Source of the DNA: a virus
DNA length: 64,000 nucleotides
IMG/VR virus record: IMGVR_UViG_3300042893_001103
Location: 1 to 64,000 of that record
Direction: 5' to 3' (one strand)
Notes under the pieces: model-generated
The model's input: only the letters and a program-made list of their open reading frames with translations
Database searches by the model: none
Told to the model about the DNA's origin: nothing
Part shown: positions 1 to 64,000 of the stretch, piece by piece
Position numbering within the stretch: position 1 is the stretch's first letter
Layout: each line of letters starts with the position of its first letter
Made by a program: the position numbers and the translations under genes

Positions 1-1066
1 TATAAGAGAATGTTGCTCCACCAAATGAACCAGTAAGACCAGTTGCACCAGCAACGCCACTTACACCAGAAACTCCTGAGACGCCCGAGACTCCGCTTAC
101 TCCAGATACGCCCGAGACTCCGCTTACCCCAGATACACCACTAGCACCTTGCGGACCAGAAGGACCACTAACACCGCTGACTCCGCTTACGCCAGAGACC
201 CCCGAAGGTCCTGTAGGACCAGAAACTGTTGAGTCGGCACCGCTTACACCGCTTGCACCGCTTACTCCCTGAGGTCCGCTTGGACCGCTTGGTCCGGTAG
301 CACCAGTTGGTCCAATATTTGCGTTACCAAACTCAACCCATTGAGAAGTATTGCCATCATTATAGTAAATATAGGTTCTGCCGTTGTCAGAGTTAAACCA
401 AACATCGTTTACTGACGGTGAAACTGGAGCAGTTGCGGAAACAATATAGGAACCAGAAGCGCCTATAGGACCAGAAGGTCCAGATGGACCAGACGGACCA
501 GTGGGTCCAATCTGTCCTAGAGGCTGTGCTCCAATTTCAATCCACTGGGAATCGTAATAAACAAAAGTTTTACCAGAGTCGGACTCAAACCAAATCTGGC
601 CAGCAAACGGGGTGCCTGGGGCACTATCAGAGACCGTTGCGCCACCTGCAGCATTGGAGTTAACCCACGCAGTTCCGTTGTATTGCAGAACTTGGTTGGT
701 AGCAATGCTTGTTATGGTTACGTCTGTTAGGTCATCAAGGGAAGCGACTGTTGATGCGACTCCTGGAACAAACTTTGTTCCGTTGAATTTAAGTACTTGG
801 TCGCTTGCCGCGCCGGTTGTGTCTACTTCAATGCCATCAATGAAAAGAGTAGGAACCTTGAAGGTGTCGTCTGTTTTAAGGACGTTCGCTGCATCGCGGT
901 AGAGGTTTACGTCTCCACCGCCAGTTCCGTCACCCCAGACAAGACGACCGCCTCCTTGAATCTGGAGTCTTGCAAAAGTTTCTTGGTCTACAAAAATTGT
1001 CAACCCATCGGAGCCAGCAGAGGACAACTGCTTAATGGCGATAGGGGTTATAAATTTTTGAGCCAT
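1..1066 (-). CDS. Collagen-like tail fibre / virion protein (3' end runs off the window; not in the ORF track)
   Basis: Manual translation from ATG at 1066: MAQKFITPIAIKQLSS...LDDLTDVTITSIATNQVLQYNGTAWVN...APGTPFAGQIWFESDSGKTFVYYDSQWIE...GPTGPSGPSG...(GVS)n; open to base 1. Confidence 0.85.
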   Translation of the reverse strand, partial: MAQKFITPIAIKQLSSAGSDGLTIFVDQETFARLQIQGGGRLVWGDGTGGGDVNLYRDAANVLKTDDTFKVPTLFIDGIEVDTTGAASDQVLKFNGTKFVPGVASTVASLDDLTDVTITSIATNQVLQYNGTAWVNSNAAGGATVSDSAPGTPFAGQIWFESDSGKTFVYYDSQWIEIGAQPLGQIGPTGPSGPSGPSGPIGASGSYIVSATAPVSPSVNDVWFNSDNGRTYIYYNDGNTSQWVEFGNANIGPTGATGPSGPSGPQGVSGASGVSGADSTVSGPTGPSGVSGVSGVSGVSGPSGPQGASGVSGVSGVSGVSGVSGVSGVSGVSGVSGVAGATGLTGSFGGATFSY

Positions 1067-1109
1067 GACCTCAGTCGTTTCTCTTGTTAGTGCCCCTCAG
1101 GGCTAAGCA

Positions 1110-1298
1110 TTAAGCCTTTTTGCCGAATGCTTTGTCGTTTGGATTCAGGTAACGCATAATAACAGGAAGACCTGCTGCCCAGAGAGCATTCGCTGCCATC
1201 TTGATGTCTCCTGTTGAAGCGTAAACCGCGACTGCTGCGCCAAGGACGCTTCTTGCGTACGATGCTGCCATTGCTTTTTGTTCTGCTGTAATTTTCAT
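1110..1298 (-). CDS. Small membrane protein, putative holin
   Basis: 62 aa, two hydrophobic stretches, basic C-terminus RYLNPNDKAFGKKA, located among tail genes. Confidence 0.55.
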   Translation of the reverse strand: MKITAEQKAMAASYARSVLGAAVAVYASTGDIKMAANALWAAGLPVIMRYLNPNDKAFGKKA

Positions 1299-1303
1299 AT
1301 TTC

Positions 1304-2611
1304 CTATCCGGTCACTACGATTGTGTAGTCGCCTGCGCCGATTGCCCCTTGTAGGACTACGGTTACTGTGTCTGTTGTTCTGTTTGTGACATCCCCAATA
1401 ACTATTTCCCCAGTTGACACTTGAAAAATTTGCACCATTACAACAGTGGTATTAAAGTTATGTGTAACTACGGTAGTTGAAACGTTGCCAGAGTGCGCCA
1501 GACATGCTTTGCTTGCAATGCGAGCGAGCGTAGGAGTTGTGCTGGTGCGACCGGTGGCTTCAGCAGACGATGACGCTAAGTTGGTACGAGCACCAGATTC
1601 TGTTGAGGCGTTGGTACCACCGTGTGCTACGGCAACATCTGTTGCTGCCCAAGTACCAGTTCCGATTGTTCCGAGTGTCGTAATTGAGTCTTGACCAACG
1701 TAAGTTGATGCAATGTCAATCGCATCTGCGGTAATTGCTGTTCTGTTAGCAGTTACGTTGACATTGATTGTGTTTCCAGATTGACTAATCCCGTCACCAG
1801 CAGTAAATGAACCAGCACCAGAGAACTGAGTCCACGCAATGCCTGTTGAGTCAATTGTGATTGTTCCGTTTGTAGAAACAACAAATCCCTTATCTGAGTG
1901 AGTAGAACCTTCTTCAACAAAAGTGAACGTCCCAGGCTTTAGTTCGCCCGTATCGGCTGTTCCATTGGCGTCAGAAGAACGAGAAGCAGCCCCAGAAGCA
2001 ACAGCGACATAAATGCCGTTTTCTGTCGCAGTACTTTGGTCCTTTACGAGAACGCGGTTACCAGCAACAAGCGTTACCCCGTCAATTACCTGTCCAGCGG
2101 CAAGGTCAGAAGCAATGTTAATTGCTCCAGTTGTGGCAACCCTTACCGACTGTTTGACATCAAGACCCTGACGGGCAGCGTCTACATATCCCTTGGTGGC
2201 AATGTGTGCGGCATCCGTTGGGGTAGCAACTTTAGCATTTCCGTTTGCGTCTCTTTTGACCAACTTGGAGGCAGTTGCATCTGAAGTTGCGTCTGTAAGC
2301 ATTTGCCACATTGCCGCAGGCAGCAGACCGGCACTGTCTGTATCTGCAACATTAAGAGTGAGAGTTACCGTACCATTTGACTCGGAAACCGTAAGCGCTT
2401 CTGCGATTCCAGCACCGCCACCAGAAACAATCGTGTGAGGAAGAGATTTAAATGCAGAACCTGTGTACACCTTGATGGTGTCGGTAGCCGTATCGTATAT
2501 AAGACGACCTTCAAAATTGCCCGATGCTGGTTCGGTGGCCAGTTTTTCAAAAGTGGCATTGACTAGTTGATTTTGATTAAGGTCAATATTTGTTAAAAAT
2601 TTTTGTGCCAT
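1304..2611 (-). CDS. Tail fibre / virion structural protein
   Basis: Thr/Ala/Gly-rich; ATKGYVD motif; LDVKQSVRVATT...IDGVTLVAGNRVLVKDQS..ENGIYV module typical of phage fibres. Confidence 0.75.
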   Translation of the reverse strand: MAQKFLTNIDLNQNQLVNATFEKLATEPASGNFEGRLIYDTATDTIKVYTGSAFKSLPHTIVSGGGAGIAEALTVSESNGTVTLTLNVADTDSAGLLPAAMWQMLTDATSDATASKLVKRDANGNAKVATPTDAAHIATKGYVDAARQGLDVKQSVRVATTGAINIASDLAAGQVIDGVTLVAGNRVLVKDQSTATENGIYVAVASGAASRSSDANGTADTGELKPGTFTFVEEGSTHSDKGFVVSTNGTITIDSTGIAWTQFSGAGSFTAGDGISQSGNTINVNVTANRTAITADAIDIASTYVGQDSITTLGTIGTGTWAATDVAVAHGGTNASTESGARTNLASSSAEATGRTSTTPTLARIASKACLAHSGNVSTTVVTHNFNTTVVMVQIFQVSTGEIVIGDVTNRTTDTVTVVLQGAIGAGDYTIVVTG

Positions 2612-2623
2612 TTTTCCTCCACC

Positions 2624-2938
2624 TTACGTGAGATATGCTTTTCCAGAAAACGCCGCAGAAAACGTCACCGTAATCCGAGTATTACTATTGTATTGTACCT
2701 CACCAAATACATGTGTATCTGCAGAGTCCACAATGGTTACCTGTGGCCTGCCCCCGAGTGTGTGGTCTATTACCCAAGTTGCCGCTGCGGTTGCCTGAGT
2801 AAATTCAAGTCTGTTTGTAAGAGTGTTAGAAGGAGAGGTTGAGCGAACAATAACAAGGTTCGGCGTATCTTGGTCAACGGTTACATTGTTTGGAGTATCT
2901 TGATAAACATTTACATTGTTTGGAACTGTGTTGCTCAT
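2624..2938 (-). CDS. Small virion structural protein
   Basis: FTQATAAATWVIDHTLGGRPQVTIVD...FSGKAYLT beta-rich pattern seen beside fibre genes. Confidence 0.65.
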   Translation of the reverse strand: MSNTVPNNVNVYQDTPNNVTVDQDTPNLVIVRSTSPSNTLTNRLEFTQATAAATWVIDHTLGGRPQVTIVDSADTHVFGEVQYNSNTRITVTFSAAFSGKAYLT

Positions 2939-3309
2939 CGTGTTACCTCAAGAGAAAGGGTAAATGTTCCCTGAATAACTCTTGATACGAGTCCACCAGA
3001 AGAAATAATTTCAAGGTCATAGACCCCACTAGAAGTAAGAGCCGCAGTGTCCGCAGCGCTTATACTTAGGCTTATTAAGCCAGCAGCACCGTTGAGGGTT
3101 ATTCTTCCATTCTCTGTTGTCAATGTAATAAGTGGAGTTGTTGACTCAATTGTTCTCCTGACCTGCATTCGTGCCGTGTGATTGGTTAGCGGGTAAGCCT
3201 CGTATTCATCTGGATTTTGTTCTGTTGGAGTCCTTGGTTGCTCAAGGGCTATGGTGCGCGCAAAACTAGACCCTTGCTGACAAAGCATGTTGTAATTTCC
3301 TGCAATCAT
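2935..3309 (-). CDS. Virion beta-sandwich protein (fibre/baseplate accessory)
   Basis: QGSSF...ARMQVR...GVYDLEI...RVIQGTFTLSLEVTR pattern; overlaps the next gene. Confidence 0.65.
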   Translation of the reverse strand: MIAGNYNMLCQQGSSFARTIALEQPRTPTEQNPDEYEAYPLTNHTARMQVRRTIESTTPLITLTTENGRITLNGAAGLISLSISAADTAALTSSGVYDLEIISSGGLVSRVIQGTFTLSLEVTR

Positions 3310-3363
3310 TTTTCCGCCCGCATTACGTTTATTTGGATATACATATTGTGCCTCATTAAGTCA

Positions 3364-4866
3364 TCACAGAACAGCAGTCTTTAACACGCCGTAAATAGGG
3401 TCTCCAAGGATTAATGTAAATCTTTCTACTATTACATGCGTAATTGAATAACCCATAGGTCTTGCTGGTTCAACGACAGCCAATACTTCCGGTGAGCCAG
3501 AAAACTCGGCAAAGACTAGACTTGTGCTATTTAGGGTGATTGTTCCCGTTGTTGTCAAAGTAAACGCTTTACCGTTGTTTGCGGTTCCTCCACTAACGAA
3601 GAACAGCGCACCGCTGGCAACCTCCAATGCAGAAACTGCGTCAAAGTTGGTCGCACGACTCCAAGTACTAGCACCAACAATATAGACACCGTTTTGCGAC
3701 TGAGTGCTCTGATTCTTTACAAGAACACGGTCGCCAGCAACAAGGGCTACGCCATCAATGGTTTGTGTACCCGAGAGCGTAATGTTGGCTGTAGTTGCCG
3801 CTTTAACGTTTGGTCTAATGTCAAGACCCGGAGTTTCACTACCAACCGTAGTGATTCTCATAGCCCAAGGGTTGTTGCCGTATCTTTGGCTAATGATTAA
3901 AGACTTTGTCCCAGTAAGAACAAATTCAGCAGCCTCCCGTATCGCCGACTGAGTTCCAGCGCCACGACCATATCCAGCAGGGTAAAGTTGCCAAGTTTTA
4001 AAATCAGCCAAATTATTGTTGTCTACTACCCCGGTATTGTTTAGATATATCTGATTTTTAATTTTATTTCCAGAAAATTGAGTTAGCCATTCAGTATTTT
4101 CGTTTCTAACATGTTCATAATCAACGAGCCTGCTTCTGCTCTCATAGGTGTTTAAGCCAACATTTGATGGTATTTCTCTTCTGTCGTACCTAAACCATTC
4201 ACTGTACAAATTCATGGTGTCAGATACCGCATCGGTTAAAACGTCTACAAATCTAAAAAACGGATACGTCGGGTCCACTTCTTTACTATCGTAATCTTGG
4301 TAAAAATCAGGAATAAAAGGACGCATGCTTTGTATGACTGGAGAGTTTGCCCACGCAATATCATTTACTAAGTTAGGTGTTGATATGCGAACGTTTTTAG
4401 TGTTGTGATTTGAAATAGTCAAAACAACTTTGTAGTCAGTACTTGCTGGAGTATTGACGGAAAGGGTTATCTGATTTGACCTTGCCGCACCCCATGCTCC
4501 GCCCTGAATTGTCCGAGTGTTTCCAGCGTCAACTACTCCATTGTCGTCATAAATAGCAGCGTTTATAGTAAAACTTTCGTCTATTGAAAAGGCAACGCAA
4601 GTAAACACAAAAACACCAGCAGCGTCGGCTGCCTCAAAAACGTCATTGACATTTAGTGTCAGGACCATTGGGTTGGCTGAACTCGGGGAGGCTTCCAAAA
4701 CGTAATGAGACGACCAGTAGTAGTCGTTTCCAGTCATTGTTATAGCGCCGTTAGAAATAGTCCAGTTATGGTTGGCGTTTATGTAACTTAAAGGTATTGC
4801 GCGTTGATTCTCAAGACTATAAGTTCTTAGCGCATCTTCGTCTAATAGTCTCTGTAGAGTTTTCAT
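3364..4866 (-). CDS. Baseplate wedge protein (P2 gpI-like position) with inserted fibre-type module
   Basis: Directly downstream of baseplate J; RGAGTQSAIREAAEFVL and VEPARPMGY motifs; contains an IDGVALVAGDRVLVKNQ module. Confidence 0.6.
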   Translation of the reverse strand: MKTLQRLLDEDALRTYSLENQRAIPLSYINANHNWTISNGAITMTGNDYYWSSHYVLEASPSSANPMVLTLNVNDVFEAADAAGVFVFTCVAFSIDESFTINAAIYDDNGVVDAGNTRTIQGGAWGAARSNQITLSVNTPASTDYKVVLTISNHNTKNVRISTPNLVNDIAWANSPVIQSMRPFIPDFYQDYDSKEVDPTYPFFRFVDVLTDAVSDTMNLYSEWFRYDRREIPSNVGLNTYESRSRLVDYEHVRNENTEWLTQFSGNKIKNQIYLNNTGVVDNNNLADFKTWQLYPAGYGRGAGTQSAIREAAEFVLTGTKSLIISQRYGNNPWAMRITTVGSETPGLDIRPNVKAATTANITLSGTQTIDGVALVAGDRVLVKNQSTQSQNGVYIVGASTWSRATNFDAVSALEVASGALFFVSGGTANNGKAFTLTTTGTITLNSTSLVFAEFSGSPEVLAVVEPARPMGYSITHVIVERFTLILGDPIYGVLKTAVL

Positions 4867-6068
4867 TCATCTACCGACACCAAGGTAACGGTTGTTCCCG
4901 CAATAGTCAAAGACGGCAAAGAACCTTTTTTTGTAAACAAAACGTTTTCATCAACGTCGCTTGTTCCACCAGAACCAGGAGTTACGGTCAAAGACTGAAC
5001 ATACAAAACTCCAGGAACGGAAGATGCTATAGAATAAAATTCTGAAAGTTTTATTCCTTCTGCAAATCTGTAGTTAACTGGGGAGAAGTAATTTGTCAAA
5101 ACAGTTTCAACGTTTTCCTGAACTACTGTGCTTTCGTACGAAGAAGAATACGCAACCTGAATACTTACGGTAAGAGTGACTATGCTTGCATCACGAACTT
5201 CAAGTTCAAGACCAGCAACAGTTCTATTTTGAACATCAATTAGAATATCTGATTTTTGGTCAATGGTTAAAGTTGTGTTTATGCCGTATACGAATATTGT
5301 TACATATCCAGGTTCGTCGGCGTCTGCCCACTCAAGTCCGCTTGCAGAATTTGTAAGGTCGTATGCTTTGCATCTACTGACCGTTGTGGCAAAAGTTGAT
5401 AATACATAGCCGTCAATTTGAGATGCGCGAGCAAAAGAAGAAGACAGAGAACCAAGAAATTGAACGGCTCTATTTAAAAACTGTTCAGTTGTTTCAGGGC
5501 TCGTGCCGTTGCTAATAAATTCATTAACAGTCGCCCCACTTATGCTTGACGTTGGGGTGTCAATCCCCAGAGCAGTGTTTACTGGAACAGGTAGAGTTGC
5601 ACCTACGTCAATTGCTCGTGCTTCCACAATAACCGTGGGTAGTGCTTCCGTTCCGGTGTAGACAACCACAGGAATAGTTCCCTCTTCTATCGTCTCAAAG
5701 TAAATAGATTTTTGTTCACCAAGAAATTCATAGTCATATCTGACGATTGTGCCCTGAGGGACGATTGTTCCGTCATAGTCAATACATGTGAACTTCACGT
5801 CAATCACTGCCTGAGTGCCTTCGTTTATCTCAACACCCATCATTGCTACTAGACCCGCCATGAGCCTGTCTGGCAGTCTGTTGATTGCCGAAATATTCAA
5901 GGCTGATATGTACGAGACAGCCTGAAGTATTGCATCTTCTGGTGTTCCCTGTCTTGGCTGAAATTCAGGTAGCGCAATTTTTGCGTACTCAATTGAGTCT
6001 AAATAAACATCGGTTGGAGAGACGTCAAAAGGGACTAAGTAAACATATTCTGAAAAATCTATTGGCAT
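4863..6068 (-). CDS. Baseplate J-like wedge protein
   Basis: GTIVPQGTIV, GTSPETTEQFLNR, PGYVTIFVYG, SVPGVLYV motifs; 401 aa; synteny. Confidence 0.85.
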   Translation of the reverse strand: MPIDFSEYVYLVPFDVSPTDVYLDSIEYAKIALPEFQPRQGTPEDAILQAVSYISALNISAINRLPDRLMAGLVAMMGVEINEGTQAVIDVKFTCIDYDGTIVPQGTIVRYDYEFLGEQKSIYFETIEEGTIPVVVYTGTEALPTVIVEARAIDVGATLPVPVNTALGIDTPTSSISGATVNEFISNGTSPETTEQFLNRAVQFLGSLSSSFARASQIDGYVLSTFATTVSRCKAYDLTNSASGLEWADADEPGYVTIFVYGINTTLTIDQKSDILIDVQNRTVAGLELEVRDASIVTLTVSIQVAYSSSYESTVVQENVETVLTNYFSPVNYRFAEGIKLSEFYSIASSVPGVLYVQSLTVTPGSGGTSDVDENVLFTKKGSLPSLTIAGTTVTLVSVDE

Positions 6069-6073
6069 ACCAA

Positions 6074-6370
6074 TTACCCACGCAACTTAAAAGAAAATTC
6101 TACACTAAGCCCACCGTTTGCGGTAAACGATGGGCTTATACCAGTTATATCTACTTCGGGAACAAATCTCGCAGCATTGATTATAAAGTCTTCCGGCTCA
6201 ATCGGCGTAAAAGATGGGTCAAGAACGCCGAACTCTGGAGTTATTGGGTGCTCCCCTGGCTCTGTGAGTAAAGAAATTGTCAAGATTTGTTTGTAGAAAT
6301 CAAAGGTTCCCTCTTCTACTCGCCTGAGTCCGGTATCGGTAAATTTAATTGGGAAGGAAAGACAGTCCAT
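6074..6370 (-). CDS. Baseplate wedge protein (gp25/gpW-like)
   Basis: LSFPIKF...LLTEPGEHPITPEFG motif; precedes baseplate J. Confidence 0.8.
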   Translation of the reverse strand: MDCLSFPIKFTDTGLRRVEEGTFDFYKQILTISLLTEPGEHPITPEFGVLDPSFTPIEPEDFIINAARFVPEVDITGISPSFTANGGLSVEFSFKLRG

Positions 6371-6388
6371 CTCTGTATTATCCCATAC

Positions 6389-6571
6389 TCATGAGCCTGT
6401 TGGTCCATTGTTGAGGGACTGCTGATTGGCCACTCGCTGAGCAACGCTCTCAATTTCTGCCTGTTCTAACAATGCCTCAAGTAACGCAATTTTTTGGGCT
6501 GCTTCTGTAATTTGACGAAGTAACGAGTTAATCACCTTCTGGGCATCTACCTGTTGACCTTGTTCTTCCAT
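6389..6571 (-). CDS. Small coiled-coil protein
   Basis: 60 aa, heptad-like Gln/Leu pattern, coupled to the upstream gene. Confidence 0.55.
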   Translation of the reverse strand: MEEQGQQVDAQKVINSLLRQITEAAQKIALLEALLEQAEIESVAQRVANQQSLNNGPTGS

Positions 6572-8631
6572 TATTGTTCTCCTTCTAGGGCTTTTACCTT
6601 ATCGCTAAGTTCTTTAATAGCCTGCACCATTGGTGCAATGAACTCAGTAATACCAATGTATTGACGGTCATAAACTGCATCTTCCGTACAAGCAACCAGG
6701 CCCATGTCAGGACCACCAATGTCGTGTATTCGTACATCTCTTGTTTCGCCAACAGCGTCTAATGCTGACCGTACATTCTGCGCAGTAAACCCGTAGTAGT
6801 AACCCTCTTGTGTTGCCTCAGGGTCGTCATCAGTTCTTTCTGTTAAACGCAAATACGAAATCGGTTCTAGAGATTCAATAAAGTTCAAGCCAACACTCAA
6901 TGGTTCTATTTCTCGCTTGAATCTTTCGTCTGAACCAACTTCTAAGGTGCTGAAGTTCCATAACCAGTTCCAAGTACTGTTGTCCGTGTACATACCTGAG
7001 TAGTTGTATTGTTTCACCATGAGGGTTTGACCTTCGGGCGAAACAAATTCAATACCGCCCCAGTCTCCTGAACGACCATTAGAACCAACAGTTATTGAAC
7101 CGTATGAGCCACGCTGTCTGCTTGCATTAGACGAGAAAGAACCATTAGCACGAATTTCAGCGTCAACGTAGAAGTTTTTACTGCCATAAGTACGAATCCA
7201 TGAGGAGTCCGTCATGTGTATACCACCACCATGGGTTTGGTTATACCAACCTGTGTCACCCCATGAACGAAACCAATCTTTTGCGTAAATTTGATTAGCG
7301 CCGTGGTCTTGTGAGGTTGAAGTACCAATATTATTAGCATTCAAAAACATTGTTCCATAAAGCCAGTTATTACCTGTGGAGTAAATACCTGACGGATGGT
7401 ATGAGGCGTTTCCTGTACCAGCAACGTTGGCATTGCCAGAAATTGAATACGCATTCAAGGCACCAGATACACCCATGCCTCCAGTTACCGAGGCTGACGA
7501 TGAGCCAACAGACAGGGTGTTGTTGCCATTTCCCCCAATGTGAACACTGGAGTTATGATAAGTACGGACATAAACATTATAATCACTACCCGTGTTACCT
7601 ACAAGTACATAACCATTCCTGCCTCTTACGCTTGCCCAAGTAGCATCTGCTGTCCACGCACCAAGTATTGCACCACCATTACCACTCGCAGTTACTGTTC
7701 CAGTAGCAGTAATAGACGCAAAGGTAGGAGATGCGCTTGTAGCAACAGATTGTCCAATACTTATAGTAACTGCACCAGTACCACTGGATACTCCCACCCC
7801 AGTACCTGCTACGGCTGAAGTAACGCCAGTATTGGTAATTGTTACGGCTCCCGTTGCTCCCGTGTTTGTACTTAAACCAGAAGAAGTAGTAATGCTTGTG
7901 ACGCCACTTGAAGGACCAGTTGCGCCAGTTGTTCCGCTAACACCTGAGACGCCACTTACGCCTGAAACTCCGCTTACGCCCGAGACACCGGAAACACCAG
8001 AAACACCAGAAACACCAGAAACACCACTGACACCCTGAGGTCCAGAAGGTCCTCCAGAAGGACCGGTAGCGCCCGTTAATCCTGTCGGACCAGTTGCGCC
8101 AATGACTCCCGAAACTCCAGATACGCCCGAAACTCCAGAAACTCCGCTGACCCCCTGCGGTCCACTGGGTCCAGTAGCACCTATAACACCGCTAACTCCA
8201 GAAACACCACTAATACCAGATACGCCCGATGGTCCAGTTGGTCCACCGGCAGGACCAGAAGGACCGGCAGGACCAGAAGGACCCACTACTGTTGCGTTAA
8301 CCCATTCCGTTCCATTGTAAGAAAGTAATTGACCGGGAGACGGTGTAGTTATTATCGGTGTAAATATGTCTCTTGCGTTTACGTAGCCAAGTACGTACAT
8401 TTCGTCGTTGGACATGCTTGTAAAAGCGCAAAGAACCTGCTCGTCAACTAACAGGGGGCTATTAATGTTTGAATTAGCAACTCGTAGTGGACCTATCGTA
8501 TTGCCGAGTTTTGGTATTGATACAAACACTCTTCCATCGGCAGCAATTGTTTTTACAATACCGACATAAATACCACCCATTGGGCTTGGGTGTGAAGAAG
8601 CCTTGCTTCTATTGACTACGTTAACCACCAC
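6571..8631 (-). CDS. Baseplate spike (gpV/gp5 OB-fold-like N-terminus) fused to collagen stalk, fibre domain and C-terminal S74 intramolecular chaperone
   Basis: N-terminal GIYVGIVK...GRVFVSIP...EQVLCAF...YVLG; G-X-Y repeats; SDERFKREIEPL..GLNFIESLEPISY and terminal IAPMVQAIKEL coiled coil. Confidence 0.75.
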   Translation of the reverse strand: MVVNVVNRSKASSHPSPMGGIYVGIVKTIAADGRVFVSIPKLGNTIGPLRVANSNINSPLLVDEQVLCAFTSMSNDEMYVLGYVNARDIFTPIITTPSPGQLLSYNGTEWVNATVVGPSGPAGPSGPAGGPTGPSGVSGISGVSGVSGVIGATGPSGPQGVSGVSGVSGVSGVSGVIGATGPTGLTGATGPSGGPSGPQGVSGVSGVSGVSGVSGVSGVSGVSGVSGVSGVSGTTGATGPSSGVTSITTSSGLSTNTGATGAVTITNTGVTSAVAGTGVGVSSGTGAVTISIGQSVATSASPTFASITATGTVTASGNGGAILGAWTADATWASVRGRNGYVLVGNTGSDYNVYVRTYHNSSVHIGGNGNNTLSVGSSSASVTGGMGVSGALNAYSISGNANVAGTGNASYHPSGIYSTGNNWLYGTMFLNANNIGTSTSQDHGANQIYAKDWFRSWGDTGWYNQTHGGGIHMTDSSWIRTYGSKNFYVDAEIRANGSFSSNASRQRGSYGSITVGSNGRSGDWGGIEFVSPEGQTLMVKQYNYSGMYTDNSTWNWLWNFSTLEVGSDERFKREIEPLSVGLNFIESLEPISYLRLTERTDDDPEATQEGYYYGFTAQNVRSALDAVGETRDVRIHDIGGPDMGLVACTEDAVYDRQYIGITEFIAPMVQAIKELSDKVKALEGEQ
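7915..8286 (-). repeat. Collagen-like Gly-X-Y repeats dominated by GVS/GPS triplets
   Basis: Imperfect 9-nt tandem units (e.g. aaacaccag) encoding GVSGVSGVS; the same type occurs at about 30-320. Confidence 0.9.
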
Positions 8632-10930
8632 AAACTCCTATGTATGGGACCGGCGCTGGTCCGTATGTGACCAGGTTTAACCATGTTACCTGAATGGTAT
8701 TAAGGTTTTGAATATATGTAACTGCATCAGCAGTATTACCACTAGCAAATTTTCCCAAATGCTTTCCTGTGGTCAAGTAATAATCCCGAGCGTCTGCATC
8801 TGAATAAATTCTTCCGTTAATAACTGGGGTGTACACAACTTCATTGGCTCCGTCGTTAAAATAAGAACTCAACAAAGTGCTAATTGAACCATCAGTATTC
8901 TTTACTAAAGGTCTAGAAGTTAGCGTAATGTTTCCAGCCACAAGCGGAGTTGGTCCAGATGACGGGTAAAGGGTGGAAGGAAGTCCTGCTGCCGATATCT
9001 GCCCACTCGTTGGGTATATAGGCATGTCAACCGTCCATGGCTTAGCAGTCCTATTCAGTATACTTTCTACTGATTTTGGAAATCTGTATTCAAGAACTTC
9101 TTTTTGTATTAAAACCAATAGTTCTATATATTTATTTGCCTTTTCTCTACTAAGAAATATTCCATGATGCAAGTCTTCTGATTCATATTTTGTTTCTGCT
9201 TGGGCTGTTGTTAGTACCGTTGGTACGTTGTCGCACCAAAGGCGTTCCGTTACAACAAATACGCCAGCAATAGAAAATACCCACGAAGCAAGAGTTCCAG
9301 AACCACCAAATGCAGTGCAATCCATTGTCAAAGTTGTGCCCACAACAGTAATAATACCTTCCATGTAGTTTGCTGCGTTTGCCGTGCTGGAAGCGCGAAC
9401 TTTTTGACCAGTTGCAAAAGAATTGACTGATGGTGTGATTGTAAACACTTTTGAGCCAGTTCCTATTGCTCGTGAGGTTGTTGACACAGCCAAAATAAAA
9501 CCAGCATCTAAAGGAATTCCTGTTGCTGCTATTGGATAAACGTGAGGATTTAAGGTTGGACCTGCCAATGCTCCGTATTCATACTCAAGACTGATAGGCC
9601 TGTTGTAGCAATCAATATTTCCAGCAACTAAAATATCCGCAGGAATTAATCCAGAACCTTTAAAAGAAAGTAGTTCCGATTTTGAAATTGGATAAGTTTT
9701 GAGTCTTCTTGAGTTTGGAATTTTTGCAACATTCTGAGGGCCGACAGGATTTATCGTTGTGCCAACTCCAACAAATTCTGGAGTTCTTTCACCGAAAATT
9801 GGAAGACCAATACTTGTTGCTCCAAGTTTTGGTGAAGGCTGAAAATAGGAACTCTCAAATTTTTTACCTACTGGTAGTTGAGGTATCTTAGGCTCTTTTC
9901 CATTTACCTTCAAACGCTCTGGTGTTCTAAATTCAACAGAAACTGGGTCTGTTATCTGTTCCCCAAAAGAAACGCTGGTAATCAAATAAAAACTACTCAT
10001 GTTGGGAACGTTGTTTATTCTGATTGTCATTCCGGGTCTTAGTTGAACACCGTTGTCTCTGGCAACAAGGAGGTTCCCCTGACCTTCAAGCGGGTCGTTA
10101 CCCGAGTCTCGCAACGAAGGAAGACTCAATACTTCAAATTTTCTAGTATTTGACCTAAGAGATAGACCAGAAGAACTGTTGTAATAATCAGTTGGAGCGT
10201 ATTCCATTGGAATAAAAAATCTGTCTGCATATTTTTCAGGAAGTTTATTTGCGCCAATTATTGGCTTACCATTTTTTAATTTTATTCTTCCTTCAATTTT
10301 TTCAGTTCCCCATTTATACATAAGCCATTTATGTGTACCAAAATATAAAGTTCCATCAGCAACAAATACTACATATTGAGAATTATCTGCAATACTTTTA
10401 ATTACTGTCCATACTGAGTCCTGTTGATTATCGCCAGAGTTTTTGGAAGCACTTTTTATTCTTGCACTTTTTTCACCAACAAAACGAAGACCATAAAAGT
10501 TTGCCGCTTTTTGAACAAAAGCATAACCAGAGCCACCAATAGCGCTCGGTTTCTTGTCTCTCTTCATTTGCTGAATTGCTTTTGGCATAGCCTCAATTGA
10601 CCATTGAGGAGACGCACTTCCTTGCTGCTGAACACTTACAGAAGCAATCTCGTAAATATGTCTTTGTCTGTTTATGATTGGTTCTCCAGTCGTTCCTGGA
10701 GAGTTAGCAATTTTTATTTTTGACACTGAAGTCGTTTCATAAACTACATCACGGCCAATAATGAAATAATTACTAGAAGCCATTTCAAAACCAGGGTCAA
10801 TTACGGTAAACGATAACTGACTAGCCATATCCATTGTGTAACTAATGTTTAGTGTCAATAAGTTTGACGCTACTGAAGACATTTGTTTTGTTGTTAAGTC
10901 ACCTATTTGTAGTGATGTTGATGTAAACAT
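8621..10930 (-). CDS. Baseplate hub protein (gpD/gp27-like) with long C-terminal extension
   Basis: SQLSFTVIDP, DSVWTVIKSIAD, FVADGTLYFG, LRPGMTIRI...YLITSVSF motifs; upstream of spike. Confidence 0.7.
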   Translation of the reverse strand: MFTSTSLQIGDLTTKQMSSVASNLLTLNISYTMDMASQLSFTVIDPGFEMASSNYFIIGRDVVYETTSVSKIKIANSPGTTGEPIINRQRHIYEIASVSVQQQGSASPQWSIEAMPKAIQQMKRDKKPSAIGGSGYAFVQKAANFYGLRFVGEKSARIKSASKNSGDNQQDSVWTVIKSIADNSQYVVFVADGTLYFGTHKWLMYKWGTEKIEGRIKLKNGKPIIGANKLPEKYADRFFIPMEYAPTDYYNSSSGLSLRSNTRKFEVLSLPSLRDSGNDPLEGQGNLLVARDNGVQLRPGMTIRINNVPNMSSFYLITSVSFGEQITDPVSVEFRTPERLKVNGKEPKIPQLPVGKKFESSYFQPSPKLGATSIGLPIFGERTPEFVGVGTTINPVGPQNVAKIPNSRRLKTYPISKSELLSFKGSGLIPADILVAGNIDCYNRPISLEYEYGALAGPTLNPHVYPIAATGIPLDAGFILAVSTTSRAIGTGSKVFTITPSVNSFATGQKVRASSTANAANYMEGIITVVGTTLTMDCTAFGGSGTLASWVFSIAGVFVVTERLWCDNVPTVLTTAQAETKYESEDLHHGIFLSREKANKYIELLVLIQKEVLEYRFPKSVESILNRTAKPWTVDMPIYPTSGQISAAGLPSTLYPSSGPTPLVAGNITLTSRPLVKNTDGSISTLLSSYFNDGANEVVYTPVINGRIYSDADARDYYLTTGKHLGKFASGNTADAVTYIQNLNTIQVTWLNLVTYGPAPVPYIGVCGG

Positions 10931-10932
10931 TC

Positions 10933-12546
10933 TTAACCTACGGTGGGTGTTTTTTCTGGAAGAGCAATTGAGGGCTGATTTCCCATAGGGGTAGGAGTAA
11001 GAAAATTTTTCCCGGTTAAAAGATTATTTTTTGGGTTTGCGGGCGTGCACGGTTTTGGTTTACATGCCTTGGGCACCGGGTTGTCTGGAGCCAATGGTGG
11101 GAGGGGAATAATGTCTCTGGCAATAATTGGGTATTCGTTCAAAGTTATTGAAACTTCTGCTGCTGCCATTTTGCGACCATTTGGTGTCATTCTTGTTGCT
11201 GTAATTGACATGTCGGCAATTACCCATTGGATATTGCGAGTGTTGTTTACATATGGAAATCTAAAAGAGGTAGACGTCAATGTGTTTAAGTTATGCAAGA
11301 TAACTGGATATGGCCCACCACCCATTGCTCTCAGGTTTTCTATTTGTCCTTCAATATCAACATCAAGTCCATCGTTTACCACTACTGATTTTACATTAGC
11401 GGTGCCGGCGTCAATTGTGTCCGTTCTTTTGCCAGCAATTAAAAATCTAAAAGTACACTTAGTTAAGTTATATTTAGACCAATCAACCATTGCGTAGTTT
11501 CCACTTCTTTCAACCTCGTTCCAGACTGAAGAAAGTTGACTAAATTCAAAACTATTAGGAATTATATTAAACACGTGAGTTCTAATTATTCTTTCACGGG
11601 TATTGGTAACTGAATTAAAATCCGTAATAGTCTGCTGCATATATGGAAGATTAGTATTCTGTCCACCTATTTTTCTATCCGGCAAAAAATTAAGAACGGC
11701 TGTTGATTCGCCGTAAGATGGGTTCCCTCTTGCTATGGCATATCCATTTGGATTTTTTTTACCACCGGATACGCTTGGGTTGCTTCCGCCACCAGGCGAT
11801 GCGACGGTGCCAACACCGAAACCTAATGCTTCTTCCGCTTCGCGTGCTGAGGTGAATCTTCTGGTGGCGGCTCCTGCGCCAAATCCACTGTTTCCATTTG
11901 CGTCTGTTCTGTTCATTTGAGCAGGAGTCAGTCCGGCACCAAATCCACTATTTCCGTTTGCGTCTGTTCTGTTAATGGCTGAAGCACCGCTTCTACCATT
12001 TGATTCGGTGTACAAATAACTGTACATCTCTTCCATTTCTCTAAATGATTTAGTAAGAACGCTTACTAATTTAGAGTCAGCACCAGTTGAAGCAACGGTA
12101 GTTGTTGACTCAGCAGAAGTTACTGGTTCACCTTTTATGAACTTATAATCAGAGTCAGTAATGCTTATAAATATAAACGACCCCCAGTTCTTTACACTGT
12201 ATTGACCACCTCTGTTGAGTCTTTTTATTACAACGGCACTGGAGTAAGTAATTTTTGCTCCGCTAGAAGAAACGGCTGATGGTTCGTTTCCGGATTTACC
12301 CATGTTTACAAGAACTTTATAAACAGTTGTTGGTTTTTGTGTTGCTGTGTTAAAAAGCGCCCATACTGGTTCATCGTTCAATGACTTGTATGAAGTACAA
12401 ACGTACGTATCTCCACTTATTGGGTCGTCTGCGTATTTTCCTGCAATCTGACTGTCAAATGCCTTTTTCCCTTTTTCCCACAAAAGAGAACCGCTAGACG
12501 AATAAAACCTAATTGGGTTTTGATAAGAGTTTCCTTCTTTTGACAT
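10933..12546 (-). CDS. Tail-tube initiator / baseplate protein
   Basis: Position after TMP; C-terminal half FNIIPNSFEFSQ...WVIADMSITATR...AEVSITLNEY resembles tube-initiator proteins. Confidence 0.55.
   Translation of the reverse strand: MSKEGNSYQNPIRFYSSSGSLLWEKGKKAFDSQIAGKYADDPISGDTYVCTSYKSLNDEPVWALFNTATQKPTTVYKVLVNMGKSGNEPSAVSSSGAKITYSSAVVIKRLNRGGQYSVKNWGSFIFISITDSDYKFIKGEPVTSAESTTTVASTGADSKLVSVLTKSFREMEEMYSYLYTESNGRSGASAINRTDANGNSGFGAGLTPAQMNRTDANGNSGFGAGAATRRFTSAREAEEALGFGVGTVASPGGGSNPSVSGGKKNPNGYAIARGNPSYGESTAVLNFLPDRKIGGQNTNLPYMQQTITDFNSVTNTRERIIRTHVFNIIPNSFEFSQLSSVWNEVERSGNYAMVDWSKYNLTKCTFRFLIAGKRTDTIDAGTANVKSVVVNDGLDVDIEGQIENLRAMGGGPYPVILHNLNTLTSTSFRFPYVNNTRNIQWVIADMSITATRMTPNGRKMAAAEVSITLNEYPIIARDIIPLPPLAPDNPVPKACKPKPCTPANPKNNLLTGKNFLTPTPMGNQPSIALPEKTPTVG
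11875..11973 (-). repeat. Internal duplication encoding NRTDANGNSGFGAG twice
   Basis: ccaaatccactgtttccatttgcgtctgttctgtt vs ccaaatccactatttccgtttgcgtctgttctgtt, 60 nt apart. Confidence 0.85.
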
Positions 12547-15500
12547 TACATTCTCTCCGAGTTAGAACGTTCTGTGTCCTTAACTCTTTGCATAACTATG
12601 TTTGCTATCTCATTAGCCGAAGCGTTTTGGCTACCAGTTACATAGAAGTTGTACTGATTACCCTTACCGCCTGAACCCATAACCATAGGTTGCTGAGGCA
12701 AACCGGCAACTGGCATTCCAGTGTCGCCCATTGCACCAGAACCAGGAACAACATGAAGGTGTCTTGATTTGTTAACTCCGTGGAATTCAGCAAAACCACC
12801 AGTTGACCTTACAAGGGATTGGTACTGTCCGAGGTTTTGTCCAACAAGGTCATATGCTCTTCCGGTCACATGGTCGGAGTTCATTGAGCCAAGACCGTAG
12901 TTTCTGTATCCGGAAGTAACAGTTCTCTTTCCAGTTAGCATTCCGTTCATTGACGCATGGCGACTCATTGTCTGAGAAAGACGACTTGACGTTGTGTCGC
13001 CAAACGCCTGTCCACGTGGGGTGGAAGTGTCGTTCTTTTCCCACCAAGATGGTGGCGTGTTGTACCAAGAAGGAACTGCCTTGTCTGTCTCGGAGAAAAA
13101 GATTTTCATTTGGTCAATGAGTTGCGTTGTTTTGTTTGCCATTTCTTCAGGAAGTTTAGCCAGGTCTATGTTGTCTTGTTTTGCTGCTGCTGTTGATGTG
13201 ACCAGGTCGCCCATACCAATCATTGTTAACAACGCTTTTGTAGCATCTCCACCTGCTGCTTCAACCAGGTCCATACCGGCTCGCCCGGAAGGTAATGCAA
13301 AACCTGACGCTGATGCTTCCTGAAGTTTTGCTTGTTGTTCCGGAGAAAGCGTTTTGAATCTTTTTGTAAATTCGTTTGCGTCAATTGACTTGCCGGACTT
13401 CAATAGTTTTGTATTCAGGTTTCCACCATATTCGTTGCCTAGTTCTGTTCCTGTTTTATCAAGATATTCCAAGAACGCAGGGCTCTTCATGAAGTCAAGT
13501 TGTTTAGGGTCAATATTTTGAAAAGTTCTACCTTTATTAAAAGCCCCACCTTGCTCATAGTCTATACGCATTTGCGCAAACGCTTTTCCGCCTTCACCAA
13601 AGTAAGCGGTGTAATTTTTGGCCTGGTCAGAAAGATATGTATTTATATCTTCTTCTTTTACTTTTCCGCCACCTGCGGCAAGTTCTCTCAAAGACTCTGC
13701 TCGTTCGTCAATTATTTTGGGAGCAGCAAGAGATTTGTTACGTGCATCAAAAATTGATGTATTATCTATCACTATGCTTGTTGTGGCTGCTGCTATTTGC
13801 TGAGCAGTTTTAACTGTTGTCAAGCCAAGTTCTTTAAGAACTTCAGTAAAGTCTTTAGTGCTGTCCATCAAGTTGACGCCCATTGTTTTAGCAAGGGCTA
13901 TGTTCTCTTGGTCAGATTTTCCTGTTATTTTTGCCAGAGCATCAAGACGACTGTTGTAGTTCTTTTGAAGTGGAGCCATCGCTGCTTCGCTGACTTCCAT
14001 ATCTTTTCGCATTTTTCTCAAAGCCTCTCCAGGCTTCTTCATCATGTCTTTGTATTGCTTTTCTGAAATTGATGTTCCGTACTTGGATTGATTTCTATAA
14101 ACATTAGTTAATGTTGATTCTTGCTTCTGCCTGTCAACGTCTTTTTTGTTATTTGTTCCATAGCCGAGAGGATTCAAAACCCTGTTATCCAAAAGGCTCT
14201 TACCACCAAGTTTGGAAACAATACCAGCAGTAACGTTTCCTATTATGTCCATGTTTGTAGTTATGCCACCAAGAAGTTTTCTTGCAATTTTTGGCATTCT
14301 TTTACCAGTTAGGTTTTCAAATGCAAGTCCTGCTTGTCCACCAGTAGCGCCACGGTTAAGAACATCGGGAACTATTCCAGCGTAGTTCTTTCTATTTAGT
14401 GGAACCCCTTCCGTGTCTGCAAGGAGTTGTTTATTGTATTTTGATGCAGTTCCAAAAGCGTCTCTAGTTGCGCTTCTGCCAACCCCAGTTTCTTTACGTA
14501 CGGCATCAAGAGTAAACGAAAGCGAGTTATTAATAATGCTCTGTACTGCTTCACCAGCAGCGGCTTTTGATGCTTTGACTTCTAGTTTTTTCTTATTGAG
14601 GGTTCCCATGATTGCGCCAGAAACAGAACCAATAAGACCACCAATAATTGCACCTGCCGCTATTCCTAGAGGGCCACCCATCGTGCCAATCATTGCACCA
14701 GCCGCAGCACCGCCAGCAAGACCACTAACCGCACCGCCTGTTGCCGTTCTTGATTTAAATGCAGTTCCAAGACCTGCTACAGCAATACCTGCAAGTGGGT
14801 TAACTGAACCTACGGCACCACCTAAAGCAAGCGCACCCTGTGCCTCTTCTGGGGCAAACTGAGACATTGCACCGAGAGCAAGACCTGTTCCCATCCTTGC
14901 TCCTGCCGAACCTTGGAACTTTTCCATTCTTTTATAGCCCTTGGACTGTCTGTCTCCAGAACGAGCAGCACGTTGCGCCGCTGTTCTTCTTGCCAGTTTT
15001 GCTCTTGTTGTTAATTCACCTTTTTTGTTGGTTCGGTTCATTTTGTTGGTTAGTGCTTTTTCACCCGTGGGGTCTCCGGCATCCGCAGTAAAAGTGTCGT
15101 ATGAAGCCTGTCTTGCGAGAGTTGAAAGCATGGCCAATTTAGGATTTTTAAATTTTGAAACGCCAACTTTATAATCACGCGAGTTGTAAATTATGTTCCC
15201 GCTTGGGGATGTTTGTTGTGAACTATACGTTCCGGAAGGAACTGCCATTCTTCCACCAAGTGAAGACGATGGACCAACAGGACCAGTGAATCCCACTCTT
15301 CCTAAAGCGCTAGGACCAGCAATTCCAAAAGCAGGACTGCCAGGCCCACGTGGACCGTAAACGCCACCAGGTCCACCTGTTGCCGATGAAAAACTACCGC
15401 CACGCAAAGGCATGACCCCACCACCTCCGGGAAGCACGCCGCCCGAAGGAGCAACACGGGTTCCGGGAAATACAGGACCACCAGGACCGTAATGAGCCCC

Positions 15501-17267
15501 AGTTGTTCCCAGTCCACCGCCACCAGTTACTCCGCCTGCTCCGCCACCTGGAGCATAACCACCAGGTCTTGAGTTAGTAACTATTGTTGCATTCGGAGCA
15601 TTGATAGTTGCGTTTTTTGTAACGGCACTGGCGACCATTCCGCCTTTTGTGTTCTTCATTGCGTTCAGTCCGCCACGCATACCAAGCATCATCGCAAGCG
15701 CGCCTATGGTTCCTCCGCCACTTAATGAACGCATACCCTTCATGAAACTTGTCATTTGGCTAACCATCGCAGAAATACCATTGACAACATCGTTAATAAA
15801 AGGCATTAAGTCTTGTAGCAACTTTTTCATTTCTGCTTGAAACTTCATTATCTCGCCAATGAGTTCACCAATTCTATCTCCGAACTCAATTACGGTTGCT
15901 TTGTTATTTACTAGCCAATCATTGAACTGTCCAAAACTTGATGCGGCAACATTCTTTACATGCACCCAAATTGCGCCAAACATGCTTTCAATTACACGCG
16001 CACCATCTATGAATGGTCTTAGTCTGTCAAGCGTGGCATCCCAGCCGTATCTAAACTCTTTCCACCATCCAGCCATCTTGTTAAACATTCCAGTAACAGA
16101 GCCAAGGTTTTCGTTAATCAAGTTAACTGAAAGGTCTGTAAGTTTTTGAACCATGCTTACAAGACCATCAAGCATTGACGTCATGCCGAATCTTTGTGTG
16201 CTTCCTGAAATCTTTGCAAACCCACGACTAAGAATATTGAAAATCTTAAACATTGATTCTTTAATTGGCTCCAGAAGCGGTTGACCCATGTCTCCAAATT
16301 GAACTTTAAGAAGATTAAAGTATCCTTTAAGTTTGCTAATCAACGTTCCGGACACTGCTTCAAACTGACCTTCAAGACCAGCAGCCTTTGAAAGTTCACC
16401 AGAGGTGATTGCTGCTTCAAGAGATTTCTTGTTAGTTATTTTTAACTTCTTAAACGCTTCGTCAACTTTTGCTTTATCAGGAAATAGTTTTTGTGCGGAA
16501 ACTTTTGCTTCAGAGAATGATTTCTTTGAATCTTGAAGAAGCGCAACCAGGTCTGCTGCTTTTTTAATTCCTTCTTCAATCGGCTGACCTGCTGAAGCGA
16601 AGTCCATGAGTCCTTTAAGAAGCCCTTGGCTTTTTCCTGTGAAGGTTGAAGTTTTTGAGATGGTGGCAAAAGCAACGTTTAGATTTTCTACGCCAACAGA
16701 AGCAAGGTCCACGTCAGCATGAAGACCACGCATGACTTGTCTTGTTTGGTTGAGGCTAGAACCGAACTGACCTTTGCTGGTCGTTTTGTACGCAAACATT
16801 GCGGCTTGCTGTTCACGTATTGCAGCCGACGCAGCAGCCGCAGCAGCCACTACAGCGGCCATACCAGCAGCAAGTGGACCCATAGTAGACCTCATGAGTT
16901 TCATGGCTCCATTACCCAGCAGGAACGCAGCATGAACACCTAGCATTGCAGCACCCATGAGTGCCATTTCTATTGTGGCACCTTTTAGGGAAAGACTCAA
17001 ACCTTTTAATCCGACGGTTCCAACCATCTTGATTGCTTTGTCAAATTGGTCAAAAGAGCGTTTCCATTTAACGAGGGTTTTTGTAATAGGACTAGAACCG
17101 CCAGCACCCCCGCCTGCGCCCCCGCCAGTGCTTGACGCAAAACCAGAACCAATTTTATTGATTCTTCTCTCAAGTTTGTCAACAGAACTTTCAACGCTCT
17201 TGAGTTGTGCTTTAGCCCTAGCAGCACCGTCTACATCAATCTGTAGTTCAATTTTCGCTTCGGCCAT
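12546..17267 (-). CDS. Tape measure protein with C-terminal peptidase M15-like domain
   Basis: 1573 aa, Ala/Gly-rich helical, follows chaperone genes; C-terminal VTSGYR...SDHVTGRAYD...HLHV. Confidence 0.85.
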   Translation of the reverse strand: MAEAKIELQIDVDGAARAKAQLKSVESSVDKLERRINKIGSGFASSTGGGAGGGAGGSSPITKTLVKWKRSFDQFDKAIKMVGTVGLKGLSLSLKGATIEMALMGAAMLGVHAAFLLGNGAMKLMRSTMGPLAAGMAAVVAAAAAASAAIREQQAAMFAYKTTSKGQFGSSLNQTRQVMRGLHADVDLASVGVENLNVAFATISKTSTFTGKSQGLLKGLMDFASAGQPIEEGIKKAADLVALLQDSKKSFSEAKVSAQKLFPDKAKVDEAFKKLKITNKKSLEAAITSGELSKAAGLEGQFEAVSGTLISKLKGYFNLLKVQFGDMGQPLLEPIKESMFKIFNILSRGFAKISGSTQRFGMTSMLDGLVSMVQKLTDLSVNLINENLGSVTGMFNKMAGWWKEFRYGWDATLDRLRPFIDGARVIESMFGAIWVHVKNVAASSFGQFNDWLVNNKATVIEFGDRIGELIGEIMKFQAEMKKLLQDLMPFINDVVNGISAMVSQMTSFMKGMRSLSGGGTIGALAMMLGMRGGLNAMKNTKGGMVASAVTKNATINAPNATIVTNSRPGGYAPGGGAGGVTGGGGLGTTGAHYGPGGPVFPGTRVAPSGGVLPGGGGVMPLRGGSFSSATGGPGGVYGPRGPGSPAFGIAGPSALGRVGFTGPVGPSSSLGGRMAVPSGTYSSQQTSPSGNIIYNSRDYKVGVSKFKNPKLAMLSTLARQASYDTFTADAGDPTGEKALTNKMNRTNKKGELTTRAKLARRTAAQRAARSGDRQSKGYKRMEKFQGSAGARMGTGLALGAMSQFAPEEAQGALALGGAVGSVNPLAGIAVAGLGTAFKSRTATGGAVSGLAGGAAAGAMIGTMGGPLGIAAGAIIGGLIGSVSGAIMGTLNKKKLEVKASKAAAGEAVQSIINNSLSFTLDAVRKETGVGRSATRDAFGTASKYNKQLLADTEGVPLNRKNYAGIVPDVLNRGATGGQAGLAFENLTGKRMPKIARKLLGGITTNMDIIGNVTAGIVSKLGGKSLLDNRVLNPLGYGTNNKKDVDRQKQESTLTNVYRNQSKYGTSISEKQYKDMMKKPGEALRKMRKDMEVSEAAMAPLQKNYNSRLDALAKITGKSDQENIALAKTMGVNLMDSTKDFTEVLKELGLTTVKTAQQIAAATTSIVIDNTSIFDARNKSLAAPKIIDERAESLRELAAGGGKVKEEDINTYLSDQAKNYTAYFGEGGKAFAQMRIDYEQGGAFNKGRTFQNIDPKQLDFMKSPAFLEYLDKTGTELGNEYGGNLNTKLLKSGKSIDANEFTKRFKTLSPEQQAKLQEASASGFALPSGRAGMDLVEAAGGDATKALLTMIGMGDLVTSTAAAKQDNIDLAKLPEEMANKTTQLIDQMKIFFSETDKAVPSWYNTPPSWWEKNDTSTPRGQAFGDTTSSRLSQTMSRHASMNGMLTGKRTVTSGYRNYGLGSMNSDHVTGRAYDLVGQNLGQYQSLVRSTGGFAEFHGVNKSRHLHVVPGSGAMGDTGMPVAGLPQQPMVMGSGGKGNQYNFYVTGSQNASANEIANIVMQRVKDTERSNSERM

Positions 17268-17303
17268 GGGCTACTCCAGAATTACATGAGCGACCAAAGG
17301 TTT

Positions 17304-17498
17304 TTACGCTTTTTGCGCTTTTTGTTGTTCTTCGCGGTCGTTAGAAACCACTTTAGCACAAGCAAGGCGTATCAACCATTCATCATCGCTACAATCAAGG
17401 AGTCTTACAGGGTCTGTTCCAAACAGTTCACCTAATCGCGCAGCAGAGACGATTAGGGGGTCATTTACTAACTCCCCGAAGACTCCGTCGTAGGGTCC
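17304..17498 (-). CDS. Tail assembly chaperone C-terminal extension (gpT-like), reached by -1 frameshift
   Basis: ORF without ATG in the -1 frame: GPYDGVFGELVNDPLIVSAARLGELFGTDPVRLLDCSDDEWLIRLACAKVVSNDREEQQKAQKA*; overlaps the end of the chaperone gene. Confidence 0.7.
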   Translation of the reverse strand, partial: GPYDGVFGELVNDPLIVSAARLGELFGTDPVRLLDCSDDEWLIRLACAKVVSNDREEQQKAQKA

Positions 17499-18007
17499 GA
17501 GGTGTCAATTGTATCCGAGTAACCGGAAGCGTCAAGAATCGCCAAAGCGGCGGCTTCAAGGTGAGGGTCTACACCAAAGAAGGCACGAACTGCTTCTGGG
17601 ATTGGTCTAGTTGTATCTGTCATCGCAAGAATGTCGGCTGCTGCGAAGTTCATCGTGTAGCCATTCTCGTCATAAACTTCTTCGTTATCAAAAACGATAC
17701 CTACGGTGGTGCTTCCGATTACGTAGCAGGAGAACTTAATGGAGTCCATTCCGGCCTTGCTGTCTTCTCCGGAGTTCTTACGCCACTGACGCAATTGGTG
17801 TTGCGTAATGTTTGGGCTGATTCGCAAAGAAACACCTGGACGTTCTGGCACGTCAAGACGAACGACTGGTCGTTCAACTTTCTTTTGAATCACTTCTTTA
17901 AGGCGTGAAAGGACATTTGGTTCTTCAATCTTTTGAATTGATGAAGTCTTTGGCTCAGCCTTTTTCGGGGAATCAGGCTCGGTATAAAGGGAGTTATTTT
18001 CTGTCAT
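17468..18007 (-). CDS. Tail assembly chaperone (gpG-like)
   Basis: Between tube and TMP; ends ...SDPTTESSGS. Confidence 0.75.
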   Translation of the reverse strand: MTENNSLYTEPDSPKKAEPKTSSIQKIEEPNVLSRLKEVIQKKVERPVVRLDVPERPGVSLRISPNITQHQLRQWRKNSGEDSKAGMDSIKFSCYVIGSTTVGIVFDNEEVYDENGYTMNFAAADILAMTDTTRPIPEAVRAFFGVDPHLEAAALAILDASGYSDTIDTSDPTTESSGS

Positions 18008-18071
18008 GACAGCACATTAGCACAACATCACATGGATGGCGCAACTAGGCTGTAAAACGTTTATTTAATTT

Positions 18072-18527
18072 TTAGACAACGCCTTGAACAGCAAATGTGA
18101 GAGCAAACGTTGCTGGAGCACCAGATGATGAATCACCGTCTGGTTCAGTCATTCCAACGAGAAGGCAATTTGCATAGGTGCGGTCAAGACCTTGAACTTT
18201 GATGTCGCAGTCGTACGTTGTGACAGTTACGTCGTAGTACACGCGACCAATAAGCGGTCTCAATGTCTTAATCTTGGCTGCGATACCGGTTTGGGTGTCT
18301 GATTCCACTCTGTCGTCATCGTAGTGAGCAGTAAGTGTAATGTCACCAATCTCTGCTGGTGCACAAAGAACTTCCGGGAACTTTGCTCCACCTGGGTAGA
18401 TTTTCTCAACGGATGCGGTGATTTCTCCACCTGAAACCTGGGCAAATCTAAAACCTGTCCATTTTGGTGAATTAGCGCCAATTGGCGCAATTTCTGCGAG
18501 GATTTGCCTCTGTGATACTTTAGCCAT
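18072..18527 (-). CDS. Tail tube protein
   Basis: 151 aa directly after sheath; FAQVSGGEIT...IGDITLT...PDGDSSSGAPATFALTF. Confidence 0.8.
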   Translation of the reverse strand: MAKVSQRQILAEIAPIGANSPKWTGFRFAQVSGGEITASVEKIYPGGAKFPEVLCAPAEIGDITLTAHYDDDRVESDTQTGIAAKIKTLRPLIGRVYYDVTVTTYDCDIKVQGLDRTYANCLLVGMTEPDGDSSSGAPATFALTFAVQGVV

Positions 18528-18540
18528 CGCTTACTCCTGA

Positions 18541-20016
18541 TTATACTGTAACAGTTGCTGTTAGATTTGATTTGACAATTGTAACTTCAATCTTGTCACC
18601 GATTGGCGAAACTCGTACACCGAGTTGCGCTTTCACTGTTCCTCCTGCAAGTTGTGCAGTCGTATTGATTGAAGCGTCGCACTTGACCGAGTAACCAGGG
18701 TCAATAAGTTTTCCGTTGACATCAAGTGCTTCGTAAAGAGCACCGATAGCCTTCATTCTTTCGCAGATTCCGGTCAGTCTTCCCTCAATTGAGGAGAACA
18801 AACCACCGCGACCATCAACAACGGCGAAGATTAGGTCTTCCATTGAAGCGTTAGCCTCAGCGACAACGCTGTTGACCGTATCTTGAGTCGTAATAAATCT
18901 GAAGTTTTCTGTGTCTAGTGAAAGAGAGCGCGCTCCGTAGATTCTTACCGTGTTGGCAATAATTCTGATTGCGTTTACGTAGTCTGTATCAAGCGAGTCT
19001 CCAAGAGTTCTATTGACATCAACTTCAACACCAGTAACAAAACGAGCAGCAGAGATGAGACCAGCATATGGCTGATGAGGGCCAGTCTGGTTGTGTGCAA
19101 GTGCACGCTTTCCAGCAGCGTAACCATCTGGTGGAATCAATCTTGTTACACCAGCAACGTCTGTTGGAACGTAAACCCAAGGATAGTAGAGGGCGGCATG
19201 CTCAGAACCCGTTTCAGCAGCAAGTGATGCTGCTGCTGCGGTAATTCCCGTTGCTGCTTCTGCAAGGTGGCAGATTGCAATTCTGTTGTATGTGTTTGCG
19301 TGAGCAATTAGGTCTGCGTTGATTGCGTTTGTCTCTGGGCAAGAAACTGCACCAGGTCCAAAAGAATCGTTGAACAAAGAAAGAGCAGTAGAAAATGCTG
19401 TGAATGTAGTATCAACCGTGTTTTCAGTTCTGTCGTCATCACCATCAACAAAAGTTCCAGCACCAAACGCTGTTACTGCACTGACTTCTGGCATTCCGTC
19501 TGTCAACTTTACAGCCGTCATGTACTTTGAGGCAATGGCACTACTATTAATTGCGGTAACTAGTTGCAACGTTGTTGACTTGAGTCCTGTTGCAAAAACA
19601 AGAACATCGTTGTAGTACAACTTAATATTTTTACTTGAGCCACTAGCAACAACTTCAATATCCATATCGTGTGCCCATGTACCAGGGCCATTTGCCGTAA
19701 GGCGAATACAGTTAGCACCACCTACACCACCTACGTTAAGAAGGACTTGTGCCGAAGTTGCGCCAGGTCCTACGACTCTTGCGATGTAGCACTGTGTGCC
19801 ACCTTCTTCAAAGAAGGTTTGAACGGTTGGGTGAAGGTATGCATATGTTACATATCCACCGAATGTTTCTTCAAACTCTGCAAGGCTTGTTACGAGAACT
19901 GCCTCATCAGCAGGACCGCGCTCAGCGAGTCCAACGAAAAATGCCTGCGACGAAGCGCGCACTGTTGTGCTTGTAGGACCTGTTCTAACTGCTGTAGTAA
20001 TTGTTACGCCTGGCAT
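18541..20016 (-). CDS. Contractile tail sheath protein
   Basis: AFFVGLAERGP...VTSLAEFEETFG, FFEEGG..CYIARV, AALYYPWV, PPDGYAAG, VRIYGARSL. Confidence 0.95.
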   Translation of the reverse strand: MPGVTITTAVRTGPTSTTVRASSQAFFVGLAERGPADEAVLVTSLAEFEETFGGYVTYAYLHPTVQTFFEEGGTQCYIARVVGPGATSAQVLLNVGGVGGANCIRLTANGPGTWAHDMDIEVVASGSSKNIKLYYNDVLVFATGLKSTTLQLVTAINSSAIASKYMTAVKLTDGMPEVSAVTAFGAGTFVDGDDDRTENTVDTTFTAFSTALSLFNDSFGPGAVSCPETNAINADLIAHANTYNRIAICHLAEAATGITAAAASLAAETGSEHAALYYPWVYVPTDVAGVTRLIPPDGYAAGKRALAHNQTGPHQPYAGLISAARFVTGVEVDVNRTLGDSLDTDYVNAIRIIANTVRIYGARSLSLDTENFRFITTQDTVNSVVAEANASMEDLIFAVVDGRGGLFSSIEGRLTGICERMKAIGALYEALDVNGKLIDPGYSVKCDASINTTAQLAGGTVKAQLGVRVSPIGDKIEVTIVKSNLTATVTV

Positions 20017-20030
20017 GTGACCTCCGTGTC

Positions 20031-20408
20031 TTAAAGTTCGTCGCTGTTAAGCGTCTTACTGTCGTCTGGCAAGTCTAATTGTACAGAAACTTGCTCGGTA
20101 GAATCTGCAACTGTTGTTAAAGTTTCTTCTTTTACTTTTTCAACTTTTGTTTCTTCAATTTTTGTTTTTTTGGACTTTTCTTTTGTTTCTTCTGTCTTGA
20201 CAATTTCAAGTTTGTAAGACTTTACGGCAGAAAGGATTTCCGGGTTATCGTCGCAAGAAAATGCTTCATCCTCCGGGTATAGCAAAACAGGGGGCAAACC
20301 AATAGTTATATTTCTTCCGGAAATATTCTTGACAACAATATGTCCAGAGCCGTCATTTTCAAAGTCGGATTGGCCTTTGATTTTTTCAACTTTGTGTGAA
20401 TGGGTCAT
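20031..20408 (-). CDS. Hypothetical protein with Lys/Glu-rich C-terminus
   Basis: 125 aa ORF with AGGAG RBS. Confidence 0.6.
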   Translation of the reverse strand: MTHSHKVEKIKGQSDFENDGSGHIVVKNISGRNITIGLPPVLLYPEDEAFSCDDNPEILSAVKSYKLEIVKTEETKEKSKKTKIEETKVEKVKEETLTTVADSTEQVSVQLDLPDDSKTLNSDEL

Positions 20409-20447
20409 TTTTGCTCCTGATTGACTTTAATTAGTGTACATCACTAT

Positions 20448-21032
20448 TTACGGCGTTAAGTCTAGATTACTAAATTCAATTACAACAGAAGATGCATCAG
20501 CGAGTGGTCTTCTGTCAACAACTTCGTCAATAGATAAGTCATAAGATATGTATGCCCCAGCAAGGACTCTGTCCCCCTTGAGGAGCGTTAAGTCAGAAAA
20601 TTGTTCCTGCATTGAGCCTTCGTCTATCTGCAAGCGAAACGTTTCTTGTGGGTCTGTTGCTTTTAGACATGGGTAATCTAAAAGAGCCGACCTAACGACC
20701 GTCGTGAATCTGTCTCTCATTAGTGTTGTTTCTGCGGAACCAACATCTCTAACCCATACGTAGGTGCGCATTGTGTAGTTAACCCTGTAGAGGGGGTTGG
20801 AGTCGGAATACCCGATTCTTTCAATTCTGTTGGTTGACATGACAACGGTTATTATTGTTGGCCATTCGTCTAAAGCAATCGGCTCGTAAGTAAGAAACTT
20901 GACCGGAGTTGGGAGTTGCTCATCGTCTGCGTTCCAGCCATTTCTGTAGTCAATAATTCTTATAGGAATATCGTCACTAAGGTAAGAATTAACATAAGCC
21001 TTGGCAAATTGAGCACCGTACATCAGTTCCAT
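20448..21032 (-). CDS. Tail terminator / completion protein
   Basis: Position between neck and sheath genes; WPTIITV...YRVNYTMRTYVWVR. Confidence 0.6.
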   Translation of the reverse strand: MELMYGAQFAKAYVNSYLSDDIPIRIIDYRNGWNADDEQLPTPVKFLTYEPIALDEWPTIITVVMSTNRIERIGYSDSNPLYRVNYTMRTYVWVRDVGSAETTLMRDRFTTVVRSALLDYPCLKATDPQETFRLQIDEGSMQEQFSDLTLLKGDRVLAGAYISYDLSIDEVVDRRPLADASSVVIEFSNLDLTP

Positions 21033-21475
21033 TAGTTGCCCTCGGCGATGTAGCGCTCAGCATCTTTGGCTAGTTTCTTTGCAAACATAGGAGGTTCAAA
21101 AATAATCTCACGTTTTGGCATGCTCCAGGTTCCATATTGATGAAATTTTGCCACTGGTGCGTCGGTACCAAATCTCGCTGATTGACGATTTATTTCGCTA
21201 ACTGAAAATGTTTCAATACTTTTAAACAATCCGCCAGACCTAACAAGTGTTGGTGCACCTGGAAAACGAACAGACTTCCATGCCCCATATTCGGCATCTA
21301 GCGGAGCCCATTTACCACTGCCGTTAGATAAGAAATGTTTTGTGTAGATGTCTGATAAATCTTTTTTTGCTCTTCTAAAAACAGGGCGCAAGTCTTCCAC
21401 TCTGTCTCTTACGTCTTGCAGGAGTTCCTGTGCATCGTTCGTGTTTACTTCAACCCGTACGCGCATTTTACGCAA
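21032..21475 (-). CDS. Neck / virion morphogenesis protein (Mu gpG-like)
   Basis: WAPL...TLVRSGGLFKSI...FGTD..AKFHQYGT..MPKR. Confidence 0.8.
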   Translation of the reverse strand: MRKMRVRVEVNTNDAQELLQDVRDRVEDLRPVFRRAKKDLSDIYTKHFLSNGSGKWAPLDAEYGAWKSVRFPGAPTLVRSGGLFKSIETFSVSEINRQSARFGTDAPVAKFHQYGTWSMPKREIIFEPPMFAKKLAKDAERYIAEGN

Positions 21476-22355
21476 CCCTGACTCTTCTGTATTTTTTAAC
21501 AGACATTAGTTCTCTGTCGGTAAATCCTGTTTCAAGTGGAGCGACATTTCTTGGCTCTAAATCTTTAATACCGACAACGTCATCATGCATGTTCTGCATT
21601 TCCCTAGTTGCTGCTCTAAGAATCAAAAGTTTGAATACTGGTATTGAGGCTCCATCCAATCCGGCCTCATAGGTAATCGTTACAGTATCGTCAGCAACAA
21701 TGTTGAAAATGTCTATTCCGTATCTTCTTACTGTGTAGTTGCTACCTATTGCCTCTGCAAAACCTCCAGAAACATAGGCGGATAAAGCGCCAGCCTCAAC
21801 TACAACAACAAACGTATTCGCAGTAACTTCTGTTATTTTTTTATTTAGAACATTGTAACCAATAGGCGTAATTCCCGTAACTGTTACATATTGACCAACT
21901 GTAAATTTATGATTAGCAGAGGTAAACGTTATTTTTGTTCCGACTTTAGTAGCCGAAGTAACAGTTGCTTCCCTGCTCACCGCTTCACCCAGGTATGTAG
22001 GTGTTGTCCATTGGTTTTGTATCTGAACACTTAATACTCGGGCAACGGGAGAATTACGAAGATAGATAGTTTCTGGCGGCATTGCGTAGTTCATTGAAGA
22101 TTGACTTGAGTTGCCGTTGGCGGTATAAAAAGAAGACTCAAGACTACTTTGGTAAAAAAATGAAGACATTGGTATGGCGTTGTGAGTAGTGGGAACTTTA
22201 TACTCCTCAACAAATTCAACTACCTCAATTGGTCTTCTTAGGTATGATTCCAGTTCGCTTTGAAGACCGGACAGCACAATTTCAGCAGCATCTTGCTGCC
22301 TTAGGGACAGCGATATGTCCATGTATGTTACGAGGTCTCGTACTTCAACTAGCAT
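21468..22355 (-). CDS. Head-tail adaptor with inserted beta domain
   Basis: LESYLRRPI, IYLRNSPVARVLSV, VTITYEAG, ELMSVKKYRR; insert ITFTSANHKFTVGQYVTVTG..GYN. Confidence 0.7.
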   Translation of the reverse strand: MLVEVRDLVTYMDISLSLRQQDAAEIVLSGLQSELESYLRRPIEVVEFVEEYKVPTTHNAIPMSSFFYQSSLESSFYTANGNSSQSSMNYAMPPETIYLRNSPVARVLSVQIQNQWTTPTYLGEAVSREATVTSATKVGTKITFTSANHKFTVGQYVTVTGITPIGYNVLNKKITEVTANTFVVVVEAGALSAYVSGGFAEAIGSNYTVRRYGIDIFNIVADDTVTITYEAGLDGASIPVFKLLILRAATREMQNMHDDVVGIKDLEPRNVAPLETGFTDRELMSVKKYRRVRVA

Positions 22356-22380
22356 TGATTCCCCCTCGGGGATGTATTAA

Positions 22381-22578
22381 TTATCTTCCAGGACGACCAC
22401 GACGGAAAAGGGCGTTAGCACCTTCTCTTACAATGTCTCTGGCTCGTTCGCCCTGAACTCCGCCTCTACCCAAGCGCCTGCGACCTGTCTGGAGAATGGA
22501 GCGAGCAGTACGGCGAACACGGCCGGCGCGTTCGGCTCCTAGAACTCTTCTTAAAAAACCAGTTTTTGGTACGTCCAT
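22381..22578 (-). CDS. Small arginine-rich basic protein
   Basis: 65 aa, very Arg/Gly-rich; AGGAG RBS upstream. Confidence 0.6.
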   Translation of the reverse strand: MDVPKTGFLRRVLGAERAGRVRRTARSILQTGRRRLGRGGVQGERARDIVREGANALFRRGRPGR

Positions 22579-22622
22579 TGCTTAACTCCTTGAATTGGGT
22601 GCTCGGCAAATTGTACCATTAA

Positions 22623-23174
22623 TCACCTATCGGCATTTGGTGGACGCTCAATAGCGACCTGTAATTCCGTTGCTTTCGCGTCTGCTTCAACTGGAACCCA
22701 TGCACGAGAATAGTTGTGTTCTGAAATTTTACGATGTTTAAGCAGGGACCCATCAAGCATTAAGTGAAACTCGTCGTGATGCATCTGTAGGAGTTCTTGA
22801 AAATCTTCTTTACAGTATTTTTTTGAATTAATTAAATTCCTAACAATGCTAGATACTGGCTTAGCAAGAAGATTTCCCCGAGAACGGTTAAGCCTAAGAT
22901 GCATGAATTGAGCGTCAAGACTGTCGCATTCAACATAAATGACAGGACAATCATCCTTCATGAGGCTCTTTACGTGCTTGTTTTTGGTAGCAAGCATAAA
23001 TCGCTCGTTTCCATCAATAATGATATTTGTGTCTTTTTGTACAACTATTGGCAACATAAACCCAAAATCCATCAAAGACCTAGAAAGCGCAAGAAGGTCA
23101 GGTCGCAGCATGTACGTAGCCTTAAATGAGGCCACTTGTAACTCCGAGAATGGAACCATCTCAATATTGTTCAT
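22623..23174 (-). CDS. ParB/Srx-like protein (IbrB-like)
   Basis: SLMDFGFMLPIVV...IIDGNERF...HLRLNRSRG; coupled to the IbrA-like gene. Confidence 0.75.
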   Translation of the reverse strand: MNNIEMVPFSELQVASFKATYMLRPDLLALSRSLMDFGFMLPIVVQKDTNIIIDGNERFMLATKNKHVKSLMKDDCPVIYVECDSLDAQFMHLRLNRSRGNLLAKPVSSIVRNLINSKKYCKEDFQELLQMHHDEFHLMLDGSLLKHRKISEHNYSRAWVPVEADAKATELQVAIERPPNADR

Positions 23175-24303
23175 TATTTAACTCCTGCTCGGCTGCTTTC
23201 GCCCTAAGTGTATGTGCTTTAGTTTTTGGCCCCACTGGTGCTGCTGCGGAAACTGTTATCTCATTAAGAATCAGGTTTCTAATAAGCCAGTTGATTGGGT
23301 ATGAGTATGGGTCCTTGATGTGCTTTTTTCTAAAATCTGCCGTATACGCCCGAGCGCGTCGTTTGTCAATCTCGTCAAGCATGTTTTCGTTAATGCAGCG
23401 TTTAGCACCTTCAAAACCATCAATTGCATAACTTTCAATAAACTTCTCAATATTAAAATCCGGCCACCAGCGCCTCTGCGCGTCAATGTTGGGCCATATG
23501 TCGCAAAGGGTGTCATAGAAGCCTGGCTCTGTTGCAACTAGGTCACCGATGCGCCTGATGGCCACTGCGTGCAATGGTACGCCAACTCGGGTATTGGAGC
23601 CGGTCATGGCGGCAAGGTCGTAGTACTCGCAGTACTCGGCATCGTGCTCTTCTGATATGAATTTAAGAACATCATCCATTTGCCAGTCGTAAATGACTTT
23701 AGCAAATTTAAGAGGTATTGACTTTTTCATTTTATAGGGAGAGACGATGTAGTTTTCATGTATCTTCTGAACTAGCGACCTATACCGAACCATTGATTCG
23801 TTTGCCCTGACTCCAGTTATGAAAGCAATGCTTCCAGTCTTTCCCTGCATTGTGTAGTAGTCAATGCCTTCTGGCATCACTTCGTCACCAGGAAGACCGA
23901 AATGTCCAGCATGAATTGCCCATTCTGGCATTTCTCTGACTAGACGACCTTCTCGTTTTCTAAAAGAATCCCATGAAAGGATATTTTCCCTAACACCAAG
24001 AACCCACACTTCTTGCGGATACGGAAGGCAGTACCACTCCATGTCAACCCAGTCGTACTGTCTGACCTTATTGACATAGTCATGAACGAGCGGACTGACC
24101 ATTTCTTGGTCTCTGAAAATTACTTTTACAGGACCAAGACCACGCTCTTCGTGAATTTCTTTAGCAAGATACAAGACGGCAGTTGAGTCTTTTCCACCAG
24201 AAAACTGGACACATACAGTGTCAAAGTTGTCATAGACATGGCGAATTCTCTGACGAGCAGCATCAACGCACGATATGTCCAAGAACATTCTCTGCTTAGT
24301 CAT
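23161..24303 (-). CDS. PAPS-reductase-family protein (IbrA / DUF3440-like)
   Basis: DAARQRIRHVYDNFDTVCVQFSGGKDS, FRDQE, WYCLP, TGVRANESMVRY, IYDW. Confidence 0.85.
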   Translation of the reverse strand: MTKQRMFLDISCVDAARQRIRHVYDNFDTVCVQFSGGKDSTAVLYLAKEIHEERGLGPVKVIFRDQEMVSPLVHDYVNKVRQYDWVDMEWYCLPYPQEVWVLGVRENILSWDSFRKREGRLVREMPEWAIHAGHFGLPGDEVMPEGIDYYTMQGKTGSIAFITGVRANESMVRYRSLVQKIHENYIVSPYKMKKSIPLKFAKVIYDWQMDDVLKFISEEHDAEYCEYYDLAAMTGSNTRVGVPLHAVAIRRIGDLVATEPGFYDTLCDIWPNIDAQRRWWPDFNIEKFIESYAIDGFEGAKRCINENMLDEIDKRRARAYTADFRKKHIKDPYSYPINWLIRNLILNEITVSAAAPVGPKTKAHTLRAKAAEQELNNEQY

Positions 24304-24473
24304 TAGTATTTTGCAATCTGCGATAGGCGAGAAACTTCTGCCTGAAGTTCGTCTACTTGACGAAGTAGAGAATCACGTTCTTCGGTCATCTTTTGAAGTT
24401 CTTCCCAATAAGAAGGAACACCAGTGACGGTATGGGCTCTATTGATACGGTTTTTGTATTCGTCTATGTTCAT
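24303..24473 (-). CDS. Small coiled-coil hypothetical protein
   Basis: Likely start MNIDEY at 24473. Confidence 0.55.
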   Translation of the reverse strand: MNIDEYKNRINRAHTVTGVPSYWEELQKMTEERDSLLRQVDELQAEVSRLSQIAKY

Positions 24474-24474
24474 C

Positions 24475-25266
24475 TCAAACCTCGGTATGCATGTCAATAA
24501 AGTCAATTAATTTTTCTGCTGTAGTAACTCCAGATATTCCTGGGTCATTTCGGAGATAGCGTACAAAGTCATACCATCTACGCTGCTGGTCTGGGTTGTC
24601 AAAAACTATTGTGTACTGAACCACTGCTTGCGGTGAAGAGCCAGGAGAAACAAGAGTGCTTCCGCTAACTGCCACTTGGTTGTGGTCAACGTTGTTGCCA
24701 GCAACAATTCGTCTAACACCATCTTCCGATTCTTCAATATTTATATTGATTGGAGTACTGATAGGAATGTTTCCGTCTGGGTTCTGGATTGTTGGAGTGA
24801 AGTACGCATCTGCAATGGGGGAAATAATTTCTGATGAAATCTGAGTCTCCTCCATTGCTGCCACTTCAAACTCGTCCCATCCAAGACCCTCAAAGAGTTC
24901 GGGGTAGTCTTGATACAGGTCAATCACCATGTCGTTAAGCAGCGACGGGTCAGTGTGTCCCAATTCCATCGTCCTGTTGTCGGCAAGTGCAAACGCAATC
25001 GCTTCGTCGTTATTGGCGTCCATTTTGACGACAGCAATCTTGCTCCACCCAAGACGCCTAGCAGCCTCCAGTTGGTGGTTTCCAGCAATGACTGTAAATG
25101 TTCCGTTGTCGTTAGGGCGAGCAACTATTGGCTTCATCTGCCCGAACTCTTCGTAGGAAGCCATAATTGCTTCAATGTTTCCCTTGCGAGGATTTTTCTC
25201 TAAAGGGATAAGAGAATCCATCTCTACAGCAAGGGGTTTAAGGTCTTCCGAAATGTTATTTTTCAT
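24475..25266 (-). CDS. ParB N-terminal domain protein
   Basis: NPRKGN...SYEEFGQMKPIV...VIAGNHQLEAARRLGW...ALADNR. Confidence 0.85.
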   Translation of the reverse strand: MKNNISEDLKPLAVEMDSLIPLEKNPRKGNIEAIMASYEEFGQMKPIVARPNDNGTFTVIAGNHQLEAARRLGWSKIAVVKMDANNDEAIAFALADNRTMELGHTDPSLLNDMVIDLYQDYPELFEGLGWDEFEVAAMEETQISSEIISPIADAYFTPTIQNPDGNIPISTPININIEESEDGVRRIVAGNNVDHNQVAVSGSTLVSPGSSPQAVVQYTIVFDNPDQQRRWYDFVRYLRNDPGISGVTTAEKLIDFIDMHTEV

Positions 25267-25610
25267 TGTCCTACCTGAACTCTGACGTTAGCGTTTAGGG
25301 TTCGCATAGCATCAATAGAAGTGCGGAGAGAAAGAAGTTTCTCTCGTTTAGCCTTCAAGAGAGCCTCGGCAATTTTGTAATCAAAGTTTTCGTCAGCAAG
25401 TTTGTAATCTGCCCATGCTTCACGTTCTTTGATTGAGCCTTTTGCTGATAGATATTCTTTAGCCCAATTTGCTTTGTAGAGAGATTCTTTTTTTGCAGAA
25501 TCTTCCGCAAGTGACTCAAACGCTTCTGTTTCTTCTTCCAACATCTCAAGGAGTCGCATTAACTCGTGTTCAATATCTACTTGACTAATAGGACTATTTC
25601 GCGAAATCAT
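25263..25610 (-). CDS. Coiled-coil protein, possible UvsY-like recombination mediator
   Basis: Helical, GSIKEREAWAD pattern, next to RuvC. Confidence 0.45.
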   Translation of the reverse strand: MISRNSPISQVDIEHELMRLLEMLEEETEAFESLAEDSAKKESLYKANWAKEYLSAKGSIKEREAWADYKLADENFDYKIAEALLKAKREKLLSLRTSIDAMRTLNANVRVQVGQ

Positions 25611-26133
25611 TATTCTCCATTAAGTGTTCCATTGGTGACCAATCTATCTTTTCAAAAGAAGAAAGTTGCTCTTTGGTCCATTGATATGCAGATAATCCTA
25701 CTTTAGTAATGGCCATCTGTTCAAGCACCCATGCATCACATTCGTCATTGCCCGAAGCGCCGCTAAAAATAATTCCAGTCTTTGCCGAGATTGCCGAGAT
25801 TACTTCTCCCTTTGATGCATTTCCTCGTCCAGTTGCAAACTTTGCTCGGCAGGTAGGCGGTATTTCAACAATCGGAATACTGCATTCAAACAGCGTCATT
25901 CTGATACAGCCACCCAATTCACCAATACTGAACGCTTGACCACTACGGGAGGCAAACGAGTACCCCTCAATTACCACGCAGTCAATTTCGTTTTCTAGAC
26001 ACTCATGCAATACGCTCTTTGTAACCTCGGACAAACGCTCGGCACCTCGTGCTTTGGAGCGGACAACGCTAGTTACGCCGTCCATGGACATACCCGTAGA
26101 TGTAAGCGAAAGGTCAAGACCCATGAGTCTCAT
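25594..26133 (-). CDS. ruvC: Holliday junction resolvase RuvC-like
   Basis: MGLDLSLTSTG, VVIEG, ELGG, KFATGRGNASK, DECDA. Confidence 0.9.
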   Translation of the reverse strand: MRLMGLDLSLTSTGMSMDGVTSVVRSKARGAERLSEVTKSVLHECLENEIDCVVIEGYSFASRSGQAFSIGELGGCIRMTLFECSIPIVEIPPTCRAKFATGRGNASKGEVISAISAKTGIIFSGASGNDECDAWVLEQMAITKVGLSAYQWTKEQLSSFEKIDWSPMEHLMENNDFAK

Positions 26134-26432
26134 CTCTCCCAACCTCTTTTGGCTAAACCCAGGTCAAATGCAAGTTGAGGATAGTTTCCTATACGGGTGT
26201 GACAGGGGCGACATACAGCCATCAGATTATCTTCTTCAAGAATAGAGCCACCCTGGGAGCGGCGAACTATTTCGTGAATATCCTGCGAAGAACGACGCAC
26301 ATACGTTGCAAGTCCGTCATGTTCGGCAAATACTGGACAGGCTTCGCATAGTGGTCTCTCTTCAAGAAGTTTCTCCACAAGGGGCCTACGGAGTCTATAT
26401 TCCGCTTCTTTTTTCTTTGACCTGTGACGCAC
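26130..26432 (-). CDS. HNH endonuclease
   Basis: CEAC...DIHEIVRRSQGG....NLMAVCRPCH. Confidence 0.85.
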   Translation of the reverse strand: MRHRSKKKEAEYRLRRPLVEKLLEERPLCEACPVFAEHDGLATYVRRSSQDIHEIVRRSQGGSILEEDNLMAVCRPCHTRIGNYPQLAFDLGLAKRGWER

Positions 26433-26476
26433 GGACAGAGTCTAGTTCAATTTATAACCAGTAGACGAGATGCGTA

Positions 26477-26983
26477 CTACAAATTTCTTTCATTAATGTC
26501 ATCAAATTCCCAGTTGCCATTTATTGCAGCCCATAAAGCCCTGTCAATTGATGTGTCCTCAAGGTCGTATTCTCGTAAAAGGTTTTTATGTTTAATGATT
26601 GCATTTTCAAGAAACGAAGCCCTACCCCAGCCGTCGGAAGATACTGTTTCTCCGGTTTCTATCATTGTCATAACTTCATCAAGGCGATGATTTACATAGA
26701 ATTTAAATCTGTCAATCTTTTTTATTCGGTGCTGATATTCACGAGCCGCTTCAGCAGCAAGTCTCTCGCCACTCCTGCCCATTGACAAATATCTTTCAGC
26801 ATCGGCATCGGCATCGTCCTTTATGCCCTCAATCTGAATGTCAAGGTTTTCAACCAAAAGAAGCAAACCGTCTTTCCATCTGTGCCAATTTTCAGGCTCA
26901 AGAAGGATTTGTTTCTGAACGGAAGAAAGTTTGTTTTTAACTTCCTCAGATACCATTCGTGCGAATACGTCGTCGTTAATCAT
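26477..26983 (-). CDS. Hypothetical protein
   Basis: Helical ORF coupled to the exonuclease gene (ATGA overlap). Confidence 0.65.
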   Translation of the reverse strand: MINDDVFARMVSEEVKNKLSSVQKQILLEPENWHRWKDGLLLLVENLDIQIEGIKDDADADAERYLSMGRSGERLAAEAAREYQHRIKKIDRFKFYVNHRLDEVMTMIETGETVSSDGWGRASFLENAIIKHKNLLREYDLEDTSIDRALWAAINGNWEFDDINERNL

Positions 26984-27738
26984 GACCGCCATGCAGGACA
27001 TATCTTTTTAAAGGAACACCAATTACAGAGTATTGATTTGTTTGGTTCAAACTCGCCAGTCTCGCACTTTATGTCTATTTTCTTTTTTGTCTCAGTCACG
27101 GTTGCTTCAACTTTGTAAAGGTCTTCCTCGGTTACTGCCTGACTAAACTGAACGCCGTCTTTTAGATACAGGAGTTCAACTGTAGTTGCTTTACCAACGC
27201 CTGTTGATTCAAGCAAATGAGAGTAAATCAAGAGTTGAAAAAACTTATCGCTAATCCAGTTTTTCTTTGGGGTTTTACCAGTTTTATAGTCCGAAATAGT
27301 AAAACCAGTTTCGTTCTTGTCAAATCTATCTATAAACCCCTTGATACGAACTCCGCCTATTTCGCCATTTAGTTCATGCTCAAGACCTATTGGGGCAACA
27401 AGGGTAGGTTCTTCTATTCTCCACAGGTTCTGAATGCACCACCAGGATTTCCACCTAAACATACGCAATGCTTCGTCGCCACGAACCCACGGCTTAACTC
27501 TGTCGCTCCACCCATTTTCCCATAGTTGGGCCGCTATGAGTTTTGCTTCGTCCTGCGTTCTCTCTTCGTGATTGCAGTGATAAAGAGTTTCTAGAACATC
27601 GTGCACAAAGTTACCCATCAGGGTTGCTTCTGTTGGGTCGTCTTTAAGCATGTCAATTTTTGAATACTTAAATTTTAATGGACACTGCTCAAAGGTCCCC
27701 ATTGACGATGGGGACAAATGTGGCGGAGGGGTAAACAT
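26980..27738 (-). CDS. PD-(D/E)XK RecB/Cas4-like exonuclease
   Basis: HLSPSS..FEQCP, GNFVHDVLE, KGFIDR, ISDYKTGK, QLLIY, CNWCSFKKIC. Confidence 0.9.
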   Translation of the reverse strand: MFTPPPHLSPSSMGTFEQCPLKFKYSKIDMLKDDPTEATLMGNFVHDVLETLYHCNHEERTQDEAKLIAAQLWENGWSDRVKPWVRGDEALRMFRWKSWWCIQNLWRIEEPTLVAPIGLEHELNGEIGGVRIKGFIDRFDKNETGFTISDYKTGKTPKKNWISDKFFQLLIYSHLLESTGVGKATTVELLYLKDGVQFSQAVTEEDLYKVEATVTETKKKIDIKCETGEFEPNKSILCNWCSFKKICPAWRS

Positions 27739-28479
27739 TTATTGACCGTCGTTAATGCTGTACAAAATACACTGCTCAATAAGGGCGTGTAGGTCAACAA
27801 CGGTTGCTGTTGTCTTTGTTGGTTTTGGTCTATCCCCAGCATGCTCAATCCAGAAAGAATTCAGTTTTGTCTTCATTTCTGAAGTCAAACCCTTAGACAG
27901 GCTGACGAACTGTTCCCACAATTCTTCAATCATCGGGTCAATAGAAACTTCTGCTTCAATTTCCATTGCCTCTTCTGAGCGAGCAAGGTAAAGACCAATG
28001 CCAAGCGCTTGAGCGGCTTTTTTCAATGCGTCAGAAACAGCCCCCTTGAATTCGTCACCGAGGTCAACAATATCGCCAGCCTTTGTACGCTTAATCTTCT
28101 GACCACCAAATCCGTCTTTCACAACGTTGATAAAGTCGTCTTTTGAAAGCACGCTGAGACGTACGTGAGCAACAATAAATTCTGGGTCAAGAGCATCACG
28201 TTCACACTTGATGATTTCATATGCCCAACCGTCAAATCCAAGAACTTTATTAAGTCGTGAAATTACTTCGCTGACAGGAATGTAAGTTAGGGAAGTTCCG
28301 CCTTTTTTGAGTTGACGTTCAACTTCTTTGGGAAACGGCTCGTTTAAAGATGCTTGAATATCGTTTCTCCCAGCAATTGCCTTAATGCGAAGTTCTTCTT
28401 GACGACGCAACCACACATCTACATCAATCATATTTTCTTCAGTCTCAGTATTGTCTAGAGCAATTTTTTTAGCAGTCAT
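27739..28479 (-). CDS. Rad52/Sak-family single-strand annealing protein
   Basis: LTYIP..EVISRLNKVLGFDGW, KGAVSDALKKAAQALGIGLYL. Confidence 0.9.
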   Translation of the reverse strand: MTAKKIALDNTETEENMIDVDVWLRRQEELRIKAIAGRNDIQASLNEPFPKEVERQLKKGGTSLTYIPVSEVISRLNKVLGFDGWAYEIIKCERDALDPEFIVAHVRLSVLSKDDFINVVKDGFGGQKIKRTKAGDIVDLGDEFKGAVSDALKKAAQALGIGLYLARSEEAMEIEAEVSIDPMIEELWEQFVSLSKGLTSEMKTKLNSFWIEHAGDRPKPTKTTATVVDLHALIEQCILYSINDGQ

Positions 28480-28481
28480 TG

Positions 28482-28979
28482 TTATTTTTCACCTTTTGTA
28501 TAGATAGCGATATTTGTTTTTGGTTCACCAACTTCGCAGTACTGGTCTGCGTTGATGCCTAAGTCGTTTAGTGCGCCAACACGCCAGTACGAGGGTTGGA
28601 CATAATCAAGTATTCTATTGACAATTTCTTCAGTTGACAACGTCACTTCGCCAGTATCCATATCAACGGAAGACTGCTGAAGTCGTTCAAACACTTGCAT
28701 CATAAGGCCTTTGCTGTCCCATGATTTACGAGCAGAGCCAACTTTGCATTTGATTTCAGCACCGGTACTAAGTGTTAATTCTGTCTTCTTTTCGGACTGC
28801 ATTTTGTCAACCATCTTGGTTGCAAACGAATCGTAAATTGAAGCAATATCTTTCTTTACGTGGTTAAGCATTACAAGATGCTCAGACCAGACGTCAAGGT
28901 CGGCTTCGGTGACGCCTTCGCTATTGAGGAAGTTGTCAAGGGTTACGAGCATGATTCGTAAATCCGCTGGAGTTATCAT
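28482..28979 (-). CDS. Hypothetical protein (recombination module)
   Basis: 165 aa with VDMDTGEV and SYWRVGAL motifs. Confidence 0.65.
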   Translation of the reverse strand: MITPADLRIMLVTLDNFLNSEGVTEADLDVWSEHLVMLNHVKKDIASIYDSFATKMVDKMQSEKKTELTLSTGAEIKCKVGSARKSWDSKGLMMQVFERLQQSSVDMDTGEVTLSTEEIVNRILDYVQPSYWRVGALNDLGINADQYCEVGEPKTNIAIYTKGEK

Positions 28980-29024
28980 TTTGTTTCCGTCTAGTAGTAG
29001 GTACCTATGGTTAGTAGTGGGTAC

Positions 29025-30332
29025 CTAGACGATGATACTGACGATTTTCCTCTGTGGCAACCCCAGGCCAGTCAAATGTGTAAATGCCCCAACAACCGAG
29101 TCAACCTGGTCGTCGTGGTCGCAAGCCTCTGGAAACGACGACATTTCGTCCAACCAGTCGCTCAACCACGTACCCCTTACAACTCTTACGTTTCCATTGG
29201 CTACAGCAGCCGCAAAGGGTCTAGCACGAGTCAATTTATCGCCAGTTGCCCGTATTCCTGAAAAATCAAACCCTGGAACAACGTATCTGGCGTATTGGTC
29301 CACGAGGGCTTTTCCTGACGAACCAGGCTCTTGCTCCATCCTAATGGCAACTCCTCTTCCGTCCTCGTAGGCAGTCTGGGCAACTAGTTGCTCCACCTTC
29401 TCTCCCTTCACACGAGCCCTCTTAACGTCCAAGACGTAAGCAACCCCACCGTCAAAAAGGACCAAAGTTCCAACTGTCCAGTCGGGGTTGGGTGTCTGTG
29501 GGGAAGGTTCGGTGGCTGCAAGGTCCCAGAAACGCACAGCCCTGGCCGCTGACGTGACGGTTGGCACCTCAATACTGTCAATTATTACGATGTTTTCTCT
29601 CTCAAATAGAGTTCCCAAGGTGGTGCTCCACCAGTCTCCCTCTTCAAGCCTGCGCCGTTCAATTGGGTCAAGAGCCTGCAGGGCTTGGCGATAGGAGTCA
29701 GCGTCAATTCCAGGGTTGTCCGTCAGTTTACTGGGAACGAAAATTCTTCCTTTTTCGGTTCCCTCAACGATAAATCTCTGCCTAACCCAGTTTGGAGCAG
29801 GGTTTGAGGCACACCGCATTCTCAATGGAACCTGAGATAACGGTCCTGAGTTGGGGCGGCGCAAACGGGAGAACATGTACCGATAGTCCGATTCACGGAT
29901 TTCGGTGACCTCATCCATTCCAATAAACTGAAATTCTGACCCTTTATAACGAAGGTAGTCGTTTGTGTTGTTTAGGTACCCAAAAGATATTCTTGCTCCA
30001 GAAGGAAATGTCGCTACGTAACTGTTTGCGTTCCAGTGAATATCGTCATGACCGTCTATCCATGTCTTGAATCTATCCATGAGGGCACCAGGGAGCGCCA
30101 AGTCAGCATATGTACGACGAAACAAAATGGCTGAATATCCAGGAACATCAACATATTGCAGGGCTGACATTAAAAGTGCTGAACTTTTTCCACCGCCTGC
30201 GGCACCACCGAATAATGCTTCAATACCATTCGTTCTCAAAAAAACTCTTTGAGTGATAGATGCCTCTTCTGGACAGAATTCAGGTTTCTTTGGTTCTAAG
30301 TATTCAAGAACTTTTATCCAGTCAGTAGTCAT
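29025..30332 (-). CDS. terL: Terminase large subunit
   Basis: Walker A GGAAGGGKS, Walker B FIGMDE, ASNP, nuclease RFWDLAAT, EQEPGSSGK, HDDQVDS; likely start MTTDW at 30332. Confidence 0.95.
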   Translation of the reverse strand: MTTDWIKVLEYLEPKKPEFCPEEASITQRVFLRTNGIEALFGGAAGGGKSSALLMSALQYVDVPGYSAILFRRTYADLALPGALMDRFKTWIDGHDDIHWNANSYVATFPSGARISFGYLNNTNDYLRYKGSEFQFIGMDEVTEIRESDYRYMFSRLRRPNSGPLSQVPLRMRCASNPAPNWVRQRFIVEGTEKGRIFVPSKLTDNPGIDADSYRQALQALDPIERRRLEEGDWWSTTLGTLFERENIVIIDSIEVPTVTSAARAVRFWDLAATEPSPQTPNPDWTVGTLVLFDGGVAYVLDVKRARVKGEKVEQLVAQTAYEDGRGVAIRMEQEPGSSGKALVDQYARYVVPGFDFSGIRATGDKLTRARPFAAAVANGNVRVVRGTWLSDWLDEMSSFPEACDHDDQVDSVVGAFTHLTGLGLPQRKIVSIIV

Positions 30333-30393
30333 GGTTTTCTTTCTATAAGGCAATTGCACACTAGGCATGTTTTATGCGCTACGGTGTGAGCAT

Positions 30394-30618
30394 ATGAATA
30401 ATTTCATCACTAAAACGAAGTCTGCAAGTGTAAAGAGTATTAAGTTTTTATGGGGGGCGATAAAAGAATTAGCGACTCGCCCATTCTTTGCCAACGTTTT
30501 AATGGTAGGATTTATATTATTTACAAGTATAGGGGCGAGCATGGTTTCGCCTGCTTTGGGTTTCATTTCGGCGGGTGTTACATGCGGAATTTTAGGTTTC
30601 TTGCTAGGTCTTGAGTAG
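30394..30618 (+). CDS. Small two-TM membrane protein preceding portal
   Basis: Hydrophobic C-terminal half; likely start at 30394. Confidence 0.6.
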   Translation: MNNFITKTKSASVKSIKFLWGAIKELATRPFFANVLMVGFILFTSIGASMVSPALGFISAGVTCGILGFLLGLE

Positions 30619-30621
30619 AAA

Positions 30622-32676
30622 ATGGCTTGGAATAACTTTAATAATAAATCACTGAACAATCAGTCCACAAAGAGCGTCGGTCCTGGCGCTCCAATTGCGC
30701 ACAACCCTGGCTATGCCGGAAAAGCGTATTCTGACTCGTGGGATATTGAGCGTGTTTATAAAGAAGGAATGCAGAAGGTAACTTGGGTTGCTCGTTGTAT
30801 TGACGCAATTGCTGGAAACCAAGCAAGACTCCCAGTGATTCTTAGGAAAGACAACTCTCCGCAGGGTGAGATTATTGTAGGTTCAAAAGCAAAAAATTCA
30901 GAGATATTAAAAATTCTGAACACAAAATCCAATATAGGTGAAAATTCATTTATATTTAGATACAGGCTTTCTTCTCAACTCTTAATGAGCACACGAGGGG
31001 TGTTTATTGAAAAAATTTATGGCAGGGACGGCGGAGTAATTGCTCTCAACCTTCTACCCCCACAAAGCACTTCACCAATTCCTGACCCAAGAAATTTTGT
31101 TGCTGGTTACGAAGTGAAGATGCCAAACGGCGGCACCATAATCATGAAACCAAAAGATGTTATTTGGATTCGCAAACCACATCCATTAGACCCATACCTA
31201 TCAATGACCCCATTAGAGGCTGCTGGTATTGCTGTTGAGATTGAAAACTTGGCAAAGGTTTACAATAGAAACTACCTTCTAAACGATGGTCGTCCAGGAG
31301 GTCTTCTTGTTCTTCGTGGAGAAATTGACGATGATGACAAAGAAGAACTAAAGAGCAGATTCAGGGGAAACATTGCTCGTGCTGGAGCAACGACCGTTAT
31401 CTCTTCTGACGATGGTGCTGACTTTGTTGATACATCCGCCAGTCCTCGTGACGCTGCATATATTCAAATGCGTCAAATTACTAAGGAAGAAATTCTTGCA
31501 TCTTTTGGTGTTCCGGAATCAGTTATCGGAAACGCTGCTGGCAGAACATTCTCTAACGCTGGTGAAGAAATCCGAGTCTTTTGGAACGAAACAATGCTTC
31601 CGCATTTAGAGCCAATTGCTCGTGCCTTAGATGAACTTGACGACCAGCATTACATTGACTTTGACGTCAGGAATGTTCCTGTTCTTATTCTTTACGAACA
31701 GGAAAGAAACAGATACCTCAAGGATGAACTTGGTCAAGGTCTAATCAGCACAAACGAATACAGAACTGGAACTGGCAGAAAAGAAGTTGAGAGCGACCTT
31801 GCCGATTCTCTTTTATGGAACCCAAACCTCACTCCGATTGCAAACACGAAGAAGAAGATGGAAGAGCCTGCTCAGGCCGGTGTAATGGGGGCTCCAGGAG
31901 TCCCTGGGGCACCAGGAATGCCCGGAATGCCAGGAATGCCAGGAATGCCTCCAGGTGCAGAGGGAATGCCTCCAGACCCAACAACCATGCAGGGTGCTAT
32001 GGAACTCGCAACACAGGGTGAACAGATGGCTCAAAACGCAGGAATGCCACCAGTTGACGGTGTCATGTCTCCAGAGCAGGGAGCCATGCCAACCGCGCCA
32101 GCGCAAGCATCCGCAAACTACTCGGCGCTTCAAAGCAAGAGCGAACAAGAGTGGCAAACAAAAGTTGACACAACATTTAACCGATGGACAGAGATTCTTG
32201 ATAGAAGCCTGGAAAGAGTATTTGAGAGACAACAGAGAGTTGTTCTTGAGAAAGCCTCTGGTATTAAATCTAGAAAACTATTGGCAACAGGAGCGCTTGA
32301 TGTGGAAAGCATTTTCAGCGCAGATGTATGGGCTAAACAGATGGACGAAGACATTAGGCCTGTTCTTAACGCAATTATCAATGATGCACAAACAACATAT
32401 TCCGAAAAAAATCTTGTCAAGATGCCGTTAAAAAAAGAAGATATCGTCGCTCATGTCAACTCGCAAATAACCAGAATCAAGTCAGTCAACGATGAAACTG
32501 CACAGGAAATCAACAATGCCGTGTTTGCAACACTTGGCGTACATGGCGAAGAAGACAAGGTAACTACTTTGCGCACTGCTCTTGTTGGAACATTTACCAA
32601 TCTCCTAGCAAAAAAGAAATCGCAAATTGCTGAAGACGAAACGCGTCGGGCGTGGTCAATGGGTTCAAACATCTAA
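30622..32676 (+). CDS. HK97-family portal protein with Pro/Met-rich linker and truncated MuF-like tail
   Basis: WVARCIDAIAGNQARLP, SMTPLEAA, NDGRPGGLL, EEILASFGVP, TFSNA; C-terminal FERQQRVVL...IAEDETRRAW. Confidence 0.92.
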   Translation: MAWNNFNNKSLNNQSTKSVGPGAPIAHNPGYAGKAYSDSWDIERVYKEGMQKVTWVARCIDAIAGNQARLPVILRKDNSPQGEIIVGSKAKNSEILKILNTKSNIGENSFIFRYRLSSQLLMSTRGVFIEKIYGRDGGVIALNLLPPQSTSPIPDPRNFVAGYEVKMPNGGTIIMKPKDVIWIRKPHPLDPYLSMTPLEAAGIAVEIENLAKVYNRNYLLNDGRPGGLLVLRGEIDDDDKEELKSRFRGNIARAGATTVISSDDGADFVDTSASPRDAAYIQMRQITKEEILASFGVPESVIGNAAGRTFSNAGEEIRVFWNETMLPHLEPIARALDELDDQHYIDFDVRNVPVLILYEQERNRYLKDELGQGLISTNEYRTGTGRKEVESDLADSLLWNPNLTPIANTKKKMEEPAQAGVMGAPGVPGAPGMPGMPGMPGMPPGAEGMPPDPTTMQGAMELATQGEQMAQNAGMPPVDGVMSPEQGAMPTAPAQASANYSALQSKSEQEWQTKVDTTFNRWTEILDRSLERVFERQQRVVLEKASGIKSRKLLATGALDVESIFSADVWAKQMDEDIRPVLNAIINDAQTTYSEKNLVKMPLKKEDIVAHVNSQITRIKSVNDETAQEINNAVFATLGVHGEEDKVTTLRTALVGTFTNLLAKKKSQIAEDETRRAWSMGSNI

Positions 32677-32784
32677 TTTCTGTAAATAGCAAAACCTATT
32701 TAAAGAAACGTTAATATCTGTATTCAATACTTGCAATCGTTTGACTCCTTATCCTTTATTATCAATTAAGACATTAGGAGCGAC

Positions 32785-35700
32785 ATGAGTCAGCAAGATA
32801 TTCAATTTAAAGCCATTCCAGGCCAATTCAACATTGACGAGGCCCAAGGCGTCGTTGAGTGTTTCGTCGCCGGCATCGGCAATAAGGACTCAGTAGGAGA
32901 CGTTCTAATTACTGGAGCATTCACCAAAAGCCTTACCCGCCGCAAGCCCCGTGTTGTTTGGGGACACAACTGGAACGACCCAATCGGTAAAGTTCTTGAG
33001 ATTTACGAAGTTGCCCCAGGGGACAGAAGACTTCCAACAAAGATGCTCAACGCCGGTATTGGTGGCTTGTACGCAAAGGTTCAATTCAATCTCAACTCAG
33101 AAAAAGGTCGGGAAGCCTTCGCCAACGTCGCGTTCTTCGGACAAGAACAAGAGTGGTCAATCGGATACAAAACGCTTGATTCAATTTTTGACCCGAACAT
33201 CCAAGCAAACATTCTAAAAGAAGTTGAACTTTACGAAGTATCGCCAGTACTACATGGTGCCAATCAATTGACTGGAACAATTTCTGTAAAGTCTGACGAA
33301 ACAGCCGAAAAGCACATGCCCGGAATGATGATGCCTCACCATACTGGAATGAACCAAGGTCCAAAAATTATCGTCGTTAGACAGGGTGATGATGACGACG
33401 ATGACGACGACAAACCAATTTTCTCAGAGGGTCTTGCTCGGGCGCTTGGTGACAATGAAAAAGAAAGATTGACACGCGAACTACAAAGCAGAAGCGGTTC
33501 CTCAATTCAACTAGTTTCCGCTACTGAAAGCACGGCAAAGTTCAGAAGAATGACCTCTGATGGTCGTTCTGTAATGTACAGAATCGGATATCACACTCCA
33601 GACAATTACGTTACCTTTATGTTTGGCAAGCCTGAACTGGCAGACGGACAACAACCGAGTGGTTCACGTACGGTTGTTCCGTCACAGATGCCTTCAATGC
33701 CAATGCAGGTCAAGCCTGGCGTGCCAACTGGCGCAACGAACTTCGTTGTTAGTCCTGAATACGTAATGCCTAAAGGTGAGGATTATGAAAAATCAGCCTT
33801 TGACGAAGAACTAGAAAATCTTGCTCAGATTCTTGACGAGACATTTGATGTAAAAGTTGGAAGAACGCTTAGTTCCCGCAATATGTCAAAACTAAAAACA
33901 GTCCTAGAGACACTTCAAGACATTGTTTCATCAGCGGAAAAAGATGTTGAATCAAAAAGTGATTACCTAATTCCTGTCAAACTGGAAAACGCGTTTGAGA
34001 CCAAGCAATTACTTGACCCAATTTTTGATTATCACAGGGTTGAATCTCACGTGACGGAAGATGGCATTGTCATCACAACCGAAGTAACACAAGAATTTAT
34101 AGAGGCTATTGGCGTAGCCGAAAAAGCCCTGGGGCGAACGCTAAGCGGGGGCCTGGGAAAATTAGGCCGCGCCGGTAGGGGCGCGGTAAACTTTGACCCA
34201 AAAGCATGGGACGGTGACGGAGACGGAATCGTACAAGAAGGAACGCCGTACTCACGTCCTGCAATTCCTGGAGTAAACGACCGTGCATCTGGTGGAAGAG
34301 TTGACACCAATGCTGCAACCCGCGCATGGCAAAATCAACGCAGAAGCGGAATGGCTTCCCGTATGGGTAGCGATGACAACGCAGATGAATACGACGAAGC
34401 AATGGGACCACCAATGCGACGCCCAAGCAGAGGTATGGCTGACGACCCAGTTGGTGACGCTGCTTCAGAAAACCTTGATAGAGACAGAAACGCTGGCGCT
34501 GTAAGAAGTGGACTTAGTTCAAGCACTGCAGGTGTTGTCAAAATTGATATTCCTCAAATTGACAATGCCATAGAAGAATTGGCAGCCAAAGACATAGGAA
34601 TGTCTCTTAAAAGATTCAGAGAACTAACAGACGAGGGTCGTCTTCCGGAACGTTATCAAAAAGCATTTTCGGACAGAGTTAAAGTTCTTAATGATATTTT
34701 TTCTAATTTAAGCAAAGAAAAACTAGACGAAAGTCCTGGAAAAGTGCTTTCAGAAATTAGAAAAAAATTAGTTGACACTCTTTCTTCTGACGACAAAGAA
34801 GGCGACGGTTTCATTAGCCAATTTAACGATAGAAGAGAAATACAAAACTTTATAGACGGAATTGAAGAAGTTCTTAACTTGGCTTTTGACGACTATGTTG
34901 ACAGGGCTAGAGAAAATGGAACAGGCGAAGAAGCGGACGACCTTCAGGCCGAGTTGTTGTCTGACTTCACACAATCTTTAAAAAAAATATCCGAAAAATC
35001 AAAGAACCTTTTTGATGCAAGAACAAAATCCTTCCGTGGAACAGAACCAGCAAAAGCCAAAAAGGAATCAGAATCAGAAAAAGAAAGATTATTTGACTTG
35101 CTCAAAAATCTTCTTGACATGGAAGAACTTGCTAGGTACCTAGACAGCACAGAGGGCGTTGTTCCTACGGATGCATTTATTGACAGAATCAGAAAGGGAA
35201 ACATAAGTGACGAAGACCTAGTACAACTAAATGGCTTTTTTGAAGATGCACTAGAAAATATTATTACCCTTGACCCAAGCCTTGACCCAGAAAAATTAGC
35301 AAAAGAATTTTCTGATGCAATTAGAGAAGGTGCAAAAAATGATGAATCAGGAGTAATTCAGCGTATTGCAAAAGAACTGGGTGACGATGGCGTCAGTGAG
35401 GACCTCGTTCAATACCTCAAGGATGGTAGAGAAGGTTCTCCATTCCTTCCGAATAGAGGTAAAAAGGAAAGAGAAATACTTCGCGGCTTTGCTTCCAGAA
35501 CCGGCGGTGGTGACTCAAAAGGTAAAAAATTTGATGTTAGGGATAGAAAACAAAGAGAAGACAAAATCGTTGAAATGTACAACGACGGTGAAACTGTTGG
35601 CGACATATCTCGCTTTTTAAGTTCCCAGCCTGGTTCAAATGGTATTTTTACGGAACTTGCTAACATTCGCAATGTTATAGATAAAAGAAGAAAAGCGGGA

Positions 35701-38700
35701 GACGTTCCTCTTCGTTCCGTCAATCCAAACAAGGAAAGACAAGCAACAACTAACCTACGTAATGAAATCATTAGACTTTATAACGATAATGATGAATTGT
35801 CGTATCGTGAAATAGCAAAACTTACTGGTACAACCCAAGCCAATGTTACAAACACCCTTTCTTCAATGCGTAGAGGAAATGATTCTCGCATTAGAAGCGG
35901 GGACAAAGTAAGAGGCTTTTCGTCTTCTACCGGTAGTGATGGAGAGAGTGGACTTGGTTCCTCATCTGACAAGCGCGAAATGGACATGACGCTTGCTGAA
36001 TATGCAGAACTAAATGAAGTTCTTAAAAAATATATGGATGAAAGCCAACTAGACGGCATCGGTGCCGACGAAGACATGCAAGTCATCCAGAACATTCTGG
36101 ACAAACTTGATGAGAGTTCAGCCGCAAACGACTCAATCCCTCTTACGGATAAAGAAATTGACGACTACATGGACACTCTCACAAGAATGAGAGACAATGG
36201 TCCGGTTGAAGATTCAGACGATAAAGAATCAATAGATAAATTGATTGACTCTTTGAAGAAAACAAAAGACTCAAAAGATGGAACCTACGAATCAGATGCT
36301 CTTCAGCAGGCTGGAACCAGGCTTTCCCGTCCTTCTCGTGATGGACAAGGTGGCGGTCGTGGAAGAACAGCAAAACGCCCTCGCGGCTTTAAGAGTTCCA
36401 ATGGAACAATAAACCCACACAAAAAACTTGATATAGAACTAGATGATTCTGAAATCGGCGAACTTCGTGACGAACTTCAGGGTTTTATGAAAATGACAGA
36501 CAACCCTGCTCCGCTCAGGGCCATTGCTGAAAAACTTGAAAAAGCCACAAACGGCAAATTTTCAGTTGATAAAGACGAATACGAAGCAGTCATAAAAGAA
36601 ATAGACAAAATGCGAACCGACAGAGGAGTGGTCACGTCTGATGTGGTTGGGGTTCTTGAGCAAGCAGCAGAATCTCAAAAAGGAAAATACTCCAGTATTG
36701 ATGTTCGTGGTGGACGAGGCTTTGAATCATCTACTGGTGGTGGCAAAAACAACGGAGCACCATCCGACATTCCTGAGACAATGCAAAAGCAACTCATCAT
36801 GTGGGGTAGACAGCAGGGCGGACTCAGACTTGTCCAAGAAGCAATTCAGAGGTTTGACAAAGACAAGGGAACAATGCCGGCGTCGTACTGGAAGAGATTG
36901 CGCACCATGTATGAAAACATGGGGCCAGGTTCCGCTAGTGGTGCTGCTCGCAGAACTGGACGTAGGGGCATATTCGGTCGCGGAAAAGATACAGACACTT
37001 CACCACGTGGTAGTGCTGGATTTATAATTGACGACAGACCAGTACCTAAAGGCTTGCTTGATAACACAATGTCAAACAACCCGATTGTTACAGATGACTT
37101 CGTAGACACCAATTCTGGCCCCATGGGTGGCTCACAGGGTGGCGGCGTATTCAAGGACCCCAAGACTGGTAAGGAATATTACATCAAGCCGCCAAAGTCA
37201 CAAACTCATGCAGAAAACGAATCACTAATGTCTCGTTTCTATGAAAGATTAGGTATTCCTGCTGGAAAAGTAAAAGTAGGAACCTACAAAGGTCGTCCAA
37301 AAATTGTTAGCGAAATGGTTCCAGGGGCAAAACAGGTTGACCATGAATCCGAAATAAAGAACTCAGCATGGAAGAAGGCAGTTCAAGACACTTTTGTGGC
37401 TAATGCATGGCTTGCAAACTGGGACGCTGTTTCAAACTCGGGAAACACCATTAAGGGCGGAGACGGTAAAGCGTACGTCATTGATGTTGGTGGTGCTGGT
37501 CTTTTCCGAGCAAGAGGAGAAGCAAAGGGCTCGGCGTTCGGTCCTATCGTCGGGGAAATGGAATCCTTGAGAGACCCAAATCAGTCGGGCGCTAGACGTG
37601 GTGTTGCATACTGGGGAGACATTCCTCCAGCAGAAATTGCTCGTCAGGTAAAAGCAATTGGAGCAGTATCAGATTCTGAAATCAAAGAAATGGTTGATGC
37701 TGTAATTTCCGACAAAGGTGAAGCAAAGAAACTTTCTGACACCCTTATTGCGCGACGTGACTATCTGGTACAAAACTGGTCCACTGGCAAAAATAGTGGA
37801 ACTGGCAGAAGAGGTCGTACTGGCTTTTCTTCGGAAACCGATAATTACGAAAGAAGAAACAAGAGGCCTGGCGTAGCGCCAGCAATGAGACCTGCCGACT
37901 TTGAAGTACGTCCTCGTGACGGCGAGCCTACGGGTGTTGGCAAGGGTGGAGTAATGGGAACAAAGCCCGACCCCAAGTTCACTGGAGACTCTTTTGACCA
38001 AGCCAAACCAGAAGAATGGGAAAAACTTACAATTGATGAAAAATGGGGTTGGATGCTTGGGGAAGGAAACCCTGAAAAGGGTGGAACGATGTCCCCTGCC
38101 GCCTATCAGGGTGCAATGAGGAAACTTGGCGAAGAAGAAGCCAGGGAAGAAACAAAGCGCATGACTCCAGAAGAACGAAGAAAATCCCGTTCAGAATCAA
38201 GACAAAGCGCCATGGATGAACGTTCTGACAACGAGAAAGAAAGACTCACTTCCGAAAGAGAAGAGCGTCAAAAAGAAGCACAAGAATCATCTAAGCGAGT
38301 TAAGGAAGAAGCAACTGCGGAGCAAGCGAAAGCCAAGAGACAGGCGCGTCTTGATGCTTTCAATGAATGGATTGATGACTCAATTCGTGAACTTTCAGGA
38401 ATGGAATACGACGAAACAGACATCAATCCTGATTCTGAAGACATCTGGGACACTGTTTCCACAATCCTTGGCGTTGAAGACATCACTCCAAAGTCGCTAA
38501 AAGAAGCAATTGACGAACTTTCATCATATATTGACATTACTTCAGGAGAAAATGCTTACGAAAAGAAGAGTGTCGCTCGTGCTAACGCACTATTGAAGAA
38601 ACTCTTAAAGATGCAATCAGAGTATTCGGAAGACAAGTGGTTTAACGACAGAGAGGGTGGAGTGTCTGGATTCCAGTCTTCAACTGGCGACAAACCTCGC

Positions 38701-39309
38701 CCTCCAAGAGACGGTAGACCGGCACGTCCTGGAACACCAGAAACGCCTCAATCAAATGCCAAACGCGAAGGGGAAATTAAAAAACTATCTACGCTGATTG
38801 AGCAGGTTGTTGCAGAACTTGATGAAAAACGTCAAAACCCTTCACCAAAAAAGGGAAGAATGGGATTCTCCTCATCAACCGGCAAAACGATGATTACTGA
38901 CGAAGCAACCTTTTTTAAGGACATTGAGAATTCTCTTGCAAAAGAGATTAGAGCCGCGCAAAAGGCTAGAAACACTAAAGCAGCATCAGGATTAACAAAA
39001 CTTCAAGAGATTATAAAAAGAAGTGAAGCCTCAAAAACAGGCGACAGAAGAACAAACGTCGGAAGTATCTACATGACGATGGATGAAGTTGACTTAATTC
39101 TTGACGGTCTTCAATTTGCCCTTGACCAACAGGTACAGGCTGGTGGAGATAAAAGAATTGGCTGGTACTCAAGACTAATTGAAAAAGTTGCCGGCGCAGC
39201 CATGTCTACATTTATTGATAAAAGTACATCAGAAATTGGTTCAACAAGAAGAACAGTCACAAACAAAGACGGCGTGAAGAAAAAAATCAATATTGTCCCA
39301 GAAGCATAA
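32785..39309 (+). CDS. Giant modular protein: HK97-type prohead protease followed by HTH, helical repeat modules and a HipA/PI-kinase-like domain
   Basis: N-terminal DSVGDVLITGAF, WGHNW..PIG, EWSIGY, LYEVSPVLHGAN; kinase-like GGSQGGG..YYIK..AENE..NWD..GN..VIDVGG; AGGAG RBS. Confidence 0.85.
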   Translation: MSQQDIQFKAIPGQFNIDEAQGVVECFVAGIGNKDSVGDVLITGAFTKSLTRRKPRVVWGHNWNDPIGKVLEIYEVAPGDRRLPTKMLNAGIGGLYAKVQFNLNSEKGREAFANVAFFGQEQEWSIGYKTLDSIFDPNIQANILKEVELYEVSPVLHGANQLTGTISVKSDETAEKHMPGMMMPHHTGMNQGPKIIVVRQGDDDDDDDDKPIFSEGLARALGDNEKERLTRELQSRSGSSIQLVSATESTAKFRRMTSDGRSVMYRIGYHTPDNYVTFMFGKPELADGQQPSGSRTVVPSQMPSMPMQVKPGVPTGATNFVVSPEYVMPKGEDYEKSAFDEELENLAQILDETFDVKVGRTLSSRNMSKLKTVLETLQDIVSSAEKDVESKSDYLIPVKLENAFETKQLLDPIFDYHRVESHVTEDGIVITTEVTQEFIEAIGVAEKALGRTLSGGLGKLGRAGRGAVNFDPKAWDGDGDGIVQEGTPYSRPAIPGVNDRASGGRVDTNAATRAWQNQRRSGMASRMGSDDNADEYDEAMGPPMRRPSRGMADDPVGDAASENLDRDRNAGAVRSGLSSSTAGVVKIDIPQIDNAIEELAAKDIGMSLKRFRELTDEGRLPERYQKAFSDRVKVLNDIFSNLSKEKLDESPGKVLSEIRKKLVDTLSSDDKEGDGFISQFNDRREIQNFIDGIEEVLNLAFDDYVDRARENGTGEEADDLQAELLSDFTQSLKKISEKSKNLFDARTKSFRGTEPAKAKKESESEKERLFDLLKNLLDMEELARYLDSTEGVVPTDAFIDRIRKGNISDEDLVQLNGFFEDALENIITLDPSLDPEKLAKEFSDAIREGAKNDESGVIQRIAKELGDDGVSEDLVQYLKDGREGSPFLPNRGKKEREILRGFASRTGGGDSKGKKFDVRDRKQREDKIVEMYNDGETVGDISRFLSSQPGSNGIFTELANIRNVIDKRRKAGDVPLRSVNPNKERQATTNLRNEIIRLYNDNDELSYREIAKLTGTTQANVTNTLSSMRRGNDSRIRSGDKVRGFSSSTGSDGESGLGSSSDKREMDMTLAEYAELNEVLKKYMDESQLDGIGADEDMQVIQNILDKLDESSAANDSIPLTDKEIDDYMDTLTRMRDNGPVEDSDDKESIDKLIDSLKKTKDSKDGTYESDALQQAGTRLSRPSRDGQGGGRGRTAKRPRGFKSSNGTINPHKKLDIELDDSEIGELRDELQGFMKMTDNPAPLRAIAEKLEKATNGKFSVDKDEYEAVIKEIDKMRTDRGVVTSDVVGVLEQAAESQKGKYSSIDVRGGRGFESSTGGGKNNGAPSDIPETMQKQLIMWGRQQGGLRLVQEAIQRFDKDKGTMPASYWKRLRTMYENMGPGSASGAARRTGRRGIFGRGKDTDTSPRGSAGFIIDDRPVPKGLLDNTMSNNPIVTDDFVDTNSGPMGGSQGGGVFKDPKTGKEYYIKPPKSQTHAENESLMSRFYERLGIPAGKVKVGTYKGRPKIVSEMVPGAKQVDHESEIKNSAWKKAVQDTFVANAWLANWDAVSNSGNTIKGGDGKAYVIDVGGAGLFRARGEAKGSAFGPIVGEMESLRDPNQSGARRGVAYWGDIPPAEIARQVKAIGAVSDSEIKEMVDAVISDKGEAKKLSDTLIARRDYLVQNWSTGKNSGTGRRGRTGFSSETDNYERRNKRPGVAPAMRPADFEVRPRDGEPTGVGKGGVMGTKPDPKFTGDSFDQAKPEEWEKLTIDEKWGWMLGEGNPEKGGTMSPAAYQGAMRKLGEEEAREETKRMTPEERRKSRSESRQSAMDERSDNEKERLTSEREERQKEAQESSKRVKEEATAEQAKAKRQARLDAFNEWIDDSIRELSGMEYDETDINPDSEDIWDTVSTILGVEDITPKSLKEAIDELSSYIDITSGENAYEKKSVARANALLKKLLKMQSEYSEDKWFNDREGGVSGFQSSTGDKPRPPRDGRPARPGTPETPQSNAKREGEIKKLSTLIEQVVAELDEKRQNPSPKKGRMGFSSSTGKTMITDEATFFKDIENSLAKEIRAAQKARNTKAASGLTKLQEIIKRSEASKTGDRRTNVGSIYMTMDEVDLILDGLQFALDQQVQAGGDKRIGWYSRLIEKVAGAAMSTFIDKSTSEIGSTRRTVTNKDGVKKKINIVPEA

Positions 39310-39418
39310 ATAGTATGCGTTCTCGCTCAGAGGCGCATGCTAAGTTATACTTTTATAAACTATTCATAATGTGATATTGACACTCGTGTCTTTACTCGCT
39401 AAAAAACAGGAGTTACCA

Positions 39419-40795
39419 ATGAGCGAAAAAGTTGAAGTCAGTGTTGATGCGGACGGCAATGTTCTTAAGTGTGCCAAGGGCGCAAATGTTGCCGACTGCG
39501 GGTTTACCCCAGGTGCAAAAGTGTGCGGTAAGTGCGGAGCAATGCCTATCCAGATGAAGATGGTTCCAGTCACCGATGATGACTATGAAGTCAAGGGTGG
39601 AGACAAATGGGACGATAGTGAAATGTTTGACGCTATGAAAAAGCGTCAAAAGGGCACGGGCATGGGAATGCCTGGCGAAGAAGATGATGACGAAGAGATG
39701 GATGACGAAGACGAGATGGCGTCAATGCCGTCATCCAAGAAGAAAATGTCTCTTGAAATTGAAGAAGACGACGAAGAAGAATACGACGAAGACGACGAAG
39801 AAGAAGACGACGAAGACGCCGAGATGAAAATGTACGACGGAGAAGTTGACCTAGAAGCAGCAAGAAAGAAACGTCTTGCCAACATGGGTGAAAAAGTCGC
39901 AGAACTTGGAAGAAACGCATACATGTGTGCTGTTGAAAGAAAAGTTTACCCAGGTGGTTCAGGCGTCTGTGACGATTGTCCTGGTGGATGCTTGCCAGAG
40001 CGCGGAATGCCAGGTCTTCTTTCTGTTGAAGGAATTGCCGAAGAAATGTTTAAGGGCAAGGTTCTTGACTCTGGATATTCTTCAGATGCAGACATGTTCG
40101 TGGTTGACATTCAATCAAAGAGCGGCCGTGCGGTTGAAGTCTTTATTGATGGTACAACTGCAGAAGTTCTCGGTTTCCACAAACTTGATGACAATGCCTT
40201 TGAGCAGAAGTCAGCACTTGATTCAATGATGGTAATTGACTTCCACGAAGCAGCAGAGATTGCAGTTAAGTCCATTCAGGGTGACGTTGTTGCTGTTGAG
40301 CCAGACATCTTTGAAGGCTTTGATGCATACGCAGTTGAAATTGAAGGAATTGACGGAAAGTCTTACGACGTATTCGTTTCACTTGACGGTGAAGTTCTTG
40401 GATACGACAAGTATGAGCCAGAAGAAGCAGAAGCCATTGAAGCAGAAGCCGCAGAGATTGCATTAAAGCGTGCATTCAATGAAGACATGCGCACACAAAT
40501 GGCAGAAGAAGGAAAAGCACTTCCAGACGGTTCCTTTCCTATTTCTAACGTAGAAGACCTCAAGAACGCAATCAGCGCATACGGTCGTGCAAAAGACAAA
40601 GAAGCAGCAAAGAATCACATTATGAAGCAAGCCAAGGCTATGGGTCAGGAAAAACTTATCCCCGCCAACTGGGTAACCGGTGGAGCAAAACTTGTTGAAG
40701 AAAAATCCGGAGAAGTTGACTCTGACCTTATGGCATCGCTTGTTGAGTTTGAACTCCTTGAGGCCGAGGTCAAAGACTCAGAACCAACAATCTAG
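39419..40795 (+). CDS. Head-associated protein with Cys clusters, acidic tract, two PepSY-like domains and a DUF6582-like domain
   Basis: IDFHEAAEIAVKSIQGDVVAVE...YAVEIEG..GKSYDVFVSLDGEVLG; ALPDGSFPI..VEDLKNAISAYGRAK; AGGAG before ATG 39419. Confidence 0.65.
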   Translation: MSEKVEVSVDADGNVLKCAKGANVADCGFTPGAKVCGKCGAMPIQMKMVPVTDDDYEVKGGDKWDDSEMFDAMKKRQKGTGMGMPGEEDDDEEMDDEDEMASMPSSKKKMSLEIEEDDEEEYDEDDEEEDDEDAEMKMYDGEVDLEAARKKRLANMGEKVAELGRNAYMCAVERKVYPGGSGVCDDCPGGCLPERGMPGLLSVEGIAEEMFKGKVLDSGYSSDADMFVVDIQSKSGRAVEVFIDGTTAEVLGFHKLDDNAFEQKSALDSMMVIDFHEAAEIAVKSIQGDVVAVEPDIFEGFDAYAVEIEGIDGKSYDVFVSLDGEVLGYDKYEPEEAEAIEAEAAEIALKRAFNEDMRTQMAEEGKALPDGSFPISNVEDLKNAISAYGRAKDKEAAKNHIMKQAKAMGQEKLIPANWVTGGAKLVEEKSGEVDSDLMASLVEFELLEAEVKDSEPTI

Positions 40796-40811
40796 AGAAA
40801 GCGTGGCCCGT

Positions 40812-43800
40812 ATGACGGGGGTGGACATTAATAAAATTCGCCATTACGCGCCTGGATTCAATAATAGAACAACGCGTCTTGATGCGGATATGTCTGCATT
40901 GCTTTTCAAGGCCGGAACAAGGATTATTTCATCATCGGAAAGATTAATAGCCGACGTCTCTATTAAGGCAGCAATGGGAGCGGGTGCTCCTGCCGAAGAT
41001 AAAAAAAGAGGACTTCAAAGCGCTGGAAAATCCAAGTACATAAACATCAATGGTCTTGTCTATGACCCAGAAGCCAAAAAACAAGAGGGCCAATTCTTTA
41101 AGCCGTGGGTTACGGAAAGAGAAAGAATTAACGCAATGCGCTCAAACGACCCAGTTCCCAACTGGGGATGGGTTGACAGGAATCCGGAGAATCAAAATAG
41201 ACTCCAAGAGCCAAAAAACGCAAAAGGCAAAGTAACAAGGTATCCAGTAAACCCCAAAACTGGTGAACCAATGAAAAATTACGGAGTTGAACAAGAGTTT
41301 AAATCTCTTGGACCAACGCTTGCTGAAAGAAATCCTGGCGGAAAACTTCTTGCACGAACAGCAAAGTCTTTCGGTGTGGTAGTTGATGCTCTTGGAAAAT
41401 TTAGATGCCCTCCTGGGACGCCAGCAGCAAACAGATTTACTAACTTCAGAGGTGAAGGATGTTTTGACATTTCAGTAGCCCAGGTACGTAACTTGATTGG
41501 TTCTCTAACTCAATCAATGCAGGCACCACAGAGCGGGTCTCAAACAATATCCTCCCTTACTTCTGCAGGGGTAAGTATCGCCGAAATTAGAAAATCATTT
41601 AAAGAAAATGGAATTGCTGGCCTTGCCAGTCTTGCAAAGCGGGTTGGAATTGCTCATGTCGGTGATAAATGGAACGACATGTCTTACGTATCGCAAATAG
41701 CGGTAAGACTTAGAGAAGTTTCTGGCTTGACAATGGGTGCGCAGTCAAGAATGGAAAAAATTGCTCAGAAAAAAGCAGACACAATTAATTTTCTTGCTGA
41801 ATATTATGGAATAACAGAACCCAATGAATATAAAAAAATTGCACAAATAATTGAAAAAATGTCTGCTGACCCAGACTCTCCATTGGACCCAAATCAATTT
41901 AAACTTTTGTTTAGAGGTGGCTCTTTAGAAAGCCACGAAGAATGGGCCGTAGAAGCAATTATTAAAACACACATTGGGGCAATTGGCAGCAAACTTGGTA
42001 TTGATGCAACTGATGCACTGGAAGCATACGAAGAAGCCAAGCGTAACGGAGAAATAACTCCGCTTACCCGATTTGTTGATGCCGCTTTAGATAGAGAAAG
42101 AGATTTTAGGCTTGGAGCATTTGAAGACATGCTTGTTGCTGCGTACGAGCAACCACACACATTCACATTGCCCGGAGGCAAGAAAAGAATTTATACTGCT
42201 GGACCAATTCCAGACGGACCAGACGGAGAGAAATACAACGTTCCCCGATGGGACAGATACGACCTAAACGGATACGCGGAGCCAGAATTTATTTTAATTA
42301 ACTCTGGACCAGCAATTCTAGGATTTAGGGGAGGAGTTCCACCAAGTGGATATATGGACCTGTACGAAGCAACCGGAGGAGACATTGACGACCAGTGGAG
42401 AGCGGTTGCTTCAGAGATGGACAAAGACGAGCGTCTAAGGGCATATTCAGCACTGTGGAGTGTTGACCTGGCGGCAACAGAAGGAAGAGGTTGGAGAGAT
42501 TTTGGTGCACAAACATCTGCTCACGAAAGAGCCCACTGGGGTCAGATGGATGCAATTTTTCAATACCATGCAGAAACTAGTCCTGGTGTAGCCATGAAGG
42601 ATTTAAACAACCGTGAATTGATGGAATTAACTAACGAGTTCTTAACGAAAGCAACACCAGAGATATTACGAGATGTTTTTGGTGCCGATATTGAAGACTT
42701 GATTGATAAGCGTTTTGATGCACTTGCCGGTGCATACAGTCAAAAAGCACAGCAAGAGGCGCTTGAAGAACTAACAGGAGGAGGCAGCAGGGAAGACTTT
42801 AACTATTCTAGAAGCATTGCGCTACTAGAGACGCTCTCGGAATTAAAAGCAAACAAATCTGTCGGCCTCATAGGTGACGACCCCGAGTTGGATGCAATTC
42901 TTGACAAGATGACACCACTTCCTCCAATGTCTCCTGGTTCAATATCTCCATCTGGTGGAATCGTGCCATCACCCCCCGGTGGTTCACCAAGGCCAGTTAG
43001 GCCATCGCTGCCAAGTTCGGCACCATCGCTCCCTGCGAACGCCGGGAAGGTCGTTACCGTGATTCCAGGAAGAGGAAGCGGTCGTGGCGGTCGTGGCGCA
43101 CGAGGACCTGTTGACCCGTTTGAGCGAGACAGATATGGAAAAGTTCCGACAATGATTAAAGAGGGTCGTTTTACTCTTGAAGACATTGATGAGTTCTTGT
43201 ACGGAGAAGACGGCAAGGGTGGACTAAGGCAAACGCTTGCACAAATTGCAAACATGAAAACTAAAAAGAACGGCTATTCAGAGCCTGCTTTAGTTGAAAG
43301 AAAACGGCTACTTAATGAACTTATTAACACGATGGGTATTTCGTTTCCTGAACTTGAAGCAATAGCGCTTAAAGCAAAGAGAGGAGAAGCATTAACCCCA
43401 GAAGAAAAATCAAAACTTGTTAATGCTGTTTCACATTTAAGAAATGGTGCAAATGAGTTTAAGGCCAAATCTGTTGAAGCAAGAAAAAAATTTGAAGACT
43501 ATCGGAGTGTTGATGTATCAAGGGCAACTGGTGACGGTTCTGAATATGACGACAAAGATACAAACAGCCTGAATCTTGAAAGAATACAAGCCGAAATTGA
43601 AATGTACGAATCACTCTTTCAAAGAGTTGGGCGCGGCATAGCGCCAGCAGTGCATGACATTCTTACAATTAGTGAAAATGGTCCATATCCTCCACGTCTA
43701 ACCGCAAGAAAACCAGGTCCTCAACCTCTGGTTGGAATAGAAATTGACGGCGCTGACGGGATTGCAATTAAACAAGCGTCAAAACTTAATCCTCAAGAAC

Positions 43801-46475
43801 TTGCGGCACTATCTGAAGCGGTCACAAATCCACCAAGAATAATTTCATCTTTAAGTCCGCAAAACGTTTCTGAACTAACTTCAACTCTGGAAGATATTGA
43901 AAATGTTAGACAAGTTTTTGAACGTAATAACTTGACACCACCAACTACAGTTGCTGACGATGAACTTAAAAATGCAGCGCCTGTTATGTCGGGATTGGAT
44001 AAATCAATTATCCCAGAAGACATGGTCGTTGAACTTGAGATTGATATGCCGGAGGATACCTCACCTGGCTCAATACATGAAATTCCTCAAATATCATCTG
44101 CTCAATTAATAACAGATTCAAACACGGAAGAAGTTAACATTCCAAGTTCAGGTTTTTCTTCAACAACTGGCGCTAGAACTAAGGCCGGAATTGCTGGAAG
44201 ACTTATCGCAAGCCAGAGAACTAGAAAGTTGCTTGAAAAAGCAGGAATTGATGCAGAAAGAACAGACGTTGTTCAGTTAATGAGCGAAGTTGCTATTGGT
44301 TTTTCTATTGGAGGGCCGTACGGTGCCCTCTTGCCAATAGCACGACGCGGAAGTCGTGACGCTGCAGAGCAAGCACTAAGAATGATGGTTGAACGCGGAT
44401 GGATTGAGCAAGACATTGCTGACAAAATTGAAAAATACGGTCTTGACAGGATTGCTACAGAAGGTTTACCAGACGAAATACTTAATTTAGCAGAATCAGC
44501 CAAAGGTAAACTTTTGACAGACGATTCAAAACGTAAGGCTCTTGAATTTGGTTCAGTCCTACAGGATAGAAGTATTGAATTATCCGACGTCGCTCGTGAG
44601 AAAGCATCAGCAATGGCTGCCTCCGGAAAAGAAAAGGCTCGTGAACTTACTGGTGCTGGAAGAGAAACGGCAAGAAGATTAAGAAATCGTCTTGGTGGTG
44701 GTTCCGAAGAAATAGACGCAACTGACGCATTCTCGCTCCCTCCGTCTGGTAGTCCTTTTGATATACCAGCACCAGATATTGACCCGTTTAAGTCCGCATT
44801 TGTTGACATTGAATTCAAGCAACTCGGAACTTCCCTTATGGAACAAAAGCAGGGAAAGAAAACTAAAGTTAGAATTGCTGTACCTGCTGGCTCAAAAGGA
44901 AAAATTGAAGCAGGAAAAACAAAAGCAAGCAATATGATTCTTCCCCCAGGAAAAGTAAAATTTACTGGAGTTGGCGAAGACGGAGTTCCTGAAGCAGAGA
45001 TTTTTGACCAAATGTCCGCTGAACAATACATGAAAAACGTTGAAAAGATATCTCTAGAAGTTTCCTCATCTTCCAATAAACCAAGTATCAAAAAATCAGC
45101 AAAATTGAGAGCAGACACTGCTAAAAAAATGCGCCAAGAAATGGTTGCCAAGTCAGGAACACCCCAGTCAATGTCTGGTATTTCAAAAATTGTATTTGAT
45201 AAATCAAACTCAATAATGGAAAGAGGCGAAGCGGCTGGAATTAATTTCTTTACTTTAGAGAAGATAAAAAATAACGATACGGATATTGACGTATCGGAGT
45301 ATGTGCGCCTCTACCAAGAAAAACTCATATCAACAATTAATAATTACAGCAAATCTTTACCAACCCGTCTTTTTGATGACGGAATAAGTGCGGATACCAA
45401 AAAGTTTATTTATGGAACTCCTATTAAAGAAGTGGTAAAAGCAGTTAACGAAGTAGCCGTGTTGATTCATAATGACATAGACAGAAGAGCACGTGTTTCA
45501 ATGTCTAAATCGTCATTAGAACAATTTGTTGGTTCTGGAAAAATTGCAAACATTGATGTTGATAGTGAATCTTTAAAGATTTTAAAAACCAAACGAGACG
45601 CAATGCTTGGAAATGCCCCCGGGATTAAAGAATTTTCATTTACGCCTATTGAGTTGATACACGGAATACTTATTGAAAAAGTTGAAGAAAATCTTTACAA
45701 AAACGGAACACACGTTGGCTCTGAAGAATTTACAGATTACGGAAGAGGCATAGAATTGGTGCTTCGCGCAGAAAATTCTCCAAGAATTGGATACGGAAGA
45801 AAAGAGTCATACAAAAATGGTGGAATTTTTGTACAGATAAACGAAGAAGACGAACAAATTATTCAAGCAGCAATTTTTGGACAAATGTTTATGTCAACAA
45901 GTGGTGCAGAAGAATATCTAGCGGAGATTATTGAAGCAAGCCTTTCAAAAGACTATTCAAAACTTATAAAGAAAAACGACGAAGATATATTTGAGGCGTT
46001 TATAGTTGGTGAAATATCACTCAACGATGTTGAGCACATTAAAATACCTTTGTCAATATTCAACATCAGAAAGAAAAGAGTCTCCAAGAGCAGTATGATT
46101 GGTGGGGCAGACTCAATAAATATGATATTTATGAACAGAAGCGTTCCAAAAGAAAAAATCAAAGACTTCTTTGACGGTGAAGGAACCATAGGTGGAGGGT
46201 ATACGCCTAAGCATCTGTCTTATTTAAACGAACTAGAGGCTGCAGAAGAATTCAAAGAAAATCTAATATCTCTTGGCATTGATGAAGTGTTATTTACGAA
46301 TAAAGATGGAATTGACATCATGAGCGAAGATACATGGAGGACCCCTCCTCCAACAAAGAAAAAGGGCAAGGACGCACTAAGAGAGATAGCAAGACGAGAA
46401 GTTATGTCAATTATTGACAAAATTGCTCCTGCACCTAAAAAAGCAGAACCCAAAAAGGAAACTGTAAAGAAATGA
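40812..46475 (+). CDS. Giant polyvalent protein with zincin HExxH, split degenerate ART-like and DUF3626-like domains
   Basis: Long ORF, probable start MTGVDINK at 40812; AHERAH; LDKSIIPED and RIAVPAGSKG..MILPPG; YG..LVLR..R and EAFIVGEISLNDVE. Confidence 0.7.
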   Translation: MTGVDINKIRHYAPGFNNRTTRLDADMSALLFKAGTRIISSSERLIADVSIKAAMGAGAPAEDKKRGLQSAGKSKYININGLVYDPEAKKQEGQFFKPWVTERERINAMRSNDPVPNWGWVDRNPENQNRLQEPKNAKGKVTRYPVNPKTGEPMKNYGVEQEFKSLGPTLAERNPGGKLLARTAKSFGVVVDALGKFRCPPGTPAANRFTNFRGEGCFDISVAQVRNLIGSLTQSMQAPQSGSQTISSLTSAGVSIAEIRKSFKENGIAGLASLAKRVGIAHVGDKWNDMSYVSQIAVRLREVSGLTMGAQSRMEKIAQKKADTINFLAEYYGITEPNEYKKIAQIIEKMSADPDSPLDPNQFKLLFRGGSLESHEEWAVEAIIKTHIGAIGSKLGIDATDALEAYEEAKRNGEITPLTRFVDAALDRERDFRLGAFEDMLVAAYEQPHTFTLPGGKKRIYTAGPIPDGPDGEKYNVPRWDRYDLNGYAEPEFILINSGPAILGFRGGVPPSGYMDLYEATGGDIDDQWRAVASEMDKDERLRAYSALWSVDLAATEGRGWRDFGAQTSAHERAHWGQMDAIFQYHAETSPGVAMKDLNNRELMELTNEFLTKATPEILRDVFGADIEDLIDKRFDALAGAYSQKAQQEALEELTGGGSREDFNYSRSIALLETLSELKANKSVGLIGDDPELDAILDKMTPLPPMSPGSISPSGGIVPSPPGGSPRPVRPSLPSSAPSLPANAGKVVTVIPGRGSGRGGRGARGPVDPFERDRYGKVPTMIKEGRFTLEDIDEFLYGEDGKGGLRQTLAQIANMKTKKNGYSEPALVERKRLLNELINTMGISFPELEAIALKAKRGEALTPEEKSKLVNAVSHLRNGANEFKAKSVEARKKFEDYRSVDVSRATGDGSEYDDKDTNSLNLERIQAEIEMYESLFQRVGRGIAPAVHDILTISENGPYPPRLTARKPGPQPLVGIEIDGADGIAIKQASKLNPQELAALSEAVTNPPRIISSLSPQNVSELTSTLEDIENVRQVFERNNLTPPTTVADDELKNAAPVMSGLDKSIIPEDMVVELEIDMPEDTSPGSIHEIPQISSAQLITDSNTEEVNIPSSGFSSTTGARTKAGIAGRLIASQRTRKLLEKAGIDAERTDVVQLMSEVAIGFSIGGPYGALLPIARRGSRDAAEQALRMMVERGWIEQDIADKIEKYGLDRIATEGLPDEILNLAESAKGKLLTDDSKRKALEFGSVLQDRSIELSDVAREKASAMAASGKEKARELTGAGRETARRLRNRLGGGSEEIDATDAFSLPPSGSPFDIPAPDIDPFKSAFVDIEFKQLGTSLMEQKQGKKTKVRIAVPAGSKGKIEAGKTKASNMILPPGKVKFTGVGEDGVPEAEIFDQMSAEQYMKNVEKISLEVSSSSNKPSIKKSAKLRADTAKKMRQEMVAKSGTPQSMSGISKIVFDKSNSIMERGEAAGINFFTLEKIKNNDTDIDVSEYVRLYQEKLISTINNYSKSLPTRLFDDGISADTKKFIYGTPIKEVVKAVNEVAVLIHNDIDRRARVSMSKSSLEQFVGSGKIANIDVDSESLKILKTKRDAMLGNAPGIKEFSFTPIELIHGILIEKVEENLYKNGTHVGSEEFTDYGRGIELVLRAENSPRIGYGRKESYKNGGIFVQINEEDEQIIQAAIFGQMFMSTSGAEEYLAEIIEASLSKDYSKLIKKNDEDIFEAFIVGEISLNDVEHIKIPLSIFNIRKKRVSKSSMIGGADSINMIFMNRSVPKEKIKDFFDGEGTIGGGYTPKHLSYLNELEAAEEFKENLISLGIDEVLFTNKDGIDIMSEDTWRTPPPTKKKGKDALREIARREVMSIIDKIAPAPKKAEPKKETVKK

Positions 46476-46882
46476 AAGCGGTATTGGTAGGGACCGTTTT
46501 TGGAGACAAAAAACTGTTTTATGTAATTGATGCAAAAGACGAAAAAACCGATGGAATACTTGATGATGGCGTCAAACCAAAGGTTGTTAATTTTTGGGCA
46601 ACCGCTATGAATGCCAGAAATCTAGTACCATTACGTTCAACGAAGTTTCATGATTTTTTATGGGATGGAGCGTCTTGGGATAATAGCGATGAATGGGAAA
46701 GGGTTTTCATAAGAAAAACTCAGGTTGTTTCCCCAAGAATGTCTTCTGGTGTTGTTTTTTCCTCAGATGCAATGAAATCAAAAGCAAAAGAAAAATCAAT
46801 CAATCATCGTGCTACAGAATTTAAAACACTGATGCAGACGCAAAACATAAATATAGTACGCTCCAGAACGGGTAAACAATGA
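46472..46882 (+). CDS. Hypothetical protein
   Basis: 136 aa, ATGA-coupled to both neighbours. Confidence 0.7.
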   Translation: MKAVLVGTVFGDKKLFYVIDAKDEKTDGILDDGVKPKVVNFWATAMNARNLVPLRSTKFHDFLWDGASWDNSDEWERVFIRKTQVVSPRMSSGVVFSSDAMKSKAKEKSINHRATEFKTLMQTQNINIVRSRTGKQ

Positions 46883-47478
46883 ACAGCAGAGACATTAAGG
46901 CAGACCCCCTTGGTGGGATAATCCCGCAGGAACTGGTTACTGGAGACCTACTCAAAGGTCGCGGACCAAGAAGAGGAAATCTTGAGCGCCTTCTTCGCTA
47001 TTGGCGGCCAATCATGAAAAAACCAGGCGGCTTTAGGCGTTGCAAAGTCATCCTTGCCGACCATCCAGAGTTGTACCCGTTGAACAATATCTGTGCTTGG
47101 TTGCATCACGAAACTACTGGTCTTTGGCCAAACGAGGGATGTCATCACCCTGGCATGAAAAACTGCCGCAAGAAAATTAAAAAAGGAATAAACGGTACTC
47201 TTTTCTCTGACTCTCAATTTGATAACAGAGTAAGGAAACTTGCTGGAAATAGCAAGAAATCTTTACAACAAGAAACCGAACGATACGAAGACTCGGTAGT
47301 AACTAATGCCGACGAAAAACACTCAGTCTTGGTGATGCGTGACTTTTCTGAGATGGAACCAGATTTCTGTAAAACCATGTCCGACGATTCAAGTTGGGAA
47401 ATAGAAGGCGAAGACGAAATGGGGAATACCAAGTCCGTTCCCTACGATTCTGAACAGGATGACGACGTTGAGCAATAG
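46879..47478 (+). CDS. Head-associated protein with Cys/His motif
   Basis: LLRYW..PGGFRRC...CAWLHHETTGLWP motif resembles modules in actinophage head-maturation proteins. Confidence 0.6.
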   Translation: MNSRDIKADPLGGIIPQELVTGDLLKGRGPRRGNLERLLRYWRPIMKKPGGFRRCKVILADHPELYPLNNICAWLHHETTGLWPNEGCHHPGMKNCRKKIKKGINGTLFSDSQFDNRVRKLAGNSKKSLQQETERYEDSVVTNADEKHSVLVMRDFSEMEPDFCKTMSDDSSWEIEGEDEMGNTKSVPYDSEQDDDVEQ

Positions 47479-49465
47479 AGAAATAAATTTCGTCAAAAGA
47501 AGAATTACTCTTCTTTCCGTAAAAACGGTTCGTAAGGTAAATCCCGTAATAACCATGCGCTTAAACGGCCAACAAAACGTAATAGATTACAAGGCTTTAG
47601 CAAAGCGCTCCGGTCTGACACGCAAGTACAGTGTGAAGGTCGGAATACTTGGTACGCATTCTACAATTGGTCAAGGAGCGCAGGCCATCGGTTCGGCAGC
47701 CATTCCGGGCAACCTGAGCCCTCTACGAAGCCCTATCAGGTCTGGTGCGTGGGGTGCCCTAACTCCCGGAAAACCAAGAATCCCTGGCGGTACTGGTGGA
47801 GCAAATCGTGCTAGTCGTTGCCCAGAGGGGTATCAATACGGCGGTCGTTTTACCGACTCGCGTTTTTCCACATGTGGCGCAAAACTGTTTGACATACCTT
47901 CTGCTATTGGTGTGGCAATCGGAGCACTAAGAAGAATAGCCCGTGGCGCTAGAGCAATTGCAGGACAGTCAACCCCAATCACTGGCGAGACTCCACAAGA
48001 TTCAATAGTTGATTCAAGACGTCCCCAGATTCCGAGAGTCGGAAACCCCAACCCAGTAGCACGCGCGGCTGCAGCAAAAAACATTGTCTCTCAAATCGGG
48101 CAGTCTGATGCGGCTGTCGTAAGAATGGTCAGAAAAGACGGGTTTGCGTTAGAACCAGTAGTTCCAGCACAGGTACTAAGAGCGATTCCAGACAACAGAG
48201 ACATGGAAGGCGCTGATTACATATTGTCAGTTCAGGGCCTTCCTCAACTAGGCGGAGAAGAACTTGGACTCCTCTCAAATACTGGGGTAACAAAACTTAC
48301 GTACGTTCTTCCAGGAGGCTCAACGCTGTCCCTTGAAAAGAAGAGACAACTAACTGTTGGTGAAAGAAGAAAACTTGGACGCACGGTTAATGCTGCGTCA
48401 AAAATTGACATTACCAATGACCCAACTGCACGATTAAAAGAAGTGGTTGCTCAAACTGGTGACGGAATAGGTTATTCAGAAAATTTCATAAATGTAAAAA
48501 ACCCCAATGAAGTTGTTTCCGCAGGTGGGAAATCACTCCCACGATGGGCTGATGAATTGTTTGGTAAGGGCAGAAAAGCGAAGCCACTAGCCAATGCAGA
48601 AAGAGCAACAGACTCAAATAGCGCCGTAGGAAAAAACATAACAAGCGTTGACGCTGCAGTTGACCAAATAATGTCTGGAAGACCACTTTCGGAAATTGAC
48701 CCAATGATTTTACAGCAAGCACTTACAAAGGCAAACGTATTCAAGAGACAAAAATTGGACCAAAGAAGAGAATTGCTTGAAACGCCTAATGGCAATAAGT
48801 ACATGCTCTATTCCTCGTCTGGAAAATATGAGCACCTTGGTCAAAAACTTGCAAGCGATATCCAGCAGCATCTTGGTCTTGAGTCGCCAGACGTTTTCTT
48901 TGTCGGTGAAGGAGATAAGAGAAAATACATAGTTGAGGATGCCTCTTCTCTAATTAGAGGATTTCAGGTTGACCGCAGGCGCAAATTCTCTGACTACAAA
49001 CCAGAAGATGTGGCAAAAATGCTTGTATCCGACTGGCTCACAGACCAGAGAGACAGAGACCCTGGTTCTATAGTTCCAGTTTCAAATGGAACAGACACGA
49101 AACCGGTTGTTACCAATAACTTCACTTCCGGACTTGCGGACCTTGATGAAGTGTCAATTGTTGAGCGTCAAAAACTGACCTTCTCTCAATTCATGGATGT
49201 AAAAAGAACTGAAACATACTCACAGTATTTTCAAAACCTGCAGCAACAGCAAAGATTTGCCTTCAGAAGAGAGATTGACGCTCTACTATTAAGAGCAAGA
49301 CAATTTAACTTTACACAATTCAAAAATCGCCTTTACAGTGATGGTCGCTTAACTGATGCTGAAAAAGCCCACCTAAATATTATTGGGCGTATTTTAGAAA
49401 CAAGAATTCAAAACTACGCAGGTAGTAGGGAAAATTTAATGGAAATCCTCGGAGTCAAAAAATGA
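47459..49465 (+). CDS. Polyvalent protein with degenerate JAB-like and HipA-like pseudokinase domains
   Basis: RCPEGYQYGGRFT; KLASDIQQHLGLESP; DWLTDQRDRDPGSI. Confidence 0.6.
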   Translation: MTTLSNREINFVKRRITLLSVKTVRKVNPVITMRLNGQQNVIDYKALAKRSGLTRKYSVKVGILGTHSTIGQGAQAIGSAAIPGNLSPLRSPIRSGAWGALTPGKPRIPGGTGGANRASRCPEGYQYGGRFTDSRFSTCGAKLFDIPSAIGVAIGALRRIARGARAIAGQSTPITGETPQDSIVDSRRPQIPRVGNPNPVARAAAAKNIVSQIGQSDAAVVRMVRKDGFALEPVVPAQVLRAIPDNRDMEGADYILSVQGLPQLGGEELGLLSNTGVTKLTYVLPGGSTLSLEKKRQLTVGERRKLGRTVNAASKIDITNDPTARLKEVVAQTGDGIGYSENFINVKNPNEVVSAGGKSLPRWADELFGKGRKAKPLANAERATDSNSAVGKNITSVDAAVDQIMSGRPLSEIDPMILQQALTKANVFKRQKLDQRRELLETPNGNKYMLYSSSGKYEHLGQKLASDIQQHLGLESPDVFFVGEGDKRKYIVEDASSLIRGFQVDRRRKFSDYKPEDVAKMLVSDWLTDQRDRDPGSIVPVSNGTDTKPVVTNNFTSGLADLDEVSIVERQKLTFSQFMDVKRTETYSQYFQNLQQQQRFAFRREIDALLLRARQFNFTQFKNRLYSDGRLTDAEKAHLNIIGRILETRIQNYAGSRENLMEILGVKK

Positions 49466-52400
49466 AAAAAGTATCTACCCTATTTGATGCGTTGCGTAAT
49501 GAAAAGTTTGCTATTGCTGTTCAGGACGACTATGGAGTTAAATACTACGGCTCTGAAGGTCAAGCAAGAGAATGGGCGGACTGGGCAAACTCTTTTAATA
49601 CCAAGACACTTGACACAAATAATCTTCCAGCAGGAATTATTCAGGGTCCATATAAAAACGTTAGTGAGCATTCTCTCAAGTCCTTACTGAATGCTTTTGG
49701 TAACAACGTTACGGAAATTAACAACTCTTTCACCGACTCTAAGGCGTACTCATATAAAAGTTCCATGAAGATGGATAATGGCGCTCGCGTTCCAGCAGTA
49801 ATGGACACACCAATTGGGCACTTTACTAAATCCCAATACGCAAGCGCAGTAAATTACAAAGGTCTAGTTATTCGTACTCAAATCAAAGAAGGAAGTTTTC
49901 TTTTTGAGGCAAAAGTAAATAATTATGCATTTAACTTTGAAAACTGGATGTACAACTCAACTCCTTCAAAAGCGGAGATTAAATCCCTTCGCAACAGAAT
50001 TGATACAAACGTAGGTCGTTCTTCGGAAAGACGTTTAGGAATGAAACTGAAGGCCGCCCTCGTTGAAAGAGACGGACGCTACAGAATTGGGTATGCACAA
50101 ACCCTAGAAACCAAGTCGCTTGAAGATTCTCTTGAGGTAAAAGGAATTGGCGAAAGAATAGGCGGAGGAGCACGCATCGGAAGAAGAGCGGCTCGTAGTA
50201 TGGCCATGTTTGACCCAAAGGCTTGGGACGGCGATGGTGACGGCGTAGTTCAAGAAGGTACTCCTTTTGAGAGACCAGCAATTCCTGGAGTCAACGACAA
50301 AACAACTGGTGGAGTTGTTGATGCAGATGCTGCAAAAAAGGCATGGAAAGAATCTCAGAAGACTCCAGGCAGTTCAACGCCTTCAAGAGAGTCAAGCCCT
50401 AGACGCAGGGTTTCCAACGCAGCAGGCTCAGCAGATAGACAAGTTTTTACTACTCGCACGCCAGCCGCAGCAGGTCGCAAAATACCTGACTCAAAGCCGA
50501 TAAGTAGAAGCGGTCTAGCGTCACGAACACAGGCTGATATTGATAAAGAAGTATCAAAGCAAGTCACAGACACGGCAAAAGAAGTTCTTACCAAGAAATC
50601 AACGTCCACCGATTTACGTTCACTGATTAGTGGCCTCGGTCCTGACGGAGCAACAGAACTAAGCAGAGACCAGCAAGACAGAATTAACGACATTATTGAT
50701 GCGTTTGATAATGACGAATATGAAAATAATGAAGATTTTATTTCGGAAATTGCAAATGTTTTGCAAAAAAAGATTCCCGTAAATCAAAAACCAAAACAAA
50801 CAGGCATGCGTTCACGTGTTGGTAAAGCACAAATGGATAGACAGGTTCAGGGTCTTGCGTCACGTAGTGGTCGTTCAAAAACAAAATCAAAACTTAAAGC
50901 AACACCAGGCCGTGATGCTGTTGACGAAAAAGATGGTTCCCTTTGGGCTTCACTTACTCCGGAACAACAGGATGTTGTAAAGAAAAACACACAAGCAGCG
51001 TACGACGGACTTCAGACATACATCAAGAAAGATAAATACCTAAGCACGTGGTGGAATGACTTTTTGAGTCTTAATCGCAAAAAGAAAGCAACTGACGCAG
51101 ACGGAAAACCCTGGTCCGACCAGTCAAGAATTTCTGGAGAAGCATTTACTTCTTTTGAAGTTGCGTTAAACGGTGCTCTTTCTGGTGAAAATTCAGACAT
51201 AGCGTCTGCAGAGTCTGGTCTTGCAGCAATGAGGGCCACTCTGTCCGATGCTGAAATCAAAAAAGCAGAAAATAGAATTGCAGCACAGAAAAAAAGAGTT
51301 GAAAGACTTCAAAAAGTCTTAGACGACCTTAGAACTTATGACCAAATGGATAAATCTGACGACTGGTCGCTTCTTGAGCACCTTCACCCAGAACAAAGAA
51401 AAAAGTCTTTTGGTCTTGGACTTAGCAAGAGTGAAGCCGACATGACGGTAAGTCCTTTTGCTGATGGAAAACTTCCAAAGGGAATGAAGGTTGGGGAGCC
51501 ATCAACCATCTTTGAAGAAGTTGGTGGAATGAAGAGAGCCGCTCCACGACTCATCGGAGAAAAAGGTGACGCAAAACTTGAAGACCTTGCAAACAGAATT
51601 CTTCGCCCGAATCCGCAAAGAGCAGCACGTCGCGCTGTTAGAAAACAGAAAAAGGCTGGTCGTTCAGGTTTCAGAATTGAACAAGAAGACAAACCTGATA
51701 TTACAAGCAAGATTAAAAAAAGAATTAAAAAAGCCAAACGAGCAGTCAAAAGAACCTTTGGAAAACAAAGAAACGAATCAAAAATTCTTAACGGAATCAG
51801 AAGAGAACAAACTGTTAGAATTTTTGAAAGAGACCCAGATGGAAAAATTGTTATTGGAAAAGAAACAATTCAACTACTTGACGAAGTCGTTAATAAGGCA
51901 CGCCAGAATAACGGTCGTGGAGAATTCAAGGGTCAAGCAGACGCAAACATGCTCCTTGGTTTCTTGTGGGAAAACAATGGCTTCAACAGACAGCCAGCCC
52001 GCTTATCGGAAGATGAAGCAATGGCTTTGATTGATGCTGGATGGCACCCAATCAAGAGAGGCGTTTCTGCTGAAGAATATGCGGATGAATATTTAACAGA
52101 ATCTCGCAGAAGAATTACTGGTTCCAACGGAGAAATGGAAGGACCTGGAGAATACTGGTCAAATGCTGTTTCAACAAACTGGGATGACCCAAGATATTGG
52201 GGTAAACCGACCGAAAGCAATGGATTGTTTGGATTTCTAAGTCCTGATTATAGGGTTGCTTCAAGAGTTGATAGAGAACGTATGGCTTCGGAATATCAAA
52301 AGTTTGCACAAGCATTTGAAAATGTAATTTCTGTAATGCCCAAAGGCGAAGCAGAAAAAATGGAACCCGCAGATTTCATGAGAGAACTACGTACCGCTCT

Positions 52401-52749
52401 TTCAAGGAACGTTGCAGACGGCGACCCAGTATGGGATGGCGAAGTTGGACAAATGTGGTCTTCGTTGATGAGTGCTTACGAATCATCCAGTGGACCAGAA
52501 AAAACACAACTATGGAATGTAATTAATTTTATGTCTACTCAACTTACAAGACAAACAAGATGGGAAAACTATGTTCCTTTAATTTTAGGCTACGATGGCA
52601 TTGATACCGGAGACAACACAGTAAGAACTGGTGGAACGGCCGCTGGAAAACAAGTCCTTATTTTCAATAGACAGGGCCTTGCTGTTCTTGACACGCCAAT
52701 AAGCATTAAGGGAATTAATGACATTCTTAAGGAAGCAGATAAAAAATGA
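49462..52749 (+). CDS. Polyvalent protein with C-terminal ADP-ribosyltransferase-like domain
   Basis: FDPKAWDGDGDG motif; NGFNRQP...IKRG...GEMEGPGEYW...LGYDGID...VLIFNR. Confidence 0.6.
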   Translation: MKKVSTLFDALRNEKFAIAVQDDYGVKYYGSEGQAREWADWANSFNTKTLDTNNLPAGIIQGPYKNVSEHSLKSLLNAFGNNVTEINNSFTDSKAYSYKSSMKMDNGARVPAVMDTPIGHFTKSQYASAVNYKGLVIRTQIKEGSFLFEAKVNNYAFNFENWMYNSTPSKAEIKSLRNRIDTNVGRSSERRLGMKLKAALVERDGRYRIGYAQTLETKSLEDSLEVKGIGERIGGGARIGRRAARSMAMFDPKAWDGDGDGVVQEGTPFERPAIPGVNDKTTGGVVDADAAKKAWKESQKTPGSSTPSRESSPRRRVSNAAGSADRQVFTTRTPAAAGRKIPDSKPISRSGLASRTQADIDKEVSKQVTDTAKEVLTKKSTSTDLRSLISGLGPDGATELSRDQQDRINDIIDAFDNDEYENNEDFISEIANVLQKKIPVNQKPKQTGMRSRVGKAQMDRQVQGLASRSGRSKTKSKLKATPGRDAVDEKDGSLWASLTPEQQDVVKKNTQAAYDGLQTYIKKDKYLSTWWNDFLSLNRKKKATDADGKPWSDQSRISGEAFTSFEVALNGALSGENSDIASAESGLAAMRATLSDAEIKKAENRIAAQKKRVERLQKVLDDLRTYDQMDKSDDWSLLEHLHPEQRKKSFGLGLSKSEADMTVSPFADGKLPKGMKVGEPSTIFEEVGGMKRAAPRLIGEKGDAKLEDLANRILRPNPQRAARRAVRKQKKAGRSGFRIEQEDKPDITSKIKKRIKKAKRAVKRTFGKQRNESKILNGIRREQTVRIFERDPDGKIVIGKETIQLLDEVVNKARQNNGRGEFKGQADANMLLGFLWENNGFNRQPARLSEDEAMALIDAGWHPIKRGVSAEEYADEYLTESRRRITGSNGEMEGPGEYWSNAVSTNWDDPRYWGKPTESNGLFGFLSPDYRVASRVDRERMASEYQKFAQAFENVISVMPKGEAEKMEPADFMRELRTALSRNVADGDPVWDGEVGQMWSSLMSAYESSSGPEKTQLWNVINFMSTQLTRQTRWENYVPLILGYDGIDTGDNTVRTGGTAAGKQVLIFNRQGLAVLDTPISIKGINDILKEADKK

Positions 52750-53075
52750 GTGACAAAGATACGTTTCATGAAAAACACTTGGAGTATTCAAAACTAACAA
52801 AATACCCTCCCTTTACAATTAGTTTGAAAAAGGCTCGCGAATTTGGGAATGACTTTTTAAAAGAAGAAGACAGGATTTTTTCTGAAGTTGATTCCGGTAA
52901 CGAAGATGCATGGGCTCGCGCATTTTCAACAATGGAAGTAAAATGGGATGACGATATTGAGGAAGCACGTCTTTACCAAAAACGATACGGTGACAATATT
53001 CTTGAGGCAAGAAAAGCAGCAATGAAATTAAACAACCTAACCGAAGACGACAAAGACGTTCCTCTGTTTATTTAA
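52746..53075 (+). CDS. Hypothetical protein (candidate immunity/partner)
   Basis: 109 aa, charged, ATGA-coupled to the ART-like gene. Confidence 0.6.
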   Translation: MSDKDTFHEKHLEYSKLTKYPPFTISLKKAREFGNDFLKEEDRIFSEVDSGNEDAWARAFSTMEVKWDDDIEEARLYQKRYGDNILEARKAAMKLNNLTEDDKDVPLFI

Positions 53076-53077
53076 TT

Positions 53078-55453
53078 ATGGAAGATTCGCTTGTTGGTAA
53101 AATTGCTGCCGTTAGGCAAGCAGCGGACATGGGCTGCTTCGGCGCGCATCAAATTTCAAATGGCGATTGGCTTCCATGCTCATCAACTAAACAGTTTTTG
53201 ACAATTATGAACGGATTTGATGTCAAGTCAAGAATTTCTCTTGACGAGATGGAGAACTGGTCTTCAATAAGAAAGTCAAAAGGCAAAAAACGCAAGAAGC
53301 GTTGGGAAAAACTTCGCGAGAGAAGAATTCTAGGAATTGAATCACTTGACAACGGTGGTCTTGTTTCTCCAAGAAATTCAATGAATATGGTTAATGGTGG
53401 CACTAACCCCCCAATAACTTATGGTGCTTCAAATCCTTCAAGCATGTCTACGAAGAGCATTCAGCCAGCATTCATGCCCAGAGACAATGACCCTGACGTA
53501 TTTGTGGACATTGAATCAGCAAGAAAAAGAGCACAACAACTTGGATGCATCGGTATAAGTAGAAGAATGTCAAAAGGCGGCAAAACCGTATGGATGCCAT
53601 GTACCAACATTACCGACTACAACAATTTGACAGGAATGACTGCTCTTGGAAGAAATAATCTTCAGAAAAGAAATGAAAAAATAGTCAGAACCGTTATAAA
53701 AGAAAATCTTAAAAAGAAAAAAACAACGATTCAAGAAGATATATACGGCAAGGCTCTTGGCCCAAGAATACGAGGCATAGCCCGTGCGGCAATGTCTAGA
53801 TTTGACCCTGATGCTTTTGACGGAGACGAAGATGGAATTATCCAGGACGGAACAGCGTTTGAAAGACCCAACACTCCGAATGCTCGCATCCCCAAGACTG
53901 TAGATAGGGAAGTTTCTCCCTCCGAAGTTTCGGCAGTACGCAAGTGGATGAGTGCCATGACTTCTTCAGATATGGATTCCTTCCGAGGCGAACCGATTGA
54001 AGCATACGATGGTGTTCCTGGTTCAAGACGTGGCTTGGCATCTAGTGGGCCCGGTTTCATTATTGACCCCAAGGGTCCAAAACAAATGGGCGGAAGAATG
54101 GCACCAAAGCCATTGGCCATAACAGAACTAAGAAACCCAGAAGCCAGTCCGACCAATCCGTTTAGAAATCTTGGTGGAAGATTGATGAGCAAATTGATTA
54201 GAGGAATGGTAAAGCCCGAACACAGACGTAAGCAAGAGAGAACAACCTATCTAATTGGAGGCAATACTGGTTCCGGAAAAACCACCGTACTTGACGAACA
54301 CTTAATACCAAAAGGATTGGTTCCTTCACACGAAGAGGCTGCCCTTATTGACCCAGACTTTATTAAGAAAGGTCTTGTTGGATATGACGATGGACAAGGC
54401 GCTGGTCGTGTTCACAGAGAGTCTCAAGCATCAACCGACAAGACAATCAGGGATGCCGTTTTGGACGAACTGGACATGGTAATTACGGGTTCTGGGGCAT
54501 CAAGACAAATCCAACACATGCGTGAAGCGTCTGAGCGTGGTGAAAAAGTAGTGGGCCACTGGGTTCATGTTCCGCAACGAGAAGCATCTAGACGCATTAA
54601 GAAGAGAGTGGATGAGACCAACAGGTATATACCTGACAACACCGCCCACATGGCACAAAGCATTCCTAAGGTTATTTCAACAGGCTTTGAAGAAGACTTA
54701 CTAGACGAGTTCTATTTATGGGACAACGATGTTCCAGCAGGTTCACCACCAAAACTAATTGCAAAAAAATCCAAAGGAAAAGATTTTGAGATATTTGACC
54801 AGTCAAAATTTGAAGAATTTGCTGGAAGTAAAAAATGGGCAGACACGTGGGTGGAAACGTCAGAAGACAGAGACGTGTCAAGAAAAGGTTTTGAGTCCTC
54901 AAGTTACACAGGCAAAGAAGCCGCAGTTGCTTTAAGAGAGTCTGGTTTTGAAGTAATCATTGACAAAAATATAGAAGTTCGTCTTCCTGCAGGAAGTGAT
55001 GCAGAAAAATTCTTTATAGAACGAGTTCTACCATATATGCCAAACAAATTTGGAAGAACGAACACACACGCGTCACGACTTACCCTGCCAGGGATTCCAA
55101 TTGTTGAAGACGTACAAAAGTTGCTCGGGGTGAGTATTGATAAAAGAAAAATTGTTGACAAAAACTATCGTAAAAAATTTAAAATGCAACTCATGTCAAA
55201 CGACCTAGAAGTTTTAGCAGAACTTTTTGCTAAAGCCCCTATTGTTGGTCCAAACGGCGAATCAAGGTTTGGCGATATGTTGCTTACTAACGTTGGTGTT
55301 GAGTTTGATGAAACAGTAAAGCAAATTGCTAAAAAGGCTGGTTTTTTGGAAAAAGAAATTTCAATGTTGATAAGTGAAGGGTTCACGAAAGAAGATATTG
55401 AGAAAATGTCAAAAGAAGAAATACAAGAACTACTAGACGCGCTTCCGGAATGA
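53078..55453 (+). CDS. Polyvalent protein: two DUF3721-like Cys motifs plus a zeta-toxin-like P-loop kinase
   Basis: A..MGCFGAH..WLPC and A..LGCIG..WMPC; GGNTGSGKTT, IDPDFIK, VHRES, RIKKRVDETNRYIP, LWDND. Confidence 0.75.
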   Translation: MEDSLVGKIAAVRQAADMGCFGAHQISNGDWLPCSSTKQFLTIMNGFDVKSRISLDEMENWSSIRKSKGKKRKKRWEKLRERRILGIESLDNGGLVSPRNSMNMVNGGTNPPITYGASNPSSMSTKSIQPAFMPRDNDPDVFVDIESARKRAQQLGCIGISRRMSKGGKTVWMPCTNITDYNNLTGMTALGRNNLQKRNEKIVRTVIKENLKKKKTTIQEDIYGKALGPRIRGIARAAMSRFDPDAFDGDEDGIIQDGTAFERPNTPNARIPKTVDREVSPSEVSAVRKWMSAMTSSDMDSFRGEPIEAYDGVPGSRRGLASSGPGFIIDPKGPKQMGGRMAPKPLAITELRNPEASPTNPFRNLGGRLMSKLIRGMVKPEHRRKQERTTYLIGGNTGSGKTTVLDEHLIPKGLVPSHEEAALIDPDFIKKGLVGYDDGQGAGRVHRESQASTDKTIRDAVLDELDMVITGSGASRQIQHMREASERGEKVVGHWVHVPQREASRRIKKRVDETNRYIPDNTAHMAQSIPKVISTGFEEDLLDEFYLWDNDVPAGSPPKLIAKKSKGKDFEIFDQSKFEEFAGSKKWADTWVETSEDRDVSRKGFESSSYTGKEAAVALRESGFEVIIDKNIEVRLPAGSDAEKFFIERVLPYMPNKFGRTNTHASRLTLPGIPIVEDVQKLLGVSIDKRKIVDKNYRKKFKMQLMSNDLEVLAELFAKAPIVGPNGESRFGDMLLTNVGVEFDETVKQIAKKAGFLEKEISMLISEGFTKEDIEKMSKEEIQELLDALPE

Positions 55454-55592
55454 AAGTTTCAACAATTACAACAAACATGTGATACCTCCACTACAGCCCT
55501 TGAAATAAGGTTATTATTTTTTAATAGGGCTTGGTGCTTACCTGGGCCGTCCAATCAATAAACAAAAATAATTCCAACCAGGAGAAAATACA

Positions 55593-56954
55593 ATGTCAGA
55601 CCAAGCAAGACTTACAGAATTGCAATCAACCCTTCGTGCCAAGATGGCAGACAACAAGGCGATTGCAGACTCATTCCGTATTGAAGAAGGAACCGTTGTT
55701 GTCAACGCTCAGCAAAAGAGCGCATTTGACAAAAACATGACCGACATCAAGGAAATCAAGGGACTCATTGAGGGCCTTGAGGCAATGAACACAGTTGAAT
55801 CATGGGGCTCACAAGCACCAGCAGAATCAGTTGCAGTTGCTGCAGCAGCAGGCTATTCATTGAAGGGCCTCGGCGCTTCATACTCAATCGGTGACTTGTT
55901 CCTCAACTCACCAGAGTTCAAGACCCTTTTGGGTGGTAAGAATGGCGCAAACATGCCTTCCCCATTCCAACTCGGAGCATCACTCACAACTCACGGCGCA
56001 TACGGCGTTAAGGACGTTTACTCAGCACTTCCATCAGGCACACTAGCCCGTGGTGCATCTGCTGACTTCGGTTCAATCCAGCGCGACCCAATGGTCATGT
56101 CACCACAGCGTGTAAAGCGTGTTCGTGACTTGTTCCCAAGCCGCACCACTTCAGCAGCAGTTATTGAATACTTCCGCATGCTTGGTTTCACCGCAACAGG
56201 CGGCGGAACCAACAATGCAGGAGTTGTTGCTGAGCGTAACGCAGGAAACACCGCGTTTGCCGCTAAGCCACAGTCCTCAATGGTATTTGAAGGCCACCAG
56301 GCCCCAGTACGCACCATTGCTCACTGGGAAGCAGCACACCGTAACGTCCTTGCGGACGAGCCACAGTTGCGTTCAATCATTGACAACGAATTGATGTACG
56401 GTCTCCGTCTTCAAGAAGATGCTCAAATCCTCAACGGTGATGGAACTGGCGAAAACCTTACTGGTGTTCTTCAGACTTCAGGTATCCAGAACTACTCATG
56501 GTCAAGCGGTTTGTACTCAGCAACCGCAGGAATGTCAGACACAAAGGCAGACGCAATCCGTCGCGCCGCTACACTGTCGTTCCTCGCTTACTACGAGCCA
56601 TCTGGTGTCGTTCTTCACCCGAACGATTGGGAAGACATTGAGTTGACCAAGGATGGCAATGGCCAGTATCTCGTTGCAGTTTCGGTTGCAATGGGCGGCG
56701 AGCCAAAGGTATGGCGTTTGCCAGTCGTTGAGACCCCTGCAATTCCAGAAGGCACCGCACTTGTCGGCGCATTCGGTACGGGCGCACAGTTGTACGACCG
56801 TGAGCAGGCTTCAATCCGCATCTCAGAGCAGCACTCGGACTTCTTCGTTCGCAACGCAATCGTTGTACTCGCAGAACAGCGCCTCGCCCTTGCGGTTAAG
56901 CGCCCAGAGTCATTCGTCAAAGTTACATTTGACAACGCTCCAACAGCCGAATAA
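55593..56954 (+). CDS. HK97-fold major capsid protein
   Basis: Coiled-coil delta-like N-terminus; VRTIAHW, LADEPQLRSIIDNELMYGL, ILNGDGTGENLTG, FVRNAIVVLAEQRLALAVKRPESF. Confidence 0.95.
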   Translation: MSDQARLTELQSTLRAKMADNKAIADSFRIEEGTVVVNAQQKSAFDKNMTDIKEIKGLIEGLEAMNTVESWGSQAPAESVAVAAAAGYSLKGLGASYSIGDLFLNSPEFKTLLGGKNGANMPSPFQLGASLTTHGAYGVKDVYSALPSGTLARGASADFGSIQRDPMVMSPQRVKRVRDLFPSRTTSAAVIEYFRMLGFTATGGGTNNAGVVAERNAGNTAFAAKPQSSMVFEGHQAPVRTIAHWEAAHRNVLADEPQLRSIIDNELMYGLRLQEDAQILNGDGTGENLTGVLQTSGIQNYSWSSGLYSATAGMSDTKADAIRRAATLSFLAYYEPSGVVLHPNDWEDIELTKDGNGQYLVAVSVAMGGEPKVWRLPVVETPAIPEGTALVGAFGTGAQLYDREQASIRISEQHSDFFVRNAIVVLAEQRLALAVKRPESFVKVTFDNAPTAE

Positions 56955-56965
56955 CTACTAAGCGG

Positions 56966-57002
56966 AACCCCGCTCGTTCCTTTGGGGATGGGCGGGGTTT
57001 TT
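56966..57002 (+). terminator. Rho-independent terminator after the capsid gene
   Basis: aaccccgctcgttcc-ttt-ggggatgggcggggtt hairpin followed by a T run. Confidence 0.8.
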
Positions 57003-57024
57003 GCTATATATGGGATAATTCATT

Positions 57025-57573
57025 ATGAAGGAAAACGATGCGTTTAAATTTATTGGAGACATGCCATCTTTCAATGAACTTCTCGGTGATGTCTCGTCCC
57101 TAACCCCAGAAGACTGGTTGAAATACGTGCAACGTAAAAAAATTGGCGGTGCAGCAGGGGGTAATACTGACACCATCCCATTGGTCTATGACGTGATGCA
57201 AAAACTCAACTCGGACGTAGTGCACGAACATTACAGACAATTTAGTAAGTATCTAGATGAAGTCGTTCTTGCCACGATGGAAACAATTGGAGAAGTAAAA
57301 ATTCAACAATCAATACTGGCAAGACTTAGGGCAAAAACAACTATTCCCAAACATAAAGATGTCGGAAATCCATTAACCGCAAAAATCCATAGCCAGACTC
57401 ACAGAATACACGTTCCAGTTATAACCAATGAAAATTGCATATTTACCATTGGTGATGAATCAAAGAACCTAAAGCCTGGCCAAATATGGATTGTAGACAA
57501 CGTAGGAAGACACCATGGTGTCAAGAATAGTGGAGACGAAGACCGAGTGCACCTAATCATAGACGCCATCTGA
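57025..57573 (+). CDS. Aspartyl/asparaginyl beta-hydroxylase family 2OG-Fe(II) dioxygenase
   Basis: IPKHKD (HxD), RIHVPVITN, HGVKN.G...RVHLIID. Confidence 0.85.
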   Translation: MKENDAFKFIGDMPSFNELLGDVSSLTPEDWLKYVQRKKIGGAAGGNTDTIPLVYDVMQKLNSDVVHEHYRQFSKYLDEVVLATMETIGEVKIQQSILARLRAKTTIPKHKDVGNPLTAKIHSQTHRIHVPVITNENCIFTIGDESKNLKPGQIWIVDNVGRHHGVKNSGDEDRVHLIIDAI

Positions 57574-57615
57574 ACTGTGGGACAATTAAGACATGCCACC
57601 TTAGGGCTAATCCAG

Positions 57616-57658
57616 GAAATCTCTCGTCCTTGTTTTGAAGGCGGGGGATTTCTTGTTT
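57616..57658 (+). terminator. Rho-independent terminator-like hairpin
   Basis: gaaatctctcgtcctt-gttttg-aaggcgggggatttc then ttgttt. Confidence 0.6.
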
Positions 57659-57726
57659 AATAGGGTTATCTGGGCGTTTTGCGTTTATGAACTACAATTT
57701 GTTCATGACATATAAAGTTGATTGTT

Positions 57727-57891
57727 GTGCCTAGAAGAGACGAAGACGAGCCACTGGACAAATACATCCAATACGTCAGTAAACTAAGAGGCGCGCCCGA
57801 CGATTTTGAAGATTGGGCAGTAGACAACAATGTAAAGTTGCCTGCAAAAAAGAAAACAAACAAACCAGAGGATAATTATGACGATACCTAG
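57727..57891 (+). CDS. Small hypothetical protein (not in the ORF track)
   Basis: GTG start, 54 aa: MPRRDEDEPLDKYIQYVSKLRGAPDDFEDWAVDNN...; overlaps the next gene. Confidence 0.55.
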   Translation: MPRRDEDEPLDKYIQYVSKLRGAPDDFEDWAVDNNVKLPAKKKTNKPEDNYDDT

Positions 57892-58075
57892 TCCGGACGC
57901 ATTCAAAGATAAGGGAACATGGGAAAGATGGAAGAAAAGAAACTCTCCCGGAATGTCACCTGAAGAAATAATTAAGTCAATGGAAGCAGCGCCGCATCCT
58001 TTTACAAAAGACCCAAATAATCCCTTCACAATTCTCAAGAGAGAACGAGAAATAAGAGAAGCCGGCGAACAGTGA
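57878..58075 (+). CDS. Hypothetical protein
   Basis: 65 aa, GAGGA RBS, coupled to the next gene. Confidence 0.6.
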   Translation: MTIPSPDAFKDKGTWERWKKRNSPGMSPEEIIKSMEAAPHPFTKDPNNPFTILKREREIREAGEQ

Positions 58076-58338
58076 TACTCAAGCCAGGAACAGACCCAGA
58101 AGAAGCCGCAAAACTGAGGGCTTCAATGAATAAAATTCATCAGCAGATTGATGACTTCTTAACACTCAAAGACACTATTGAGTCAGACAATCCTGCAAAG
58201 GATGCGTGGAAAGCGGTATATGGGTGGGACAATCCAGCGCTTGACGAGAACACAAAAGAAGGCAAAGCGTTGAAAGCCAGAATAGCAAGAATGTTCGGTA
58301 AAGATATTGATACTCAAGAAAAAGACGAGAAAAACTAA
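58072..58338 (+). CDS. Hypothetical protein
   Basis: 88 aa, coupled on both sides. Confidence 0.6.
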   Translation: MILKPGTDPEEAAKLRASMNKIHQQIDDFLTLKDTIESDNPAKDAWKAVYGWDNPALDENTKEGKALKARIARMFGKDIDTQEKDEKN

Positions 58339-59342
58339 TGGATTCAATTTTTTCTTTTGACGAAAGCAAATGGTCTGTTTTTGATGTTTCGTACTCTATT
58401 GAACTCAAAGAACAGTACCCAGAGATTTGGGCTATGTCTGGTGGCTCCAAGTCAGACTACATACATGAAGTCTTGTTAGAGATATTTGAAAGTGGTGGAG
58501 TGGCGACAACACCGGAACAAGTGGAAGTTCTTGAACTGAGAGAATCATGGATTAACAGGCATGTTTACGACAGTCAGCCAGCAGGTTACGTGGCTCAAGT
58601 TAAGTGGCTTGCCGTATCTTCAAATGGCGAAGCGTGGCAGAAAAGAAAAATCAACGAAGAAGTTTCAAAATTCCACACAAGAACAGAATGGATTCTTGAA
58701 AAAGGTCTTCCCTGCTGGAAGGGCTACGAGCAAGTCGGAATGAAGATGGGGAAAAAGGGGAAAATGGTTCCCAACTGTGTCCCCATTAAGACCAAGAGCG
58801 CTCAACTCAAAGACCCCAAAGGCGGCCTTACCGCCGCAGGACGAAAGTTCTTTAAACGCACGGAGGGGGCAGACCTGAAACCTGGAGTAAAAGGCGCTGC
58901 CAACACCCCAGAGAAGATGCGCAGAAAAGGGTCGTTCCTCACCAGATTCTTCACCAACCCGTCTGGGCCAATGAAGGACGACAGGGGACGCCCTACGCGT
59001 CTTGCTTTGTCGGCTGCAGCGTGGGGGGAACCTGTCCCTCAGGACGCCTCAGACGCTGCTGCGCTGGCTGCTAAGGGCCGCAGAATGCTTGATAGGTACG
59101 AGAGAGCCAAGAAAAAAGATTCTTTTGAAAACATTGAAACAAAAGTATTTACTGATTCTTCTAATGAAGGAAAATTCAAGAGTTATATTGATTCTTTAGA
59201 CGACAAAAAGTTTGAAGAATTATTTCCAGACGATGACCAAAGTAGTTGGAATATACCAACGGAAGAAAAGTGGATATTTGATGTTGCTGGTGCTTTCCTG
59301 AGAAGGTCAATAACAAACAGACGGCGCAAAAGAAGAAGGTAA
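58338..59342 (+). CDS. Modular head-associated protein (DUF6321-like module)
   Basis: YPEIW..GG...RESWINRH; CWKGYEQVGMK..GKMVPNCVP; KDPKGGLTAAGRK...RKGSFLTRF. Confidence 0.65.
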   Translation: MDSIFSFDESKWSVFDVSYSIELKEQYPEIWAMSGGSKSDYIHEVLLEIFESGGVATTPEQVEVLELRESWINRHVYDSQPAGYVAQVKWLAVSSNGEAWQKRKINEEVSKFHTRTEWILEKGLPCWKGYEQVGMKMGKKGKMVPNCVPIKTKSAQLKDPKGGLTAAGRKFFKRTEGADLKPGVKGAANTPEKMRRKGSFLTRFFTNPSGPMKDDRGRPTRLALSAAAWGEPVPQDASDAAALAAKGRRMLDRYERAKKKDSFENIETKVFTDSSNEGKFKSYIDSLDDKKFEELFPDDDQSSWNIPTEEKWIFDVAGAFLRRSITNRRRKRRR

Positions 59343-59345
59343 ATA

Positions 59346-59798
59346 ATGACCACATGGGGAGAATACAAGGGCGAAATAAAGGGTTTCAGGTTTGAAACAA
59401 AGGCGGATAAGAAATGCCCTCCAGCGACACAAGACATTGCTATAAACATAAAGAACCGTCAGAAGGCTATTCAGTCCGCAGCGTATGGACCCCTCAACCC
59501 CAAGCAGCCAAACGATAAGTTTTGGCAGGATAAAGCAGATAGATGGGACGTATCTATCCCTTCGGCAAAGAAGCAGAAATGTGGAAACTGCATTCTTTTC
59601 GTACGTTCGCCAAGAATTCTTGACTGCATTGAAACAGGACTCGGGAACGAGTCTGGCGCAGCGTGGGACGTAATTGAAGCAGGAAAGATTGGCTACTGCG
59701 AAGCATTTGACTTCAAGTGCCACGCCGAACGCACCTGCGACGCATGGGTCGTGGGTGGGCCAACCGTAACGGACAACGACAGTCGGAAACCAGACTAA
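59346..59798 (+). CDS. Cys-rich protein with HiPIP-like cysteine spacing
   Basis: CPPATQD...CGNCILF...GYCEAFDFKCHAERTCDAW. Confidence 0.6.
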   Translation: MTTWGEYKGEIKGFRFETKADKKCPPATQDIAINIKNRQKAIQSAAYGPLNPKQPNDKFWQDKADRWDVSIPSAKKQKCGNCILFVRSPRILDCIETGLGNESGAAWDVIEAGKIGYCEAFDFKCHAERTCDAWVVGGPTVTDNDSRKPD

Positions 59799-60202
59799 TG
59801 ACAAACGAAAGATTCTGGTACGGAGCAACCCTGTTAAAAGTTATTGATGGTGACACAATTGAACTCATGATTGACCTTGGGTTTAATATCCATCACAAAA
59901 TTCGTGTTCGTCTTTACGGAGTAAACACTCCAGAATCACGCACCAAAGACCTTGCCGAAAAAGCAATGGGTCTTAAAGCAAAGGCTTATACGCAGGATTG
60001 GCTAACCAATCATAAGTGGGTATTTGTTAATACGATTCCCGATAAGAACGACAAATACGGGCGTATTTTGGCTCGTATTTTTTCTTCGGACGATATTGAT
60101 GACCCGACCACCGCTTGTCTCAACAAAGACATTATCCAGTCTGGCTACGCTCGTGAATATTTTGGCGTAGGCGACAAAACTTGGACTGAGTTTAAGAAAT
60201 AA
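59798..60202 (+). CDS. Thermonuclease (SNase-like)
   Basis: KVIDGDTI, RVRLYGVNTPE, DKYGRILA, GYAREY; start ATG 59798. Confidence 0.92.
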   Translation: MTNERFWYGATLLKVIDGDTIELMIDLGFNIHHKIRVRLYGVNTPESRTKDLAEKAMGLKAKAYTQDWLTNHKWVFVNTIPDKNDKYGRILARIFSSDDIDDPTTACLNKDIIQSGYAREYFGVGDKTWTEFKK

Positions 60203-60236
60203 AAAACCCCACCCCAATTAAGGAGCGGGGTTTCTT
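60201..60236 (-). terminator. Terminator between convergent genes
   Basis: Minus strand reads aaaccccgctcc-ttaatt-ggggtgggg-tttttt. Confidence 0.7.
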
Positions 60237-60255
60237 ACTACTTAGGAGGTAATGA

Positions 60256-60648
60256 TTAGTCGTTTACGCCGTCGGCTTGAATGTGTGTTGCGTCTGATAC
60301 TTCAGAAACAGTGAAAGTTGCTGTTGCACCAGTTCCTGCTGTACCAGAACCAACGGTCAAGATATCAAGGTGAACAAGTGCGCCCTTTGCAAAAGCGAGG
60401 TTTGATGCAGTTGCCGAGAGTGTTCCATCTGCTGAAGTTCCAGAGGCTGCTACCGAGAAGGTTGCTGCAGTGTTTGCTCCAACAAGAAGTCCTGCGGTAA
60501 GTGCTGAACCTGCTGGTGCGCCAGTAACTGCCAATGTAGCACCAGTGATTACGCCCTTGTAAGGCATTCTCATGGTTACGACGCTGGTTGTTGCAAGCGT
60601 TCCTGGGATTGTCAGAGTGATTGTCTGTGGTGCGATAATTGCTGTCAT
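60256..60648 (-). CDS. Ala/Thr-rich beta protein, possible capsid decoration protein
   Basis: 130 aa, composition typical of virion accessory proteins; AGGAG RBS and own terminator. Confidence 0.5.
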   Translation of the reverse strand: MTAIIAPQTITLTIPGTLATTSVVTMRMPYKGVITGATLAVTGAPAGSALTAGLLVGANTAATFSVAASGTSADGTLSATASNLAFAKGALVHLDILTVGSGTAGTGATATFTVSEVSDATHIQADGVND

Positions 60649-60730
60649 TTTGTTCTCCTATGCCGAACTGTTTTTTTGCCTTTCGGCGCTTAATGTAAAT
60701 AATACATCATGGGTGACCCCGTGTGCGGAA

Positions 60731-62776
60731 TTACCCCTGATTGTCCTTAATAAATTTTATTTCGCATGAATCCGTTGTGCAGTAAGACTCCCCGATTGCA
60801 TCGGCAGCCATTCCTGCATATACGCCCGTGAAGTCAATAGGAAATAATGATTTACCTGCCTCTTCATATACGCTCTGCTCTATCTGTGTGTACGGCATTT
60901 GCGGATAGGTGAAGTTTCCTTGGGGCAAGAACGACACAGTTTTAAGTTGACCGTCATACATGTGGAGTACGGTGCCGATGTGTTCTTTTTCTTTCTCTGC
61001 GTCAAAGGAAATCGTAACTGACACCGAGTTGTCCGACCAGTAGCGTTGTGCAACTGCTGCTAGTGACATCTTTTCAAAGATTGTTACGTCCTTTTCGGAG
61101 CGACGTGCGTCTGACTTGATTGGGAAGAACACTACGGATGTTGTATCTGGAGATTCCGAGGCAGGCTCAACTCTATAGTTGGCCATTCTGAACAATGGAA
61201 GCATTGGGTCTTCATTAGAGAATCTAATCGCTCTATCAAAATACTCACCGCCTGGAGTCCAATGAACACCAGGAGATTCGCCGGCAAGGATAGAAACTGT
61301 TCCAGATGGTTTTACTGTTGTCATCTTGATTGACTCACGAATTCCGAGCCACTCCGAGTAAGAAACATCATAATTCTTTACCGTGTTGTACCCAGTGTCC
61401 ATCCACTCACGAAGAACTGGCATTCCCACGCGGTCAGCGAAGTTAGCAACACCGGACATTGAAGTACCGATGCGACGATTGCGTTGCATGATTGCGTTTG
61501 TCTCTTCCCAGTGGGTAGGAAGAAGCGTTACGGTCTTTGCGTAAAGATATGCAAACTTCAAGGTTCGCTTGTAATCATCCAAAGAATCATGGCGATTGAG
61601 GTATGTCTCCACGAGAGTACAGCACTCATATGACTCAAGAGATTGTTCTGCACATGGGTTATATCCAGCAACACGCCAGTCTTTGTTGTTTGCAGGGTCT
61701 GCAAGACGACCGTATTTACGAGACATGTCAAGCCAGATAACTCCTGGCTCTCCATTGAGCGCAATTCCGTCAACAATCTTAGAAAGGTCCTTGCCTACAG
61801 AGGTTTCAACGGAGTTGTTTGACATCCATCCCCAACCAAGTGATTCTGGGTCGTATGAGTTGCGCTCAGGAAATACTGATGAGTTTTTCAAGTTAAGAAA
61901 TTCATCATCATCCAAACTACCAATCAGCAATTCTGCGGAGCGACGAACGTTTCCAGAAACAACACAAACACCAATCATGTTTCCAATGTCTGCAATATCA
62001 ACCTTTGTAATTAATTGACCATTGCGGTTTTCAAACATCTTTCTAATGTATTTATGCAGTCGTTCTAACGAAGCGTGACCAGCAGCAGTACCACCAAATG
62101 TTTTGATAGGTGTTCCTGCAGGGCGAATTAGTGAATAATCAAAGATGATTGGTGACTGGTCTTGCTTTAAGTAAGAATTAATCAACATGCTGACAGAAGA
62201 AACCCAGCCTTCTCGGCTGTCTTCAATGACTTCTGTAACTGGTGGCTTTGTTGGCTCATAGATAGTGAATTCTTTTTCTGCACCCTTGTTGTCAAAACCA
62301 ACACCGACACCAAGCATTGATGCTTCCATAAGAAACGCAAAAGGCTTTGCAGGATTGTTCTTTGTCATTTCAGATGTTGATACAAATGCACAGTTCTGCA
62401 ACGCAGCAGAGTTTTTCTGAACATTGACTAACGGAGTTCCCATAACCCACAAGCCACGACCAGGTGGAGTCCACTTCAGGTTAAACAAACGGTCAAACGC
62501 TTCTTTTGCAGATGCTTGTGCTTTGGAATCGTTCCAGGGTAGACGATTTGTTTTGCAGTGGTCTTTCTGCAGGGAGTACATACCGTTGATTACGCGTTCA
62601 CAAACATCTGACCATGTTTCTTTTGTTCCGTCTTCTTTTAAGCGCGAATAAGTACGCAAAAAAGTTATTTCTCCTACAGAGTTACCGCCGGCATCAACAT
62701 AACCAAATGGTGCTTTTTTTGTTCTGTAAGAACTAATAAAATCTTCTGATAGGCGGAATGTGAAAAATGAAGACAC
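60731..62776 (-). CDS. nrdJ: Class II (adenosylcobalamin-dependent) ribonucleotide reductase, monomeric RTPR type
   Basis: RTYSR, PPGRGLW, LQNC, GNVRRSA, NPCAEQ..CCTLVE, TTVKPSGT, C-terminal CTTDSC. Confidence 0.93.
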   Translation of the reverse strand: MSSFFTFRLSEDFISSYRTKKAPFGYVDAGGNSVGEITFLRTYSRLKEDGTKETWSDVCERVINGMYSLQKDHCKTNRLPWNDSKAQASAKEAFDRLFNLKWTPPGRGLWVMGTPLVNVQKNSAALQNCAFVSTSEMTKNNPAKPFAFLMEASMLGVGVGFDNKGAEKEFTIYEPTKPPVTEVIEDSREGWVSSVSMLINSYLKQDQSPIIFDYSLIRPAGTPIKTFGGTAAGHASLERLHKYIRKMFENRNGQLITKVDIADIGNMIGVCVVSGNVRRSAELLIGSLDDDEFLNLKNSSVFPERNSYDPESLGWGWMSNNSVETSVGKDLSKIVDGIALNGEPGVIWLDMSRKYGRLADPANNKDWRVAGYNPCAEQSLESYECCTLVETYLNRHDSLDDYKRTLKFAYLYAKTVTLLPTHWEETNAIMQRNRRIGTSMSGVANFADRVGMPVLREWMDTGYNTVKNYDVSYSEWLGIRESIKMTTVKPSGTVSILAGESPGVHWTPGGEYFDRAIRFSNEDPMLPLFRMANYRVEPASESPDTTSVVFFPIKSDARRSEKDVTIFEKMSLAAVAQRYWSDNSVSVTISFDAEKEKEHIGTVLHMYDGQLKTVSFLPQGNFTYPQMPYTQIEQSVYEEAGKSLFPIDFTGVYAGMAADAIGESYCTTDSCEIKFIKDNQG

Positions 62777-62846
62777 TTACTCGCTCCTCTTTCTATTTGT
62801 ATGTTTAGGAAATCAATCATACAACCAACACCCTGTTTACACCCGT

Positions 62847-63149
62847 CTAAGCAATGCCCAAATTTTTTGCTTTCTCAAGTGTTACGTATGAACCTTTATG
62901 ATGAATAATCACACGTGCTTTTGTGAATGGAGTGATTTGCCTATCTTCGTAGATGTCTTCTTCTACTAAAAATGTCTGCAGTTCTTTTAATGTTTCAATA
63001 ACTCCGGTAAGACCAACAATTTTTTTTGGTGGACCATCTTCTCCGTCGCAATCACCTGTAGGGTGACCGCAAACTGGACAAGGTTCACGAGTTGCTCTTA
63101 GAATAGATATTCCGTCGCCAAGTTTTTCAGTTGCGGAATCTCTAAACAT
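62847..63149 (-). CDS. Hypothetical protein with CPVCGHPTGDC motif
   Basis: Probable ATG at 63149; Zn-ligand-like motif. Confidence 0.65.
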   Translation of the reverse strand: MFRDSATEKLGDGISILRATREPCPVCGHPTGDCDGEDGPPKKIVGLTGVIETLKELQTFLVEEDIYEDRQITPFTKARVIIHHKGSYVTLEKAKNLGIA

Positions 63150-63239
63150 ACTCAATTTTACCTCGCCTGGTTCACCTGGTCGGTGAACTGTGTCTTATAA
63201 ACACAGTCTAAACATAAGGTTCAATTCCTTAGGCGAGGA

Positions 63240-63869
63240 CTAATAGAAAACCTGAAGGTGAAAACCGAGGTTATTAATTGCTTCCGCTGCATCGTCTTCA
63301 TCTTTTTCGTTGACAATATATTGTTCCATTATTGTCTTGTACAAAAGTGCTGGATAACTCTTGTCACGCAATGTTCTTACCGCTCCGTCTGGATAAACAG
63401 TAATCGGCTTAAAAATCATCCTATTTTGGGCTAGATATTCATAAGAAATTGAAACAAGCGTTAGTTCTGCTCCTCCCATTTCGTCACTTTCGGCGTGAGT
63501 TACAGTAATGCACTCATTTACTCCGGTAGTTTCGTCAAGAAATGCTTTCTGAAGGTCAAGTCCTCGTGTTTTTTCTATATCCGGAGAACAGTACCCCTCG
63601 GCCACCATGGAGAGGCTGTCAATATCCCAGAAACCCTTAAGAATCCCAAGCATTGCCGCGCATCTTTGAAGCCTGTCTATTGGTTTTTCCTGCATGTGCT
63701 TCTTACTTAACTGCACAATGGCGAGAACCTTGCCATCTTTCCATCCAATAAAATTGAATGCCAAATCTTCCCCGACTCCTAACTCACTAACAAAACCTTG
63801 TTTTGCTAATTGAGCAGATGTCAAGGCTAATGCTATTTTTGAAAATTCGTCTGGGTATAAATCATCCAC
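63240..63869 (-). CDS. Hypothetical protein
   Basis: 209 aa ORF with GTG start. Confidence 0.7.
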   Translation of the reverse strand: MDDLYPDEFSKIALALTSAQLAKQGFVSELGVGEDLAFNFIGWKDGKVLAIVQLSKKHMQEKPIDRLQRCAAMLGILKGFWDIDSLSMVAEGYCSPDIEKTRGLDLQKAFLDETTGVNECITVTHAESDEMGGAELTLVSISYEYLAQNRMIFKPITVYPDGAVRTLRDKSYPALLYKTIMEQYIVNEKDEDDAAEAINNLGFHLQVFY

Positions 63870-63947
63870 ACGCCCACATTAGTGCACTTAATGCTATAGT
63901 CGGGGATGTCCTATGGGGCCAAAAATCTTAACAAAGAAAGACAAGAC

Positions 63948-64000
63948 ATGAGTAAGCAACCAGCAAAGAAAACAGCAGCGAAGAAGACGGCAACAAAAAA
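63948..64000 (+). CDS. Start of a Lys/Ala-rich histone-like protein (truncated by window end)
   Basis: MSKQPAKKTAAKKTATK... Confidence 0.45.
   Translation, partial: MSKQPAKKTAAKKTATK

What the first reader, a model, noticed from the sequence alone, without database searches (positions are those of the whole stretch)
34117..53870. Shared leader K-[AG]-[LI]-G...FDPxAxDGDxDGxxQxGTxxxRP in three cargo proteins: candidate capsid-targeting tag
Seen: AEKALG..NFDPKAWDGDGDGIVQEGTPYSRPAIPGVND (34117-34280), EVKGIG..MFDPKAWDGDGDGVVQEGTPFERPAIPGVND (about 50134-50300) and YGKALG..RFDPDAFDGDEDGIIQDGTAFERP (about 53744-53870). Each follows a Lys site and a Gly/Arg-rich stretch. In all three proteins the G-x-x-S-linked modules start only downstream of this motif. 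Established: DxDxDG is a Ca2+-binding loop pattern. Inference: a common docking or packaging peptide that recruits different payloads to the prohead interior.
Basis: partly seen in the sequence, partly recalled or inferred. Interest (0 to 1): 0.8.

Follow-up and report, generated by a model that had tools for sequence, protein, structure and literature searches.

The report
Shared calcium-loop header on phage head cargo

Summary
The motif FDP.A.DGD.DG..Q.GT occurs exactly three times in the six-frame translation, at 34192, 50209 and 53801. A fourth copy lies beyond the window. Each copy follows K-[AG]-[LI]-G and a basic, glycine-rich linker.

The window is the head module of an uncultivated myovirus: terminase, portal, an S78 prohead protease fused to a 2174-residue polyprotein, further giant proteins, and an HK97-type capsid protein.

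The element is widespread. It is found in 882 protein-cluster representatives and 140 stretches of viral contigs, with 2 to 7 tagged frames per related genome. Payloads include zeta-toxin-like kinase and ADP-ribosyltransferase domains.

The lysine site matches HK97's own capsid cleavage site, K|SLG. The loop resembles the Excalibur calcium-binding domain but has no cysteines (hhalign probability 94.5%).

My best reading is a maturation junction plus a retained N-terminal header on head-internal, injected cargo. It probably acts as a packaging or retention address. Docking was not tested, because the complex prediction never ran. It is also carried by proteins encoded outside the head module.

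This is a new variant of a known kind. Interest 0.6.

The parts
30622..32676 (+). portal protein
   Evidence: PF04860 E 3.8e-48; phrog_2662
32785..39309 (+). P0001, a 2174-residue polyprotein. It has an N-terminal S78 prohead protease (residues 23-169, 32851-33291), then about 270 residues, then tag 1, then modules joined by G-F-x-S-S-T-G sites.
   Evidence: PF04586 E 2.5e-11 and phrog_80 E 1.9e-27; sequence; sites
34117..34281 (+). Tag 1: AEK447|ALG (K codon 34123-34125), basic Gly-rich linker 34126-34191, Ca-loop core FDPKAWDGDGDGIVQEGTPYSRPAIPGVND 34192-34281
49462..52749 (+). P0002, a 1095-residue cargo protein with a conserved propeptide of about 226 residues, tag 2 and a C-terminal domain of unknown family
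   Evidence: no Pfam or PHROG family; alignment A5; fold and Foldseek without a significant hit
50134..50298 (+). Tag 2: EVK227|GIG (K codon 50140-50142), basic linker, core FDPKAWDGDGDGVVQEGTPFERPAIPGVND 50209-50298
53078..55453 (+). P0003, a 791-residue cargo protein. Two DUF3721 units lie in the propeptide, followed by tag 3 and a zeta-toxin-like P-loop kinase (residues 383-524).
   Evidence: PF12518 E 1.3e-11, PF06414 E 2.1e-8
53744..53869 (+). Tag 3: YGK225|ALG (K codon 53750-53752), short basic linker, core FDPDAFDGDEDGIIQDGTAFERP 53801-53869
55593..56954 (+). HK97-type major capsid protein. The candidate maturation site is EFK110|TLLGG (K codon 55920-55922). A second candidate, SLK91|GLG, is not conserved.
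   Evidence: PF05065 E 8.9e-44; S106, E108, K110 and L112 invariant in 55 capsid proteins; 13-sequence alignment; HK97 K|SLG
40680..46475 (+). P0005, a 1931-residue head-module protein with K|SLG (K208) and K|QLG (K1380) sites but no FDP tag. It carries a different post-K motif, R-C-P-x-G...RFT...C.
47459..49465 (+). P0006, a 668-residue head-module protein with K45|ALA and the same R-C-P-x-G...RFT...C motif, and no FDP tag

Best explanation
The element is a composite 'cargo header' of about 45 to 70 residues with three parts.
1. An HK97-type prohead-protease site, [E or hydrophobic]-x-K|[A/S/G]-[L/I]-G.
2. A basic, glycine-rich linker of 10 to 36 residues.
3. A cysteine-less, Excalibur-like Ca2+-binding loop, [F/Y]DPxAxDGDxDGxxQ[E/D]xTxxxRP.

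The proteins that carry it are large multi-domain effectors ('polyvalent' proteins) of an abundant, uncultivated clade of myoviruses with HK97-like heads. These proteins are built into the prohead. The S78 protease, itself the N-terminus of the largest tagged polyprotein, then cuts after the lysine. That removes unrelated propeptides and leaves every mature cargo polypeptide starting with the same basic-linker-plus-Ca-loop header.

I take the header to be the common address that gets or keeps different payloads inside the head until they are ejected.

Shown: the element, its conservation and its distribution; its position next to predicted new N-termini; the head-module context; the effector domains; and the likeness to HK97's cleavage site and to Excalibur.

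Inferred: cleavage at the lysine, Ca2+ binding, encapsidation, and the addressing function.
For: 1. Three copies lie in the window and a fourth beyond it. The four copies and 28 from related contigs align with D, A, D, G, D, D, G, Q, R and P invariant, and K and G of the K-x-L-G site at 90% or more.

2. The family is large. 882 cluster representatives score E<=1e-3 and 253 score E<=1e-10. 140 stretches in viral contigs match. Five related genomes carry 2 to 7 tagged frames each.

3. The tag sits next to free or predicted new N-termini. Of 157 motif instances in 137 proteins, 101 have K-[AGSQTN]-[LIV]-[GAL] within 45 residues upstream, 44 lie within the first 60 residues, and 124 show one or the other. 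At the K site, P1' is A in 59, S in 20 and G in 20; P2' is L in 74 and I in 26; P3' is G in 93 of 101. The linker has a median of 20 residues and a median net charge of +4.

4. HK97 gp5 reads ...FNK SLGSD... in the full-length chain, and the mature chain starts at SLG. The capsid proteins of this clade have an invariant EFK|xL at the matching boundary. All 5 related genomes searched have an S78 protease inside a giant frame, plus an HK97-type capsid protein.

5. Context. 62 of 78 viral loci hold homologues of the window's head-module genes within 10 kb. In more distant lineages the tag sits in a protease polyprotein next to terminase and portal genes (L091), and in an ORF between neck and sheath genes (L090).

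6. Payloads. Among 53 tagged proteins, 15 have Zeta_toxin, 3 ADPrib_exo_Tox, 3 Peptidase_S78, 12 DUF3721, 2 DUF7178, 1 DUF3626 and 1 a sigma-70 r4 HTH; 29 have no family. RelA_SpoT, a DEDD exonuclease and an ArdC-like anti-restriction domain occur in other tagged ORFs. These are domain types that Iyer et al. 2017 assign to virion-packaged polyvalent or MuF-fused effectors (PMC5512222, passages).

7. The propeptides upstream of the tags share no significant similarity (all BLASTP E>0.2). The tag is therefore the only common element.

8. The loop aligns with true Excalibur repeats (hhalign probability 94.5%, E 8e-8, 26 columns) and keeps the D, D, D and E/D ligand positions. Folded alone, its core has pLDDT 83-87.

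9. The DNA copies have diverged at synonymous sites.
Against: - No experiment or proteome shows that any of these proteins is in a virion or is cut at the lysine.
- Docking was not tested.
- 16 of 78 viral loci show no head gene within 10 kb. Among them are giant tagged proteins that lie among replication genes.
- One related genome, 91% complete, has only one clear tag, on its giant protein. The frame holding its protease gave no match. The tag is therefore not obligatory for the protease polyprotein.
- P0005 and P0006, in the same head module, have K sites but a different motif, so other routes into the head must exist.
- Some copies are internal or C-terminal.
- The solved Excalibur domain is unfolded without Ca2+ (PMC5137146, passages). 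From recall, free Ca2+ in bacterial cytoplasm is low, so a folded Ca-loaded tag during prohead assembly is doubtful.
- In the whole-protein model of P0002 the tag region has pLDDT below 50.
- There is no structural match in the PDB and no sequence match.
Confidence: 0.5

Rival explanations
1. The header acts only after maturation, as an ejection leader or Ca2+ switch. It is unfolded in the low-Ca cytoplasm and folded in the virion outside the cell. It would hold each mature polypeptide on the DNA, portal or shell, or lead it through the tail at infection. Recruitment into the prohead would be done by the propeptides.
For: - The motif lies downstream of the predicted cut and is retained.
- Proteins with two tags have one at the head of each predicted cleavage product: 20 of 137 proteins, with examples.
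- The tag stays within 10 to 36 residues of the new N-terminus.
- Excalibur folds only with Ca2+ (PMC5137146).
- The propeptide of the P0002 family is itself well conserved, so it could carry the recruitment signal.
Against: - The propeptides of different cargo are unrelated.
- Some tagged proteins have no propeptide at all: the tag lies within 5 to 30 residues of the start codon. Something else must then recruit them.
- There is no evidence on ejection.
Confidence: 0.25
2. The motif is a substrate-recognition element (exosite) for the S78 prohead protease. It positions the K|xLG bond for cutting and has no addressing role.
For: The motif and an upstream K site are tightly coupled, at a fairly constant distance with a median of 20 residues. 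The protease itself is fused to a tagged polyprotein.
Against: - The capsid protein, P0005 and P0006 have K|xL sites without the motif.
- 44 of 157 motifs lie within 60 residues of the ORF start, and several of these have no K site.
- C-terminal copies exist.
Confidence: 0.1
3. The motif is a generic Ca2+-stabilised spacer, or a boundary motif at which effector cassettes are exchanged by recombination. It would resemble the conserved motifs that precede variable toxin domains in polymorphic toxins, and would have no specific role in packaging.
For: It precedes highly variable payloads and recurs several times per genome. It is related to a widespread bacterial Ca-loop domain.
Against: - The three copies in the window differ at many synonymous sites, which does not favour a DNA-level role.
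- The strict restriction to one phage clade argues for a specific function. In 185,579 species genomes only 4 true loci were found, all on MAG contigs.
- So does the coupling to the K site.
Confidence: 0.1

Closest known systems
Capsid targeting sequence (CTS) of phage T4 internal proteins (IPI-III, Alt)
   Same: A short shared leader sits on unrelated payloads that are packed into the prohead and injected, next to a prohead-protease site (PMC9026906, passages).
   Different: The T4 CTS is the first 10 residues or so, lies upstream of the cut and is removed. Here the conserved motif lies downstream of the predicted cut and would be retained. The sequences are unrelated. The protease here is the HK97-type S78, not T4 gp21. 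This element also includes a Ca2+-loop.
Excalibur domain (Pfam PF05901, DxDxDGxxCE; CbpL structure 5J8T)
   Same: The loop is P-x-A-x-D-G-D-x-D-G-x-V-[Q/C]-E-x-T with the same D, D, D and E ligand positions (hhalign probability 94.5%). The solved domain binds Ca2+ and folds only with it (PMC5137146).
   Different: Both conserved cysteines are missing: Q was found in 157 of 157 instances. No window copy reaches Pfam's threshold. The element is cytoplasmic and viral rather than secreted and bacterial. It always has its own extensions, FDP upstream and xTxxxRP downstream.
HK97 gp5 maturation site (K103|S104-L-G) and HK97-type S78 prohead proteases
   Same: The P1 to P3' pattern K|[S/A/G]-L-G is the same. 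An S78 protease and an HK97-fold capsid protein are present.
   Different: In HK97 the known substrates are the capsid protein and the protease itself (recalled). Here the same kind of site heads several giant cargo proteins, and the protease is fused to one of them.
Polyvalent proteins and MuF-fused effectors of phages (Iyer et al. 2017)
   Same: These are very large multi-domain proteins in late-gene neighbourhoods carrying zeta-toxin-like kinase, ART, RelA/SpoT and ArdC-type domains, predicted to be packaged and injected (PMC5512222; here).
   Different: No MuF domain was found in the window's cargo. The passages of that paper returned for my search terms do not mention the FDP/DGDGDG header ('calcium' occurs 0 times). 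The header may play the virion-association role that MuF plays elsewhere.
Propeptides of ejection proteins in giant phages (SPN3US, phiKZ group)
   Same: Many head-internal ejection proteins are processed by the prohead protease (abstract starts only).
   Different: The protease family and the cleavage motif differ. No shared retained header has been described there, as far as I saw from listings and abstract starts only.
PHROG family phrog_7924 (unknown function)
   Same: 31 of 32 tag copies match it, best E 6.6e-6, at profile positions about 80-108 of 112.
   Different: It is an unannotated family of small proteins. Its members could not be inspected. Three tblastn searches against 50,697 phage records found nothing: two with tag stretches and one with whole P0002. 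BLAST's low-complexity filter was on.

Membership tests
Excalibur (PF05901) | DxDxDG loop with an acidic residue at position 10 (the Ca2+ ligands) | tested here: met
   D36, D38, D40 and G41 are invariant in 32 copies, with E or D at position 10. The consensus over 157 instances is DGDGDGIVQE.
Excalibur (PF05901) | Two absolutely conserved cysteines forming a disulfide (xxCE) | tested here: not met
   Q replaces C in 157 of 157 instances. There is no upstream cysteine in the alignment. The feature is taken from PMC5137146.
Excalibur (PF05901) | Score above Pfam's gathering threshold (22 bits) | tested here: not met
   None of the 3 window copies matched, even at E<=10. The fourth copy scored 13.5 bits, E 0.096.
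Excalibur (PF05901) | Profile-level similarity to true Excalibur repeats | tested here: met
   hhalign of A2 against 8 repeats of P0020 gave probability 94.5%, E 8.3e-8, over 26 columns.
T4-type capsid targeting sequence | The leader lies upstream of the protease site and is removed on maturation | tested here: not met
   The conserved motif lies 10 to 36 residues downstream of the predicted K| site. The cleavage itself is inferred.
T4-type capsid targeting sequence | Sufficient to carry a foreign protein into the prohead | not testable with these tools
   This needs a tag-reporter fusion in an assembly system. The complex-prediction job did not complete.
Substrate of an HK97-type (S78) prohead protease | A site like HK97 gp5 K|S-L-G, with an S78 protease encoded in the same genome | tested here: met
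   HK97's K|SLG is seen in PDB chains. S78 is in the window and in 5 of 5 related genomes.
Substrate of an HK97-type (S78) prohead protease | Actual cleavage at that bond in virions | not testable with these tools
   No proteome of this clade is available.
Polyvalent proteins (Iyer et al. 2017) | Two or more disparate effector domains in one polypeptide | tested here: inconclusive
   Met in relatives: Zeta_toxin plus ADPrib_exo_Tox in P0031, P0048 and P0079, and an ArdC-like domain plus an ATPase in the 2740-residue ORF of L072. In the window only single Pfam effector domains were recognised: Zeta_toxin in P0003 and S78 in P0001.
Polyvalent proteins (Iyer et al. 2017) | Encoded among late or virion genes | tested here: met
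   The window's tagged genes lie between portal and capsid genes. 62 of 78 viral loci have head-module homologues within 10 kb.
Encapsulin cargo-loading peptide | A short peptide that binds the inner face of an HK97-fold shell protein | not tested
   This resemblance is recalled only. The tag-capsid complex prediction could not be run.

The most novel reading that the evidence does not exclude
The header is a portable, Ca2+-gated address label for HK97-like phage heads. It is disordered in the low-Ca cytoplasm, where the prohead protease exposes it at the new N-terminus. It folds on divalent-cation binding in the virion, and it is both necessary and sufficient to load arbitrary payloads of up to about 3400 residues into the capsid and deliver them to the host. 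It would be a retained functional counterpart of the T4 targeting sequence and of encapsulin cargo-loading peptides, built from a cysteine-less Excalibur loop.
Probability: 0.25. Interest if true: 0.8.

Novelty: new variant of a known kind. Interest (0 to 1): 0.6.

Why it matters
How large effector proteins are chosen for packaging into HK97-like phage heads is poorly understood outside T4, P1 and the giant phages. This element gives one short, sequence-defined candidate signal shared by hundreds of different payloads in an abundant uncultivated phage clade. That makes the question testable with tag-reporter fusions, loop mutants and Ca2+ titration. If the tag proves sufficient, it could be used to load foreign proteins into HK97-type capsids. 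It also offers a simple way to find virion-delivered effectors such as kinases, ADP-ribosyltransferases and anti-restriction domains in metagenomes: search for the header.

Tried and rejected
1. Complex prediction of tag (A2) with capsid protein (A3). I handed it in unchanged 15 times. Every time the queue was full or the machine gave no usable answer, so there is no result of any kind.

3. Cultured relatives with the tag. tblastn against 50,697 phage records found nothing with tag 1, whole P0002 or a tag from L079. BLAST's low-complexity filter may hide DGDGDG stretches. The nearest cultured phages by capsid and terminase are Gordonia and Brevibacterium myoviruses at 44-48% identity. One of them, DalanDe, has a giant protease but no tag.

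4. Structure.
- The tag model found nothing in the PDB by Foldseek or VIA-align wide.
- The A2 profile found no PDB sequence even at E<=10.
- The whole-P0002 model (mean pLDDT 60.6) had no Foldseek hit at E<=0.001. The 'cyanophage A4 pre-ejectosome' row, at E 1.2, is not significant.
- The ESM Atlas gave no usable hit for the tag region.

5. I asked whether the Asp/Asn beta-hydroxylase gene next to the capsid gene (57025-57573) might modify the loop's Asp or Asn. The family is absent from all 5 related tag-bearing genomes, so I rejected the idea as a general link.

6. The site SLK91|GLG as the capsid cleavage site. K91 is not conserved among 55 capsid proteins, whereas EFK110|xL is invariant.

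7. Prokaryote genomes gave 5 loci. L089 is a thrombospondin-type-3-like repeat in a bacterial protein, not the tag. The other four lie on MAG contigs. Two of these hold homologues of the head-module genes (L086, L088). The other two (L085, L087) are short contigs of 7.1 and 5.2 kb.

8. Literature. Five searches found no description of this motif. Most subscription journals are not covered.

Full report
**What is in the window.** The window is the first 64,000 bases of a 72,189-base virus record with an estimated completeness of 48%. On the minus strand lie myovirus tail genes (sheath, tube, baseplate, fibres), recombination genes and the large terminase. The head module lies on the plus strand:
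- portal (30622-32676);
- P0001 (32785-39309, 2174 residues), whose first 170 residues or so are a Peptidase_S78 prohead protease;
- an acidic protein, P0007;
- P0005 (1931 residues) and two small ORFs;
- P0006 (668 residues);
- P0002 (1095 residues) and a small ORF;
- P0003 (791 residues; two DUF3721 units and a zeta-toxin-like kinase);
- an HK97-type major capsid protein (55593-56954).

**The observation.**
- Each copy is preceded by K-[AG]-[LI]-G and a basic Gly-rich linker.
- The expected number of chance matches is 2e-12. A looser loop pattern gave 3 matches against 0 in each of 100 shuffles.
- The three DNA copies differ at many third-codon positions, so the protein sequence is held by selection.
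- A fourth copy lies beyond the window, at 67592-67726 of the record. It sits about 48 residues into a frame of at least 1566 residues.

**How widespread it is.**
- A scan of viral contigs found 140 relatives. I kept 78 loci, often several per contig.
- A profile of 32 copies (A2) found 882 cluster representatives at E<=1e-3 and 253 at E<=1e-10 among 1.84 billion proteins.
- Five related, nearly complete genomes carry 4, 4, 2, 5 and 7 tagged frames. All five have an S78 protease inside a frame of 1227 to 4433 residues, and an HK97-type capsid protein.
- Among one genome each of 185,579 prokaryote species, only 5 loci matched. One is a thrombospondin-type repeat, not the tag. The others lie on MAG contigs, and two of them hold homologues of the head-module genes.
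- No record of 50,697 cultured phages matched (low-complexity filter on).
- The nearest cultured phages are Gordonia and Brevibacterium myoviruses, at 44-48% identity in capsid and terminase. One of them, DalanDe, has a 1633-residue protease but no tag.
- PHROG family phrog_7924, of unknown function, matches 31 of 32 copies.

**Anatomy.** I examined the top 150 representatives. 137 hold the strict core, giving 157 instances in all.
- All 157 instances have Q where Excalibur has C.
- 101 have K-[AGSQTN]-[LIV]-[GAL] within 45 residues upstream, and 44 lie within the first 60 residues of the protein. 124 show one or the other. By eye, most of the rest have looser ExK|[A/G] sites.
- At the K site, P1' is A in 59, S in 20 and G in 20; P2' is L in 74 and I in 26; P3' is G in 93 of 101. 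The linker is 10 to 36 residues (median 20) with a median net charge of +4.
- Twenty proteins carry two copies. In the examples I inspected, one copy is at the very N-terminus and one follows an internal K site. A few copies are C-terminal.
- The regions upstream of the K sites in P0001, P0002, P0003, P0005 and the capsid protein share no significant similarity.

**The lysine site.** The full-length HK97 capsid chain reads ...FNK SLGSD..., and the mature chain begins at SLG. HK97 therefore cuts at K|SLG, the same pattern. In 55 capsid proteins of this clade S106, E108, K110 and L112 are invariant, giving EFK|xL. The SLK91|GLG site is not conserved. Cleavage at the tags' lysine is an inference from this likeness. 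No proteome exists.

**The loop.** Pfam does not recognise the three window copies. The fourth scores below threshold against Excalibur.
- The profile search pulled out a true Excalibur-repeat protein, P0020. hhalign of A2 against its eight repeats gives probability 94.5%, E 8e-8, over 26 columns.
- The D, D, D and E/D positions match the Ca2+ ligands in the solved Excalibur domain. That domain is unfolded without Ca2+ and carries a disulfide that is absent here (PMC5137146, passages).
- Folded alone with 32 sequences, the core has pLDDT 83-87 and the flanks below 50. In the whole-P0002 model it is below 50.
- There is no structural or sequence match in the PDB.

**Payloads and context.**
- Among 53 tagged proteins scanned, 15 have Zeta_toxin, 12 DUF3721, 3 ADPrib_exo_Tox, 3 Peptidase_S78, 2 DUF7178, 1 DUF3626, 1 a sigma-70 r4 HTH, and 29 nothing.
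- Other tagged ORFs hold RelA_SpoT, a DEDD exonuclease, a ParB-like domain and an ArdC-like anti-restriction domain.
- These are domain types of the virion-packaged 'polyvalent' and MuF-fused effectors of Iyer et al. 2017 (PMC5512222, passages).
- 62 of 78 viral loci hold homologues of the window's head-module genes within 10 kb.
- The other 16 are giant proteins (3100 to 3450 residues) or proteins of 770 to 1800 residues among replication and nucleotide-metabolism genes.
- In a divergent lineage the tag sits in a protease polyprotein next to terminase and portal genes, and in an ORF between neck and sheath genes.

**Reading.** The best-supported account has three steps.
1. Different large effector proteins are built into the prohead.
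2. The S78 protease cuts after the lysine and removes unrelated propeptides.
3. Each mature polypeptide is left starting with the same basic linker and Ca-loop.

Because this header is the only shared element, I take it to be the common address for incorporation or retention (confidence 0.5). The main rival is that it acts only after maturation, as an ejection leader or Ca2+ switch (0.25). That rival is favoured by three things: the header is retained, there is one tag per predicted cleavage product, and Excalibur depends on Ca2+. Smaller rivals are a pure protease exosite (0.1) and a generic spacer or recombination boundary (0.1).

**Comparison and novelty.** The element works like the T4 capsid targeting sequence (PMC9026906, passages) but fails that sequence's defining anatomy. 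The conserved part is downstream of the cut, and the sequence and the protease family differ. It resembles Excalibur but lacks both cysteines and does not reach the Pfam threshold. Five literature searches found no description of it, although subscription journals are largely not covered. I rate it a new variant of a known kind.

Noticed in passing
window 32785-55453 (P0001, P0002, P0003, P0005), for example residues 901, 1044, 1201, 1312, 1962 and 2027 of P0001: A second recurrent motif, G-[FLM]-x-S-[SR]-[TS]-G, often after R or K, separates modules. It occurs 12 times in 6659 residues of five cargo proteins against 0.17 expected. In 64 tag-bearing ORFs from related loci there are 92 such sites and none lies upstream of the tag, although 19% of residues do (P about 3e-9 if sites were independent, which related ORFs are not). 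Its flavour differs by lineage (GFxSST, GLASTS, GLRSST, GMRSRS, GFASRT). That pattern fits recognition by a co-evolving factor, perhaps a second class of processing site.
   Followed up: partly
window 40680-46475 (P0005, around residue 243) and 47459-49465 (P0006, around residue 121): The two head-module proteins that lack the FDP tag share another motif shortly after their K sites: R-C-P-x-G-x(4-6)-RFT-x(5-6)-C. It also occurs in a metagenomic protein, P0065, that carries two FDP tags as well. It may be a second kind of cargo header.
   Followed up: partly
G000:C1:67490-72189 (beyond the window; L084:11491-16188): This is the fourth tagged gene. Its frame runs off the contig (at least 1566 residues), and homologues are 3100 to 3700 residues long. 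The tag is about 48 residues from the start, and the gene lies among nucleotide-metabolism genes. Pfam, PHROGs and PDB sequence searches gave no function. One homologue has a DEDD exonuclease and a ParB-like domain.
   Followed up: partly
window 57025-57573 (+): An aspartyl/asparaginyl beta-hydroxylase (PF05118, E 1.5e-14) is encoded directly after the capsid gene. The family is absent from 5 related genomes, so it is an accessory gene of this phage.
   Followed up: yes
window 39371-40795 (P0007): This is a very acidic 474-residue protein. Its C-terminal 50 residues or so (DGSFPI...GRAKDKEAAK...) closely resemble the C-terminus of the 1633-residue protease of Gordonia phage DalanDe. It may be a scaffold-like protein that is separate here and fused there.
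   Followed up: no
window 55593-56954 (capsid protein): The region between the candidate cleavage site K110 and the conserved R-V-R-D-L-F stretch is about 55 residues longer than the matching N-arm of HK97.
   Followed up: no
window 22623-25266 (-): A PAPS-reductase-like gene is flanked by two ParB-like genes. This may be a DNA-modification cassette.
   Followed up: no
window 53078-53750 (P0003 propeptide): Two DUF3721 units lie in the part predicted to be cut off. 12 of 53 tagged proteins start with DUF3721.
   Followed up: no

Follow-up and report, generated by a model that had tools for sequence, protein, structure and literature searches.

A proposed polyprotein locus

In our analysis of the window, i.e., the whole 64,000-nucleotide stretch (positions 1 to 64,000 of IMG/VR record IMGVR_UViG_3300042893_001103), which comes from an uncultured phage, we found a 2174-aa ORF (32785–39309; features are on the plus strand unless stated) with the portal gene on one side and the gene for the HK97-fold capsid protein on the other. 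The ORF opens with an S78 (HK97-type) prohead protease domain (aa 23–169, 32851–33291; PF04586, 44.4 bits at a cut-off of 21), which also matches the head maturation protease family phrog_80 and whose H61 and S125 align with H65 and S114 of HK97 gp4, and this N-terminal protease is fused to a long modular tail. The tail ends in a conserved module of ~145 aa (38878–39309), a candidate capsid anchor, which almost every relative retains, even the short forms of 1000–1200 aa, and which had no match in a family search. Downstream are a 1931-aa ORF (40680–46475) with an HExxH at aa 615 (nt 42522), a 1095-aa ORF (49462–52749), a 791-aa ORF (53078–55453) with DUF3721 and a zeta-toxin P-loop domain, and the HK97-fold major capsid protein (55593–56954; PF05065), which has an N-terminal delta-like extension and 38% identity to HK97 gp5. 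Pfam and PHROG searches gave no match for the 1931-aa ORF, and its HExxH stretch was matched to no peptidase family. On the minus strand lies a 1573-aa tape-measure/tail-lysin-like ORF (12546–17267).

Recurrence of a short motif in the window

The motif under study is G-[FLM]-x-S-[SRET], its headline form being Gly, Phe/Leu/Met, any residue, Ser, and Ser/Arg; the pattern was set post hoc. All 16 copies described in the initial annotation were found in frame at the positions given there, with ten in the 2174-aa ORF, one in the 1931-aa ORF, three in the 1095-aa ORF, and two in the 791-aa ORF. Their enrichment over background was estimated with composition-matched shuffles, and where 0.57 copies would be expected in the 2174-aa ORF, it has 10, a count reached by none of 5000 shuffles. 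Three copies against 0.23 (p = 0.0026) were counted in the 1095-aa ORF and two against 0.19 (p = 0.014) in the 791-aa ORF, while the remaining 32 listed ORFs together hold 8 against 3.1 expected. The single copy in the 1931-aa ORF (0.46 expected) is not significant as a count, and its context SSGFSSTTG agrees with the extended consensus. When patterns of four out of five residues were ranked by over-representation in an unbiased search, GF.SS came out on top in the 2174-aa ORF. The recurrence of the motif is real, and on a larger scale than initially annotated.

The copies were said to be usually preceded by Arg and often followed by TG; 5 of 16 have Arg at position −1 and 11 have it somewhere in −3 to −1, and TG follows directly in 6, any residue plus Gly in 10. 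Among 779 copies in homologues, Arg is enriched 3–3.8-fold at −3 to −1, with Ser/Thr in 55% at +6 and Gly in 37% at +7. The codons do vary between copies, as had been noted (Gly by three codons, Ser by both TCN and AGY), and the mean pairwise identity of the 15-nt motif cores is 55%.

Several large neighbouring ORFs carry one copy or none. The copy of the 1931-aa ORF is GFSST (aa 1158, 44151–44165), and a candidate extra copy that departs from the original pattern is KKR-GLQSA-GK at aa 111 (41010–41024). The three sites of the 1095-aa ORF (nt 50512, 50803, and 50851) are retained in relatives with a changed flavour, i.e., with the genome-specific variant of the motif. GLIST in the portal (nt 31738) belongs to the portal fold, is invariant in every lineage, and was rejected as a chance match. 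The tape-measure-like protein has GFASS at aa 42 (17130–17144, minus strand), and a motif-like string of the lineage’s own type is found at the matching N-terminal place in five of five lineages. A copy in such a tail protein would be out of reach for a protease confined to the prohead, an observation that speaks against the S78 protease as its reader.

Motif copies at module boundaries

The first copy in the polyprotein, GMASR (aa 522, 34348–34362), lies at the end of a conserved N-terminal unit of ~500 aa. It is followed by GLSSS (aa 576, 34510–34524), where BLAST homology blocks with relatives begin at aa 575–578, GFASR (aa 901, 35485–35499), where they stop at aa 905–912, GFSSS (aa 1044, 35914–35928), and GLGSS (aa 1056, 35950–35964), where they begin at aa 1051–1058. 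Further copies are GFKSS (aa 1201, 36385–36399), GFESS (aa 1312, 36718–36732), GFSSE (aa 1680, 37822–37836), and GFQSS (aa 1962, 38668–38682), and the last, GFSSS (aa 2027, 38863–38877), is a family-wide site directly before the conserved C-terminal module. All 25 distinct relatives have a motif-like string 5–15 aa upstream of this module, and in 120 homologues the median distance between the last copy and the C-terminus is 150 aa.

The motif flanks are poor in hydrophobic residues (0.142 vs 0.256, p = 0.0002), as is the surrounding of 785 homologue copies (0.161 vs 0.258), and a FoldIndex-type score drops at the motif sites (p = 0.014). A copy is found within 15 aa of 34 of the 72 unique internal BLAST block ends, compared with 14% of random ends. 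Of the 78 copies of the lineage motif in five relatives, none falls inside a Pfam best stretch. The copies enclose whole units, such as ArdC-N plus MPTase in three relatives and the N- and C-terminal parts of UvrD together in two. Judged from composition and domain calls, the motif is a linker signal between functional modules.

The modules initially named between the sites fared unequally. The zeta-toxin domain of the 791-aa ORF (aa 383–524) is indeed bracketed by sites at aa 319 and 604 (nt 54032 and 54887). A conserved domain is present at about aa 1456–1665, between the sites at aa 1312 and 1680, by tblastn, but the “kinase-like” identity given to it was not confirmed: the domain has no Pfam or PDB sequence match, and a homologue is annotated as ADP-ribosyltransferase in one phage record. 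The “HTH pair” between aa 901 and 1044 corresponds to sub-threshold Pfam HTH matches.

The motif across relatives

The relatives, all retrieved with the protease or the capsid protein as query, form a clade of many uncultured phages with genomes of roughly 130–160 kb, and among cultured phages those of actinobacteria are closest to them by capsid and protease. In 120 database homologues, all metagenomic, the motif was observed 785 times against 59.6 expected (13-fold), at a median spacing of 186 aa; 83 of them have at least four copies and five have none. The complete genome G003 (140.6 kb) has LGS[RS] 24 times in two polyvalent ORFs against 0.44 expected, and once in its other 139 ORFs against 1.99 expected. 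Applied to 56 ORFs of at least 1000 aa from relatives, the unbiased search ranked the motif family first in 33, gave no pattern of at least four copies in 16, and gave unrelated patterns in 7. The family was also on top in 92 of the 120 database homologues (24 with none, 4 unrelated) according to a by-eye reading of the top pattern strings. In the giant virion-module ORF (3289 aa) of lake phage DSL-LC01, no such repeat was found.

The flavour differs by genome, the forms being GFxSS, GLAS, GMRSR, KLSSG, and PLGSRS. Orthologous sites persist across genomes and their flavour shifts together, genome by genome; the site at aa 1312, for example, reads GFASS, GLAST, or GMASR in relatives, and that at aa 1680 reads GFAS, GLESS, or GMSSR. 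The last site agrees with the consensus of its own protein at 2.13 of 3 variable positions, compared with 0.86 when proteins are shuffled (n = 107). As orthologous sites switch flavour together, the concerted change points to a reader acting in trans.

The capsid protein and the HK97 cleavage point

The sequence at the reported HK97 gp5 cleavage point, K103|S104-L-G-S, is itself motif-like (a basic residue, then small, hydrophobic, any, and Ser). The window capsid reads S|A-L-P-S-G at the aligned place (A-L-P-S-G, aa 145–149, 56025–56039). The HK97 delta domain comprises 102 residues (PMC12749128). The capsid site is near-invariant in 80 relatives and retains only the loose motif core, and its forms ALPSG/AMPSG vary independently of the lineage flavour; we estimate that chance alone would give such a match at about the 1% level. 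Another site in the capsid protein, K-GLGAS (aa 92), tracks the flavour in some lineages only and is lacking in G003 and in L001, the closest relative. Moraxella phage Mcat23, which has an S78-like protease too, lacks the pattern at the aligned place of a small MCP alignment.

Possible readers of the motif

With a probability of roughly 55%, we consider the motif to be the maturation-cleavage site of the S78 protease fused to the N-terminus of the polyprotein. The motif-richest ORF opens with this protease and is located between the portal and capsid genes. That a recognition or cleavage signal stands at module boundaries, as initially proposed, is the explanation best supported by enrichment, linker position, and conservation, with the cleavage itself being predicted. 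The accompanying proposal of a second protease or specificity, apart from Lys-type sites, was not borne out, because K|SLGS of HK97 already fits the same pattern and makes a second protease dispensable; a single S78 protease could read both types of site. Several observations count against the S78 protease: its catalytic domain is almost invariant across lineages while the flavour of the motif is variable, the alignment columns best associated with the flavour are at aa 184–530, outside the catalytic domain, the capsid sites follow the flavour in some lineages or not at all, Mcat23 lacks the pattern, and several large neighbouring ORFs have one copy or none.

This want of visible co-variation between catalytic domain and flavour would be expected if the motif were an uncut docking peptide, whose copies bind the inner face of the HK97-fold shell (or else the delta domain of the capsid protein), tethering cargo during assembly, which we regard as unlikely. 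Encapsulin targeting peptides (native PLTVGSLRRGG, consensus DGSLGIGSLKG) are likewise short, flexible, composed of Gly, Ser, hydrophobic, and basic residues much as in G-Phi-x-S-R, and load cargo into an HK97-fold shell (PMC7925596). The disordered linkers in which the motif is located would suit docking, as would the copy that another large protein has at about residue 40 in five of five lineages, which resembles a targeting propeptide. However, encapsulin peptides are terminal, occur in one or two copies with the order …G-S-L-K/R-G, and are not cleavage sites, whereas 10–20 internal copies exactly at unit boundaries are what a dicing signal predicts and are superfluous for docking. The capsid protein is conserved as strongly as the protease, so changes of flavour are no better explained by docking, and the resemblance of the motif to the reported HK97 cleavage-point sequence also speaks against it. 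Alternatively, the motif may be a targeting signal and a cleavage site in one, like the T4 capsid-targeting sequence.

It is rather improbable that the sites are cut by another protease, be it MPTase-PolyVal, the HExxH stretch of the 1931-aa ORF, or a host enzyme. MPTase-PolyVal (PF18818) is present within the polyproteins of G003, L133, and L154, domains of this kind are predicted to autoprocess polyvalent proteins (PMC5512222), and a protease not confined to the prohead would reach the copy in the tail-type protein more easily. Nevertheless, PF18818 was not found in the 72-kb record of the window (48% complete by CheckV), nor in the L152 polyprotein (an incomplete ORF) despite its 20 copies. 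S78, on the other hand, is fused to the protein richest in the motif and is the only partner that does not vary, a constancy that is partly by construction because relatives were retrieved with the protease or capsid as query.

Post-translational modification, i.e., phosphorylation by the zeta- or kinase-like modules or ADP-ribosylation of the adjacent Arg, would fit an invariant Ser flanked by Arg, the zeta-toxin-type P-loop kinase, and the ADP-ribosyltransferase annotation in one phage record; it is nonetheless very improbable, as the enzyme modules are inconstant among motif-bearing lineages, the Arg positions vary by flavour (KLSSG has none), and the strict boundary placement is left unexplained. 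We give equally little credence to a functionless linker remnant that duplication and shuffling of modules have spread: the duplicated modules with similar flanks in L152 and L155 and the KTSC domains repeated 4–5 times in relatives would agree with it, but codons vary between copies, orthologous sites of different genomes switch flavour jointly, unrelated proteins carry the motif as well (the tape-measure-like ORF and a second polyvalent ORF of G003), and the giant ORF of DSL-LC01 is devoid of it.

Comparison with known systems and a possible pathway

Head proteases paired with a short consensus motif are known from T4 (gp21), phiKZ (gp175), and Salmonella phage SPN3US (gp245, AXE motif); the motif recurs in capsid, protease, and internal/ejection proteins, often at several sites per protein, N-terminal propeptides are capsid-targeting sequences, and the protease processes itself (PMC5694885). 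The window shares with these phages a head protease and a short recurring motif, with the cleavage being predicted here. Their proteases belong to the T4 gp21 type and their motifs end in Glu, whereas the window has an S78/HK97-type protease and G-Phi-x-S-[SR]. Unlike in those phages, the flavour is genome-specific in the window clade, a single polypeptide that opens with the protease holds up to 20 or more sites, and what these set apart are whole effector modules, not propeptides to be trimmed. HK97 gp4/gp5 and the window have in common the protease family, the order portal-protease-capsid, and an HK97-fold capsid protein with an N-terminal scaffold-like extension. HK97 gp4, however, is cargo-free at 225 aa, while the window clade has 2000 to ~4000 aa of modules between the protease and the C-terminal module. 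A consensus site for S78 proteases was not found in the literature searched.

RNA-virus polyproteins carry their own protease and, at each boundary, a short junction signal matched to it. The same logic appears in the window, where one product led by a protease has a repeated boundary signal, but the window belongs to a dsDNA tailed phage, its modules are accessory effectors and not replication or capsid machinery, and its protease has no homology to those of RNA viruses. The analogy has been drawn for the polyvalent proteins of phages and conjugative elements (Iyer, Burroughs, Anand, de Souza, and Aravind 2017; PMC5512222). These are likewise multidomain (ArdC-N, MPTase, helicase, GNAT, zeta-like, and other conflict domains) and encoded among late/virion genes, with delivery alongside the DNA and release by peptidase domains being predicted (PMC5512222). 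The main text of that paper does not use the word “linker”, and a definition of a recurring inter-domain motif was not found in it.

For cleavage by the S78 protease, we infer the following from packaging to scissile bond. The protease-led polyprotein would be incorporated into the prohead via its N-terminal ~500-residue unit, its C-terminal ~145-residue module, or both, and the S78 protease would then cut each linker signal. HK97 suggests, by analogy, a scissile bond right before Gly (R/K|G-Phi-x-S). Modules would be freed individually and could exit with the DNA; these would include ArdC-N plus MPTase, UvrD helicase, KTSC, and sigma-r4/HTH in relatives, and the HTH-like module, the conserved domain at about aa 1456–1665, and the zeta-like P-loop kinase, among others, in the window. 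The same signal would also trim a short N-terminal propeptide off the tape-measure-like protein. If this is true, the window would come from a DNA phage with a polyprotein strategy.

Enrichment of the motif in the window

The initial annotation had described 16 copies of a short motif, G-[FLM]-x-S-[SRET], in four giant ORFs, and all 16 were found where it had placed them. The 2174-aa ORF (32785-39309, + strand) carries 10 copies against 0.57 expected, a number matched in 0 of 5000 composition-preserving shuffles, and an unbiased search for over-represented four-of-five-residue patterns returned GF.SS as its top pattern. By shuffles of the same kind, the 1095-aa ORF (3 copies vs 0.23 expected, p=0.0026) and the 791-aa ORF (2 vs 0.19, p=0.014) were also enriched, the single copy of the 1931-aa ORF (0.46 expected) was not significant, and the remaining 32 ORFs held 8 copies vs 3.1 expected. 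An additional candidate copy, KKR-GLQSA-GK at aa 111 of the 1931-aa ORF (+ strand), is likely. The motif is common to four head-module ORFs and one tape-measure-like ORF of the window. The string GLIST in the portal was rejected as a chance match, being a conserved element of the portal fold, invariant in 35 distinct portals whatever form of the motif the lineage uses.

Head module and its S78 protease

The record, from an uncultured phage, is 72 kb long and 48% complete by the CheckV estimate, the window being part of it. On the + strand, the portal gene (30622-32676, PF04860) is followed by the 2174-aa ORF with its N-terminal S78 domain, by further large ORFs of 474, 1931, 199, 668, 1095, and 791 aa, and by the gene for an HK97-fold major capsid protein (55593-56954, PF05065); the protease gene sits on the portal side of the capsid gene, with ∼16 kb of the further large ORFs in between. 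The capsid protein has a scaffold-like N-terminal extension and is 38% identical to HK97 gp5. The protease domain (aa 23-169) was recognized by PF04586 (44.4 bits, above the curated cut-off of 21) and by phrog_80 (E=1.9e-27). Its H61 and S125 align with H65 and S114 of HK97 gp4, the catalytic residues of that protease, and both are invariant in 25 relatives. Directly past the domain lie eight Asp in a row (aa 202-209; 33388-33411), followed by a conserved region of ∼300 aa that belongs to no known family. By capsid (46-48% identity) and protease, the closest cultured phages are those of Brevibacterium and Gordonia. In these phages, the protease gene product is only ∼455 aa; it lacks the motif and its tail is acidic, and in the Gordonia phages this scaffold-like tail stands where the 2174-aa ORF has its Asp run.

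Other features of this region were also recorded. The portal has a C-terminal extension of ∼300 aa past the Pfam portal domain, with a collagen-like or Pro-Gly-Met repeat (PGMPGMPGMP) at aa ∼419-446 (31876-31960). A Rad52/22-family recombinase (27739-28479) and the large terminase (29025-30368) are encoded on the minus strand, the point of divergence from the head module being near nt 30500. The 1931-aa ORF (40680-46475), as listed, begins at a GTG that overlaps the preceding 474-aa ORF (39371-40795) by 116 nt; since an in-frame ATG lies just past the end of the latter, translation probably begins further downstream. The 791-aa ORF combines DUF3721 repeats (aa 10-36; 53105-53185) with a zeta-toxin-like domain. 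Immediately downstream of the capsid gene are genes for an Asp/Asn beta-hydroxylase (cupin) and then a DUF6321 protein (57025-57573, 58338-59342); in some database homologues, the Pfam annotation places DUF6321 in fusion with the S78 protease ORF.

Genome-specific forms of the motif in related phages

The protease-domain search returned at least 598 viral contigs, of which 80 were retrieved, and among these loci the ORFs read onward from the protease reach more than 3500 aa. When relatives' ORFs of at least 1000 aa were searched without bias, the top pattern belonged to the motif family in 33 of 56; another 16, mostly short forms of 1000-1285 aa, had no pattern of at least 4 copies, and 7 had unrelated top patterns. 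Pentapeptide-repeat stretches occur in some relatives' polyproteins (contigs L090 and L099; database homologues such as P0022 and P0037), with an ANLTGA-like top pattern and PF00805 in the precomputed Pfam annotation. Homologues in the database numbered 324, with lengths of 1195-3805 aa, every one metagenomic and named at best 'HK97 family phage prohead protease'. In the best 120 of these 324, G[FLM].S[SRGT] was observed 785 times vs 59.6 expected, with at least 4 copies in 83 proteins and none in 5. Neighbouring copies were spaced by a median of 186 aa (interquartile range 80-299); the series typically begins at aa 538 and stops 150 aa short of the C-terminus (both medians). The observation made in the window is confirmed and generalised to its relatives, with an extended consensus of (R/K)(R)(R/G)-G-[LFM]-[ARS]-S-[RS]-[ST]-G.

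Each genome has its own form of the motif, here called its flavour, such as GF.SS, GLAS, GFAS(R), RGMASR, DGFASRG, GLSSG, GMRSR (15 exact GMRS copies; G.RSR 20 times in contig L152), KLSSG (16 copies), or PLGSRS (20 copies in one 3987-aa ORF). In the complete genome of one relative (G003; 140,645 bp), two ORFs together hold 24 LGS[RS] strings against 0.44 expected, compared with a single one against 1.99 expected in all 139 remaining ORFs of at least 100 aa. The second of these two, a giant polyvalent ORF of 2693 aa (L173:2525-10606; WYL, RNase T exonuclease, and GNAT domains), lies ∼15 kb beyond the capsid gene, on its downstream side, and carries 6 copies of the G003 flavour, so the signal also occurs outside the head module. 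No such repeat was found in the 3289-aa virion-module ORF of the unrelated lake phage DSL-LC01.

Alignment of relatives revealed that orthologous sites are kept between genomes, each in the flavour of its own genome. Across 107 proteins, the last site agreed with the consensus of the protein's other sites at 2.13 of 3 variable positions, compared with 0.86 after random re-pairing, and 0 of 5000 shuffles reached the observed value. As the initial annotation had claimed, codon choice varies from copy to copy, so the concerted flavour does not reflect homogenisation at the DNA level. The persistence of sites together with a genome-wide flavour is evidence, at the level of sequence, for a reader (whatever recognizes the motif) acting in trans.

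Position of the copies between modules

The flanks of the copies are poor in hydrophobic residues, both in the 2174-aa ORF (fraction 0.142 vs 0.256, p=0.0002) and over the 785 homologue copies (0.161 vs 0.258), and the sites score lower on a FoldIndex-type measure (p=0.014); one exception is aa 576, immediately next to a hydrophobic stretch. The ends of BLAST homology blocks also coincide with the motif: 34 of 72 unique internal ends lie within 15 aa of a copy, compared with 14% of random ends (p<0.0002; p=0.002 against randomly placed sites). The copies had been proposed to mark domain boundaries, and in five relatives none of 78 lineage-motif copies fell inside a Pfam best stretch. They bracket whole units instead: ArdC-N with MPTase-PolyVal in G003 (copies at 3012 and 3414 around 3031-3293), L133 (997 and 1473 around 1018-1276), and L154 (1871 and 2187 around 1878-2146); a complete UvrD helicase in L154 (2302 and 2964 around 2422-2942) and L123 (1048 and 1903 around 1096-1868); and sigma70_r4 in L154 (888 and 968 around 912-951). 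The copies probably lie in linkers, judged from composition, homology-block ends, and domain calls.

Common to all forms are a conserved N-terminal unit of ∼500 aa (the protease and a second region) without copies, a variable and shuffled middle, and a conserved C-terminal module of ∼145 aa. The lineage's version of the motif stands 5-15 residues upstream of this last module in 25 of 25 distinct relatives (GFSSS, FASTS, GLAST, GLRSS, GMSSRS, GMRSRS, GLRSD, GLASS, RLTSG, TLRSS, and others), even in short forms with only one or two copies. Homology between the window ORFs of 474, 1931, 199, 668, 1095, and 791 aa and the polyprotein segments of other lineages, by which ORF ends would correspond to motif sites, was unsupported; the search of the downstream ORFs gave 122 BLAST alignments at E<=1e-8, and 1 of the first 60 examined spans at least 80 aa. 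For the module at aa 1312-1680 of the 2174-aa ORF, previously labelled kinase-like, neither PDB sequences nor Pfam gave a match at E<=1, which leaves both that label and an alternative one, ADP-ribosyltransferase, unconfirmed.

Candidate readers of the motif

The motif is best explained as a polyprotein junction signal at which the fused S78 protease is predicted to cleave, a reading to which we assign a probability of roughly 0.55. Enrichment, linker position, and conserved sites favor the junction signal, and the S78 protease is its constant partner, fused to the ORF with most copies. In the HK97 capsid protein, the cut is reported to fall between K103 and S104, at the sequence K103|S104-L-G-S. 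The delta domain is given as 102 residues in PMC12749128. In the window capsid protein, S144 and A145-L-P-S-G align with this junction and are near-invariant in the 80 relatives retrieved out of 438 found by the capsid-protein search; A-L-P-S-G fits the loose motif core only, without lineage flavour. The aligned place reads S-G-L-G-T in Gordonia phage Gray and K-S-L-F-T in mycobacteriophage PhancyPhin, and in the Mcat23 capsid it has no motif match. In the HK97 register, the cut would fall just before Gly, with enriched Arg at P1. Another capsid candidate, K-GLGAS at aa 92, was rejected as a co-varying cleavage site for being too inconsistent between lineages (QLSSRE in LSSG-type phages, KSVYGS in the closest relative, L001, and no match in G003). 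Phage D3, considered as a second known capsid site, was uninformative because its protease is annotated as ClpP-like and not S78.

Four observations count against the S78 protease as reader. Two concern capsids, namely the loose, flavour-independent fit of A-L-P-S-G and the lack of a match in Mcat23. The catalytic domain of the protease hardly varies between lineages that differ in flavour; when columns of the protease region were compared with the F/L/M flavour by mutual information, a signal confounded by phylogeny, the top 15 all fell at aa 184-530 and none in the catalytic domain. Moreover, a copy is present in a tail-type protein. The 1573-aa ORF (12546-17267, minus strand) looks like a tape-measure protein or tail lysin: it contains hydrophobic stretches that resemble membrane segments and weakly matches phrog_1047 (tail-associated lysin). 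At aa 42 it has a full copy, GFASS, and the residues that come next (TGGG) are rich in Gly. The matching N-terminal place holds a lineage-type string in 5 of 5 lineages (GFASS, ALASRS, GLATT, RGFRSA, and GLASR), which also speaks for a reader acting in trans. This N-terminal stretch may be a propeptide. A propeptide on a tail protein would be unexpected if the reader is the prohead protease.

Alternatively, the motif may be an uncut docking peptide, by analogy with encapsulin targeting peptides, although those peptides are terminal, with a G-S-L-[KR]-G-type consensus (PMC7925596), and the motif copies are internal and differ from it in residue order. Docking and cleavage roles could also coexist, as with the capsid-targeting sequences of T4 (PMC5694885). 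That a metallopeptidase reads the motif is possible, as MPTase-PolyVal lies inside several relatives' polyproteins, but this domain (PF18818) has no match anywhere in the 72-kb record. The 1931-aa ORF has an HExxH stretch, HERAH, at aa 615 (nt 42522), which may belong to a divergent metallopeptidase; the ORF has no Pfam or PHROG match. The second protease that the initial annotation had considered possible is not needed under the preferred reading, cleavage of junctions by the fused S78 protease.

Comparison with known systems and proposed strategy

Polyvalent proteins, as described by Iyer et al. (2017), combine two to fifteen conflict or effector domains per polypeptide, with embedded peptidases predicted to release them and an assemblin-like peptidase, if present, at the C-terminus (main text of PMC5512222). 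In contrast, every one of the 80 retrieved loci (of at least 598), like the window, has its peptidase at the N-terminus. Relatives combine S78 with ArdC-N, MPTase-PolyVal, KTSC (4-5 copies), UvrD helicase, and sigma70_r4. With whole functional units bracketed in this way, they are polyvalent proteins as Iyer et al. define them, with a head protease in the lead. The evidence in the window is thinner, with S78, weak HTH matches, and one conserved domain without assignment in the 2174-aa ORF, and DUF3721 and zeta toxin in the 791-aa ORF. The location of the protease-led ORF among the head genes suggests that its product may be packaged into the virion and delivered with the DNA. The closest working analogue is found in T4, phiKZ, and SPN3US, where a head protease processes many head and ejection proteins through a short motif that they share (AXE in SPN3US; PMC5694885). 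The protease type and the motif are different there, however, and propeptides are trimmed while no multi-module protein is diced. Our literature search returned no description of the motif or of the protease-led architecture, the supplementary architecture lists of PMC5512222 aside, and no consensus cleavage site for the S78 family; nothing was found for T5.

We tentatively propose, at slightly under even odds, that uncultured dsDNA tailed phages of a widespread clade follow a true polyprotein strategy. Their anti-host effector modules, up to 20 or more, would be translated as one protein of 2000-4000 residues with an HK97-type (S78) head protease at its front. Once packed into the prohead, this protein would be cut apart at a junction 'barcode' specific to each genome, G-Phi-x-S-[SR] or one of its variants, and the same barcode would mark the propeptides of other virion proteins. 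The S78/HK97 family is among the commonest phage head proteases. If the proposal is true, the motif would be, to our knowledge, the first consensus cleavage site for this family, and the clade would offer hundreds of natural substrate sites for deriving it. Polyvalent proteins would then be processed by rule at defined junctions, and module boundaries would be predictable from sequence alone, which would help to delimit effector domains of unknown function (anti-restriction and others) in metagenomes. If the motif serves for docking instead, encapsulin targeting peptides would have a first phage counterpart in it. A protease, cargo modules, an anchor, and a portable junction signal would together constitute, if the proposal holds, a natural plug-in system, and a ready design, for bringing arbitrary or foreign proteins into HK97-type capsids.

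Follow-up and report, generated by a model that had tools for sequence, protein, structure and literature searches.

Why does an actinobacterial phage place nine open reading frames, several of them coding for giant proteins, between the genes for its portal and its major capsid protein, and what might these proteins do? The original prediction for the 64,000-nt stretch of DNA analysed here (the window) was that they are loaded into the prohead, cut into modules and delivered with the DNA for host takeover or anti-defence.

The portal-to-capsid block and its family

All nine predicted ORFs are present on the plus strand at 32785-55453, and they are translationally coupled. Their summed length is 22,578 nt (overlaps counted twice) against a block span of 22,669 nt. 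The sole wide gap, of 109 nt, separates slots A and B; the other junctions measure -4, -4, -20, -4, -4, +2 and +16 nt. The starts of B (ATG 39419) and C (ATG 40812) were refined because of a 458-aa database twin and because the relatives' alignments begin at residue 45. The features, with refined ORF sizes, are as follows.

30622..32676, +: portal protein, 684 aa, bounding the block upstream (PF04860, E 3.8e-48; phrog_2662, E 1.4e-67)
32785..39309, +: slot A, 2174 aa (Pfam, PHROG and NCBIfam matches, conservation map, module placement)
Slot A aa 1-180, +: S78 prohead protease (Pfam, PHROG, NCBIfam)
Slot A aa ~200-520, +: conserved region ending in the FDPKAWDGDGDG element at aa 470-500 (conservation map)
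Slot A aa ~901-1044, +: HTH/sigma-r4-like module (linker-delimited)
Slot A aa 1445-1668, +: candidate PI3/4K- or HipA-like kinase module (Atlas lead)
Slot A aa 2027-2174, +: conserved C-terminal module of the linker-delimited train
34348..38883, +: ten slot A linkers (regex and six-frame scan; PSSM 16-26 bits), G residues at aa 522, 576, 901, 1044, 1056, 1201, 1312, 1680, 1962 and 2027, starting at nt 34348, 34510, 35485, 35914, 35950, 36385, 36718, 37822, 38668 and 38863
39419..40795, +: slot B, 458 aa, scaffold-like (100% identical to its 458-aa database twin)
40812..46475, +: slot C, 1887 aa, with Cys-element leader, HExxH...E, one linker and variable modules
nt ~41400-41480, +: Cys-element leader of slot C, RCPPG...RFTN...C (Cys element in 15 of 15 genomes)
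nt 42522-42536, +: zincin-like signature HExxH...E of slot C, HERAH
nt 44151-44171, +: slot C linker (motif scan)
46472..46882, +: slot D, 136 aa, small and conserved (30 loci matched by tblastn)
46879..47478, +: slot E, 199 aa, conserved and rich in Cys and His (58-95% identity in the best 25 of 45 matching loci)
47459..49465, +: slot F, 668 aa (conserved in all 14 relatives)
49462..52749, +: slot G, 1095 aa, with slot-specific N-domain, FDPKAWDGDGDG element, two linkers and a 650-aa module
Slot G aa 250-280, +: FDPKAWDGDGDG element (motif comparison)
Slot G aa 351 and 464 (nt 50512 and 50851), +: linkers (motif scan)
52746..53075, +: slot H, 109 aa, small and conserved (23 loci matched by tblastn)
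53078..55453, +: slot I, 791 aa (PF12518, E 1.3e-11; PF06414, E 2.1e-8)
Slot I aa 1-215, +: DUF3721-containing N-domain (PF12518)
Slot I aa 243-270, +: FDPDAFDGDEDG element (motif comparison)
Slot I aa 319 and aa 604, +: linkers (motif scan)
Slot I aa 383-524, nt 54224-54649, +: zeta-toxin-like P-loop kinase (PF06414)
Slot I C-terminal part, +: variable C-module (module map)
55593..56954, +: major capsid protein, 453 aa, downstream boundary (PF05065, E 8.9e-44)

The predicted protease at the start of the first ORF is borne out by Peptidase_S78 at aa 23-169 (44.4 bits, cut-off 21) and phrog_80 (E 1.9e-27). In 15 of 15 genomes the first ORF starts with this domain (72-100% identity), and residues H61 and S125 are invariant in these and in the Gordonia phage DalanDe. 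The capsid protein has the HK97 fold with an N-terminal delta-like domain (PDB 3qpr, HK97 gp5, E 2.4e-52); in the 3qpr alignment K103/S104 of HK97 aligns to S144/A145.

The block is not unique to one phage. Capsid-protein relatives are encoded by 438 of 440 candidate IMG/VR stretches, with 72-96% identity across the family. The portal was located in 26 of 30 searched contigs; in all 26 contigs with both genes the two share a strand, the portal being 16-37 kb upstream of the capsid gene. These distances, and the A-to-I slot order kept across 14 fully sequenced portal-capsid intervals, show a dedicated locus conserved across a widespread family of uncultured, WhiB-encoding, contractile-tailed actinophages of ~120-170 kb, in which about one sixth of the genome is given over to the block. 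Slots C, F and G had no tblastn match among 50,697 GenBank phage records. Conservation within the block is uneven: of 14 relatives, 9-14 conserve residues 1-520 of A, 150-458 of B and ~50-300 of C, together with E and F, and just 1-8 share the remainder of A, C, G and I. The giants are built of conserved leaders and variable cargo.

The leaders fall into two kinds, which confirms that the predicted shared motifs are real. A Cys element is common to B, C and F, and FDPxAWDGDGDG (a DGDxDG, Ca-loop-like element) to A, G and I. Slot B combines an N-terminal four-Cys element, an acidic stretch, PepSY-like repeats (E 0.0019, under the cut-off; PF03413 is on record in relatives) and a C-terminal motif also found at the C-terminal end of a Gordonia protease-scaffold fusion; its residues 366-442 match 1546-1622 of DalanDe gp27 at 53% identity (E 4.8e-21). 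Slot D had no match in the Pfam and PHROG family searches, and slot E no useful match in the Atlas search. Slot H accompanies long G and I slots and is missing where the I slot has only ~210-245 aa.

The effector-like labels of the original prediction fared differently. The zincin-like label holds: in the C-slot protein HExxH is found at aa ~470-620 in this phage (G000) and 13 of 14 relatives, G007 having HExxH in other ORFs, and the H, E, H, E and E of the invariant HExxH...E are kept in 12 of 12 aligned slot C sequences. So does the zeta-like P-loop label (PF06414, 34.3 bits, cut-off 22.3). The kinase-like label stands by fold for slot F, in which a disordered N-terminal 190 aa, bearing the Cys element at aa 121-140, precedes a protein-kinase-like fold at aa ~190-668 (AF2 and Foldseek). 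Mean pLDDT is 66.9, mostly 75-90 in blocks past aa ~190, and the best PDB match is CtkA (E 1.5e-5, TM-score normalised by target length 0.52), followed by CotH, actin-fragmin kinase and HipT/HipA. For A 1445-1668 the same label is an Atlas lead. A tblastn match named 'ADP-ribosyltransferase' aligns to the kinase-like module and is the middle of an 1177-aa multidomain protein. HTH is below threshold in the window, with Sigma70_r4 on record in close relatives. The ART-like label is weakly supported. Slot G (AF2 pLDDT 72.4) matched uncharacterised phage proteins (E 2.7e-6) and an ART-PolyVal-like protein (E 0.016) in BFVD, and Foldseek against the PDB gave no match for its 650-aa module.

A genome-specific linker and moving modules

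Slots A, C, G and I together hold 15 copies of the 7-residue linker [RS]-G-[FLM]-x-S-S-T-G, where shuffling gives a mean of 0.62, and 14 of 15 genomes have their own enriched variant (5-23 copies, at most 0.62 expected by shuffle), G007 having no detectable linker; these in-block counts are circular because the regexes and PSSMs derive from the block in which they were counted, and only the tape-measure and genome-wide results are independent. The scan of all 15 genomes found no linker in B, D, E, F, H or the capsid protein. The linker codons differ at synonymous sites, and selection is therefore on the peptide.

Linkers coincide with module borders: 14 of 50 distinct homology breakpoints lie at most 30 aa from a linker, against 8.1 expected (p = 0.009). 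Domain content is not invariant across the relatives' portal-capsid intervals, and modules shift between slots, in line with the predicted module swapping. In relatives, A's kinase-like module closes the G slot as its C-terminal module, the zeta module is found inside 3462/3687-aa proteins in other genomes, and the same modules are seen both as C-terminal ends and as internal segments.

Outside the block the motif recurs in the tail.

12546..17267, -: tape-measure protein, 1573 aa, outside the block (gene order sheath, tube, chaperone, then this ORF)
Tape-measure aa 40-48, nt 17124-17150, -: linker GSGFASSTG (24.1 bits)

This site is the best outside-block match in the window, and the tape measure holds that place in two complete genomes as well. 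The relatives' tape-measure proteins bear their genome's own linker variant. In 8 of 14 genomes there is an N-terminal site scoring 8.5 bits or more, in 7 there is one at aa 572-679 that reaches at least 11 bits, and 12 have one or more sites of at least 11 bits, a covariation that counts as about three independent motif classes because the genomes group into a few clades. Cross-class scores among the three classes are at most ~6 bits. The linker signal is therefore not confined to the head locus.

Cargo, proposed processing and rival explanations

The relatives have 315 protease-led proteins of 1195-3805 aa. For the best 120 of 315, ArdcN, MPTase-PolyVal, UvrD/AAA_30/DEAD, pentapeptide, Sigma70_r4, HTH_3, RNase_T and WYL are on record. 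The ArdC-N, MPTase-PolyVal, helicase, pentapeptide and sigma-r4 modules uphold the predicted effector theme, and by its domain content the relatives' cargo is typical of anti-defence or early takeover.

With moderate confidence, we read the block as a head-module polyvalent-protein system, which would be packaged, processed where a co-evolving site occurs and sent into the host along with the DNA. The analysis shows the gene order and coupling, conservation across the family, the motif grammar, module shuffling, covariation with the tape measure and the domain identities; packaging, cleavage, the enzyme and delivery are what we infer. The block genes would be translated as a single coupled late operon. 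Protein A would enter the procapsid, because its N-terminal S78 prohead protease must act from within the shell, and C, F, G and I might be recruited via the shared leaders (the Cys element for B, C and F; the DGDxDG Ca-loop-like element for A, G and I). A phage protease would then cut at the genome-specific linker and free the modules, which would exit the virion together with the DNA and the tape-measure protein and serve early takeover or anti-defence in the newly infected host. In this phage they would include two kinase-like proteins, the zeta-like kinase and the HTH/sigma-r4-like module; in relatives, ArdC-N, MPTase-PolyVal, helicases and pentapeptide repeats.

The comparisons between relatives point towards the original prediction, and the present reading differs from it in three respects: the linker is unlike the capsid maturation site, there is a second candidate protease, and the motif is also in the tape measure. 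The HK97-homologous maturation site of the capsid protein is VKDVYS/ALPSG. A linker-like site after the capsid delta domain is strong in the G016/G009/G011 group only (7-9 bits); in this phage it reaches a weak 0.1 bits (rank 3 of 445). Between genomes with wholly different linkers the protease domain keeps 72-80% identity, and co-evolving specificity would therefore rest on few residues. The S78 protease is, by a modest preference, the probable cleaving enzyme. The slot-C zincin, the second conserved candidate, could be the processing enzyme, a tentative assignment, and a host enzyme seems improbable. A linker motif on a tail protein is awkward for a protease confined to the prohead.

It might be asked whether the giants serve assembly only, accompanying the protease into the procapsid to form an internal core or a scaffold that sets its size and being digested at the linkers, to be expelled or left as debris with nothing functional reaching the next host. 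Digestion followed by exit from the head is known for HK97-type proteases and delta domains, the block occupies the exact place of scaffold and protease genes, B is scaffold-like with its C-terminal end shared with the Gordonia fusion, and numerous closely spaced cut sites fit degradation. We nevertheless consider this unlikely: the variable part consists of enzyme-like or DNA-binding modules (in this phage a zeta-like kinase and kinase folds; among relatives ArdC-N, helicases, pentapeptide repeats and sigma-r4), shuffling from slot to slot is unexpected in a purely structural core, and the interval length of 16-37 kb shows no obvious tracking of genome size.

The linker could instead be a hinge or docking peptide for a phage partner other than the protease (portal, chaperone or capsid interior, as for encapsulin cargo peptides), with the giants remaining intact like the N4 virion RNA polymerase, which is packaged unprocessed (PMC5512222). 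The motif in the tape measure, a protein that does not belong to the prohead, the high conservation of the protease while the motif changes, and the difference from the capsid maturation site would all suit such a role. Against it, linkers lie at module borders, the same modules occur C-terminally or internally, every genome has two conserved protease signatures, and the capsid protein stays 72-96% identical while the linker changes completely; we regard it as quite unlikely. Highly improbable, in our view, is that an island of anti-defence or takeover genes has lodged in the head operon, their products acting late in the producing cell and being processed there by phage or host proteases. The sequence gives no proof of encapsidation for C, F, G and I, and profile searches of the nine ORFs detected neither a MuF domain nor a T4-type targeting peptide. 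However, synteny of the block extends to all 14 relatives compared and its leaders are conserved, translation couples it to head genes, it starts with the prohead protease itself, and cytoplasmic anti-restriction modules made late would presumably be too late for incoming DNA.

Relation to known systems

The points newly described here are the linker, its genome-specific variants, its recurrence in the tape measure, the movement of modules between slots, a conserved core with the kinase-fold protein F, the invariant zincin signature of C and the scaffold-like B, and the relatives' cargo. Under the preferred reading, of packaged and delivered modules, the block resembles the T4 internal proteins and Alt, leader-loaded prohead proteins that are trimmed by gp21 and injected against host defences or to retarget RNA polymerase. 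The T4 proteins are small and single-domain, with a ~10-residue N-terminal leader. This type of leader is absent here, the leaders being internal Cys and DGDxDG elements after slot-specific domains.

The phiKZ-like cleavage consensus ends in Glu. Head and ejection proteins of SPN3US are cut by its own prohead protease (PMC10052503), and phiKZ-like ejection (inner-body) proteins likewise form a large head-internal mass with a short consensus, their own prohead protease and ejection (PMC10052503, PMC7411985). SPN3US-type phages are unrelated to this family, with another protease family and capsid lineage. The SPN3US substrates are separate paralogous proteins, whereas this family has trains of swappable modules; the available extract of that source places the SPN3US tape measure among the tail proteins and does not name it as a protease substrate (PMC10052503).

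Packaging and injection are predicted for polyvalent proteins, which are likewise giant, multidomain and encoded beside virion genes (Iyer, Burroughs, Anand, de Souza and Aravind 2017, PMC5512222). Zincin-like peptidase, kinase, zeta-like kinase, ArdC-N, helicase and HTH modules are common to both, in mosaic, fast-rearranging arrangements (PMC5512222). What sets this family apart from that account, as extracted, is the protease opening the protein in 15 of 15 genomes, and it adds a fixed nine-slot portal-capsid operon, a genome-specific linker code and the tape-measure link (PMC5512222). MuF polymorphic toxins of temperate phages share a conserved head-associated N-terminal part, a variable C-terminal toxin and encoding in the head module (PMC5576092). 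Compared with the available description of these, the block has no MuF domain, many modules per protein and no evident adjacent immunity gene (PMC5576092).

The nearest capsid and protease relatives in GenBank are DalanDe gp27 (Gordonia phage, Bendigovirus) and Actinomycetia phage DSL-LC01, at 41-48% identity. The available extract of the DSL-LC01 paper does not discuss its giant ORF (PMC10611076). Like this family, both have the protease/head module fused to or beside very large proteins, a 1633-aa 'capsid maturation protease' in DalanDe and a 3289-aa ORF in DSL-LC01. The DalanDe protease lies near the C-terminal end, fused to a scaffold-like tail that is the separate gene B in this family, and gp27 carries one RGFGAS motif ~50 aa ahead of the protease domain.

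Layout and spread of the block

The original prediction had read the portal-capsid interval as nine tightly packed ORFs with a protease first, and this layout was right, as judged from the ORF coordinates, their junctions and the Peptidase_S78 match of the first ORF. We refer to the ORFs as slots A to I and to the array as the block.

Features of the portal-capsid interval
30622-32676, + strand: portal gene
32785-55453, + strand: the block, ORFs A to I, with refined starts encoding 2174, 458, 1887, 136, 199, 668, 1095, 109 and 791 aa
55593-56954, + strand: major capsid gene, HK97-type

The sole real gap within the block is the 109 nt at the A-to-B junction, and the other junctions abut or overlap (-4, -4, -20, -4, -4, +2 and +16 nt). 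A scan of the block for promoters and terminators gave counts no better than chance. The large terminase gene (TerL) adjoins the block, which with its flanking portal and capsid genes lies in the virion and packaging-gene context by which polyvalent proteins, giant multidomain phage proteins, are recognised. The terminase gene and the genes of a contractile tail, in the order sheath, tube, chaperone, tape measure (a 1573-aa ORF), baseplate J and fibre, are on the - strand, divergent from the block. The capsid protein matches HK97 gp5 in the PDB (E 2.4e-52), with about 144 aa preceding the HK97-homologous cleavage position, and its gene sits 16 kb further downstream of the protease than usual. 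The source record is linear, 72,189 bp long and 48% complete (CheckV). The portal protein has a Pro/Gly/Met-rich low-complexity insert at aa 419-446 (31876-31959; PGMPGMPGMPGMP) with a weak collagen-repeat match. Shortly after the capsid gene, 57025-57573 and 58338-59342 encode an Asp/Asn beta-hydroxylase-like cupin and a DUF6321 protein; DUF6321 (PF19846) is also recorded fused to protease-led giants of relatives.

Relatives of the capsid protein were found in 438 of the 440 candidate IMG/VR stretches, on contigs of up to 169 kb, and protein B has more than 1,500 homologues, which makes this an abundant phage family in the environment. A portal gene was found in 26 of the 30 contigs searched, each time 16-37 kb upstream of the capsid gene and on the same strand, and in complete genomes the interval takes up 14-25% of the genome. 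All five complete relatives encode two or three WhiB proteins, and we therefore consider the phages to be actinophages; no WhiB was found in the window's own genome fragment. In GenBank the closest phages, with about 48% identity in the capsid protein, are Gordonia Bendigovirus and Brevibacterium Cantare, and proteins C, F and G had no tblastn match among 50,697 GenBank phage records.

The order of slots is common to the 14 relatives whose whole interval was fetched, apart from a rearranged order in G007 (L024, L092), which also has the shortest interval (16 kb) and no detected linker. Among the fetched relatives the slot-A protein is 566 to 4736 aa long, and extra giants reach 3687 aa; G011 divides slot A between two genes, and G003, G016 and G009 have a split C slot. 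A conserved core, consisting of A 1-520, the C-terminal two thirds of B, C from about 50 to 300, E and F, is present in 9-14 of the 14 relatives, and the rest of A, C, G and I is common to only 1-8 of them. Variation of domain content among relatives had been named beforehand as a test of the proposal, and the interval comparison bore it out: modules change slot and content is not invariant.

Leader elements and the linker motif

Two kinds of leader recur in the block. The first, FDPxAWDGDGDGxVQEGTxxERP, resembles a Ca-binding loop and follows the slot-specific N-terminal domains of A, G and I.

Starts of the FDPxAWDGDGDG element
Slot A: aa 470
Slot G: aa 250
Slot I: aa 243

The second leader, [FL][RK]CP[PE]G...[RQ]FT[DN]...C, lies near the N-terminal end of all C-slot and F-slot proteins, and a related four-Cys element opens all B-slot proteins (15 of 15 genomes in both cases).

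The modules of the large proteins are separated by a short repeated peptide, the linker. In the window it reads [RS]-G-[FLM]-x-S-[SR]-[TN]-G and has 15 copies (ten in A, one in C and two each in G and I) against a shuffle mean of 0.62, and in 14 of the 15 genomes the genome's own linker reaches 5-23 copies against shuffle means of at most 0.62; the patterns were picked post hoc from the same data, and these in-block statistics therefore overstate the significance. A seed search on 13 of the 15 genomes found that relatives repeat motifs of their own in the corresponding slots. Slots B, D, E, F and H and the capsid protein have no linker motif in any of the 15 genomes.

Linker variants of relatives
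G004: RGMASR
G025: GFASRG
G017, G010: R-[LF]-S-S-G-[KR]
G006: ISGRMG
G008: GITGAM
G016, G009: GMRSxR
G011: G[LM]RSxTG

The linkers tend to lie where homology between proteins breaks off, with 14 of 50 distinct breakpoints within 30 aa of a linker (expected 8.1, p = 0.009). Linkers at 1312 and 1680 enclose the A 1445-1668 module, those at 319 and 604 enclose the zeta module at I 383-524, and the linker at A 2027 is the exact start of the conserved C-terminal module of A. Copies of the linker differ in their synonymous codons, which means that the peptide and not the DNA is conserved and rules out DNA-level recombination repeats. We also considered whether the linker is the capsid maturation site, and rejected this since there is no likeness at the HK97-homologous position, between S144 and A145; a linker-like site after the capsid delta domain is convincing in one clade only (G016, G009 and G011). 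The C-terminal module of A is not a general capsid-targeting tail, because it stands at the C-terminal end in only about 7 of the 15 genomes.

Outside the block, the linker of the window phage has one strong match.

Tape-measure site
12546-17267, - strand: tape-measure ORF, with GSGFASSTG at aa 40-48, near its N-terminal end

This match, at residue 40, scores 24.1 bits, and all others outside the block score at most 12. Tape-measure homologues were available from 13 relatives (L100-L112, about 790 aa each), and the PSSM derived from each genome's block was run on its own tape measure and on those of the others. N-terminal sites score 15-24 bits in the window phage (G000), G002 and G003, 8.5-18 bits in G017, G010 and G018, and 9-13 bits in G006 and G008, against cross-scores among these three motif classes of at most about 6 bits; the genomes form few clades, so that the covariation amounts to about three independent classes. 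In seven genomes (G004, G016, G009, G011, G010, G018 and G008) a site at aa 572-679 reaches 11 bits or more, and the tape measures of G025 and G027 have weak sites only. In whole-genome scans the tape measure tops the out-of-block matches of G017 (18.1 bits, next 11.6-11.7) and of G006 (13.3 bits, next 12.8).

The tape-measure covariation does not depend on how the motifs were defined, and it argues for a single putative reader of the motif encoded by each genome. It was unexpected, and would tie head and tail maturation, or ejection, to one recognition system. One possibility, which we hold tentatively and consider rather doubtful, is that each phage has its own cleavage code in the linker, evolving together with a virion protease, and that this code marks all proteins leaving the particle with the DNA, the head giants as well as the tape measure. 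If this were true, the locus would be a natural plug-and-play platform: a leader followed by two linkers would be enough for any module set between them to be packaged, released and injected, and the fast swapping of modules (kinase, zeta, ArdC, helicase, HTH) among slots and genomes would be explained.

Proteases and effector-type modules

Two protease signatures are found in every genome, the S78 domain of A and an HExxH motif. The N-terminus of A matches Peptidase_S78 (PF04586, 44.4 bits against a cut-off of 21) and phrog_80 (E 1.9e-27), and scores 47.3 bits against TIGR01543, under the equivalog cut-off of 59. H61 and S125 (EWSIGY), which by comparison with HK97 gp4 we take to be the catalytic His-Ser dyad, are invariant in the 15 genomes and in Gordonia phage DalanDe. 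The DalanDe 'protease' gene encodes 1633 aa with the protease near the C-terminal end, whereas in the block the protease opens A. DalanDe gp27 (L098) has a single RGFGAS motif at aa ~1062, about 50 aa upstream of the protease domain, and its N-terminal 1100 aa carry no annotation.

The HExxH motif lies at aa ~470-620 of the C-slot protein (in G007 within other ORFs), and together with two downstream Glu residues it is invariant in 12 of 12 aligned C-slot sequences. No credible Pfam family was found for this zincin region of C with the 12 members searched, and a PDB profile search with the alignment gave no match. Protein B is directly upstream of C in all genomes (39419-40795 and 40812-46475 in the window). 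It has PepSY-like matches under the cut-off in the window, and PepSY is recorded in relatives. PepSY is a propeptide or inhibitor domain of M4 zincins, and B might keep the candidate zincin of C in check. The C-terminal end of B corresponds to that of a Gordonia protease-scaffold fusion.

The slot-A giants of four relatives have a second zincin motif, HE[LT].HWT.H, which fits the ArdC-type MPTase recorded for such proteins.

Second zincin motif in slot A
G017: aa 2319
G010: aa 4559
G025: aa 3387
G018: aa 1075 (HETIHWTSH)

The polyvalent hub domains MPTase-PolyVal (PF18818) and ArdcN (PF08401) are recorded in slot-A proteins of relatives, and the window itself has only the invariant HExxH...E signature in C, without a profile match. 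In public data we found 315 protease-led proteins of 1195-3805 aa. The best 120 of these include Sigma70_r4, HTH_3, pentapeptide repeats, UvrD/AAA_30/DEAD helicases, ArdcN with MPTase-PolyVal, RNase_T, WYL and LexA_DNA_bind.

At least two effector-type domains are present in each of A (protease, HTH-like and kinase-like modules) and I (DUF3721 and a zeta-like kinase), and proteins of relatives have up to about five distinct domain types. From its structural model (aa 190-668, pLDDT mostly 75-90), F is predicted to have a protein-kinase fold: Foldseek against the PDB gave 22 matches at E <= 0.001, and the top-ranked were kinases, first CtkA (E 1.5e-5, target-length normalised TM-score 0.52), then CotH, actin-fragmin kinase and HipT/HipA. 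An Atlas search with A 1430-1680 placed PI3_PI4_kinase, LepB_N and HipA_2 closest among the named clusters (scores 0.91-0.92), a lead towards a kinase-like module and nothing firmer. Aeromonas, Morganella and Escherichia phages have homologues of this A module as parts of large multidomain proteins, one of which is titled 'ADP-ribosyltransferase'. By its profile match (PF06414 zeta toxin, 34.3 bits against a cut-off of 22.3) and its Walker A P-loop (GGNTGSGKT, aa ~394-402), I 383-524 is predicted to be a zeta-toxin-like kinase. A weak likeness to sigma-70 region 4 is seen at A ~990-1030.

The original observation, which listed kinase-like, zeta-like, HExxH, ART-like and HTH domains, was confirmed as a whole apart from the ART label, for which we see weak ART-PolyVal-like fold matches. 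The tblastn match titled 'ADP-ribosyltransferase' aligns by its middle, to the kinase-like module of A. Protein G and 15 homologues had no Pfam match or credible family, and none of the 41 homologues from a database search with the G module has an informative Pfam family. In Foldseek searches the G module had no match in the PDB (best E 0.76) and a weak one in BFVD to an ART-PolyVal-like protein (E 0.016). The sequences of A, C and G had no PDB match at E <= 0.1, and the Atlas search with E gave no score above 0.81.

Modules also move between slots. In L007, L009, L010, L012 and L014 the module seen at A 1445-1668 forms the C-terminal module of the G-slot protein, and the zeta-like module lies inside last-slot proteins of 3462 aa in G006 and 3687 aa in G008. 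The small protein H (109 aa, 52746-53075) is always found ahead of long I-slot proteins with the zeta-like kinase and is missing where I is short. It could be a chaperone or an antitoxin-like partner.

Known injected proteins and the reading of the locus

The internal proteins and Alt of phage T4 are established as packaged, protease-trimmed and injected. T4-type internal proteins have an N-terminal capsid-targeting peptide of about 10 aa that ends at the gp21 site, and no such leader is common to the N-termini of the nine ORFs. With the threshold relaxed to E 5, Pfam still showed no MuF domain (Phage_Mu_F) in any of the nine ORFs, and a 'protease and MuF-like fusion' was a weak fold match (E 0.023). 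The same is established for the ejection proteins of phiKZ and SPN3US (PMC10052503). For polyvalent proteins and MuF toxins the same concept exists by prediction. The 2017 survey of polyvalent proteins (PMC5512222) predicts packaging and injection for their repertoire, which is the same as the module set of the block and of the giants of relatives. It describes prohead-type peptidases as always C-terminal, unlike the N-terminal prohead protease of A. Our literature searches returned no account of the locus, of a polyprotein that starts with a prohead protease, of the leader elements, or of the linker motif and its covariation with the tape measure, and the supplementary architecture lists of PMC5512222 might include such proteins.

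We regard as new that the prohead protease is N-terminal and that a fixed multi-gene operon has a conserved kinase, zincin-like and scaffold-like core, as well as the leader elements and the genome-specific linker with its tape-measure covariation. Injected packaged phage proteins are the first line of counter-defence, and to our knowledge they are understood in detail from few model phages only. The original interpretation, that the block proteins would be loaded into the prohead, cut into modules and delivered with the DNA, is plausible and strengthened by the comparison of relatives. The cargo locus is syntenic, and its readable grammar combines leader elements with a genome-varying linker and modules that can be interchanged. 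Should the linker prove to be a processing site, sequence alone would suffice to predict the mature 'ejectome' of uncultured phages, there would be a rule for where modules start and end, and the linker would offer a candidate principle of design for getting foreign proteins into HK97-type shells.

Elsewhere in the window, a PAPS-reductase-like gene of the cysH type (23161-24303, - strand; PF01507, E 1.5e-8) is present, and freshwater phages encoding cysH have been discussed (PMC10914622). Downstream of the capsid gene we additionally observed a B12-dependent ribonucleotide reductase (60731-62776, - strand) and a tRNA-Ile with anticodon TAT (63161-63240, + strand).
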